This document shows, piece after piece, positions 1-34,351 of a stretch of DNA of 34,351 nt. Under the pieces are notes generated by a model that made no database searches, was not told where the DNA came from, and was given only the letters and a program-made list of their open reading frames with translations. This stretch comes from a virus (lineage: Duplodnaviria; Caudoviricetes). Position 1 is the stretch's first letter. Every line of letters begins with the position of its first letter. A program made the position numbers and the translations under genes. The stretch covers positions 1-34,351 of IMG/VR virus record IMGVR_UViG_3300025086_000112; one strand, 5' to 3'.

Positions 1-285
1 TTTCAAAGTTTCTTCTACTTTGTGAGTCTTTCCATAGCGTATTGTATATTCTTTGCACAATTCATAGCAATGATTCCATAAGAATGAAAAGTTTTGCTTG
101 CTTTTTCTAGCCCAAATAGTACAAGGATGATTCAACATTACAGGTTTGTATGGTGAATCTATACCATGATGATGTAAAATCGTTGAAATCATTTGCAAAC
201 TTTCCGTTGGCATTTTAACAACGTGTTTATCTAACATTTGTTTAGCGCATTCTTTTGGTGTGTTACTTAGTATAAATATATTCAT
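1..285 (-). CDS. Pyrimidine-dimer DNA glycosylase (T4 endonuclease V/DenV-like family) protein, 3'-truncated by window edge
   Basis: Manual translation MNIFILSNTPKECAKQMLDKHVVKMPTESLQMIST...NHPCTIWAR...LCKEYTIRYGKTHK matches the family pattern MNIF..DKHVVKM..E..Q / NHP..IW / EYT.RYGK.H; GGAG RBS upstream; absent from ORF track. Confidence 0.75.
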   Translation of the reverse strand, partial: MNIFILSNTPKECAKQMLDKHVVKMPTESLQMISTILHHHGIDSPYKPVMLNHPCTIWARKSKQNFSFLWNHCYELCKEYTIRYGKTHKVEETLK

Positions 286-299
286 TTTAATTATCTCCA

Positions 300-497
300 T
301 ATTGGAATGTGATTAGTCGGGAACATCTCTTGGCTCTTGCTCAGTTACCCTCGATGTATTAACTGACAAACCCGACTCTCAACTAAGGAAAAATCTTCTA
401 GTTCTAATAAACTGAGGTCGCATGACGCATTTACCATTCCAAAACACCACATAAAAGAATGATATACCCCTAAGCAAGAGAAACTAGAAGATTTTAT
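300..497 (-). ncRNA. Candidate structured RNA / 5' leader
   Basis: Inverted repeats 390-403/482-495 (14 bp), 334-344/470-480, 315-321/371-377, 302-309/435-442 in an ORF-free gap. Confidence 0.4.
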
Positions 498-549
498 TAT
501 TAAGATAAAACCTTAATTGTGAACTACATAAGTAGTCGTGAGTGTGAAT

Positions 550-664
550 ATTCGGAGGGTAGAGGGAGTTCACAAGATGCGTAGCATGTCACCACAGAGA
601 AACATTATGAACGAACAAAATGCCTTGAACTAATTACTGCATAAACCTCTACCCTAAACCGAAT
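550..664. ncRNA. Candidate structured RNA element
   Basis: Nested stems 550-555/659-664, 556-565/646-655, 567-572/626-631. Confidence 0.35.
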
Positions 665-694
665 TTAGAGTATTTTATTTTAAAGTCTTCATTG

Positions 695-990
695 ACTATG
701 AGTGTTAAAGGGAAAGTAATAGTCCTATGCCATCACCACGTGGGTAAGTCATCAGCAGACCATCATCTCTAGCGGAAACGATTCTTACTGACTATCTGTT
801 TGAGATAACAGATACATTAGTTTTACAAGTTTTGGTAATACGACAACTTTCAAGTAGAGCAAGTGCTTTCACACAAACCTGACCAATCATATCAAGCATA
901 ATACTTGATACAACTTACTACTCTATATTGAATTACTTTGCTAATCTAGAATTAGCATCAAGCGACTTTTATGCTTGACATCACTCATCC
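695..990 (-). ncRNA. Candidate ~300-nt multi-stem ncRNA
   Basis: Closing stems 698-704/982-988 and 713-720/932-939; hairpins 793-814, 890-910, 939-957, 958-978; GUGU-GAAA-GCAC GNRA hairpin on the minus strand (863-874). Confidence 0.5.
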
Positions 991-1069
991 ACTATATCTT
1001 TTTACTTTTTTAATTTGGTAAAACCCTTATTTATAACACCCTAAAGCATTGTAAATCAGCCCGCTAAGA

Positions 1070-1489
1070 CTATTCTACAACTTCTCCACTTAAAGGGTGA
1101 GTGTCTTTATGTATTGATAATAAAACTAAGTAACCTATGAGGTCATTAATTATATCATCATCCGATTCTAATGAATCATTACCACGGGATAAACGACTTA
1201 ACTTATCATCTATCCTAACTCGCAGTTGTTCATCTGTATTAGATGTTGAAAATATTCTAATTGGATTCAATGCTGAATCTCCATATTGCTCATTCTTTTC
1301 AATAAGCATTCCTTTGATATCATTACACTTTTCTTCTATTAATAGTGCTACACCTTCGAGAGGTTTTCTTGTGTAAGATTGTTGCATTGTTTGTGGAGGT
1401 GTATATCTAACATCCTTCTTTCCACCAAACATTGTTATGCGTCTAGTTTCTGTTTCTTCTTCATTTGTTTCTTTTGTTTCTTTATCCAT
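1070..1489 (-). CDS. DUF1599 / nucleotide-modification-associated domain 1 (MazG-like helical) protein
   Basis: KNEQYGDS...LRVRIDDKLSRL...DDIINDLIGYLVL matches the KN.DYG.S / R..DK..R / D...DL..Y pattern; start uncertain (1489 or 1498). Confidence 0.7.
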   Translation of the reverse strand: MDKETKETNEEETETRRITMFGGKKDVRYTPPQTMQQSYTRKPLEGVALLIEEKCNDIKGMLIEKNEQYGDSALNPIRIFSTSNTDEQLRVRIDDKLSRLSRGNDSLESDDDIINDLIGYLVLLSIHKDTHPLSGEVVE

Positions 1490-1521
1490 GTTAATCACGT
1501 TATTTTTTTAATGCTATTCTT

Positions 1522-1980
1522 GTTTCCACTCGTTTACATTTTGTGGAAACGACATAATGATATACATATTGTATTGTATGTTTATCACTTTGCCCTCGTT
1601 TATTCGTTTCTCTCGTTTCCACTGTTTTTCGTAGAGAGAGAAATAAATAAAGAGAGAGAGAAAAAAAGTATGTATGTATGTATGTAAATGTAATAAATGA
1701 TAATGTATATTATAATGATATACATATATTCTATATCTTATTCATTTTGTTCTACCTCTCGTTTCCACTCAAGTAGAAAGGAGGAATGTTAATCAAAATG
1801 ACTAAGATATAATTTAGTTATCTTATATTATATAGGATACTAGATACTGATATTTTTATCAAATAATACATATTGTATTAATAATGATTCTTTAATCATT
1901 AGTAATAATAACTGATGTCATATTGGTGGTAAAATATTTATCCTTTGAATAATACTGCTTTAAGTATTAATTAGGTTATT
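1522..1980. repeat. Iteron-like repeats plus AT-rich tract; candidate replication origin
   Basis: CTCTCGTTTCCACT at 1610-1623 and 1756-1769, partial copies at 1522-1535, 1595-1609 and inverted at 1543-1552; ATAATGATATACATAT at 1554-1569 and 1712-1727; GTAT and AG microrepeats at about 1633-1686. Confidence 0.5.
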
Positions 1981-2027
1981 CTTGTACACGAATGATGTTT
2001 GGTCAGTTGCTACAAATCAAGACGGCT

Positions 2028-2126
2028 ATGAGGGTATATAAAGGATGCCGTCAAGGTTTGCCGAGCCTCTATTTTAAAACAATACACAACCATATGGTAT
2101 TAAAGACTTTGTTAGTTTAAGACCTT
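2028..2126 (-). promoter_or_regulatory. Palindrome ACCATATGGT (2089-2098) with TATA-like promoter
   Basis: Minus strand reads AAGGTCT..CAAAG..ACCATATGGT...CCTTGA-N6-CCTTTATATACCCT. Confidence 0.55.
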
Positions 2127-2131
2127 AAAAT

Positions 2132-2170
2132 AAAAAAAGGAGGAATAAGGCATTAAAGCCCTATTCCCCC
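2132..2170 (-). terminator. Hairpin + U7 terminator
   Basis: Minus strand GGGGGAATAGGGC-loop-GCCTTATTCCTCC-TTTTTTT just after the 2200-2673 gene. Confidence 0.7.
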
Positions 2171-2199
2171 AATTAGTACTCACAAAGAGTCAATCCGTT

Positions 2200-2673
2200 T
2201 TATTCTTCCTCCTGTGAAGAAATCCCTAGACCTTCTAGAGAACCATCCCAACCTGCTTTGTAAAGCGTAGTTGCGTTTTTACGAATTGTCTTTGTGAGTG
2301 TACTTGCGTAATCTGCACCATTTTCAAAATGAGTATTCTTACTTTTACCGTGAGGCAATAGTAGTGCTTGAACACCAATACAAGAATCGAATGCGTTAGC
2401 GAATGCTGTTTCAACATCCGATACTATTGCATCAACTGTACTTAGAGCAGCAGCAGATAGAATACCTCCACCACCTCTTCTCCAAGGATATCCATGACAT
2501 CCTCTTAGAGATTCTTTCAAACTCTTAGTCATTTGTTCTTGCATCTCAGGTTTATTATCCCCTGTTGCCATTAAGTGAACCGCTACGATTTTTAGACCTT
2601 CATCGAGTGAACCTCTATCATCTGCCGCTATCATTGTTTCTACTTTCTTTTTTGTATCTTCCCATGTTTCCAT
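2200..2673 (-). CDS. Hypothetical protein, paralog of 2925-3446
   Basis: ORF; start METWED follows AAGGTG RBS; shares P(W/F)RxGxG, HGKS, W(D/N)G and C-terminal SSQEEE with the neighbour. Confidence 0.8.
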   Translation of the reverse strand: METWEDTKKKVETMIAADDRGSLDEGLKIVAVHLMATGDNKPEMQEQMTKSLKESLRGCHGYPWRRGGGGILSAAALSTVDAIVSDVETAFANAFDSCIGVQALLLPHGKSKNTHFENGADYASTLTKTIRKNATTLYKAGWDGSLEGLGISSQEEE

Positions 2674-2729
2674 TTTTAACACCTTTATTATCATTAACTG
2701 ATTGCCTTTGTGAGCATAATAATAGCCAA

Positions 2730-2856
2730 TGTAGGGCTTATTAAAGGGTTCTATCAAAGTAGAACCATATGGTAGTATTTATTTAAATGTATAATGAAAT
2801 ATTATGTATTACAACCATATGGTGTGGTACTTTGAGAACACCTTATGTACCCTATA
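2730..2856. promoter_or_regulatory. Divergent promoter pair with two ACCATATGGT palindromes (2764-2773, 2814-2823)
   Basis: Both directions read ACCATATGGT-N4/5-ACTTTGA-N5/6-CC(T)TTA(A/T)..A(G)CCCTA. Confidence 0.65.
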
Positions 2857-2924
2857 TCCACTGTATATTATGTTAAGTGGGGTTGAATAGATACTTAACA
2901 AAGGAGATAAAAAGAGGAATTATT

Positions 2925-3446
2925 ATGACAGATATGACAAATGAACAATGGGAAAGTAAGAAAACACTAATTGAGGCATGGTTTGAAAGCCATCCTGATT
3001 GGCAACAGAATATCGAGTTAATTGCAGTACCGCAATTAATCGCTGCTGCTGATAAGAAACCTGAATCTAGAGATGCACTTTACGGTGCTATCAGAACATG
3101 TTTCGCAGATATTGCAGATAAGCCATTTAGGTCAGGAAGAGGTTCAACTATGCCTGATGCAGTACTTATTGCTAGAGATACGGTTTTATCCGCTTATCAT
3201 GCAGCAATGGTTACACTTTTCAATGAAAACGAATCAATACGCACATTAGAGATGAGACACGGTAAATCCGGCGGCGGAAATTATGCAGATGCAACTGAGT
3301 TTGCTGATGCAAATACTGCAAGCCGTAGACAAATGATGAATAAAGCATATTCAGATTTCACCAAAAATACAGATAACGCACCTTACCTTTGGAACGGAGA
3401 ATCACCCGTTTCTTTGGTTGGTGGTTCTTCTCAGGAGGAAGAATAA
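2925..3446 (+). CDS. Hypothetical protein, paralog of 2200-2673
   Basis: ORF; GAGGA RBS before ATG 2925; shared motifs as above. Confidence 0.8.
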   Translation: MTDMTNEQWESKKTLIEAWFESHPDWQQNIELIAVPQLIAAADKKPESRDALYGAIRTCFADIADKPFRSGRGSTMPDAVLIARDTVLSAYHAAMVTLFNENESIRTLEMRHGKSGGGNYADATEFADANTASRRQMMNKAYSDFTKNTDNAPYLWNGESPVSLVGGSSQEEE

Positions 3447-3481
3447 GTTAGGTAGCATCAACCCTACTTAACACCTTAATC

Positions 3482-3499
3482 GGGCAGAAATGCCCTTTT
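3482..3499 (+). terminator. Hairpin terminator
   Basis: GGGCA-GAAA-TGCCC-TTTT. Confidence 0.65.
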
Positions 3500-3572
3500 A
3501 AGGTCTACATACCGCAAAGCAATATTACAACCATATGGTAGTGCTTTGACTGCTACCAGTTAAATACCCTAT
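3500..3572 (+). promoter_or_regulatory. ACCATATGGT palindrome (3530-3539) with TATA-like promoter
   Basis: AAGGTCT..CAAAG..ACCATATGGT-AGTG-CTTTGA...TTAAATACCCTA. Confidence 0.6.
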
Positions 3573-3596
3573 GCCCTATGTATAAAGTGATAAATT

Positions 3597-3791
3597 ATGA
3601 CGCAAACAACAAACAATACAATACAAGATACTAAACCTTACAGATACAAGTTATCAGTAGGGCATATGAAGTCAGGTTCAGCCCAAATATTAGTCATTAA
3701 AGAATTGACTGTACAAGGTGATGATTTTACAGAATGTTTTTCTGAATTATCAGCAGGGTTGAAAGCCTTTCAAACAATGGAGTTGAAATAA
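3597..3791 (+). CDS. Hypothetical protein
   Basis: 64-aa ORF directly after promoter motif, abuts next gene. Confidence 0.7.
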   Translation: MTQTTNNTIQDTKPYRYKLSVGHMKSGSAQILVIKELTVQGDDFTECFSELSAGLKAFQTMELK

Positions 3792-4571
3792 ATGAGTATA
3801 ACATACAAAAGAACAATGAACATGAAATATGCAAACACGAAACTGAAAGATTATCATTATTATGAGTTATTACACTCATTAGATGATTGGGGAATTAATG
3901 TATCTAATAAATTTGGTACAAGTCCGGTTGGTAAATATGATAAAGTAACTACTGCGGTAATTTCAGAGTGTTTAGTTGATGGTAAGCCAATGTTCACTTC
4001 ACCGTATCAATGGTTATCTGCTAGTATAGTACAAGATATGAGAAAGAATGGTTGGCAAAATGTTGAGTTTAATGTTACAAACGAAGAAACTATTCAATCA
4101 GTTTGGCATGAACCAAAAGGTACTCATATTAATCTTACAAACATGAGTACTGATGAACTAATGAAATTTACAGGAGTACATAATGAAGATTATGTTAGAG
4201 GATACAATTTACAATATTCTATTCCTGATGATGAAAAGGTTATTTTAACTTCTAGTCTTACAAATTCAGGTGATGGTTTAGTTTTATCATTTAATATTAG
4301 TTGGGAATCTGCAAGAGTAAAGAAGGCTGCTACCATTAAAGAAAGAATGGTTGATAACATTATTTCTGATGTTGGTTTAATTCAACATATATTTGAGAAT
4401 AGTGTTCAACAATGCTTTAGAGATGTTGCAGATGAAGAAATTAACTTTTTGCATGAGCCTGAATTAGAATGTTATTTTGAGCATATTACAGAATCAAAGA
4501 CAGAATGTAGTCCTGATATTGTAGCATTAACTAGAGAAGCAAGATTGAAACATGGTGAGAATAATGAATGA
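3792..4571 (+). CDS. Hypothetical protein
   Basis: 259-aa ORF, operonic. Confidence 0.8.
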   Translation: MSITYKRTMNMKYANTKLKDYHYYELLHSLDDWGINVSNKFGTSPVGKYDKVTTAVISECLVDGKPMFTSPYQWLSASIVQDMRKNGWQNVEFNVTNEETIQSVWHEPKGTHINLTNMSTDELMKFTGVHNEDYVRGYNLQYSIPDDEKVILTSSLTNSGDGLVLSFNISWESARVKKAATIKERMVDNIISDVGLIQHIFENSVQQCFRDVADEEINFLHEPELECYFEHITESKTECSPDIVALTREARLKHGENNE

Positions 4572-4674
4572 ATGTGATTGTGGTAAAATAATATCAAGTA
4601 ATAAAAGTAAGTGTAAAGAATGCAACGAAATTATAGAGGAATATTATTCAGAATTAGAAGCGGGTGAAGAATAA
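4564..4674 (+). CDS. Small Zn-ribbon-like protein
   Basis: MNECDCGK...KCKECNE; GGTGA RBS; overlaps previous stop. Confidence 0.6.
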   Translation: MNECDCGKIISSNKSKCKECNEIIEEYYSELEAGEE

Positions 4675-4676
4675 GT

Positions 4677-4844
4677 ATGTTAGAATATAGTATGAAATGT
4701 GGTGAATGTGGCTCAACAATTGAAAATGATTGTACATACAAAAGAAGTGATTTTAATATGTTCACTAGAAAACCAATGTCAACAGTTTGGTATATATGTA
4801 TAAATGAGAATTGTGGTGTTAATCTACCTTTGGATGTGATATGA
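4677..4844 (+). CDS. Small Zn-ribbon-like protein
   Basis: CGECG...CINENCG; GGTGA RBS. Confidence 0.6.
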   Translation: MLEYSMKCGECGSTIENDCTYKRSDFNMFTRKPMSTVWYICINENCGVNLPLDVI

Positions 4845-4915
4845 TGGATGAAGAAAGAATAGAATATTTAGTTGAATTAAGAATGTGGCAAATGTTGGTG
4901 GGTATAAATGTATAA
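4841..4915 (+). CDS. 24-aa micro-ORF
   Basis: ATGA-coupled to upstream gene and overlaps the downstream start. Confidence 0.4.
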   Translation: MMDEERIEYLVELRMWQMLVGINV

Positions 4916-5075
4916 AGTAATAAGAGGTTATTTTAAAGGAAATAATAGAGTAATTAAAACAGGACTAACTCTTGAAGAAGCACAAGCACATTGTCAAGAC
5001 CCTGAAACAAGTGGTTCGACTTGCTCCGATTTAAGTAAGCGTGGTATGTGGTTTGATTTTTATACGGAGGAATAA
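4908..5075 (+). CDS. Small viral hypothetical protein
   Basis: MYKVIRGYF...TGLTLEEAQAHCQDPETS...WFDFYTEE; GGTGG RBS. Confidence 0.7.
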   Translation: MYKVIRGYFKGNNRVIKTGLTLEEAQAHCQDPETSGSTCSDLSKRGMWFDFYTEE

Positions 5076-5076
5076 T

Positions 5077-5262
5077 ATGTATCCATTATTTACAAAGAAA
5101 CATTTTGAATGGTTAGTATGTATGATTGTTGAAATAGATATACCACCCGATAAGGTAGATATTATAATTGAAAAACTAACAACAACAAATAAGAATTTTA
5201 AACCCGCTACGTTTAGAAAGGCTATTACAATTTATCGTAATCAGTCAGCAGGTGGAATATAA
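5077..5262 (+). CDS. Hypothetical protein
   Basis: GGAGG RBS before ATG 5077. Confidence 0.7.
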   Translation: MYPLFTKKHFEWLVCMIVEIDIPPDKVDIIIEKLTTTNKNFKPATFRKAITIYRNQSAGGI

Positions 5263-5712
5263 GATTCAAGTTCTCTTGATTAAACATAAGGGATTTAATC
5301 GGCTTCGGTTGGGTTAGATTGTTTGTGGATTCAAGCCTAATGTTTGTTAATAGGTACGCAACCCTATTCAAGCCACTGAAGTTAGGTAGAGTAGAGAGAA
5401 TAAGAATAAGGTGTGGGTATCAAAGAGGTGATACTCCTTAAAACTGAACCACGTTTGTGAGTTTCTAGGTGAAAGGTTAACCCTAAAAGCATTTGAAGTA
5501 GTTTAGAAACAATAGAATATAAAAGCAGTAAAGCCTTATTATAAATTCAAAGGTCTGTAAGTTAAAAACGGTACAGTACTAGGTAGAAGTACCAGCCTAA
5601 GAAAAGACGGTTAATGTTAAACAAAAACATTTACTAGTTAAGATAAAACACCGAGTCCATGGCGGTAGGTAGTTTATCTTATCATTAAATGTGTTTAACC
5701 TCTTAACCCGAT
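5263..5712 (+). ncRNA. Candidate ~450-nt structured ncRNA
   Basis: C(UUCG)G hairpin with G-U pairs at 5303-5308; stems 5282-5291/5336-5345, 5349-5354/5363-5368, 5415-5422/5429-5436, 5405-5411/5534-5540, 5461-5467/5504-5510, 5609-5614/5695-5700, 5639-5647/5673-5681; T-tract follows. Confidence 0.55.
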
Positions 5713-5728
5713 TTTTCTTTATTTTAAT

Positions 5729-5788
5729 AAGGTCTGCGGCAAAGCGCATACCATATGGTTGTACGTTTTTTATACCGTACCATATGGG
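5729..5788. promoter_or_regulatory. Two further palindrome copies (5750-5759 ACCATATGGT; 5779-5788 ACCATATGGG)
   Basis: AAGGTCT..CAAAG..ACCATATGGT, same context as 3500-3539. Confidence 0.55.
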
Positions 5789-5970
5789 TAGTAATTGGGG
5801 TATGGGTGCGTAGCAGGGTTCAAATTTTTTTTTATTAAACAATCAAAAAGATTTTTTTACTGTGATTAATCTTATTTAATTTAGTACAAAGGCTCTATAT
5901 TTAATTAAATAGAAGGGAATATAAATATAATAGAATAAAAAAACGCTCTTGCATAAAGATACCAGTACAA

Positions 5971-6018
5971 TCTAATTGTGGTATTTGTAGCAACAAAATT
6001 CTAATTGTGGTATTTGTA
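5971..6018 (+). repeat. 19-bp direct repeat TCTAATTGTGGTATTTGTA x2
   Basis: Copies at 5971-5989 and 6000-6018. Confidence 0.85.
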
Positions 6019-6243
6019 TGAACTATAAAATACATTAACTGTACAATCTTATATCGGGAATGCATTAATTTAAAAATAAAAAAAATCGCAAGTGGCAAAA
6101 AAATGACCGCCCATTTTTCGACAAATTACGGGGTTAACATTTTAAACCGGATAGAAGAGGCTAAAGTATGATACCTGCCGCCTTCATTCACATATTGCCT
6201 AACTGGGCGATTTGGGTAATTGATTTTGTAGGGAGATTTAGCC

Positions 6244-6825
6244 GTGAGTAATTGGTGGAATGTTATAAAACAGAACAAATTGGTTAATTTGCCTAAGTTC
6301 AAAGTTAAACCGTTCAATACTGCAAAGCCGAACGAAGAAGATAGAGAGTGTAAAGATAAAATTATGAAAATTTTTGATTTTACTGAGAATTTTCAACTCC
6401 CTATGATGGAAGATATAGTAGAGGGTTATGATGATATAAAAATTGAAAATCATACAACTGTGTATATCAATAGGCAAGATGAGGATAATGTAAAACGTAT
6501 CGGCATCAGTAAAAACGTAGAAAAATATGGTGTAGATAAGATACCCGAAGAAGCATTTTGTAAGTTATTGGATTTTGTTCAGAACAGAAAATATTTCACT
6601 AGTGATGATGTAGTAATAGACGGACTAGCATATACAATATTTAGTTATGTGAATGCACCATACAAATCGGAGAAGTCAGTAGTAACATATAGAAAAAACA
6701 CACAGTATATAGGAATCCTTACGAGTGATATACGCTTTGTAGCCCAATTAAATATAGATTGGGATGATGATAGTGTTAATGAAGAACTTTTAGATTTCAT
6801 AAAAACAATGGAGTGGCCTATATGA
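6244..6825 (+). CDS. W-tag protein, paralog family A (1/3)
   Basis: N-term WWNVIK..NLPKFKVKPF...KP.E....CK; internal IPEEAFCKLLD. Confidence 0.8.
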   Translation: MSNWWNVIKQNKLVNLPKFKVKPFNTAKPNEEDRECKDKIMKIFDFTENFQLPMMEDIVEGYDDIKIENHTTVYINRQDEDNVKRIGISKNVEKYGVDKIPEEAFCKLLDFVQNRKYFTSDDVVIDGLAYTIFSYVNAPYKSEKSVVTYRKNTQYIGILTSDIRFVAQLNIDWDDDSVNEELLDFIKTMEWPI

Positions 6826-7577
6826 GTTGGTTTAATATTCTTAAAAATGAAATGAGGAGTATTAATTTACCCAAATTTAAAGTTAAACCTTTTAATGTGA
6901 ATAAACCTGATGAAGATGATGATTGTAAACGAAAAGTCATAGAGATAGAAAATAGGTTGTATGCTAGAGAACTTATTAGTGACTCAGAAATGGATGCATT
7001 ACAGAATAAATTAAAAAATATAGCAGTAGATTATGATGTGAAGGTTATGAAAAGACCAGCCCGTGAACATATTCAGAGATATTCAATAACATTTTCACCC
7101 CGTGGTTCTAATAGGTCTAGAAATATTCCTGAGAATGAATACTTAAAAGTAATGATTAGGGTTGATAGACAACAATACGGTTCAAAACCCAGAATTGGGG
7201 TTGAAACGTTTGCTGAGTCTAGTTTAAGTGAAGAAATATATTGTAAAGTACTGGATACTATTGAACGTGATGTGGAGATAACCGAACCTAATTTCATGGG
7301 AGAACCTATCTCCATTAAGTATTGGAAAAAAGAAGAGGGTGAAGGCGACCAAATTAACTTGGATGAGGAAGGAGACATTATTGACAGGGGTAGGGAGTTA
7401 TCATGTATAGTGGGTGATAAAGAGTATATGATGTGTTTTGATTTAGACTGTTATTTGATTTCTAAAGCACCGAAGTATTTGAAGCAAATTAGTAAGAATG
7501 AAGAGGCTGCACTTAGACAATCATTAGTTTTAATAAAGCGTTATTTGGATAATATAAAAGTTAAATTTACGGAGTGA
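6822..7577 (+). CDS. W-tag protein, paralog family A (2/3)
   Basis: MSWFNILKNEMRSINLPKFKVKPF; internal LSEEIYCKVLD. Confidence 0.8.
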   Translation: MSWFNILKNEMRSINLPKFKVKPFNVNKPDEDDDCKRKVIEIENRLYARELISDSEMDALQNKLKNIAVDYDVKVMKRPAREHIQRYSITFSPRGSNRSRNIPENEYLKVMIRVDRQQYGSKPRIGVETFAESSLSEEIYCKVLDTIERDVEITEPNFMGEPISIKYWKKEEGEGDQINLDEEGDIIDRGRELSCIVGDKEYMMCFDLDCYLISKAPKYLKQISKNEEAALRQSLVLIKRYLDNIKVKFTE

Positions 7578-7579
7578 GA

Positions 7580-8338
7580 ATGATGTGGTTTGATATTTTA
7601 AAAAATGAAATGCGTACCGTTAACTTACCTAAGTTCAAGGTGAAACCTTTTGACGTAAACAAACCTGATGAAGATAAAGATGACTGTAAAGATAGAATGT
7701 TCGCACTACAAAATAAAGTAAAGAATACTCCATTATATGATGATAATAGTATATTCGATAAAATTCGGGATAAAGGGACTAGCGAAGAAATTGAATATTA
7801 TGGTGTTACTAAAGACCCATCTCCTGAAGGTCATTCTGAAATACATGGCCCTGACCATTTTGTATCTCAATTTTATCTATATCCTATGAATGTACCTAAT
7901 GCAAAGATTAAAGATGTTAGGGATAAAAGTCATTTTGAAATAGTAGTAGAGGAATCAAGATACATAAATAATAAGCAAGCAGAAAAAATTCCTGAAGAAG
8001 TTTATTGTCGTGCTTTAGATTTAATTGCTCAAGTACCCATTATTGTTAATAAGAATAGAAATATAGACCCATACATTGTTGGTGATTGGAAAATATTCTA
8101 TGACCATAGAGAATATCATGGTGCAGGAAATTTAGGTTTTAATGAGTGGGGTGGTGTAAGTAAAAGAAGGGCTATTCACATACATTCAGATAAATATCCC
8201 TATGAGTTTCATATGCGTAATAGTATAGAATTGGTTATAGGGGAGCATGGGAATATACCAGTAACCATATTTAGACTTGATGATGCACTAAAAGAAATTG
8301 TAGCCCACTACAAAAATATAGAATTTAAATGGAATTAA
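7580..8338 (+). CDS. W-tag protein, paralog family A (3/3)
   Basis: MMWFDILKNEMRTVNLPKFKVKPF; internal IPEEVYCRALD. Confidence 0.8.
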   Translation: MMWFDILKNEMRTVNLPKFKVKPFDVNKPDEDKDDCKDRMFALQNKVKNTPLYDDNSIFDKIRDKGTSEEIEYYGVTKDPSPEGHSEIHGPDHFVSQFYLYPMNVPNAKIKDVRDKSHFEIVVEESRYINNKQAEKIPEEVYCRALDLIAQVPIIVNKNRNIDPYIVGDWKIFYDHREYHGAGNLGFNEWGGVSKRRAIHIHSDKYPYEFHMRNSIELVIGEHGNIPVTIFRLDDALKEIVAHYKNIEFKWN

Positions 8339-8339
8339 T

Positions 8340-8486
8340 ATGGATTGGGATTATTGGGAAGCACAATTATTAGGTTTTTCAAACCCCTATTACATAGATG
8401 GTAAAAAGAATTGGAATACAGAGAAACCTATGAAAGTTGCTTTCTTAGAATGGTTAGGAATGCCTCATATTTTGGAAGAAGAATAG
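8340..8486 (+). CDS. 48-aa hypothetical protein
   Basis: MDWDYWEAQLLGFSKPYY...; starts 1 nt after upstream stop. Confidence 0.55.
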   Translation: MDWDYWEAQLLGFSNPYYIDGKKNWNTEKPMKVAFLEWLGMPHILEEE

Positions 8487-8546
8487 ACAGCATTATATCC
8501 TTTAGCCAATGTTGACCGTTTGCTAGTGATAGCGGGTTGTGGTGTA

Positions 8547-9233
8547 ATGGTTGATTATCGTACTGTATTATCTTCTACTGGCTTCTTACCTATATTCAAC
8601 AGATTAGGTGGGTTTGTAGAAGAAACTGCTATGGATTTGTCAGGTTTAGCATTAGAAGATTTCAATAAGTTTACTGTCGGTGAGTTAACAGAAGACACTT
8701 TAGTTTCATTCGTTTCACCATTATTAGGAGAACCATTAACTCTTACTTTACAAGCCGCTAAAGACCAAATGGAAGAATTAGATGATGATACCGAACCTAT
8801 GGCATTAGATACTTCAACTAAGGATTTAAGTACAGAGACAATAAAACAATTAGAAGAAATAGGTCTATTTGATGCAGCAACCGAAGCAATGGATGGTAAA
8901 ATAAGAGAAAAGATATTACAGAAGGTTATGGAAGGAGAATTATCTAATGTTGAACAACTTAAATTAAAGACACTTGTTACCCATGCTTTACAACAAATAG
9001 CAGAATCATCTGAGTTTAAGAATTATGTAGGTCATACTTTCATTAGAGCATACGATATGTTAATTGTTGAACAAATAAAAGATATGGGAGGGTTAGAAGA
9101 TTTAACTGCTAAAGACCCTGAACCCCCTAAAGACGTATCAGATAAATTTGTTATAGAAGATGTAGAGACTTGGCAAGATAAGATGCGAGAATACAAATCA
9201 TTAGATTGGAAAGATACTATGAAGAGGGATTAA
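8547..9233 (+). CDS. Acidic hypothetical protein with C-terminal W-motif
   Basis: ORF; ends LDWKDTMKRD. Confidence 0.8.
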   Translation: MVDYRTVLSSTGFLPIFNRLGGFVEETAMDLSGLALEDFNKFTVGELTEDTLVSFVSPLLGEPLTLTLQAAKDQMEELDDDTEPMALDTSTKDLSTETIKQLEEIGLFDAATEAMDGKIREKILQKVMEGELSNVEQLKLKTLVTHALQQIAESSEFKNYVGHTFIRAYDMLIVEQIKDMGGLEDLTAKDPEPPKDVSDKFVIEDVETWQDKMREYKSLDWKDTMKRD

Positions 9234-9234
9234 T

Positions 9235-9375
9235 TTGGATTCGATGATAGAATGCCACAATCATGATAAAATTATGGATTCTTTATTTGATGACGATAAT
9301 GATTCTATAATAGTTAAACCCACAGATGGTAGTAAATCCTTATGGAGATGGTTACTTAGTATAATGAGGTGGTAA
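9235..9375 (+). CDS. 46-aa hypothetical protein
   Basis: TTG-start ORF exactly filling the gap between genes. Confidence 0.45.
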   Translation: MDSMIECHNHDKIMDSLFDDDNDSIIVKPTDGSKSLWRWLLSIMRW

Positions 9376-9376
9376 C

Positions 9377-9526
9377 TTGGAAAAGTTATCAGATTGGTTT
9401 GAACAATTAAAAATGACAGGTACGGTTTCTACCACTTCTACTGCAACAAGCGACTTATTTAATAATAAAACAGTTAATCGGAGGTTAAAACGTGGCAAAA
9501 AGAAAAAAACCACTAAAGAAAGTTGA
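9377..9526 (+). CDS. 49-aa W-tag microprotein with basic tail
   Basis: MEKLSDWFEQLKMTG...RRLKRGKKKK; GAGGTG RBS. Confidence 0.55.
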   Translation: MEKLSDWFEQLKMTGTVSTTSTATSDLFNNKTVNRRLKRGKKKKTTKES

Positions 9527-10583
9527 ACCTGTTATTTCAATGGGTACTGGTAAATCTAGAGTAGAGTATTCAGGCGAAGAGTTTTCTAAATTATTTAATG
9601 ATTGGAAAACTACTGCTAAAGGTGTTTCAGCAGCAAGTATGGGTGTAACTAGATTCAAGGGAAGTCTTTATGATATTCTAATGAATCACGGTATTGACGG
9701 TAGAATAATGGGTAATTCAGGTCCAAAAGAAACACCGGGTTTGGCTAAAGAGATAGAACTTTTAGAAAGGATGGCGAAACAACCTACTTTCAGCCCACAG
9801 GAATCTAAAGAGTTTAAAGCGATAATAAGTAAGTTAAACGAACATGGGGCAACGGATAGTGATTTGAACCCTAGAAATATTGCATTCGAGGGTATTGTAG
9901 GCATTAGACCTAGAACTAAAAAACCAGTAAAGAAAACAATATATGGTCATTATAGAACTGATGATTATATTGAATATAGAACTGACTATAAAAACAAAGT
10001 TGAAAGTGTTAGAGCAGCAGATGATTCTTGGTGGGATACAAGTAAAGGTGAGGCTACACCACCAATGTGGCAAGCAATTTATGGTGATGGAAGTCTTTCA
10101 CCATTTAATAAACCGGGGTTAGTTGCTGTTGTTACAGCAGGTGCTAAAGCAATAATAGATGTAGTACACCATATTGAAGAAGATGCGCCTGTAAAAATAG
10201 AACAAGCAGGTGCAGCAAAATTTGCATACGAAGGTATTTCAGAAATTAGACAAATGATGAAAATTATGGTTAGGGATGATGAGTTCACCACAAAGGCAGG
10301 AAACTTTGCTACTACTAGGGCTAGAACAAGATTAATGGGTACTCCTATCAATGTAGCAAATAATACTGAAAGTGAGAAAGTTAAAACTTTGTTGAATGCT
10401 AAAGGTACTCCGGGTTTTGTTGAAGATTTCTATATTTATATTTCTAGAAGACAAGTCAATCATATGGCTAAATTGGCAGGTTGGAAGCCTCCTGTTAAAG
10501 AAGAACCTAAAGAAGGTGAAAAATTGACAAGTAGTGATAGAGAAGTTAAAGATTGGAGAACTATAATGAAGGTGATAGCATGA
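9492..10583 (+). CDS. Hypothetical protein with C-terminal W-motif
   Basis: 363-aa ORF, GGAGG RBS; ends KDWRTIMKVIA. Confidence 0.8.
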   Translation: MAKRKKPLKKVEPVISMGTGKSRVEYSGEEFSKLFNDWKTTAKGVSAASMGVTRFKGSLYDILMNHGIDGRIMGNSGPKETPGLAKEIELLERMAKQPTFSPQESKEFKAIISKLNEHGATDSDLNPRNIAFEGIVGIRPRTKKPVKKTIYGHYRTDDYIEYRTDYKNKVESVRAADDSWWDTSKGEATPPMWQAIYGDGSLSPFNKPGLVAVVTAGAKAIIDVVHHIEEDAPVKIEQAGAAKFAYEGISEIRQMMKIMVRDDEFTTKAGNFATTRARTRLMGTPINVANNTESEKVKTLLNAKGTPGFVEDFYIYISRRQVNHMAKLAGWKPPVKEEPKEGEKLTSSDREVKDWRTIMKVIA

Positions 10584-10777
10584 GTTGGATGGATATTGTA
10601 AAAGATGATGATTTAGAAACAGAAGTTTCAGGATATAAAAGGCTCTTAGAGGATAAAATTGCTAGATTAGAGGCTTCAAAAAATAGAACTCAAGTAGAGG
10701 TTATTATTAAATCTCTAATAGAAGAATTGAACTCAAGAAGTATGTATTACTTTGATATTTACGGTGATGAAAAATGA
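10580..10777 (+). CDS. W-tag small protein
   Basis: MSWMDIVKD; GGTGA RBS; ATGA overlap. Confidence 0.75.
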   Translation: MSWMDIVKDDDLETEVSGYKRLLEDKIARLEASKNRTQVEVIIKSLIEELNSRSMYYFDIYGDEK

Positions 10778-10950
10778 GTTGGAAAAGGTATCTCAAACGG
10801 CAAGATAAAGGGTTAGGTGATACCGTTGAAAGAATCACAACAAAAACAGGAATCAAAAAAGCCGTTGATTATGTTTCAGATAAGACGGGTGTAGATTGTG
10901 GATGTACCGCAAGAAAAGAATATTTGAATAGGAGGTTTAACTATGACTAA
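10774..10950 (+). CDS. W-tag small protein (GLGDTV...DCGC motif)
   Basis: MSWKRYLKRQDKGLGDTVERITTKTGIKK...DCGCTARKEYLN; missed by ORF track. Confidence 0.75.
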   Translation: MSWKRYLKRQDKGLGDTVERITTKTGIKKAVDYVSDKTGVDCGCTARKEYLNRRFNYD

Positions 10951-11056
10951 GTGGCAAGAGATATTAAAACTGAAAGGAAAACAAAAGGAACTAGACGTTG
11001 ATGGCGATGGAGACATTGACGCAGAAGATTTCAAAGAATTAAGAGAAAATAAATAG
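10943..11056 (+). CDS. W-tag microprotein with EF-hand-like DxDxDG loop
   Basis: MTKWQEILKLKGKQKELDVDGDGDIDAEDFKELRENK; GGAGG RBS. Confidence 0.7.
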   Translation: MTKWQEILKLKGKQKELDVDGDGDIDAEDFKELRENK

Positions 11057-11064
11057 GTGATTTT

Positions 11065-11721
11065 TTGGTAACTAGAAAGCGTTGTGTTTTATGTAATCAT
11101 GAAGATAGATATGACATTGAGCATAGAATCGAAGAATTACATATTAGTACAGATATTATAGATAGAGAATATGATTGGCCTAGTGGTACAACTTCTAGAC
11201 ACCAAAGAAATCATATGGGGGAATACGTTAACTCATCTAATCCTAAGTGTGGGTTGTGTGTTAGTCCTATTAGAAAAGAATTGGAAGAACAATTACATGC
11301 AGGTAATATGACACCAACCACAGCAGCAAATATCGTAGGCTGTTCAGAAGAACAAATAGTACGCCATGTAAAAAATCATTTGCAACCTTTAGTTCAACAA
11401 TCCGCAGCAAATATAATTGCTGTGAAGGAAATAGATGAAATAGAAACTCTTGAGAGAAACATTAGTAGATTAGATACTATGATAGAATCATTGTTTGATG
11501 AAGGTAGTACAGACCCAAAATCTATTGATAGTTTAACCAAACTTGCTAGAGAGATTAGAGAGAGTCTAAAGTATGTTATGGAGTTCAAAGGTAAACTCGT
11601 ACATAAGAGACAAGATACAATTATAGTTGCACAAATGCAAATAGTGCAAGAAGTATTGGCACAAAATCATCCTGATGTTTGGTTAGATGTTAGAAATAAA
11701 ATGGAGGAGAAATTACAATGA
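11065..11721 (+). CDS. Zn-finger/HTH repeat protein, candidate terminase small subunit
   Basis: Two CxxC...HxxxH repeats with HTH-like spacers plus a helical oligomerisation-type C-terminus; upstream of TerL. Confidence 0.5.
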   Translation: MVTRKRCVLCNHEDRYDIEHRIEELHISTDIIDREYDWPSGTTSRHQRNHMGEYVNSSNPKCGLCVSPIRKELEEQLHAGNMTPTTAANIVGCSEEQIVRHVKNHLQPLVQQSAANIIAVKEIDEIETLERNISRLDTMIESLFDEGSTDPKSIDSLTKLAREIRESLKYVMEFKGKLVHKRQDTIIVAQMQIVQEVLAQNHPDVWLDVRNKMEEKLQ

Positions 11722-11966
11722 GTTGGAAAGATATAGTAAAAGAAGAAAACTGGCAGAAGACATATTATGAAAAAGATGCCGAAGAAGGTGAAACAGAATT
11801 AAGACTCAAAATGAAGAGAAGAGGTATTGATGAATCGGCCATAGATGAATCTATTATGAGAGTAAAAGCAAGAGTCATAGATGGCAAAATTGAATTTTCC
11901 GAAAAAGAAGTATTTGATGTTGTTGAACAAATCTATGATAGAAGGATAAAGGACTTATTTGGTTAA
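11718..11966 (+). CDS. W-tag small protein
   Basis: MSWKDIVKEE. Confidence 0.8.
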   Translation: MSWKDIVKEENWQKTYYEKDAEEGETELRLKMKRRGIDESAIDESIMRVKARVIDGKIEFSEKEVFDVVEQIYDRRIKDLFG

Positions 11967-11990
11967 GAAAAGAATACAGGAGGAATTACA

Positions 11991-12233
11991 ATGAGTTGGG
12001 AAGATACAATTAAACTGAATAAGTTCATTGAAGAGGATTACATAAACGCATGGGAGTACAAATCTAGGGATTTCGACAGTTCAAGAGATAAAACAAGGTT
12101 ATTGCGTATAGTTGATTTAATTCATACCGAAGCACGAACAGCACTTGACGATGGATTATCAGAAGATGAATTAAGAGAGAGATTACAAAAAATCGTTAAA
12201 ATAACGGATGCTGTAAATCGGTTTAGGATATAA
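11991..12233 (+). CDS. W-tag small protein
   Basis: MSWEDTIKLN. Confidence 0.8.
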   Translation: MSWEDTIKLNKFIEEDYINAWEYKSRDFDSSRDKTRLLRIVDLIHTEARTALDDGLSEDELRERLQKIVKITDAVNRFRI

Positions 12234-12251
12234 AATGGAGGAGAAGTTACA

Positions 12252-12548
12252 ATGAGTTGGAAAAACATATTAAAAGTTGATAAATGCTCTTATTGTAATG
12301 TAAGTTCTGATGAAACAGGAGTTCACCATACAACTTGTGAAGGAGGATGCGGTAAGAAGATTTGTGATTCCTGTCGTATGAAGTTATTAGGAAAAGAGTG
12401 GATGGTTGTGGATTATGAACCGGACAATGATAATTCGGATATGGGAGATTCTTGTAGGGAATGTTTTGATGCCGGAAAACACCCTCTTGGAAGATTAACC
12501 CCTGCCGAGAATACTGAAGCATTATCTGAGTTGGAGGAGTTACAATGA
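12252..12548 (+). CDS. W-tag Zn-finger protein
   Basis: MSWKNILKVD; CSYC, CEGGC, CDSC, CREC. Confidence 0.8.
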   Translation: MSWKNILKVDKCSYCNVSSDETGVHHTTCEGGCGKKICDSCRMKLLGKEWMVVDYEPDNDNSDMGDSCRECFDAGKHPLGRLTPAENTEALSELEELQ

Positions 12549-12943
12549 GTTGGCATATAATATTAAAACAATTAGACTGTCCTAAAGCAACGCAGGATTT
12601 AATGTTAAATACTAAAAATAGGGATGCAGCAGTAAAAAATCCAAACATTAGATATGGTCCACTTAATCTTGAAGATGAAAAATATTGGGAAGAATATGCA
12701 AGTAGGTGGAACACTTCTGCTGAAGTAGCAAAAGAATCTAATTGTAGTAATTGTGTTGCATTCGATATATCACCAAGAATGGATGACTGTATGCCTTTGA
12801 CTACTGATGAAGATGGTCATTTAGGATATTGCTGGATGCACCATTTCAAATGTCATTCAGCAAGAACTTGTTACACTTGGGCTAAAGGTGGCCCAATTGA
12901 TGATGATGCAACATCAAAAGAAAATCAAATGCGAGGCCAATAA
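12545..12943 (+). CDS. W-tag Cys/His-rich protein
   Basis: MSWHIILKQL; CSNCVAF...GYCWMHHFKCHSARTC. Confidence 0.8.
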   Translation: MSWHIILKQLDCPKATQDLMLNTKNRDAAVKNPNIRYGPLNLEDEKYWEEYASRWNTSAEVAKESNCSNCVAFDISPRMDDCMPLTTDEDGHLGYCWMHHFKCHSARTCYTWAKGGPIDDDATSKENQMRGQ

Positions 12944-13161
12944 TGACTACTTTAGATGATAAGTTAGCCGTATTGGATGCTGCTAAAAGAGTACAAGCCA
13001 CTATAACCAAAGAAATAAGTGATATTAAAAGTGCAGGTACATTGCCAAAAGAAATCACCAACGCTTTGAATGGTATTCAGAGAGGAGTGAATGAATTAAT
13101 CAAAGAGATTAATGATAAGATATACAGGCAGACTACATTGGGGGATTTTGAAAATGAGTAA
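12943..13161 (+). CDS. Small helical hypothetical protein
   Basis: TAATG-coupled ORF. Confidence 0.7.
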   Translation: MTTLDDKLAVLDAAKRVQATITKEISDIKSAGTLPKEITNALNGIQRGVNELIKEINDKIYRQTTLGDFENE

Positions 13162-14806
13162 TTTATTGAAAGCACATTCCAAACGAACCGAGGGTAGATA
13201 TGAGATTATACTAAGTTATCTACTTAGCGAGGAACTAACAAATACTTTTATTTCCAATACAAATGGAGAAAATGTTGCAGGTAGAATAAAGGCAATACAG
13301 TATTTTTTAGATAATCCTGAATCATTTCCTAAGATTCGTAGAAATGATGGAGTAGATGACAGGGCTAAAAAAGTATTAGAAGCAATTAAAGGTATTAAAT
13401 CAAATGAATCTATTGGCGGCAGTAAAGGAAGTCTATTCGATGATATATTAGAGAAGTTCAAATCAGGCGACATACAATCTTTACCAAATTGGTCTAACTC
13501 TCCTGAAGCACCTGAAACAAGAAGAAATAGGGTAAAGAATGTAAGAGATAATAAAACAAAATTGTTTGATGCAATCAAAAATTTTGATGAAGCAAAACAA
13601 ACTCAAGCATATGAAATGTTGAAAAATACTTACAAAATTGACAAACCTGCACCCGATACATATACTATAACTTCTAGACCTAATTCTCAAAAAATGATTG
13701 CATATTTGAGAAAAGTTGTTACTAGTAGTAATATACCAAAAAGAAATAAAATGGAAATTCTTGGTGGTACTGAAGATAATATTACTATAACGAAAATCAA
13801 AGAACTATTTGGAAATGATTATAATGAATTATTACCTACTCTAATTTACATTATAGAAACTAAAGACTTACCTATTAATTCTTCGGGTAATCTAGAATCT
13901 AGAGGTTTTCAAAAACCCAAAACTAAACTATCAATTGCCACTAAACAGGCTTTGAGTGGGTTGAGAGGTAGTGACTCCCCTGAAGGATTAAGAAAAATAA
14001 TGAGTAACATAGTAAGCACCACTAAAGAGAATATAAAGAATAAAAAACTATATCAAGATAATAAATTTTTAGAAGAGGTTGCTAAGAGTGTTGAATTAAA
14101 AAAACAATTTGAGGAATATGTTAGAAGATTATCTGCTGAAGTATCGTTAAATAAAATACCTGCTGATGATTATGATGCATTAAATGCAGAAGAGGAATCT
14201 GATGTATATGATAAGTATGGGTTTGAGGATGCTCAAGATTTTGATGATTGGTTAACTGCTTATGAGGAAAGAGAAGATGCCTTTTCTGCTATGCAACTAA
14301 GAGGTGGTGTTTATGTATTATCATCTGTAAATGATTTAATACATTTATCTGATTTATTTACTGAAGAGGATGTTGATTTAAAAGAAACATTCATGAGCAT
14401 AGATAGAAAAGAATATGGAAATTTTAATACACGATTTAGAATGTTTAAAGATTTAATCCCTATGTTAAATAGTATAAATCAAAGCACTGACACTCCTATG
14501 TCGAAAGAGTTTAAGAAATATTTTACTAAATTCAAAATAGATGCAGCACGATTTGATTCTTTAGAAGAATATAATGAAAACAGAAATGAATATTATGAGT
14601 TAATGTTAAAAGAACTAATTAATAACGGGGCATATAGTAAGATACGCCAAGGGCTGCGAGAAATAATTTATGATTCTATGAAAAAAGTCGTAGAAGATAA
14701 TTATAGAGTAAATGTTCAAGGTGTTACTGAACCTATAAAAATCTTAGAAAATTTAAAAATAGCAACGAAGAAAGTAGAAAGTAGTGAGGTGGAATCGGAT
14801 GAGTGA
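13154..14806 (+). CDS. Large hypothetical protein (possible virion-internal)
   Basis: ~550-aa ORF starting MSNLLKA. Confidence 0.8.
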   Translation: MSNLLKAHSKRTEGRYEIILSYLLSEELTNTFISNTNGENVAGRIKAIQYFLDNPESFPKIRRNDGVDDRAKKVLEAIKGIKSNESIGGSKGSLFDDILEKFKSGDIQSLPNWSNSPEAPETRRNRVKNVRDNKTKLFDAIKNFDEAKQTQAYEMLKNTYKIDKPAPDTYTITSRPNSQKMIAYLRKVVTSSNIPKRNKMEILGGTEDNITITKIKELFGNDYNELLPTLIYIIETKDLPINSSGNLESRGFQKPKTKLSIATKQALSGLRGSDSPEGLRKIMSNIVSTTKENIKNKKLYQDNKFLEEVAKSVELKKQFEEYVRRLSAEVSLNKIPADDYDALNAEEESDVYDKYGFEDAQDFDDWLTAYEEREDAFSAMQLRGGVYVLSSVNDLIHLSDLFTEEDVDLKETFMSIDRKEYGNFNTRFRMFKDLIPMLNSINQSTDTPMSKEFKKYFTKFKIDAARFDSLEEYNENRNEYYELMLKELINNGAYSKIRQGLREIIYDSMKKVVEDNYRVNVQGVTEPIKILENLKIATKKVESSEVESDE

Positions 14807-17552
14807 GCAATTTGATACTTGGTTAGAAGATTTAGATTTCTTTGATGAGGTTATGGATGTAATTATAAGAGGTAGAACTATTGCATTAAACTCAATCTTA
14901 ATGCCTTATGTTACGGGTGGTTCTGAACAAGAAGATGTTGATATTAAATCTATAAGAAGAGATTTTATAAAACATGTAAGAGAAACTACATCTGCTGAAA
15001 ACCTAGCCTACGCCATTCTATTAGCAGAAAAACAAGATAATCCTGAAATGGGTATGGCAGGTAAAATGACTAGAGGACATGATATTAAAATTAATCCTAA
15101 GTTTTTTGGAAGTACAGCCGATAAAGAAACAGGTGAAATATCAAGCACTTCATATAAAAATGCAATTAGGGATGAAGTAAATAAGTATAAAGGGTTTGTA
15201 AGATTTCCTGAATCAACCAAAAGAAAGGTCTTGGATTTATTCTATGACTATGCTAGGGATTCGTCAGAAGGATTAAAAGTTGCCTTCGGAGATATTGCAT
15301 CAGCAGATACTATAATTAAAGATACGTTAAAACCTATTTTAAGAAACTTACTTTTTGATGGTAAAACTGTTACAGTTAAAACCGCAATGAAAGGTGTTAA
15401 TACTTCAATTAATAAAATATCTTTATCCGATGAAGGAAGAGATAATTATTTGAACAACCCTGTAAAATTAAACGCTCATATTTCACAATTAGAAGATTTG
15501 TCTAATAATTATTCACATTTGAAAACACGACTATCAACAATTCTTAGGAAATTAAAATCTATTAATATATCAGGTCAGGAAGATATTAGGAAAGTAAGTG
15601 TTGATTTATTAGTTGGTTCTTTATCTTTAAAATCATTAGATAGAAGAGATAAGATATATAATTATTGGGAAAAGAAACATGAATCGTTTAGTAAATATAT
15701 TGACGCACAAGATGAGTTTATAGAATCCTATGAAAAATATCTTTCTACTGAAAGAGTATCCGAAGAAAATATGCCTAGTATCCTTCAACGTATAGCACAA
15801 TTAAAAGCAGTGAGATTAACTTCCGAAGATAATTATATTATCAAAGTACCTAAACAGAGTATTGAAAAAGATGATAAAAGTATTGAGGCAATATTGTTAT
15901 TAGGAGATTTTTTACAAGGATACTTGAAAGACCAAGAGACATTTCAAAGTATTGAATTAGACACTGCTACTTCTGCTGCTAGTGATTATGATTCAATGGA
16001 TGTTAGGATAGAACCTGAGTTTGCAGAACAATCCACAAAAACTCAAACAGACTTAGCAACTAGAGAAGCCTTTGGTAATAAAACTGAAAATGCATTATTT
16101 CAAGATATAGAATCATTCAAAACTCTAAAGGAAGTTGACCCATTATTCCAATATGTTTGGAGTCAAGGTGCATTTGGAAGAGTCGCTACTTTTAAGAAAG
16201 ACATTCAATCATTGAAGCGTAGAGCAAAGAAATATGCTAGTAAAATAAATGTAGAATTAAATGACTCAGATTTTAGTAAGTTGGAAAATTACATAGATGA
16301 TTTAGAAGAGTTTGCTACTGAAGATAAAGTAGACGACTTTTACTATCTACCGTTAACAAATAAATTAGTGGATGAGTTTCAATTAGAAAATAAAGAAGGT
16401 CTAAATAAAAAATTATTAGAACATTTTGATATAATGTATGATATTCTAAACTTGGGAACTGCATCAGAAAAGGCTGCTATGCCTACTGGTGCAAAAACAC
16501 TTGCAGGTAGAACTGGTAAAGATGATACATCAAGAGCAACAGAACAAACATATTCTTCTTTATTTACAGGAAGAAAGGGAACTAAACTGAAAGAAGTTTT
16601 AACTGAAATTGAGAATGAGTATGATGACTATGTTGATGCCTTGATAGATTATGTAATTAGACCATTACTTAGTGAAAATATGCCGTTTGACGATGAGCCT
16701 GAATATGTAACTAACAAAGTGATGGACTTTTTCATGTCTCAAGAAGGTAAAGAACCCACTGCCTTTACTACACTATTAGCACGTTATGCTGAAATGGGTA
16801 CTGCAACATTATCAGTTAAAGCATTGGCAAGATTGACTGAATTATTAGAAGAGATTGGTAATGTTGCACCGGGTTCTAGGTTATCCGGTATAAAATCTAA
16901 AATGGAACTTGCCGCTAAACAATTGGACTTAATTTTTGAAATGCAACATACCAAAGATATTGATATCGAGTTTGGTGCAGCACTTCAAGAAATAAAGGAA
17001 AAAAATAATTTAAATATTGACGTAGAGTTTAATGGTACTCCTGTTGAAAAACTAGCAAAAGAATATAGTGATGATAAATTGTATCCTTTAGCCGTATTAG
17101 TTAAACATATTAGAAAAAGAAAAACTGATTATCAAGGAGATGCTTTGTTAAATCCTAGAGCAAAAGATTCAGGATTGGCTTCTGCGGGAAATAATGCAAC
17201 TAAAGAAGGGACATCAGGTGGTAGGAATATGATATCTTCATTTATACAAAGTTATGATAATTTGACTACTAAGGGACTACTTATTAAAAGTGACATTGAA
17301 ATAAATCTACTTGAATCACACGACTCTATTAGAAAGATGTTAAATAAACCAGTGTATTATGGTATATCTAAACTTGATAATTTCTATCATGTTAATAGTG
17401 CTATTGACAATATACACCAAATACATAAAATAGAATTGACGGCTAATGATATAGAATCTATTGTTACTGAATTAGATGCTATGTCTAGTATTGCTAAAAA
17501 GCATGGTATATCTGAAGAGACAGTGTACTATTTGAAGGGTAACTTTAGGTGA
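14799..17552 (+). CDS. Large helical hypothetical protein with C-terminal HTH-like segment
   Basis: ~917 aa; ends SIAKKHGISEETVYYLK; GAGGTG RBS. Confidence 0.8.
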   Translation: MSEQFDTWLEDLDFFDEVMDVIIRGRTIALNSILMPYVTGGSEQEDVDIKSIRRDFIKHVRETTSAENLAYAILLAEKQDNPEMGMAGKMTRGHDIKINPKFFGSTADKETGEISSTSYKNAIRDEVNKYKGFVRFPESTKRKVLDLFYDYARDSSEGLKVAFGDIASADTIIKDTLKPILRNLLFDGKTVTVKTAMKGVNTSINKISLSDEGRDNYLNNPVKLNAHISQLEDLSNNYSHLKTRLSTILRKLKSINISGQEDIRKVSVDLLVGSLSLKSLDRRDKIYNYWEKKHESFSKYIDAQDEFIESYEKYLSTERVSEENMPSILQRIAQLKAVRLTSEDNYIIKVPKQSIEKDDKSIEAILLLGDFLQGYLKDQETFQSIELDTATSAASDYDSMDVRIEPEFAEQSTKTQTDLATREAFGNKTENALFQDIESFKTLKEVDPLFQYVWSQGAFGRVATFKKDIQSLKRRAKKYASKINVELNDSDFSKLENYIDDLEEFATEDKVDDFYYLPLTNKLVDEFQLENKEGLNKKLLEHFDIMYDILNLGTASEKAAMPTGAKTLAGRTGKDDTSRATEQTYSSLFTGRKGTKLKEVLTEIENEYDDYVDALIDYVIRPLLSENMPFDDEPEYVTNKVMDFFMSQEGKEPTAFTTLLARYAEMGTATLSVKALARLTELLEEIGNVAPGSRLSGIKSKMELAAKQLDLIFEMQHTKDIDIEFGAALQEIKEKNNLNIDVEFNGTPVEKLAKEYSDDKLYPLAVLVKHIRKRKTDYQGDALLNPRAKDSGLASAGNNATKEGTSGGRNMISSFIQSYDNLTTKGLLIKSDIEINLLESHDSIRKMLNKPVYYGISKLDNFYHVNSAIDNIHQIHKIELTANDIESIVTELDAMSSIAKKHGISEETVYYLKGNFR

Positions 17553-17556
17553 TTAA

Positions 17557-18117
17557 ATGTCGGATGAAGATTATCCTCAATTACCCGCCACTAAGTATGC
17601 TGCTGATGAAATATATTTCAAAACAATGTCAGAGGATGATGCCATTCAAATATTTAGAAAAGATGGGTATGATGGGTTCAAATCTAGAGTACAAAGATTT
17701 AGGAGTATCCCTAAAGATGGTAAGTTTGCTACTGCCCCATCCGTACACCATGTTGCATTTGAAAAAGATACAGACAAACCTATTGGAGTAATCGGTTATG
17801 CACCATACAAAGATTTTTTATTAGGTTCAGGAATACACGTTAGAGACACCTTTAGACGTAGAGGGTTAATGGGATTATTATTTCGTGAAATGATTAGAAA
17901 TAAAGGAAATAAAAAACTGATAGTTAATTTTTCTGATAGAAATGCTATGAACTACTATCTTAGTGAAGGGTTTAGGCAATTAGAGGAATCAGAATTACCT
18001 GATGAATTAATAGAAGAGATTTCTATTGGTAATGCTAAGAAAATTATCGGAACTCTAGAAAAATATTACATTCATAATTCTAGTTGGTGGGCTGCAATAA
18101 AAACCGAGGTGATATAA
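17557..18117 (+). CDS. GNAT-family acetyltransferase
   Basis: HVRDTFRRRGLMGLL (acetyl-CoA motif A) and N..AMNYYLSEGF (motif B); ends SWWAAIKTEVI. Confidence 0.75.
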   Translation: MSDEDYPQLPATKYAADEIYFKTMSEDDAIQIFRKDGYDGFKSRVQRFRSIPKDGKFATAPSVHHVAFEKDTDKPIGVIGYAPYKDFLLGSGIHVRDTFRRRGLMGLLFREMIRNKGNKKLIVNFSDRNAMNYYLSEGFRQLEESELPDELIEEISIGNAKKIIGTLEKYYIHNSSWWAAIKTEVI

Positions 18118-18512
18118 TGGATGTATGGTTTGAACAAGTACAAAAAGGAAAAAAAGATGCTTGTTATCATAAAGTAAGAAGGCGTTACAAGAAATGGCCT
18201 TCTGCCTATGCAAGTGGTGCTTTAGTTCAGTGTAGAAAAGTTGGCGCAAAGAATTGGGGTAATTCTGTAAAGAAAGGTGGAGACAATTTCAAAAGAGAAA
18301 AAGATGAGGGATTACACGGTTGGTTTTCTAGAAGAGGTGGAAAAGAAAAAGGTGGTAAAACTCAAAGAGGTTGGATAGATTGTTCTAGTTGTGGTAGTAA
18401 AGGTGGGCCAAAACCTTGTGGTAGAAAAGATGCTTCTAAAGGAACTAAAAGAAGATGTAGGCCAACATGTGCAGCATGTAAAACATATAAACGAAGGAAG
18501 GGAACAGCATGA
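18117..18512 (+). CDS. Highly basic Cys-rich W-tag protein
   Basis: MDVWFEQVQKGKKDACYHKV...WPSAYASGALVQCRK; GAGGTGA RBS. Confidence 0.8.
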   Translation: MDVWFEQVQKGKKDACYHKVRRRYKKWPSAYASGALVQCRKVGAKNWGNSVKKGGDNFKREKDEGLHGWFSRRGGKEKGGKTQRGWIDCSSCGSKGGPKPCGRKDASKGTKRRCRPTCAACKTYKRRKGTA

Positions 18513-18772
18513 GTTGGTTTGACGTAGTTAAAGAAGGACAATGCACTAGGGCTACAAAAAAAACATCATCTACTCGTAAGGGTAAGAAATGGATGAAGTG
18601 TGTTCCTAATGGTAAAGGCGGATATAAAAGAGTACATTGGGGTCAAAGTGGAGTAACTGTTTCAGGTAAAAGAGATGGTAAGAGAAGAAAATCCTTTAGA
18701 GCAAGACATAAATGTTCTACATGTAAAAGAAGTGATTACTCTGCTAGATGTATGGCTTGTAGAGATTGGTGA
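18509..18772 (+). CDS. Highly basic Cys-rich W-tag protein
   Basis: MSWFDVVKEG...KSFRARHKC...SARCMACRDW. Confidence 0.8.
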   Translation: MSWFDVVKEGQCTRATKKTSSTRKGKKWMKCVPNGKGGYKRVHWGQSGVTVSGKRDGKRRKSFRARHKCSTCKRSDYSARCMACRDW

Positions 18773-18776
18773 AATA

Positions 18777-20213
18777 ATGAAATTAGATAGTACGGATTTT
18801 ATGACTTCTATGGATATGGAATTATCCAAGACCTCTTTTCCGTATTTTTTTAAGAATGTATTAGGAATGATGTATCCTGAATATATGCAAGAATGGTTAG
18901 AGTTAATGCAAGGTACAGATAGAACTGTTATTGTTTGTAGTCGTGACCATGGGAAATCCGTATTCATGCACAGTTGGGTAGTATGGAATCTTGTGTTTCA
19001 AGAGCCACCTTTTCAAATGTTATACATATCTTCTAATCAAAAACAGACTTTAGTACATATGCGTGAAATTGATAAATATTTTAATCTTCCACAATTAAAA
19101 AAATTCAGACCTTCTAGGGGTTGGGCTATCGGTAATATTCAATTAACAAATGGTAACGCAATTTTAGAACGTTCTGTTGGTTCGCAAATTAGGGGACTTC
19201 ATCCTCAAGAAATTATTATTGACGACCCTTTGAAAGAGTTTAGTTTATCGGGTATTCAAAGAGTTACAGATTGGTTCTTTGGAGATATGATACCGACATT
19301 GCATCATACTGCAAGTTTGAGAATGATTGGTACTCCTTTTACATATACTGATATATTTTCACAGTTAGAAGAGAATGATGCCTATACTGTTAGAAAATAT
19401 CCATGCTTAAATTCAATGAATAAACCTCTTTGGCCTGAAAGATGGGATTATGATGCATTAATGCAAAGAAAATCGGAAATAGGGTCATTAAAATTTACTA
19501 GAGAGTATTTATGCATACCAGTTTCAACTGGAACTGCACTTTTTGACCCTGATTATGTGAATAAATGTAAAAATAAAGAATATGTGTTAAAATTAGGCCA
19601 TCGTAAAGATAAAGGATACAAATATTACGTTGGAGTTGACCCTGCTATCTCTACTGATGGAGATTATAATGTAATTGTTGTTTTAGAAGTAGATGAAGAG
19701 AAAAATAAAACAATTGTTCATGTTGATAGAGCAAAAAATGTTGAATTTAGAGAAAATATTGAAAAAATAAGAATAATAGGGCAGGTTTTTGAGCCTGAGC
19801 AGATATTATATGAAACAAATACCTTCGCTAAGGCATTTACACAAGAATTACGCAGTTTAACTGATATGAACATTAAAGATTTTAACACAACAAGGAAAAA
19901 GAAACAAGAAATCATATTAAATCTACAAATGAACATAGAAAATGGCAAAATCAACTTTCCTTATGGTGATAATAACAGTAGGAGTATGACTACGGCATTG
20001 ATTGAAGAATTATCCATGTTTTCTATAACTGAATCCGGTAGGTTTGAGGGTGTAGGTGCGCACGATGACTTAGTTATGGGTCTAGCATTAGCAAATGCCG
20101 CCACACAATCGCCTACTGACTCCTTTATACTGTTAGATGACCTCGGAGTGTTTGACGCACCGCAAAAGTCTCCTATAAACATAAACACAGGATTGATGGG
20201 ATTAAATTTTTAA
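18777..20213 (+). CDS. terL: Terminase large subunit
   Basis: Walker A SRDHGKS, Walker B IIIDD, coupling motif GTP, RNase H-like GVDPA and HDDLVM. Confidence 0.95.
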   Translation: MKLDSTDFMTSMDMELSKTSFPYFFKNVLGMMYPEYMQEWLELMQGTDRTVIVCSRDHGKSVFMHSWVVWNLVFQEPPFQMLYISSNQKQTLVHMREIDKYFNLPQLKKFRPSRGWAIGNIQLTNGNAILERSVGSQIRGLHPQEIIIDDPLKEFSLSGIQRVTDWFFGDMIPTLHHTASLRMIGTPFTYTDIFSQLEENDAYTVRKYPCLNSMNKPLWPERWDYDALMQRKSEIGSLKFTREYLCIPVSTGTALFDPDYVNKCKNKEYVLKLGHRKDKGYKYYVGVDPAISTDGDYNVIVVLEVDEEKNKTIVHVDRAKNVEFRENIEKIRIIGQVFEPEQILYETNTFAKAFTQELRSLTDMNIKDFNTTRKKKQEIILNLQMNIENGKINFPYGDNNSRSMTTALIEELSMFSITESGRFEGVGAHDDLVMGLALANAATQSPTDSFILLDDLGVFDAPQKSPININTGLMGLNF

Positions 20214-20229
20214 AAGAGAGGTAAATATT

Positions 20230-21597
20230 ATGGCGACTCCTAGTTCTGAACAATTACAAGCACTAACTAACAAAGTAAAAGAGGTAGAAGAACTCACTGC
20301 TGAACAACGCCAACTAGAACAAGATATGGAATTAGAAGCCAAGATGTTATGGCTTGATGGAAGGGCTTTATCGAACCATAACGATTTAGTTAAGGACTTT
20401 GCAAAGGATTTCAATATGTCTTATACAAAAGCAGATAGAATTTTAGATTTATCATTGAAAGAATATACAATAGAGAATAAAAATATTCCTGATTTAGTAA
20501 AGGACATGAGAATGTTCAGAAGAACTCTCAAGGGTGAAAAAAGATTAGATATGAGTAAATCTATTGATAATTTGATAGATGCTTATGCTGACCACTTAGA
20601 TAAGAGCATTGATAAAATTTATTGGGCTAGTCCGTATAAATCTGTAATTAAAGATATGACTTGTTCAGAATCTCAGATAATTAAACTTAGTAAAATTCAA
20701 GATATAGATACTAAAAGACAGGTTATAGACTCTCTTTGTAAGTATTGGGAAAATAAGTTAGAAATAAAAGATATGCCTTTAAATAAACAATATATTTCTA
20801 TTAGTAAGGAAATGACAGCAGCGAAAAAAGATTTTAAGAGAATTATAAAATCTCAAAGTTCTACAAAGGGCATTAAGAAAAGAATTAAAGAAAATATTTT
20901 GAAATCTGTTTGTGAATCACCGGGAATATCTTCTAGAGAGATACATGAGGCATTACCTGATAATCTTAAGAAAATGTCTTCTCCTCAAATAATTTCTAAA
21001 TTAGCAATTAGTCAAAATATTACTAATGTAAATGGTGCTTATTATAAGATAAATGATGATATTAAGAAAAATGTTTGGGCTTATACTGCTGCGTTTATAG
21101 ACTCTGATGGGTATATTACTATGGATAGAAATAATAATCCTAGAGTTGGTTTAGTTGCCACAGGGGAAAGAGGTAAGGCTTTCATGTTAGAGTTGCATAA
21201 ATGTTTAGGTATGGGAAGATTACATTTAGACCAAAAATCCCCTCAAGATACTAGGCCAGTGAATAGATTAAATTTTTACTCTCAAAAAGATGTGCATGAT
21301 TTATTGACTAAATGTAGGCCACATTTTAGAATGAAAGGTCCAAATGCAGATATATTATTAGAGTTAGTTAGAATTAAAAAAGGATTTAAAAAACAGCCTT
21401 GGGCTAAAGGTAGAATGGGTGAATTATTTAAATTAATGAAATACCATAATCATAGGGATAATGTAAACTTTGACTTTTCTGCCTTTGATATTGATTTAGA
21501 TTCTATAAGTAAACTAGAGGAAAATTCTAAAATGAGTTGGATGGATAAGTTAGAGAGAGATGATGCTTTAAATCTGATAGGAGTAAATAACACATAA
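20230..21597 (+). CDS. Protein with long helical N-terminus, HTH-like segment and C-terminal LAGLIDADG endonuclease-like domain
   Basis: YTAAFIDSDGYI LAGLIDADG helix followed by typical GxG and L.PH...K elements; PGISSREIHEAL wHTH-like. Confidence 0.75.
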   Translation: MATPSSEQLQALTNKVKEVEELTAEQRQLEQDMELEAKMLWLDGRALSNHNDLVKDFAKDFNMSYTKADRILDLSLKEYTIENKNIPDLVKDMRMFRRTLKGEKRLDMSKSIDNLIDAYADHLDKSIDKIYWASPYKSVIKDMTCSESQIIKLSKIQDIDTKRQVIDSLCKYWENKLEIKDMPLNKQYISISKEMTAAKKDFKRIIKSQSSTKGIKKRIKENILKSVCESPGISSREIHEALPDNLKKMSSPQIISKLAISQNITNVNGAYYKINDDIKKNVWAYTAAFIDSDGYITMDRNNNPRVGLVATGERGKAFMLELHKCLGMGRLHLDQKSPQDTRPVNRLNFYSQKDVHDLLTKCRPHFRMKGPNADILLELVRIKKGFKKQPWAKGRMGELFKLMKYHNHRDNVNFDFSAFDIDLDSISKLEENSKMSWMDKLERDDALNLIGVNNT

Positions 21598-21652
21598 AGG
21601 AACTTTAATATGTGTTTGGGAAATCGGATAATTAATAATGGGGGGATAAAAT

Positions 21653-23299
21653 ATGGTAGAAGAGAAAAGAAGATTTAGTATAGCAAATCTATTTAGAAGA
21701 ACAACGCCAAGACCTGCTGACCGCAAGGTGTTTAATCCGGGTATTCAGGAAAAAGATAATTCCTATATGTTAACTGCTCCTATTATCTACCATATAGCAA
21801 ATCAATCTATAATAGTTAGAACGTGTGTTACACAATTAAAAAATGAAATATTTAGAAGAGGTTATATTTGGGAAGAAAAGTTTGTTGCTAAGTGTGATGA
21901 CTGTTGTAAAGAACATAAAACTCCAACACTCGAATGTGTAGATTGTGGTTCTACAAATCTATCTAAACCTAACCGTGACCAACTAAAATATGCTTTATCA
22001 TTCATGGAAGGTTATGTCAATAAATCTGAACAATTGTTTATTGATGTGCTTAAAGAGTTAGAAGACGATTTGAATATAATGGATGATGGCTATTTAGTAT
22101 TGGTTAAGGAATATTTCTTAGACAATGATTCAGAAATAATGATGCACCGCATCAAAGAAATATACCGAGGCGACCCTGTTGGTATGCATATTTATGCAGA
22201 TGAATTAGGTGAAAGAGGTACAGAGGGATTTACTTGTTTAAGGCATAGGGATTTTATTAGTGATACTCCCGTAGCGTCTTGCCCGAATTGTGGCGCAACA
22301 GAATTATACCCTATACATTATGTTAATAGAGTAAATGGTGAAGAACAATATTTCTTAGAAGGAGAAGTATTACACTTTAGTAAATATACTCCTAGTAGAT
22401 TATATGGTCTATCGCCATTAATTACTTTATGGAATAGTGTAACAACACTTATTGCTATGGATAATTATATTAATTCATCATACACTAAGGCAAGAATGCC
22501 TAGAGGATTACTTGCAGTACAGACTAGAAATATAGAATCTATGAAATCTTTTTGGAAAGGTGTAAAAGAAAAGATGGAACAAGACCCTCATTTTATACCT
22601 GTAATGGGTATTGAATCAGAAGGTGGTAAAGGTTCTATTGAATGGATTAAGTTTATGGATAGCCTAAAAGAAATGGATTATGTTTCAGTCAAAGATGATT
22701 TGAGAGATAGAGTTTCAGGTTTCTATGGTGTAAGTAAAATATTTATGGCTGACAATTCTTCTAGTGGTGGATTGAATAATGAAGGTATGCAAATACTTGT
22801 TACTAATAGAGCAGTAGAAATGGCTCAGACTATTTGGAATAATTATGTATTTCCTTTTGTAACAAAGGAGTTTGGAATTACCGATTGGGTTCTAAAACTT
22901 CCACCATCGGAAGAAGAAGATGAAGTTGCTAAACTAAGAAAAAGAGAACTTGAAGTTAATATTGCTGCATCAATTAAAAATTTAGGATTTGAAATAGATA
23001 TGGATGATGAAGGTAGGTTCTCTTATAGCAAGCCTGAACCAAAACCTGAACAAGAAAGTGCAGGTGGAAATCAAGAAGAAAAGGTCGAGTTAGACCCGTA
23101 TGCAGGTACAAATATTGATGCAAGTCAATTAGGACAAATGCAAGAAGAGATGATGAATCAAGGTAAGAAACAAGAGAACCCTGCTACAACTAGAAATAAA
23201 CCTAGTATGGATAGTGGACCTGATAAAAGATTTAGTGGTTTACCTGAAGCAGCCGGAAATCAAAATGTTGATAAAAGAACCGAAAGAAGGGTAGGTTAG
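21653..23299 (+). CDS. Portal protein with Zn-ribbon insertions
   Basis: Position after TerL; YGLSPL, PRGLL, DMDY...R..V...YGV portal-type motifs; CDDC..CVDC and CLRH..CPNC inserts. Confidence 0.88.
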   Translation: MVEEKRRFSIANLFRRTTPRPADRKVFNPGIQEKDNSYMLTAPIIYHIANQSIIVRTCVTQLKNEIFRRGYIWEEKFVAKCDDCCKEHKTPTLECVDCGSTNLSKPNRDQLKYALSFMEGYVNKSEQLFIDVLKELEDDLNIMDDGYLVLVKEYFLDNDSEIMMHRIKEIYRGDPVGMHIYADELGERGTEGFTCLRHRDFISDTPVASCPNCGATELYPIHYVNRVNGEEQYFLEGEVLHFSKYTPSRLYGLSPLITLWNSVTTLIAMDNYINSSYTKARMPRGLLAVQTRNIESMKSFWKGVKEKMEQDPHFIPVMGIESEGGKGSIEWIKFMDSLKEMDYVSVKDDLRDRVSGFYGVSKIFMADNSSSGGLNNEGMQILVTNRAVEMAQTIWNNYVFPFVTKEFGITDWVLKLPPSEEEDEVAKLRKRELEVNIAASIKNLGFEIDMDDEGRFSYSKPEPKPEQESAGGNQEEKVELDPYAGTNIDASQLGQMQEEMMNQGKKQENPATTRNKPSMDSGPDKRFSGLPEAAGNQNVDKRTERRVG

Positions 23300-23342
23300 T
23301 GCCGGAGTTGTTATTCTAGCATATTTAAAAAAAGGTGATTAA

Positions 23343-23555
23343 ATGACTGAAAAAAGTGTAAGAGAATTAGAAAGGGAATTAGCAGATGCAAGGGCAAAAG
23401 TGTATAATGCACGTAAGGTAGAAGTGAATAGAGATTTAGATGCAGTAGGTATTGATTTGTCTAGAACAGTAGAAAAGAAAATTCCTAACAGTAATGATAT
23501 TCCTGACGTAATTTTAATGCCAAAAAGAAAAAGAAATTCTGAAAACAAGTGGTAA
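23343..23555 (+). CDS. Small hypothetical protein
   Basis: GGTGA RBS; 70 aa. Confidence 0.75.
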   Translation: MTEKSVRELERELADARAKVYNARKVEVNRDLDAVGIDLSRTVEKKIPNSNDIPDVILMPKRKRNSENKW

Positions 23556-23557
23556 GC

Positions 23558-24907
23558 GTGTCTATATTATTAAAAGCAGATATTTACGGGCATAAAGAGC
23601 CTATGGCTAAAACTGCTTTTGTATTAGACCAAATTAAAAAAACATTTTCTCCTAAAGTTAAAGATTTACTATCTAGTAAAGTACCTGATAATTTTGTAAA
23701 TAATTTAGAAAATGTTGTTAGAGTTACTAATGAAGGTTGGAAAAATAAACTTAGGCAATCTCTATCTGATGATTTGATGACCGCTAGTGGTGGATTTAAA
23801 CCATTAGGTTCTGAAAATTTTACTGAAGAAGGTGAACCATCAAAACCTAAAAAAATAGATATGAGTAAATTATTTGTAGCAATAACTTCTCATCGTAAAG
23901 TGTTTAAACAGATTCTAAAAATTAAACAAGATAATGCTGCTATGTTTTTATTAGCGGGTATGTCTGATGATATGCGTTCAGAAGAAAATCAACAACAATT
24001 AGATAATTTTGTAGAAGATTTAGAAGAAGGTTCAGATGAAAAGGCTATCTATGATGCGTTTGTAGCCGATGAAAATATATTCAATAAATTAGAAACTGCT
24101 ATATCTACACTTGATAAATTAGAAGACCAATTATCTAGAAAAGAAAGAGGGTCGTCTTCAAGTTATTCTTTTATTCCAACATTGACTAATCTACTCAATA
24201 AATATGGTAAAGATTCTAGAATAGAAAATTACAGAGGAGAATTAGATATATTACAAGGTGAATCTAAGTTATTTTCTCAAAAAAGTATATTTAAGTTTTT
24301 AGATAAATACGAAAAAGGTAATCATTCTGCTAGATTACTAGAAGTATTAAATCAAGAATATTCCGGTAAAACAGGAATAGAATTACTTAAAGAAATATTT
24401 ACTAAAGAGGGATTTAAATTAGAAGAAATAAAAGTTGGAGATACAAAACGATTAAAAGAATTTATCAACTTAAGTTATAGAAAAGTAGCAACACAAATTA
24501 AACAAGCAATGAATCCTGATGCTACTAAATCAGCAGTGAAGGTGTTCACACAAATGAAAGAATCTAAGATTATTGACTATGCTGATATTTTAGAACTAAG
24601 ACTTGGAGATTTATTAGATGATAAAGAGGCTAAGGAATCTTATTACTTGACAGAACCCGACCCTATGTTTGATGAAGAAGGAATGCCTGAAAACATTAGT
24701 ATAGGTGTAGCAGATATACAAAATGAGGATTATCGTATGGAGTTAAAAAGAACTACTGAATTATATGCATTTATGTATTATTTAGCAGAATTAAGGGAAA
24801 TCTCTTTAGATAAGTCGTTCTTACGAAATGATGTACATACTGTTGAAGTTGAGTCTTTGCCTGAAAAGTTTGCTATATTAAAAGAAGTTATGGGTGATTT
24901 AGAATGA
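23558..24907 (+). CDS. Hypothetical head-module protein
   Basis: ~449 aa, begins (M)SILLKAD; start could be 23549. Confidence 0.8.
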   Translation: MSILLKADIYGHKEPMAKTAFVLDQIKKTFSPKVKDLLSSKVPDNFVNNLENVVRVTNEGWKNKLRQSLSDDLMTASGGFKPLGSENFTEEGEPSKPKKIDMSKLFVAITSHRKVFKQILKIKQDNAAMFLLAGMSDDMRSEENQQQLDNFVEDLEEGSDEKAIYDAFVADENIFNKLETAISTLDKLEDQLSRKERGSSSSYSFIPTLTNLLNKYGKDSRIENYRGELDILQGESKLFSQKSIFKFLDKYEKGNHSARLLEVLNQEYSGKTGIELLKEIFTKEGFKLEEIKVGDTKRLKEFINLSYRKVATQIKQAMNPDATKSAVKVFTQMKESKIIDYADILELRLGDLLDDKEAKESYYLTEPDPMFDEEGMPENISIGVADIQNEDYRMELKRTTELYAFMYYLAELREISLDKSFLRNDVHTVEVESLPEKFAILKEVMGDLE

Positions 24908-25290
24908 GTTGGGAAGATATATTAAAAAGAAAACTAACTGTTATGGAGGCAGTTGAAGAAATAAATGACGTTTTATCAGGATATAAAAATGTAGAAATAG
25001 AATCTACTCGACAATTAATTGATGGCTACCGTAACCAAGAAATAAAAAATATTTATGATAATTTTTTCTATGACGATGACGAAGCACCTAAACCAAATAC
25101 TAATACATATTATATTCAATGTAATGTAGGAAATTATACAGGAATATTATTTGCTACTTATTTAGATGACAATGACAATGAAGAAATTGACAAGTTTTTG
25201 AGAAGAGTAATGGAATTATCTTTTAATGATAAGTTAGAAGATGCTAAAGATTTTTTGACACCTCTGAATGATGATTGGATGGAAGAGTGA
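24904..25290 (+). CDS. W-tag acidic protein
   Basis: MSWEDILKRK. Confidence 0.8.
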   Translation: MSWEDILKRKLTVMEAVEEINDVLSGYKNVEIESTRQLIDGYRNQEIKNIYDNFFYDDDEAPKPNTNTYYIQCNVGNYTGILFATYLDDNDNEEIDKFLRRVMELSFNDKLEDAKDFLTPLNDDWMEE

Positions 25291-25296
25291 TTTAGA

Positions 25297-25629
25297 ATGA
25301 GTTGGCAATATACACTTCAAAAGGCTGATAGTGGTTTATTGGAAAAACTAGAACCTAAAGAAAAAAAGAAATTGAAGAAATTACTTCAATCTACTCAACC
25401 TTCTGAATATTTTGGTCAAGACTTAACTAAACTATCTACTCTTATAGATGAGATGAAGAAAGTTGAATTAATTAAAAGTGATAAGAAACTAACTAAAAAA
25501 TTAAATGGGTTCGATGAAAAGAACTTAAGTATTGTAGCGTCAGCAGCAGAACTAAGGAAGGATTACGAGACTTTGTATAATCAGTTGCGAAGTATGGTGT
25601 ATCCCAGTAAAAAAGGTGATTTGAAATGA
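25297..25629 (+). CDS. W-tag helical protein
   Basis: MSWQYTLQKAD. Confidence 0.8.
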   Translation: MSWQYTLQKADSGLLEKLEPKEKKKLKKLLQSTQPSEYFGQDLTKLSTLIDEMKKVELIKSDKKLTKKLNGFDEKNLSIVASAAELRKDYETLYNQLRSMVYPSKKGDLK

Positions 25630-25853
25630 GTGAACAAAATGAAATGCTTATGCTAATGAAAGAGTTAGTTGATAAAGTAAAGGCACTAGAAGATACAGTA
25701 TATAGACAAGATAATTTGTTAATGAAATCAGGATTTGTAGTTTCTACATCTCCTAAACCCGCTATCGTTAATGGTGCAACTCCATCAAGTGATGTAATTT
25801 CTAAAATGGATTGGGATGATATTCATAAGATAGTAGAGAGAATAGAAGGGTGA
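25626..25853 (+). CDS. Small coiled-coil protein resembling scaffold C-terminus
   Basis: Ends SKMDWDDIHKIVERIEG, similar to scaffold end SSMSWGDIHNLARKF. Confidence 0.75.
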   Translation: MSEQNEMLMLMKELVDKVKALEDTVYRQDNLLMKSGFVVSTSPKPAIVNGATPSSDVISKMDWDDIHKIVERIEG

Positions 25854-25858
25854 ATATC

Positions 25859-26617
25859 ATGCCGGAAAAAGTAACAAGAGAAGAAAAGGCAATTGAATTA
25901 GCAATATTAAAAGCAAAAGAAGTTTTGGCTGAATTTAATGACGGAACTACTGTTGCTAATGACCAAGATGTTATGGGTGAAGAAGTAAAATTAAAAACTC
26001 CTAAGAAAAATCCTGCTGAAGAAAAGATACCAAATCCTACTGGTGAAGAAGGATATGGCTACGTTGGTAAATCAGTAATGAAAGAAGGAAATCCTTTTTT
26101 AGATGATGACAGAGATAAAGAAACTCAAATGAGAATTAGAGAGTTAGAGAAAGATTTAGATGATGTTAATACTGAATTAGAAGAATTAGAAATAACTGGT
26201 TCAGATAAAAATTCTGCGGGATTTGATAAGGTACAAGGTAGAAAGCAGACAAGACTATTAGAAGACGAAAAAAGATTAACTCAACAGATTGGTGATTTAT
26301 ACGATTCTTTGGGTAAAGCAATTATGTTAAAGAGACTATTAACAGTAGCAAAAGGATTAGATTTGGTTAGAAACTTAGAAATGGATAGTATAGCAAAAGG
26401 AGAACTAGAGGATTTGGATGCTCAGTTTGTAGAGGCATTTGAAAGATTCAATTCTAGCCCTAAAAAAGACTCTGATTTCGCTAGATATGAAAAAGAATAT
26501 TCAGAACTAAAAGCACTAGTCAAAAAATTAGGTCTAGAAGGCACAACTTATATGGATGCTGAACATGGTGGCCGTGCTGAAATGCAAAGAAAATATGGAT
26601 TTAGTCTACACGAATAG
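25859..26617 (+). CDS. Acidic coiled-coil protein (possible core/scaffold accessory)
   Basis: E/K-rich, multiple hydrophobic-x-K-(A/S/G) sites. Confidence 0.75.
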   Translation: MPEKVTREEKAIELAILKAKEVLAEFNDGTTVANDQDVMGEEVKLKTPKKNPAEEKIPNPTGEEGYGYVGKSVMKEGNPFLDDDRDKETQMRIRELEKDLDDVNTELEELEITGSDKNSAGFDKVQGRKQTRLLEDEKRLTQQIGDLYDSLGKAIMLKRLLTVAKGLDLVRNLEMDSIAKGELEDLDAQFVEAFERFNSSPKKDSDFARYEKEYSELKALVKKLGLEGTTYMDAEHGGRAEMQRKYGFSLHE

Positions 26618-26626
26618 AGTGGTTGA

Positions 26627-29179
26627 ATGTCAATTTCAGGCGTAGTATTTGAAAAGAAGAAAGACCTTCTAACAAAAAGAGTGTTAGACTTTTTTGAACG
26701 AACACGATTTTCGTATTTGTCAGCACTAGAAGACCCGAAAGAATACAATAAAAAATGGAAAAATACTGTAAAGTCTATACGAACACAATTTGATTCTTTA
26801 GATGCTTTTACAGGACTACTAAAGAAACACTTAGATGAGGATATTTTATTCGATGAGAAGGCAGAAGATGCATCTTCCATGCAAGCAAGAAAATTATATG
26901 AGGCTGTCAAATCATTGAGATTTGAGTCTAAAGAAATAAGTGACCCGTTTGCAGAACAGTTAGGTGATAATGTAGTAGATACATTATTATCTAATGATAG
27001 TGTATATGCTGCATTTGTACATTATGCCTTAAGAGCGCATAATATTCCTTTACCTTCAGCAGCGTGGGAAAAGCATAATCTTCGCCCTGATGAAATTACT
27101 CAAGGTGCTATGGGATTAGATTTAGAATCTAAGGATATTCCATTATATATTTCTGAACATTATGGTGAGAATAAAGACACTAAAAGAATTAAATCTAAGT
27201 TTAATAGTATCTTGTCCCTACTAAAAAAAGTATTTTTAGAAGAATATACCAATGTACAATGGAATAAGTTAGTTGATATTAATATTAAAAAATCTGACGA
27301 TACTAAATCAGAAGAAGAAAAGGCAGATATTAATTTTGTAATTCCAAATAAACCTATGTACAGAATATTTGAATTAAACGATATGGAACAATTAAAAGGT
27401 TTTAGTGGTGAATATGTTGTTCAAGAAAAATATGATGGGATGAGAGTTCAATTACATAAGATAGATGGTAAGGTAAAAATATATTCTTATAACCAAAAAG
27501 ATATTACTGATAAATGTTCTGAACAAGTAGAACAATTAAATAAAAAACATTTTGGAGATTGTATATTAGATGGGGAATTAATGTTATTTAGAGGTGAAGA
27601 ACCTTTACACCGAGCATCTGTAATTAATTATATGTTCAAGAAACCCGTAGATGGATTGAAACTTAGACTTCATGTATTTGATATCATGAGACATGAGGAA
27701 AGAGATTTAATGGATGAACCACTAAGAGAGAGAATCAATATTTTAATGTATCAATATTCACAACATTCTTCCGAAGATTTAGCATTCCCATCTAAAAAAG
27801 ATACTAGAATAGCAGATTCTATTAAAGAGGTAGGTACTTATTCTGAAACTATAATGCAATTACCTGCATCAGAAGGTGTAGTAATTAAAGATATAGAATC
27901 TACTTATCAGATAGGTAGTAGAAAAAATCCTAAATGGGTTAAGTGGAAAAAGTTTGTTGATTTAGATGTTGTAGTATTAGATTCTAAGAAAACTAAGAGT
28001 AATTTATATTCTTATACTATTGGTATTGGACCTGTGAGTGCAGAGCAATCAAGAAAATACAAAACTACGGAATTAAAAGATAAAGCATATATTCCTGTTG
28101 GGAAGGCGTTGAATACCAAAGAATCTGTTGAGGTTGGTGAAATAGTTAGGGTAAAGGTTGATGAAGTAAAGAAAACTAAAGAAGGATTTAGTTTGTATTC
28201 TGCTAAAGTAATTGAAATACCTGAAGTTACTGAATCTGATAAATTAGCAACTTTAGAATTATTATCTGATAAAACTAAAAAATCTATTTGGGAAGATTTA
28301 GATAAGCCATTTAAGTATAGATTGAAAGGTGTCAAAAAGATGTATATTACTGATGATATACATGGTGAAGCGGAAATACTATTGAAATCTGATTTAGATG
28401 GATTTACTATTATGGGTTTCAGTGGTGACAATTTAATGGAGAAAAAAGCATTATATGATATTGATGTTTGGAAAGAAGATTTAAAACAAGCAATAAAAAG
28501 TATGCGTTCTGAATTAAGATTATCAATAAAGAATAAACTATTAGATATGGATGAACCTGTTAGTTTTGAACAAATAGTAGAGTTTGTTAAAGAACATCAT
28601 ATGGATAAGTTTGAAAGTACTGCTTTTGATTCAGACTTAAAAAGATTAAAGAAATGGTTAATTAGACAAGAAGATATTGTTTATAATAAAACAGAAGATA
28701 ATTTTGTTGCTAATAATGATACAATTGAAAAGCAACCAAAAACTAATCCTAAGCAAGCAAATTTTTTAATTCAAAGAAGAGATGACAAAAATTTAGATTT
28801 TATTATTGAGACAGCAGAAAAAAAGATGGCTTGGTTGTTTGATATAGAAACAACTTCCGATGTTTATAACTTATTTGGTAAATCAGGTAAGTTTCCTGCT
28901 AAAATAAGTTTATCAGGTATTAAACAGGGTAAAGTAATTGATAGTGGTAAGGTAATATTAGGAGTACAGAAAGACGGTTATCATGAGTATAAATTAGAAG
29001 GTGATAAGTTTGATACTAGATTACACGTTAGAGTTGTACCTTTAGATGGTAAAGATACTTGGATTACATGGACTGGTAAAAAACAAACTATGTTAGATAC
29101 TAAAGAAGATGAAGGAGTATGGGATATTACCCTTGACAGGTATAAAAAATTAGACTTACCTGAATCTGAAACCGCTTAG
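26627..29179 (+). CDS. lig: ATP-dependent DNA ligase with N- and C-terminal extensions
   Basis: Motif I EKYDGMR, III LDGEL, IIIa VFDI, IV EGVVIK, V WVKWK, then OB-fold region. Confidence 0.9.
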   Translation: MSISGVVFEKKKDLLTKRVLDFFERTRFSYLSALEDPKEYNKKWKNTVKSIRTQFDSLDAFTGLLKKHLDEDILFDEKAEDASSMQARKLYEAVKSLRFESKEISDPFAEQLGDNVVDTLLSNDSVYAAFVHYALRAHNIPLPSAAWEKHNLRPDEITQGAMGLDLESKDIPLYISEHYGENKDTKRIKSKFNSILSLLKKVFLEEYTNVQWNKLVDINIKKSDDTKSEEEKADINFVIPNKPMYRIFELNDMEQLKGFSGEYVVQEKYDGMRVQLHKIDGKVKIYSYNQKDITDKCSEQVEQLNKKHFGDCILDGELMLFRGEEPLHRASVINYMFKKPVDGLKLRLHVFDIMRHEERDLMDEPLRERINILMYQYSQHSSEDLAFPSKKDTRIADSIKEVGTYSETIMQLPASEGVVIKDIESTYQIGSRKNPKWVKWKKFVDLDVVVLDSKKTKSNLYSYTIGIGPVSAEQSRKYKTTELKDKAYIPVGKALNTKESVEVGEIVRVKVDEVKKTKEGFSLYSAKVIEIPEVTESDKLATLELLSDKTKKSIWEDLDKPFKYRLKGVKKMYITDDIHGEAEILLKSDLDGFTIMGFSGDNLMEKKALYDIDVWKEDLKQAIKSMRSELRLSIKNKLLDMDEPVSFEQIVEFVKEHHMDKFESTAFDSDLKRLKKWLIRQEDIVYNKTEDNFVANNDTIEKQPKTNPKQANFLIQRRDDKNLDFIIETAEKKMAWLFDIETTSDVYNLFGKSGKFPAKISLSGIKQGKVIDSGKVILGVQKDGYHEYKLEGDKFDTRLHVRVVPLDGKDTWITWTGKKQTMLDTKEDEGVWDITLDRYKKLDLPESETA

Positions 29180-29211
29180 TTAATATAGTCGTTGAAAAAA
29201 ACCTATTGCTA

Positions 29212-30411
29212 ATGCTGTCTGCACCAATGCGTCTTGTTAATCAAGGTGTGCGTGATTTTAGTATTCTAAAGTCAGATGATTTAATTATTGGTGGCTATGC
29301 TTCAATAGAAATGATAGATAAGCAAAATGATTTAATTACTCTTAAAGCATTAGAAGAGGCTGTTGAAGGTTTTATGGTTAATAAGAAATTTAGAAATGTA
29401 ATGTCTAACCATTCTAATGTTCAAGTAGGAGAAGTAATTGATTCTTATAGAGATAAAAATGGTTTAGTACATAAAACTCATGTGGATGATGTTGGATTTT
29501 ATGTTGTTATCAAATTGAGAGATGATATTGAAAAGGCAAAGGAAATATCTAGAAATATTAGAAAAGGAACATTACGTTCTTTTAGCATAGGAGGTCAGGC
29601 TATTTCTAAAAGAAGCCGTAAATCAAGTGATTTAGGTGAATATAATGAAATAGATGGTCTTGAATTACACGAAGTCACAATTTGCGAAAAGGGAATTAAC
29701 CCTGAAGCAAAATTTGATATATTAAAGGAAGAAAAAGGTGAAAACAATATGACTGAAAAGTTAGAAAAAGCCCTTGCGGAGTTAAATGACTTGATGAAAC
29801 AAGTTAATTCTCTGAATAAGGAAGAAGAAACGATGGAAGCCCCAATGGAAGAGGACATGGAGTACATGGCTACTGACGAAGGGAAAGATGAAAAAGAAAT
29901 GATGGCATATGAAAAGGCTGATGATGAAGAAGCAAAAGCATTAGATGACCAAGATTTAACTCACATTGAAGCGGGTGAAGAAGTAGTAGTTAATGGAAAT
30001 CCAACTGCAACTCCTGCACCTCTAAAAGTATCTAAAGAATGGGATGCATCAGAATTTAAATCATTAGATTTATCTGCTGAAAATGTTGAAAAGGCTTATG
30101 AGCAATTTAAAGCAGAACAATTAGAAAAGATTGCTTATGAAAACCTATCAAAACAATTTGAATCAAGGTTTGTTTCAGAACAGGCTGTAAGAAAGTCTGC
30201 TAACGAGAGAGCAGAATATGATGCTCGTACAGAAGTAGCAGCATTAAAAGAAGAGTTTGCTGAACTACGCAAATCATTATCTGCTAAAGATACTGAAATA
30301 GCAAAAGCAAAAGAAGTTTCGTTTGGATTACCTGAAGGTTTCCCTGCAACATCAGAAGAGTTATCTTCTATGAGTTGGGGCGATATTCATAATCTAGCGA
30401 GGAAGTTTTAG
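29212..30411 (+). CDS. HK97-family prohead protease fused to scaffold
   Basis: IGGYAS...DKQND, NH...VG (His), SFSIGG (Ser), EVTIC..GIN; acidic coiled-coil C-half; TTAATATA TATA-like box upstream. Confidence 0.92.
   Translation: MLSAPMRLVNQGVRDFSILKSDDLIIGGYASIEMIDKQNDLITLKALEEAVEGFMVNKKFRNVMSNHSNVQVGEVIDSYRDKNGLVHKTHVDDVGFYVVIKLRDDIEKAKEISRNIRKGTLRSFSIGGQAISKRSRKSSDLGEYNEIDGLELHEVTICEKGINPEAKFDILKEEKGENNMTEKLEKALAELNDLMKQVNSLNKEEETMEAPMEEDMEYMATDEGKDEKEMMAYEKADDEEAKALDDQDLTHIEAGEEVVVNGNPTATPAPLKVSKEWDASEFKSLDLSAENVEKAYEQFKAEQLEKIAYENLSKQFESRFVSEQAVRKSANERAEYDARTEVAALKEEFAELRKSLSAKDTEIAKAKEVSFGLPEGFPATSEELSSMSWGDIHNLARKF
29749..30411 (+). CDS. Nested in-frame scaffold protein (internal start)
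   Basis: AAAGGTGA RBS before in-frame ATG (MTEKLEKALAEL) at the domain boundary. Confidence 0.55.
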   Translation: MTEKLEKALAELNDLMKQVNSLNKEEETMEAPMEEDMEYMATDEGKDEKEMMAYEKADDEEAKALDDQDLTHIEAGEEVVVNGNPTATPAPLKVSKEWDASEFKSLDLSAENVEKAYEQFKAEQLEKIAYENLSKQFESRFVSEQAVRKSANERAEYDARTEVAALKEEFAELRKSLSAKDTEIAKAKEVSFGLPEGFPATSEELSSMSWGDIHNLARKF

Positions 30412-30423
30412 GAGTGAGAAAAG

Positions 30424-31800
30424 ATGAGTGGATACACAAACACAATTAAAGATTTAGAAGCCGCAACCTATGGATTAACTGGTCCTGCCGGAAATGCTCT
30501 ATTAAAGAGTTCAGGTGTTGTCGGTGGATTCGGAACGCCCCACGATGCTGCATCAAACCCGTTTAGTGCAGCAAGCGGATTGGGAGATTTATACAATGTT
30601 CTTTACGGACAGAAAGTATGGTCAATGTTGAATCAAGAGGTTAACCCTCTTTCAATTCTAGCAAAAAGACCTTACACATCATCAGGATGGAGAGTTCTAA
30701 AGAGCCGACCTACTGGTGGTAGTGGTTCTGCGTTTGGAACAGGAACAACTGCTGTTGCTGCAAACACTGCTGATTTATCTACACCTAGAGTAGACCAAAT
30801 TGGTGGAGTAGAAGAGAATGCAACATTAGATGGTGCAAATGGATTTAGACCACTTTCACCTGAATACGCTAAACTTTTCGTAAGTCCAAAAACTGTTGCT
30901 CATTTGTTTGAGTTCTCAGAACTTGGTATGGAATTGGCTGCTATTGATGATGGTGTCGGAGATATTCGTGCAATCGTTAGAGAAGACATGGGTAAGCATC
31001 ATGCTGAAACACAAAGTAAAATGCTAGTTATGCCTTACGAGTCATATGATGATGGTACAGCAACAAACATTGAGAGAAACTATACTTCTTTGATGAAGAT
31101 TGTTTCTTCTGCGGGTGAAATCGCTGCTATGTATAACGCTAACCTATTGACTACTGGTGCAAACAATGGAGATAACTCCGCAGTTGTTGCAGATGTAGTT
31201 AATCTGTTTGGTACAACAAGAAGTGTTACTATTAGTAGTAACGCAGCAACAGGTGTTGCTTCTTTCTTGGATGCAGAGGTTGACTTTGGAGATGGATATG
31301 CAGCAGGTGATGCTAGAGTTCTAACTCTAACTATGATTAATAGTATGATTAGAAGAATCCGTCAAAACGGTGGAAATCCAAAATGTATTCTAACAGGATA
31401 CGATACTATTCAGCACATTGCTGACTTACTACAAAGCCAAGAAAGATTTATGGATAGGAAAGAGATTGTTCCTACACATAACGGTGTAAAAGGTGCAAAG
31501 GGTCAAGAAGTTGGATTTAGAGTAGCAACATACTTTGATATCCCTCTAATCCCTGCAAAAGATATGCCTTCAACTGGTAGTAATTCAACAAATGAATTGA
31601 GTGATATGCTGTTCTTAGATACAGACCACATGTGGCTATCTGTTATGAAACCAACCCAATACTTTGAGGATGGAATTACTAACGGAAACCCATTTGGTGT
31701 AGGTAAACTTGGAAACCAAGGAATGTACAGAACAATGGGTGAAACTTGCTGTTCTTTCTTCAAGGGTCAAGGTAAGATTACTAACATTAAGAGTGCTTAG
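30424..31800 (+). CDS. Major capsid protein (HK97 fold inferred)
   Basis: Directly after protease/scaffold; 458 aa, G/A-rich; FRVATYFDIPLI and LFLDT C-terminal patterns. Confidence 0.88.
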   Translation: MSGYTNTIKDLEAATYGLTGPAGNALLKSSGVVGGFGTPHDAASNPFSAASGLGDLYNVLYGQKVWSMLNQEVNPLSILAKRPYTSSGWRVLKSRPTGGSGSAFGTGTTAVAANTADLSTPRVDQIGGVEENATLDGANGFRPLSPEYAKLFVSPKTVAHLFEFSELGMELAAIDDGVGDIRAIVREDMGKHHAETQSKMLVMPYESYDDGTATNIERNYTSLMKIVSSAGEIAAMYNANLLTTGANNGDNSAVVADVVNLFGTTRSVTISSNAATGVASFLDAEVDFGDGYAAGDARVLTLTMINSMIRRIRQNGGNPKCILTGYDTIQHIADLLQSQERFMDRKEIVPTHNGVKGAKGQEVGFRVATYFDIPLIPAKDMPSTGSNSTNELSDMLFLDTDHMWLSVMKPTQYFEDGITNGNPFGVGKLGNQGMYRTMGETCCSFFKGQGKITNIKSA

Positions 31801-31809
31801 GTGATTTGA

Positions 31810-32163
31810 ATGGCTTTAGCATATACAGTTACTTTGCTTGCAGACCATAAGGGAGTTACACTTCCAAAGGCTGTTGGTGATGAATATGTTGTAGATGCTT
31901 TGATAGATGTAACGTCAATAGTCGCAGCAGGGTCAGTAATCCCTGCTTCGGCTCTTGGCCTTTCATCAGTTCATTGCGTAACAATTACAGGTTCAGACAA
32001 TGCTAACGCAGTATTGCCTTTAGTAGAAATTAGTGCCGCAGGTGCGTATGAGAGTGGAACATCTTTTGCTCTTATGTTTACATCACTAGATGGTACTAAC
32101 GCTACTTTGAGTAATGATGCTAATGGTGGTTCAGTGCGAGTAAGAGCATGGGGCAACCTTTAA
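31810..32163 (+). CDS. Small beta-rich virion protein (decoration-like)
   Basis: Follows MCP; A/V/S/G-rich; GGTGA RBS. Confidence 0.6.
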   Translation: MALAYTVTLLADHKGVTLPKAVGDEYVVDALIDVTSIVAAGSVIPASALGLSSVHCVTITGSDNANAVLPLVEISAAGAYESGTSFALMFTSLDGTNATLSNDANGGSVRVRAWGNL

Positions 32164-32178
32164 AATAGAAAATATATA

Positions 32179-32239
32179 CCATTATAATACCGTAGTCTTA
32201 TTCCCTTCTTTACTGGGGGGAATGAGATTACTATAATGG
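32179..32239 (+). promoter_or_regulatory. Long hairpin after capsid genes
   Basis: CCATTATA..GTAGTCTTATTCCCTTC / GGGGGGAATGAGATTAC-TATAATGG with G-U pairs; 3' arm reaches the next RBS. Confidence 0.65.
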
Positions 32240-32250
32240 AGGAAAAGAAA

Positions 32251-32667
32251 ATGAGTAATGTAAAATTAAAAAGAGTAAAACATGATGGCCCACTTCTACT
32301 AAGAAGAGGTGGTACAGTTTATCAAATAAGTCATGATGTGAAATGCGTAGTACCCGTAGGAATTGCGGTAGGTATGCTAGGAGATGCAGGGCTAGTAGTC
32401 GAACTAACAAGTGAAGATAGAGAGGCTATTTCTAACTTTGGGGCTAATGAACTAAGATTAATTAAGAAAGAGTTTAATCTACAAGGTTCATCAGAAGAAG
32501 TAGCAGAAACTTTATTTCCTACTAAAAAGAAAACAAAACCAAAGAAAAAGGTTATGTCTAAACCAAAGGCAGAAACATCCACTAAATTTGAAGATTTAGT
32601 TAATGCTGCTAAAAAGGATTCACTCAAAACTAAGAAAGAAAAAGTTGTTTCTGATTTAGAAGAGTGA
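32251..32667 (+). CDS. Hypothetical protein with Lys-rich tail
   Basis: GGAGG RBS before ATG 32251. Confidence 0.75.
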   Translation: MSNVKLKRVKHDGPLLLRRGGTVYQISHDVKCVVPVGIAVGMLGDAGLVVELTSEDREAISNFGANELRLIKKEFNLQGSSEEVAETLFPTKKKTKPKKKVMSKPKAETSTKFEDLVNAAKKDSLKTKKEKVVSDLEE

Positions 32668-32715
32668 ACCGAAGATTGATAAGGCAACCCCTTGTTTCAA
32701 TGGTTGGGAATAAGT

Positions 32716-33015
32716 ATGAGTGGTTCAGGTTGTAACACTAGTGGGGTATTGTCCTCATCAACATTAGTATCAAGTGATAGATGTAGATTAGTTAGTGTTC
32801 ATATGACTTCTACCACTAATGCTTTATTCACAATTAAAATTTGGGATAGTGCTAATAGTACAATTTCAGGTAAAAAAGAAGTATTGCGACTTCATATGCA
32901 TGCAGGTGGAACAGCCCAAGCATTAGAACAAGATTTACATGGGGCAATATTAGCACAGGGATGCTATGTTGAATTTGATGCAGGGGCAGGTAATTGCACG
33001 GTTAATTTCGCATAG
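32716..33015 (+). CDS. Small beta-rich putative structural protein
   Basis: 99-aa ORF. Confidence 0.65.
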   Translation: MSGSGCNTSGVLSSSTLVSSDRCRLVSVHMTSTTNALFTIKIWDSANSTISGKKEVLRLHMHAGGTAQALEQDLHGAILAQGCYVEFDAGAGNCTVNFA

Positions 33016-33032
33016 ATATAGGTGGAAAAGAA

Positions 33033-33452
33033 ATGCCAAGTTTAGAAGATGATACAAGATTAGTAATGACGATTTTATTTGTTGGCGCAGTAAGTGGCGT
33101 GAATATTTATTTTTATACCCAATATGGGTTTATGTTTCCATATGCAGGTTATACCCATGCATTATTGTTTGGGATATTAACCATAGGAGGTATAATGATA
33201 CTAAAGGCAATATTCGATTTAACTTTATTTGATAGAATAGAAGATGTGTTATTACAAAGAAAGATAGATGCATATTGGGCTAGAAAACAAAAAGAAGAAG
33301 AAAATCGTAAAAGAGTTAGGGATACTATGCGACAGTATGACCAAACATATGGGAATAACTTCATACAAAATCCCGTACCTGCATTTGGTCAGACATATCA
33401 ACAACCCGTTGACAATACTATAAGCCCTACATTCTTAACTATGAATGAGTGA
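33033..33452 (+). CDS. Membrane protein (2 TM) with coiled-coil tail
   Basis: Hydrophobic LVMTILFVGAVSGVNIYFY and ALLFGILTIGGIMILKAIF. Confidence 0.8.
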   Translation: MPSLEDDTRLVMTILFVGAVSGVNIYFYTQYGFMFPYAGYTHALLFGILTIGGIMILKAIFDLTLFDRIEDVLLQRKIDAYWARKQKEEENRKRVRDTMRQYDQTYGNNFIQNPVPAFGQTYQQPVDNTISPTFLTMNE

Positions 33453-33457
33453 GGTAT

Positions 33458-33682
33458 ATGGTTTCTGAATTATTAATGGGATTTGATGAATCCACATTAG
33501 CATATGATTTACAGAGAGCGCATTCTGCTGATATATGGTTCTTAAGAACTAGATTCTTTCTTTGGTCATCTGCTGCTTGTATTACTAGTTTTTTTGTCGG
33601 ACATGCACTTCCTTTTTGGGGAATAAATCTTTATAATTCTACTTGGAACGCATTCATTAATTGGTGGCATCATTTGTGGTGA
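33458..33682 (+). CDS. Small membrane protein
   Basis: FFLWSSAACITSFFVGHALPFWGI hydrophobic segment; GAGGT RBS. Confidence 0.75.
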   Translation: MVSELLMGFDESTLAYDLQRAHSADIWFLRTRFFLWSSAACITSFFVGHALPFWGINLYNSTWNAFINWWHHLW

Positions 33683-33688
33683 TTAATT

Positions 33689-34351
33689 ATGTCAGTAATG
33701 GCGGGCTTTGTTATATTAGTAGCAGAGGGTGTAGCAAAAATGTGGAACAGAATGCATTCTATTCCTTTTGGTGTTTATGGTGCAACAAAGGTAGGAAAAA
33801 CAACATTACATCATCAATTAAGAACTAGAGGAGAAGTACCTGAAATTAAGAAAAGAACTGTTGGGCGAGAAAAACCGAGTAGAAAATATGTTAAATTAGA
33901 TGGTGATGCACACACAGTTAAGACAGCAGATGTAGGAGGAGAAACAGTATTTTGGTCTGAGTGGATTGGAGATATGAAAACTAGAAAAGTTAAGTATATC
34001 ATATTTATGATTGATGACAGACATATGGATAAACATTATGATATTGAGCAACAATTGTGTTGGACTTTTTTAGTTGATACAATATGTTCTCCTTATTGGG
34101 ATGCTATAAATAAAAAGGGTAGAAAAAAATCTCATGATTATCCAATAGCAGTAGGTATATGGGCTAACAAATACGATTTATGGAAAGACAAATATCCACA
34201 TAAAGGAGAAATTAAAGACCATCCAATATTTGAGACTTTTAAAAGTGGAATGACAAAATTAAATGAAAAGGGAATACCATGCTTCAAATATATAGTAAGT
34301 GCAAAATCAGATTCAGAAATGGTATATCGTGGCGTATTAACAATGATTAAA
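33689..34351 (+). CDS. Ras-superfamily small GTPase, Arf/Sar1-like (runs off window end)
   Basis: Manual translation: G1 GATKVGKTT, G2 RTVG, G3 DVGGE, G4 NKYD, G5 SAK; N-terminal hydrophobic/amphipathic helix; GGTGA RBS. Confidence 0.88.
   Translation, partial: MSVMAGFVILVAEGVAKMWNRMHSIPFGVYGATKVGKTTLHHQLRTRGEVPEIKKRTVGREKPSRKYVKLDGDAHTVKTADVGGETVFWSEWIGDMKTRKVKYIIFMIDDRHMDKHYDIEQQLCWTFLVDTICSPYWDAINKKGRKKSHDYPIAVGIWANKYDLWKDKYPHKGEIKDHPIFETFKSGMTKLNEKGIPCFKYIVSAKSDSEMVYRGVLTMIK

Follow-up and report, generated by a model that had tools for sequence, protein, structure and literature searches.

A portable peptide tag confined to the head module of a magrovirus, a probable loading-and-release signal of the T4 CTS type

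In T4, the unrelated and variable proteins IPI-III and Alt start with a short aromatic-x-x-hydrophobic peptide, the CTS, which is removed by gp21 (PMC3012670, PMC9026906). According to the accessible portion of one of these reports, its residues 4 and 7 serve targeting and residues 8 and 10 processing (PMC9026906); the IPII/III proteins begin with M-K-T-Y-Q-E-F-I-A-E. Likewise, the P1 DarB signal and the propeptides of SPN3US and phiKZ are described as N-terminal elements through which ejection or anti-restriction proteins reach the head and which a protease removes (PMC9024508, PMC5694885, PMC12810830). HK97, similar to the virus studied here, has an S78 protease, Φ-x-K sites, putative in the magrovirus, at which capsid protein and scaffold are cut, and scaffold contacts near the N-arm (PMC10275583). 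The scaffolds of P22 and T7 have C-terminal coat-binding helices. The window analysed here, the whole stretch of 34,351 nucleotides of the IMG/VR record IMGVR_UViG_3300025086_000112, is the head module of a magrovirus, a marine Poseidoniales virus. Gene layout suggests a placement in magrovirus group B / Aoguangviridae, whose closest cultured kin are the Druskaviridae, since a ligase and a LAGLIDADG gene lie within the structural block, as they do in the described members; these relatives are 90-103 kb long with a GC content of ~32% and divergent replication and structural blocks (PMC5434244, PMC10768690). No tRNA genes were found in the window.

Our analysis shows that a short peptide of the form M-S-W-x-x-I-L-K is selected as a peptide, is confined to the late head module and is retained while recombination at its boundary swaps the protein bodies behind it. 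The features concerned, in window positions, are the following:

6244..6825, + strand, tagged paralog 1, tag W-W-N-V-I-K at 6244-6270
6822..7577, + strand, tagged paralog 2, tag at 6822-6845
7580..8338, + strand, tagged paralog 3, tag at 7580-7603
8547..9233, + strand, acidic 228-aa protein with tag-like C-terminus at 9207-9224, only in near-identical relatives
9377..9526, + strand, basic 49-aa protein with variant tag (W is residue 7, TTG start)
9492..10583, + strand, conserved 363-aa module gene with C-terminal Trp helix at 10554-10571
10580..11056, + strand, three small tagged genes: 10580 (65 aa), 10774 (58 aa, Cys pair) and 10943 (37 aa)
11718..12943, + strand, variable cassette slot with tagged genes 11718, 11991, 12252 and 12545, 3' of gene 11065
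13154..14806, + strand, 550-aa protein with Trp-less start L-L-K-A
17557..18117, + strand, GNAT acetyltransferase with C-terminal Trp helix at 18085-18102
18117..18512, + strand, basic Cys-rich protein with variant tag and a domain common to T4-like cyanophage GC119 proteins (phrog_727)
18509..18772, + strand, tagged basic protein, DUF5754-like below cut-off
23558..24907, + strand, 449-aa protein with Trp-less start I-L-L-K-A
24904..25290, + strand, tagged acidic protein in a swap slot, same tag with other bodies in near-identical viruses
25297..25629, + strand, conserved tagged core gene with internal I-K-S site, 87 loci
25626..25853, + strand, conserved 75-aa protein with tail at 25806-25826 like the scaffold tail
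26627..29179, + strand, structural-module ATP-dependent DNA ligase with internal W-K-x-T-V-K and L-L-K-S
29206..30411, + strand, S78 prohead protease fused to scaffold, F-x-I-L-K at 29257-29271 and 29713-29727, tail M-S-W-G-D-I-H at 30370-30390
30424..31800, + strand, major capsid protein (SU10_MCP), conserved 28-aa propeptide ending L-L-K (30496-30507)

All 15 open reading frames listed in the preliminary description as starting with the motif are present. Of the 34 genes between 6244 and 31800, 12 matched M-x(0-6)-W-x-x-[ILVMFATY]-[ILVMF]-K, the strict form of the tag; when these proteins were shuffled 20,000 times with their composition kept, there were 0.04 matches on average and never more than 2. 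The three listed frames outside this pattern are variants with mostly canonical homologs, the strict and loose tag being found, respectively, in 60 and 83 of 87 homologs for 25297, in 8 and 15 of 15 for 18117 and in 1 and 3 of 4 for 9377; moreover, two orthologs of 13154, 25% identical, have the full tag. In five related contigs, 56/143 head-module genes were tagged compared to 1/349 genes elsewhere (p=4e-33). As proposed earlier, TerL, portal and post-capsid genes lack an N-terminal tag, with one exception two genes past the capsid gene in the relative G005, and the tag was likewise absent from replication genes and from the tail genes, which are also late. In three contigs an early gene carries W-D-K-I-L-K internally, at residue 14-17, which counts against a role of the peptide in loading. 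Across 160 loci up to 222 of 375 unrelated families were tagged, an upper bound with short bodies clustered by single linkage (the sequence logo was drawn from 478 non-redundant proteins), and each genome had 9-18 tagged proteins; these counts are too low for the relatives because the gene caller, blind to the tag, sometimes picks a later start (in the window it missed 12252, 18509 and 9377).

The Lys end of the tag recurs at the predicted processing sites of the head. Gene 29206 encodes a Peptidase S78 (Pfam PF04586, 35.5 bits against a cut-off of 21) with an invariant H52 and an S110 conserved in at least 90%, and F-x-I-L-K stands invariantly at both ends of its protease domain (43/43). In the capsid propeptide K28 is invariant (48/48), and a Lys was found in 79/101 distant homologs; with a pLDDT of 54 for the capsid protein and 42 for the protease domain, monomer models were not usable, and a sequence search for a solved relative of the capsid protein found none. 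A second lineage (TerL 34-38% identical) has a different tag ending in L-L-K, which, counted from gene lists, is equally confined (17/88 head-module genes and 0/178 elsewhere). Φ-L-K ends the tags of both lineages, and in both the Lys end matches the capsid and protease processing sites. These sites, together with the Lys-specific head maturation site K103/S104 reported in the available text on HK97 (PMC10275583), indirectly favor the cleavage after Lys that had been proposed for the tag, except for its C-terminal copies, where a cut after their own Lys would leave the Trp helix in place. In addition, the residue behind the tag Lys varies (A 16%, K 15%, E 11%), while the protease N-site and the capsid site have S/A. 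Both observations count against the loading reading.

The claim that related peptides lie at C-termini held for part of the proteins named. Among 21 homologs of 9492 the Trp was found in all and the Lys too in 12, five of them having an N-terminal tag as well; the GNAT protein keeps its W-x-x-Φ-Φ-[KR] in 7 of the 8 listed rows, window included, and the tail M-[SD]-W-x-[DE]-I is kept in 74/74 cases for 25626, likely an accessory scaffold judging by its sequence, and in 43/43 for the scaffold. The peptide of 8547 is seen only in near-identical relatives, and the LAGLIDADG match is attributed to chance, its Trp not being kept in homologs. Internal copies occur in the ligase (W-K-x-T-V-K at 26756-26773 in 32/46, L-L-K-S at 28376-28390 in 31/46). 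The capsid W-L-S-V-M-K and the Trp sites of portal and TerL, also internal, were taken as fold residues and not as tags. Among the final 22 residues, W-x-x-[IVTL] as a loose pattern was more frequent in head-module genes (31/143) than elsewhere (34/349; p=7e-4), an enrichment weaker than the N-terminal one, and with a strict profile of C-terminal tags on the same contigs it was not significant (2/143 and 1/349, p=0.2).

Such a distribution would also be expected if the tag sent late proteins to some other common partner in the producing cell, such as an assembly site or viral factory, a membrane, a chaperone or the proteasome, where the cargo would act instead of in the virion. Confinement to the late operon and selection at the protein level fit any shared partner, as a helix the tag is amphipathic (with a moment of 0.50 at 100 degrees compared to 0.19 at 160), C-terminal and internal copies exist, and a late action of tRNA-repair enzymes is conceivable. 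However, the late tail genes are untagged, the Lys end equals the capsid and protease processing sites of both lineages, and homologs in T4-like phages have motifs ending in Glu, so that we regard this alternative as unlikely.

The Glu-ending motifs concern the domain of 18117, which in T4-like cyanophages is preceded by Φ-x-E in 5 of 5 homologs read, once as the full K-T-F-S-D-F-I-E-E. The homolog in cyanophage S-SCSM1 is annotated as a virion protein; however, ORF30 of this phage starts with a CTS-like decamer and has no virion-protein label, and the supplement did not confirm detection of ORF29, both of which count against the loading reading. Φ-x-E may also arise by chance in Glu-rich linkers, which weighs in the same direction. 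As for the remaining cargo, a Pfam match was obtained for 8 of 150 tagged families tested. The tandem family 6244/6822/7580 (3 copies here, 3 in G001, 5 in G002) had no match in family searches, the ESM Atlas gave no usable match for 6822 or 14799, and tblastn of 18509 and 10943 against GenBank phages gave none; 10943 is EF-hand-like with a score below the Pfam cut-off. Among the 222 tagged representatives, 31 are basic and 76 acidic, one has a membrane segment, and the median body length is 104 aa. Cargo in relatives includes tRNA-repair enzymes, and in three tagged RNA-repair enzymes the catalytic domain starts directly behind the Lys.

The tag start M-S-W-x-D-I matches the scaffold tail. 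This likeness and the many short, charged bodies would suit accessory scaffold or filler of the procapsid core that is cut and lost, or an inert counter-charge to the DNA, with nothing delivered to the host. We consider this rather improbable, since the tagged enzymes (CCA-adding, HAD, 2H) look intact and the turnover of bodies among near-identical viruses is better explained by host conflict than by a role in structure. The likeness itself has limits that count against the loading reading: with a profile of the first half of the tag, the scaffold tail scores near the 10th percentile of tags and two sites in one early-region gene score higher, and in the second lineage the scaffold tail is identical while the tag register differs, so that tag and scaffold tail do not co-vary.

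The view of the tag as a portable element acting at the protein level, put forward in the preliminary description, was borne out by its head-module confinement, its free synonymous variation and the body swaps at its boundary. Conservation at the DNA level alone was not observed: Trp, Φ, Φ and Lys are held while the synonymous sites of Leu, Ile and Lys are free, the Leu codon differing in 77% of same-residue pairs and Lys codons lying at background. The AGT at codon 2 was rejected as proof of a DNA element, being general to M-S starts (46/59 untagged genes). DNA upstream of tagged genes is somewhat more alike (0.39-0.44 compared to 0.32), which counts against the loading reading. Near-identical viruses retain the tag and exchange the gene body directly behind it; at gene 24904, five different bodies follow the tag in 6 contigs, with swap points 11-29 nt into the gene, and the turnover of tagged bodies corresponds to a Jaccard index of 0.07. 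The cassette slot 11718..12943, whose heads repeat at the DNA level (60 nt, 62-85%), is missing in G001 and replaced by another tagged gene in G002. Four RNA-library runs contained 6-9% of the words, as short contigs of related strains, and a single such contig diverges directly behind the 11718 tag, as a hint only. Alternatively, the motif might chiefly be the head of a cassette (ribosome site, coupled start, first codons) that recombination spreads and that is good for expression, its peptide having no partner. This would account for swap points at the tag, the DNA identity of repeated heads and the ATGA start in 162/189 tagged compared to 33/87 untagged genes, yet it is very improbable given the free synonymous variation at held residues, the copies that lie inside proteins or at C-termini, remote from start codons, and the second lineage, whose peptide differs but ends alike.

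Taken together, M-S-W-x-x-I-L-K is probably a loading-and-release signal like the T4 CTS, with loading, cleavage and injection all deduced. The tag would likely dock cargo in the assembling procapsid, and the S78 prohead protease would likely cut behind its Lys. Its I-L-K half may be where the maturation cut falls, since Φ-Φ-K likewise stands on either side of the protease domain and at the end of the capsid propeptide; more tentatively, the M-S-W-x-D-I half may copy the scaffold C-terminal helix and bind its site on the capsid protein or core. Cargo would then enter the next host with the DNA and, once matured, might act at or right after injection as tRNA-repair enzymes, basic DNA-binding peptides, the module ligase or unknown anti-defence proteins.

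A broader picture, which we hold possible but do not favor outright, is that magroviruses maintain an open library of virion-loaded effectors, in which any gene recombining behind the 8-codon head gains a scaffold-mimic docking helix and a Lys cut site and is packed and injected. Such a library, made up of unknown families by the hundred, tRNA-repair enzymes and the DNA ligase of the structural module, might then be the first known case of a large pre-loaded counter-defence arsenal in archaeal viruses, and its cargo domains would pass from archaeal to bacterial viruses or back by trading a Lys tag for a Glu tag. If so, the tag would be a barcode for the injected proteins of an abundant, uncultured ocean virus group, turning ~200 mostly unannotated families into a ranking of candidates for archaeal anti-defence and host takeover. 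In that case the ligase called 'unexpected' in the magrovirus structural module (PMC5434244) would have an explanation, the T4 internal-protein strategy would have a counterpart in Archaea that relies on another protease chemistry, and an 8-residue signal would be at hand for loading HK97-type shells.

A search of the literature for such a tag found no description, and the magrovirus group B / Aoguangviridae reports, in the text consulted, mention none (PMC5434244, PMC10768690). Similar to the T4 CTS, the tag is a short conserved N-terminal aromatic-x-x-hydrophobic peptide on otherwise unrelated, variable proteins; the CTS ends in the P1 residue of its protease, and the Φ-Φ-K of the tag, in the sequences compared, recurs at the protease ends and capsid propeptide with an apparently broad P1'. 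Unlike the CTS, it ends in Lys and not in Glu, the P1 residue of gp21, has no sequence likeness to the IPI-III starts and also occurs in C-terminal and internal copies, its role in packaging being putative. Moreover, in contrast to T4, the S78 protease is fused to the scaffold, the host is archaeal, and the cargo genes lie inside the head operon, drawn from a pool of ~200 families. The P1 Dar proteins are without consensus and the giant-phage propeptides mostly exceed 100 aa, as far as the consulted text extends, whereas here one 8-mer is shared. For HK97 no cargo tag is described in the portion of the source available (PMC10275583), and what the magrovirus would add to HK97, P22 and T7 is a cut site and a scaffold-like helix joined to serve as a portable tag.

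A short N-terminal peptide, M-x-W-x-x-Φ-Φ-K (consensus M-S-W-x-x-I-L-K; Φ, hydrophobic), is carried by otherwise unrelated proteins of the head module (genes between 6244 and 31800, named by start coordinate). The observation of this tag is real: all 15 N-terminal starts listed in the preliminary description were recovered, 12 of 34 module genes matching the strict pattern (shuffle mean 0.04) and the remaining three being variants, most of whose homologs bear the canonical tag. The window is a virus record of 34 kb, and its head module includes the following genes, assigned by Pfam and PHROGs:

18777, terminase large subunit (TerL)
21653, portal
26627-29179, ATP-dependent DNA ligase
29206, S78 prohead protease fused to scaffold
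30424, SU10-type capsid protein

Among cultured viruses, the haloarchaeal Druskaviridae come nearest in protease and capsid protein (24-29% identity). Relatives in IMG/VR measure up to 95-103 kb, and their replication and structural blocks are divergent. The gene layout, set beside two published accounts (PMC5434244, PMC10768690), agrees with a magrovirus, probably of group B. A 29-nt intergenic tandem duplication lies at 5960-6017, ahead of the late block, and three genes come after the capsid genes at 33033-34351, two for membrane proteins and one for a small GTPase-like protein (weak Roc/SRPRB matches).

In a survey of 160 loci and the window itself, a custom gene caller gave 2389 unique proteins on the forward strand, of which 601 were tagged (478 after 90% clustering), with the logo M-[SNT]-W-[EFQK]-[DNE]-[IV]-[LIV]-K. 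By single linkage these fell into 222 of 375 families, with 140 singletons among the 222, and the 24 full TerL-centred loci, each with 5-14 tagged genes, had few families in common (median Jaccard 0.07). Across five whole contigs the tag was found on 56 of 143 head-module genes versus 1 of 349 others, the sole exception lying two genes past the capsid gene; equal frequency in replication and early genes, which would have spoken against the preliminary description, was thus not observed. The main counter-example to confinement is an early-block gene (~390 aa; G001:28945, G002:29322, G005:23455 in three related contigs) with an internal W-D-K-I-L-K-R at residue 14-17. Of the C-terminal copies also proposed, those of 9492, the GNAT protein, 25626 and the scaffold are strong, that of 8547 occurs in near-identical relatives only, and that of the LAGLIDADG protein was rejected as a chance likeness; across the module, C-terminal enrichment was significant when a loose pattern was used but not under a strict pattern. 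A tandem paralog array at 6244-8338, with three copies in the window and five in G002, combines a common 35-aa head with divergent bodies (24-73% identity between genomes) and gave no family match.

We consider it reasonably probable that the tag would dock cargo on either the core or the shell of the procapsid, that S78 would cut after its Lys during maturation, and that the cargo would exit with the DNA. The cut is what we infer from shared Lys-ending sites: F-x-I-L-K is invariant at both ends of the protease domain (43/43), and capsid K28 is likewise invariant (48/48), a Lys being kept there, after a conserved short propeptide, in 79 of 101 distant capsid homologs (~30% identity). Genes 13154 and 23558 begin with a Trp-less L-L-K-A, orthologs of 13154 bearing the full tag, and Φ-Φ-K-[AS] is ~1.7-fold denser inside the module (43 in 37,355 residues versus 55 in 82,859 outside). 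The residue after the tag Lys is broad, as is that after the second F-x-I-L-K site of the protease. HK97 is cleaved at K103/S104 (PMC10275583). In HVTV-1 (L185:4781-17787) gp113, gp115, gp116, the protease and the capsid protein have repeated inter-module Φ-x-K linkers, and no N-terminal Trp tag was found on these head-module proteins. In phage DSL-LC01 (L187:9656-15327) the 12545 homolog adjoins capsid maturation genes and is preceded by V-T-A-A; Φ-x-A-A recurs across its head proteins and is perhaps a third cut-site dialect.

The Trp start resembles the scaffold tail. M-[SD]-W-x-[DE]-I-[HN] forms the C-terminus of the scaffold (43/43) and of the 75-aa protein 25626 (74/74), with Met in 92%, and corresponds to the same six positions as the tag start. 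Since scaffold tails bind coat protein in P22 and T7 (in part PMC10275583), mimicry of the scaffold tail would be the simplest docking route. The capsid propeptide, T-I-x-D-L-E-x-x-x-Y-G then Φ-x-K (30424-30507; kept in homologs at 30% identity), is a candidate receptor for this tail. Against mimicry, the scaffold tail scores low on the tag profile, and a second lineage has the same tail yet another tag. As a rival to the overall reading, we judge it unlikely that the tag addresses these proteins to some different shared partner inside the producing cell.

If docking, cleavage and exit with the DNA are the right reading, the tagged bodies are the cargo. Of 150 family representatives tested (the longest ATG-started ones of the 222), 8 had a Pfam match, and 1 of the 222 had a membrane segment. 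Three consecutive tagged genes at L071:3827-5967 encode a 2H phosphodiesterase (near-identical to an L070 protein with a Pfam match), a HAD RNA-repair phosphatase and a CCA-adding enzyme, whose domains begin directly past the tag Lys; together they would mend cut tRNAs. The CCA-adding enzyme also has a Trp helix at its end. The module ligase has a conserved internal W-K-x-T-V-K (residue 44) and an L-L-K-S site past the ligase domain; its second-lineage version exceeds 1800 aa. That the tagged proteins are core filler, with no delivery, seems quite improbable to us.

When same-residue pairs are compared among the 222 representatives, 77% use different codons for Leu; conservation at the DNA level alone, which would have spoken against the preliminary description, was thus not observed. 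Lys codons are at background usage, and Ser2 is AGT in 126/128 tagged, yet also 46/59 untagged, M-S starts. These patterns indicate that the peptide is selected, and a role as expression and recombination head only is very doubtful, although DNA still matters for the spread of the tag. In near-identical viruses (G001, L002, L003/L085, L082, L088, L089; also G002, but 50 nt from the contig end; L081 is identical) identity extends 11-29 nt into 24904, through the tag, gives way to a different body and resumes 10-14 nt ahead of 25297. Five bodies occupy this slot (L005-L007 yielded no segment in the comparison), and the slot after gene 11065 behaves likewise. Because bodies are exchanged right behind it, the tag is literally portable, as first proposed.

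In the second lineage (107 loci; TerL 34-38% identical to that of the window), 66 families bear the tag M-x-P-[FM]-D-x-A-W-x-L-L-K. The strict form of this tag occurs in 67 of 666 proteins there and in 0 of the 2389 proteins from the lineage of the window. Because the motif itself served to select these loci, a fair comparison is limited to whole contigs, where the tag was on 17 of 88 genes as far as the capsid gene and on 0 of 178 later or early-block genes. The two tags have in common an aromatic helix ending Φ-L-K. In this lineage the membrane/GTPase-like block lies upstream, amid tagged genes and itself untagged, and two tagged genes (G010:4776, G006:5806) lie on the strand opposite the late block.

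The 18117 domain offers a comparison across viruses, with homologs in 369 GenBank phage records, the majority T4-like cyanophages. Of the 120 homologs in the database that are nearest to the window, 104 have a Trp-to-Lys tag (N-terminal in 83), Φ-x-E precedes the domain in the five T4-like homologs examined, once as a full CTS-like K-T-F-S-D-F-I-E-E (CTS, capsid-targeting sequence of T4 internal proteins), and Roseobacter phage CRP-902 has the domain without a leader. The homolog in S-SCSM1 carries the annotation 'virion protein', a label that a neighbouring ORF with a CTS-like start does not have; the study is described as including virion mass spectrometry (PMC9602691), whose supplement gave no confirmation of the 18117-domain ORF. 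With five records few and Glu-rich linkers common, the cyanophage comparison is supporting, not decisive.

Literature searches and the accessible text of PMC5434244, PMC11706807, PMC10160649, PMC8651126 and PMC4284463 gave no description of the tag, although paywalled papers and supplements may differ; a 2026 preprint on a virion anti-BREX protein in tailless haloviruses (10.64898/2026.04.28.721311) has no such tag in its available portion. In the T4 CTS, according to one account, residues 4 and 7 target and residues 8 and 10 direct processing (PMC9026906). As far as the available descriptions of the CTS go (PMC3012670, PMC5694885, PMC9024508, PMC12810830), the magrovirus tag probably resembles it in mode of action; having no sequence likeness to it and a Lys where the CTS has Glu, it is not a member of the T4 CTS.

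Follow-up and report, generated by a model that had tools for sequence, protein, structure and literature searches.

A five-gene cassette built around a small GTPase is conserved in magroviruses, and its first three genes lie at the end of the window analysed here, i.e., the whole 34,351-nucleotide stretch of the IMG/VR virus record IMGVR_UViG_3300025086_000112 (~34 kb; ~32% GC; 36% complete by the record's own estimate). The cassette encodes, in order, a protein with two transmembrane (TM) helices, a protein with one TM helix, a Ras-superfamily GTPase that leans towards the Arf family, a Cys/His protein, and a Gln-rich protein. In two groups of tailed viruses, no scorable locus lacks any part of it. 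It also occurs in large group-D-like elements that have no detectable head-tail genes and carry an SH1-type ATPase.

By its gene content, the window comes from a tailed magrovirus. A head-tail block outside the cassette occupies positions 18675–31800 of the plus strand, as recognised by Pfam and PHROG matches. It comprises genes for terminase (starting at 18675), portal (21653), an 850-aa ATP-dependent DNA ligase between the portal region and the protease (26627–29179), prohead protease (29206), and an HK97-type capsid (30424), all on the plus strand. HK97 capsid, protease, portal, terminase, and a ligase inside the block are the features that define Magrovirales, and a ligase embedded in the structural block is a trait of magrovirus groups A and B (PMC5434244). 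A complete 99-kb relative also has the split PolB reported for group B (PMC5434244). By extension from the same source, the host would be Marine Group II (Poseidoniales). By abundance, magroviruses have been placed third among marine virus groups, behind SAR11 phages and cyanophages (PMC5434244). An inverted repeat (ataataccgtagtcttattccc...gggggaatgagattactataat; 32183–32215) lies between the post-capsid gene and the next gene, and is possibly a terminator or processing hairpin.

The three cassette genes within the window are co-oriented on the plus strand and tightly packed. Gene 1 (33033–33452) encodes a 139-aa protein with two predicted TM helices (residues ~10–28 and 43–61, with hydropathy peaks at residues 10 and 43), together with a charged helical segment, a low-complexity tail, and a conserved terminal S/T-F-L; it has no Pfam or PHROG match. 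Gene 2 (33458–33682) encodes 74 aa from an ATG at which the family alignment also starts. Its product has one predicted TM helix (~33–51; a single hydropathy peak at 33), a conserved AYDLQRAHSAD(I/V)WFLR segment, and an aromatic C-terminal helix. Gene 3, the GTPase gene (33689–34351, plus strand), runs off the end of the window. Genes 4 and 5, past the window end, encode a 225-aa Cys/His protein and a 232-aa Gln/Met-rich low-complexity protein with a conserved amphipathic-looking terminal segment. In relatives, neck, terminator, and tail-tube genes are found 3′ of the cassette. The gene directly after the cassette (L001:12156–13883) differs in length among close relatives, from ~235 to 1326 aa, making this a hypervariable slot 5′ of the neck gene.

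Linkage of these genes was assessed from two directions. The window's own group (clade 1) comprises 82 loci, 79 of which contain the whole GTPase ORF; they include near-copies, and the number of distinct GTPases is 54. The 2-TM, 1-TM, Cys/His, and Gln-rich partners are present in 77/77, 77/77, 73/73, and 71/71 of the loci with enough flank, respectively. Since the linkage HMMs came from these same loci, a second anchor was placed on the capsid gene. Among the 80 capsid-anchored loci, the five cassette genes were found in 60/60, 59/59, 48/48, 42/42, and 42/42 of those with room for them. The first-pass annotation had proposed an operon of the GTPase with two membrane genes in the late region. 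Its coupling to the 2-TM and 1-TM genes is conserved in both directions, and in clade 1 the cassette does sit between the capsid and the neck and tail-tube genes; the unit is nevertheless one of five genes rather than three, two of them beyond the window.

A second tailed clade (clade 2) yielded 289 confirmed stretches, of which the best 80 were kept. Among these best 80 of 289 stretches, the four partners are present in 76/76, 79/79, 80/80, and 80/80 scorable loci, and the cassette has the same gene order and lies ~8 kb before the terminase gene. The clade consists of tailed genomes of ~100–108 kb, and capsid and terminase were found in both complete genomes tested. Clades 1 and 2 have homologous genes for the GTPase (99.95%), the Cys/His protein (96.5%), and the Gln-rich protein (89.6%), arranged in one order. 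Homology between their TM genes was undetected (0.3–4%), and the equivalence of these genes is based on position and hydropathy. In all 80 of the best 80 of 289 clade-2 loci (e.g., L100:12347–12613) and in the group-D-like genomes G013 and G014, the cassette is followed by a sixth gene, for a small 2-TM protein, which is absent from the window's clade.

The GTPase gene encodes 221 of 223 aa within the window; a 100%-identical locus supplies the full 223-aa protein, showing that the window lacks the last two residues and the stop codon. A structure model of the protein has a small-GTPase fold (pLDDT 74.8), with switch I poorly modelled (below pLDDT 50). Homologue alignment places G1 (P-loop GATKVGKT, residues 31–38) at 33779–33802, G2 (RTVG, with T57) at 33854–33865, G3 (DVGGE, residues 81–85) at 33929–33943, G4 (NKYD, residues 160–163) at 34166–34177, and G5 (SAK, residues 204–206) at 34298–34306. 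G1, G3, G4, and G5 follow one another along a G domain of six strands whose fold matches Ras, Rab, and Arf chains. Residues G31, G36–T39, T57, G59, D81, G83, G84, N160, K161, D163, and S204–K206 are invariant in all 50 aligned homologues. Out of 608 candidates, 359 homologues were retained at E ≤ 0.001. Synonymous to non-synonymous codon differences are 55:10, 23:5, and 25:4 against three close relatives, and 56:51 and 75:47 against two more distant ones; the gene is under purifying selection. The 359 homologues, the synonymous excess, and the modelled fold together argue that this ORF has not arisen by chance. We therefore regard 33689–34351 as a genuine Ras-superfamily small GTPase gene, for whose product GTP binding and hydrolysis are predicted from the motifs. 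Some of the homologues are labelled "GTPase SAR1 family protein" by JGI, and a search of annotated phage records with the GTPase gave no match.

Two features of the GTPase suggest contact with a membrane. The model has a helix over residues 2–22 (33692–33757, from the model and hydrophobic-moment analysis) that is built in two parts: residues 2–12 are uniformly hydrophobic (moment 0.25) and residues 13–23 are amphipathic (moment 0.66), with an invariant-like E13 at their junction. The amphipathic half beats shuffled sequences in 42 of the 54 distinct clade-1 sequences, and its signal is weak in clade 2 (significant in 18/68, from the best 80 of 289 stretches). The helix falls short of a full TM span, and an N-terminal TM anchor of the SRβ type is not apparent, a 19-residue hydropathy of ≥1.6 being reached in 1/54 clade-1 and 0/68 clade-2 sequences (best 80 of 289 stretches). 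The second feature is a basic/aromatic insert before β5 (W137...KKGRKK...P152; 34097–34144), recognised by alignment, model, and charge. The 20 residues before β5 have a median net charge of +4 in clade 1 (n = 54) and +8 in clade 2 (n = 69, best 80 of 289 stretches). In the topology of G domains, an insert before β5 is on the same face as the N-terminus, and the insert may form a membrane-facing patch.

How Arf-like this GTPase is depends on the method used. With Pfam, the window protein reaches no GTPase family at its cut-off; its best match is SRPRB (E = 5.5e-4), with no Arf hit at E ≤ 0.01, and a second-clade member misses the Arf (PF00025) cut-off of 22.3 bits with 13.7 bits. A profile of 50 homologues compared with the PDB ranked 8oun first (E = 0.013), followed by Arl8 and KRas, while Foldseek with the GTPase model ranked Ras/Rab first. 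Full structural alignment placed Arf6 at the top (Z 14.8; rmsd 3.0; 160 aligned residues), tied within 1 Z with SRβ (14.4), Asgard Rag (14.3), and Gαi (14.2), and with Sar1 at 13.5. With this single model, structure alone does not tell Arf from SRβ, Rag, or Gα. The nearest non-viral Atlas clusters look mostly bacterial, and 17–67% of their members carry an Arf label (from profile and protein-language-model features). Arf was the top family and its Pfam cut-off was passed in 7 of the 12 non-magrovirus outgroup relatives scanned, with two others leaning towards Roc/Ras. On account of its fold, its N-terminal helix, and these nearest relatives that pass Pfam Arf, the viral protein leans towards being Arf-like, short of a demonstrated member of the Arf family. 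The defining Arf trait is a nucleotide-driven interswitch toggle that frees the N-terminal helix (bioRxiv 10.1101/2024.02.28.582541).

The claims of the first-pass annotation about this protein fared unevenly. All of G1–G5 are present as it described. Its Arf hallmarks (TVG, DVGG, and an amphipathic N-terminal helix) hold for the amphipathic part of the helix and for the general Arf leaning; TVG, however, is clade-specific, being replaced by RTxH in 69/69 second-clade sequences (from the best 80 of 289 stretches). The substitution of E for the catalytic Q is real in the window protein but not fixed. The last residue of the G3 motif is E in 45 and Q in 9 of the 54 distinct clade-1 sequences; it is Q in 36, E in 14, and D in 9 of 69 clade-2 sequences, with 10 unmatched (best 80 of 289 stretches), and H in four of five group-D-like proteins. 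Its statement that such GTPases are typical of eukaryotes and Asgard archaea is weakened by the mostly bacterial look of the nearest non-viral relatives.

In the trees, the viral GTPases form one clade (support 100/98) apart from an outgroup of mostly bacterial Arf-like GTPases. The group-D-like sequences join tailed clade 2, with support of 97/93 in a 51-row tree and 87/82 in a 24-row tree. As monophyly of the tailed-virus GTPases was not rejected in the 24-row analysis (p-AU 0.18), transfer of the cassette between virion types is not shown by these trees. The nearest outgroup sequences (P0154, P0167, P0180, P0185, P0192, P0199, P0201, and L316) are Arf-like GTPases, probably prokaryotic, with hydrophobic N-termini, and pass Pfam Arf. 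The one 1.2-kb fragment of outgroup genomic context that was examined gave no evidence of a cassette, and scans for the genomic surroundings of P0130 and P0159 came back empty. A GTDB scan with clade-1 patterns (one genome per species), which leaves distant cellular homologues possible, returned two loci. Both come from a single Maricaulis MAG, where the genes around them on their contigs are viral in character; the same MAG has a third contig, of the clade-2 type (L082, L083, and L181). A host origin through this MAG was rejected, as three magrovirus contigs of two clades likely reflect binning contamination.

The cassette extends beyond tailed viruses. Magrovirus group D has been described as having PolB, thermosome, resolvase, and RNA polymerase A and no morphogenetic block, with its nature left open (PMC5434244), and a further study reports no capsid and an enrichment of its reads in the cell fraction (PMC10160649). 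Following up a third type of GTPase, we reached a 110-kb record that has the whole cassette next to the thermosome gene and also encodes PolB, resolvase, and RNA polymerase A′. With a conserved, independent 204-aa gene as the probe, we assembled a group-D-like set of 19 loci and examined 13 records. G002 and G008 have the PolB, thermosome, resolvase, and RNA polymerase A characteristic of group D; G013 and G014 have thermosome and resolvase, and a PolB match was not found in them. The GTPase is present in 10 of the 13 records, the three without it being shorter than 12 kb, and in all three complete direct-repeat genomes (128, 129, and 140 kb). HMMs of the tailed clades applied to the 10 GTPase-bearing records detected the 2-TM-type protein in 10/10, the Cys/His protein in 10/10, the Gln-rich protein in 4/10, and the small TM partner in 8/10 (E = 7e-5 to 8e-3). 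An extra gene is inserted before the GTPase in G013 and G014.

Virion genes of the tailed type were sought in the three complete group-D-like genomes. No terminase or portal family was detected, with a positive tailed control, and custom HMMs likewise had no hit at E ≤ 1; these covered terminase, protease, capsid, neck, terminator, and tube and, the terminase HMM apart, were derived from clade 1 alone. PHROG searches of 65 long ORFs from two of these genomes (G014 left out) yielded no accepted capsid, protease, or terminase. These absences come from sequence searches, and the genome search also missed PolB in a complete tailed genome. A PHROG "terminase" match on a 240-aa ATPase was rejected, as RefSeq puts the same label on the ATPase of SH1. 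A "portal" match that fell on a NUDIX stretch was also rejected, as were "tail fibre" and "major tail protein" matches to short stretches of two long G013 proteins.

A P-loop ATPase of 240–260 aa is encoded in all three complete group-D-like genomes. In a set of 50,697 phage records, the 240-aa ATPase matched SH1, HCIV-1, and HHIV-2 and no others (E = 2e-3 to 8e-3). Their records assign these viruses to Varidnaviria, Halopanivirales, and SH1 is a tailless halovirus with an inner membrane. HHalign aligns it with the packaging ATPases of these three viruses at 97.4% over 160 columns. Each complete genome has an FtsK/HerA-type packaging ATPase like that of Halopanivirales. A Halopanivirales-like virus would also have two major capsid proteins, each a single jelly-roll. 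For the group D capsid, comparisons with the PDB, PHROG, the Atlas, and SH1 VP4/VP7 were all blank, and two conserved capsid candidates of 204 and 314 aa had no profile match to VP4/VP7 (≤3.3%). Group D is likely to consist of large tailless inner-membrane viruses of marine archaea. We go no further than likely because no capsid was identified, G013 and G014 are without a PolB match, and the genome search can miss genes. The SH1-type ATPase and both capsid candidates are seen in G002 (L175:4985–12133), G001, G008, G013, and G014, and the same five records encode an Arg-rich protamine-like protein with a hydrophobic C-terminus. A lone archaeal-type RNA polymerase largest subunit of 1600 aa is encoded in G002 (L173:13377–18209) and at ~42–43 kb in G008. 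G013 (L211–L217) and G014 (L218–L224) are complete genomes of ~128 kb, the former with six or more genes for DNA methyltransferases and one for a fibre-like protein of 2989 aa.

The viral GTPase shares with the Arf family (Arf1, Arf6, Arl, Sar1, and SRβ) and Asgard ArfR a small G domain, a DxGG G3 motif, and an N-terminal helix that is in part amphipathic. It differs in its 11–18% identity, its scores below Pfam cut-offs, a longer two-part N-terminal helix, the lack of Gly2, a basic insert before β5, a catalytic Q that is often E, D, or H, and TM and Cys/His partners of its own. The nearest non-viral sequences, the mostly bacterial Arf-like GTPases with hydrophobic N-termini, are sister to the viral clade. 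The zinc finger of ArfGAPs has the motif CxxC-x16-CxxC-x4-R. In the viral Cys/His partner, only C79, C114, and H117 (spacing 32) are conserved across clades, with no invariant Arg, and the ArfGAP motif is absent. The model of this partner has a confident core (pLDDT ~90 at residues 41–130) with no fold match above Z 4.2 and ArfGAP not listed, and gives no evidence of a new fold. ArvA, an archaeal small GTPase that has a predicted amphipathic helix at its N-terminus and is paired with a Zn protein, drives vesicle formation (PMC10927574). The viral cassette resembles the ArvA/ArvB/ArvC (OapABC) system of Haloferax and other archaea in its archaeal setting and in an operon that pairs an N-helix GTPase with a Zn-type partner. 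It differs in being viral and in its extra TM genes, and no cassette partner matches DUF2073 (ArvB) or DUF2072 (ArvC) in Pfam.

We tentatively favour, at somewhat less than even confidence, the reading that the cassette encodes a GTP-switched machine at the inner face of the host membrane, most likely one that times or drives progeny release by membrane rupture. The cassette would be expressed late together with the structural genes, and the 2-TM and 1-TM proteins would be embedded in the host membrane, to serve as an anchor or to form lesions. GTP binding would free the N-terminal helix, which together with the basic/aromatic insert would bind the membrane, as in Arf1 and Sar1. As the catalytic Q is often absent, a regulator would be needed, and the Cys/His protein may act on the GTPase cycle in a GAP- or effector-like manner. 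The Gln-rich protein, through its terminal amphipathic segment, may scaffold the complex, which once assembled would deform or rupture the membrane and let the particles out. RNA-library contigs (with no DNA control or strand information) contain parts of the 2-TM gene in 3/4 runs and of the GTPase gene in 1/4, and a promoter scan was at chance (23 against 29.9 expected) with a bacterial consensus. The cassette lies after the capsid gene in clade 1, ~8 kb before the terminase gene in clade 2, and beside the thermosome gene in most group-D-like records; with its placement relative to the structural genes varying from group to group, late timing is only presumed.

The host envelope is the most likely target because the cassette moves as a unit, is never missing, combines membrane proteins with a switch, and is shared across different packaging machinery. 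Its presence in elements without detectable head-tail genes adds support for a membrane-remodelling or egress role, which we infer. The same genomes argue against the GTPase being a head or tail assembly factor with the TM genes as unrelated neighbours, as does its movement as a unit with those genes; the clade-1 location between capsid and neck/tail-tube genes would suit such a factor, which we consider highly improbable. Remodelling of the host membrane at an earlier stage, into a membrane-bound replication or assembly compartment with no role in release, would draw on the same membrane features and linkage. A scaffold or condensate would be a fitting role for the low-complexity Gln/Met-rich partner, the thermosome gene adjoins the cassette in most group-D-like records, and magroviruses carry large replication gene sets (PMC5434244). 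We nevertheless hold this explanation to be unlikely, as both tailed clades place the cassette among or just before morphogenesis genes, outside the replication block.

Release is favoured because every such virus needs this step and, in the consulted portion of PMC11706807, no gene is named for it in magroviruses. Small, fast-diverging TM genes in late regions are shared with holin-type lysis cassettes, from which the viral cassette differs in that no endolysin is seen in it, and we know of no GTPase that is part of a holin system. Tailed viruses normally lyse their hosts with a holin-like protein alone, and a five-gene GTPase machine may therefore do something else. The consulted portion of one study names holins for Adrikavirales and no lysis genes for magroviruses proper (PMC11706807). 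A different task might be to alter host surface or physiology through a GTP switch (superinfection exclusion, a block of division or secretion, or counter-defence). The cassette is shared by unrelated kinds of particle whose host is inferred to be the same, the fast-diverging TM partners fit host-contact proteins, and the structural tie of SRβ (Z 14.4) with Arf6 hints at a translocon-related target. Accessory host-altering genes are usually patchy in distribution, whereas this cassette is never missing in scorable loci, making such a role quite unlikely. Non-lytic egress, in which virions or genomes bud in host-membrane vesicles in the manner of ArvA or Sar1, has the ArvA precedent (PMC10927574), the two-part N-terminal helix, and the enrichment of group D reads in the cell fraction (PMC10160649) in its favour. 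We judge it very unlikely, given a cassette without a coat-like protein, partners without an ArvB- or ArvC-type Pfam match, and tailed magroviruses that are found mostly in the free-virion fraction (PMC5434244).

The five-gene cassette is apparently undescribed in print. Compared with the published Magrovirales (PMC5434244; PMC10768690), the window virus has the familiar head-tail block with its embedded ligase, and PolB is split in a complete relative, as it is in group B. The cassette is unmentioned in the text of PMC10768690 and in the portions consulted of PMC5434244, PMC10160649, and PMC11706807. No paper pairing magroviruses with a GTPase was found in the literature, though an annotation elsewhere in print is possible. 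The consulted part of one review speculates only that viruses might exploit host ArvA (PMC10791045). The ligase in the block was already described for magroviruses; new here is the occurrence of the cassette in group-D-like elements that have an SH1-type ATPase and no detectable head-tail genes.

It is possible, if on balance doubtful, that viruses of two realms infecting Marine Group II, the tailed HK97 magroviruses and group D, share one self-contained Arf-like GTPase machine for egress, timed by GTP and equipped with anchors, a regulator, and a scaffold of its own, that opens or buds the host membrane, unlike holins, pyramids, or ESCRT. The cassette is a small, expressible candidate for how magroviruses leave their uncultured hosts, and the group D ATPase is a direct lead to tailless viruses rather than plasmids. 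If the proposed function is true, the cassette would give an example, from a prokaryotic virus, of membrane control in the style of Arf/Sar1, with a bearing on the origin of such GTPases.
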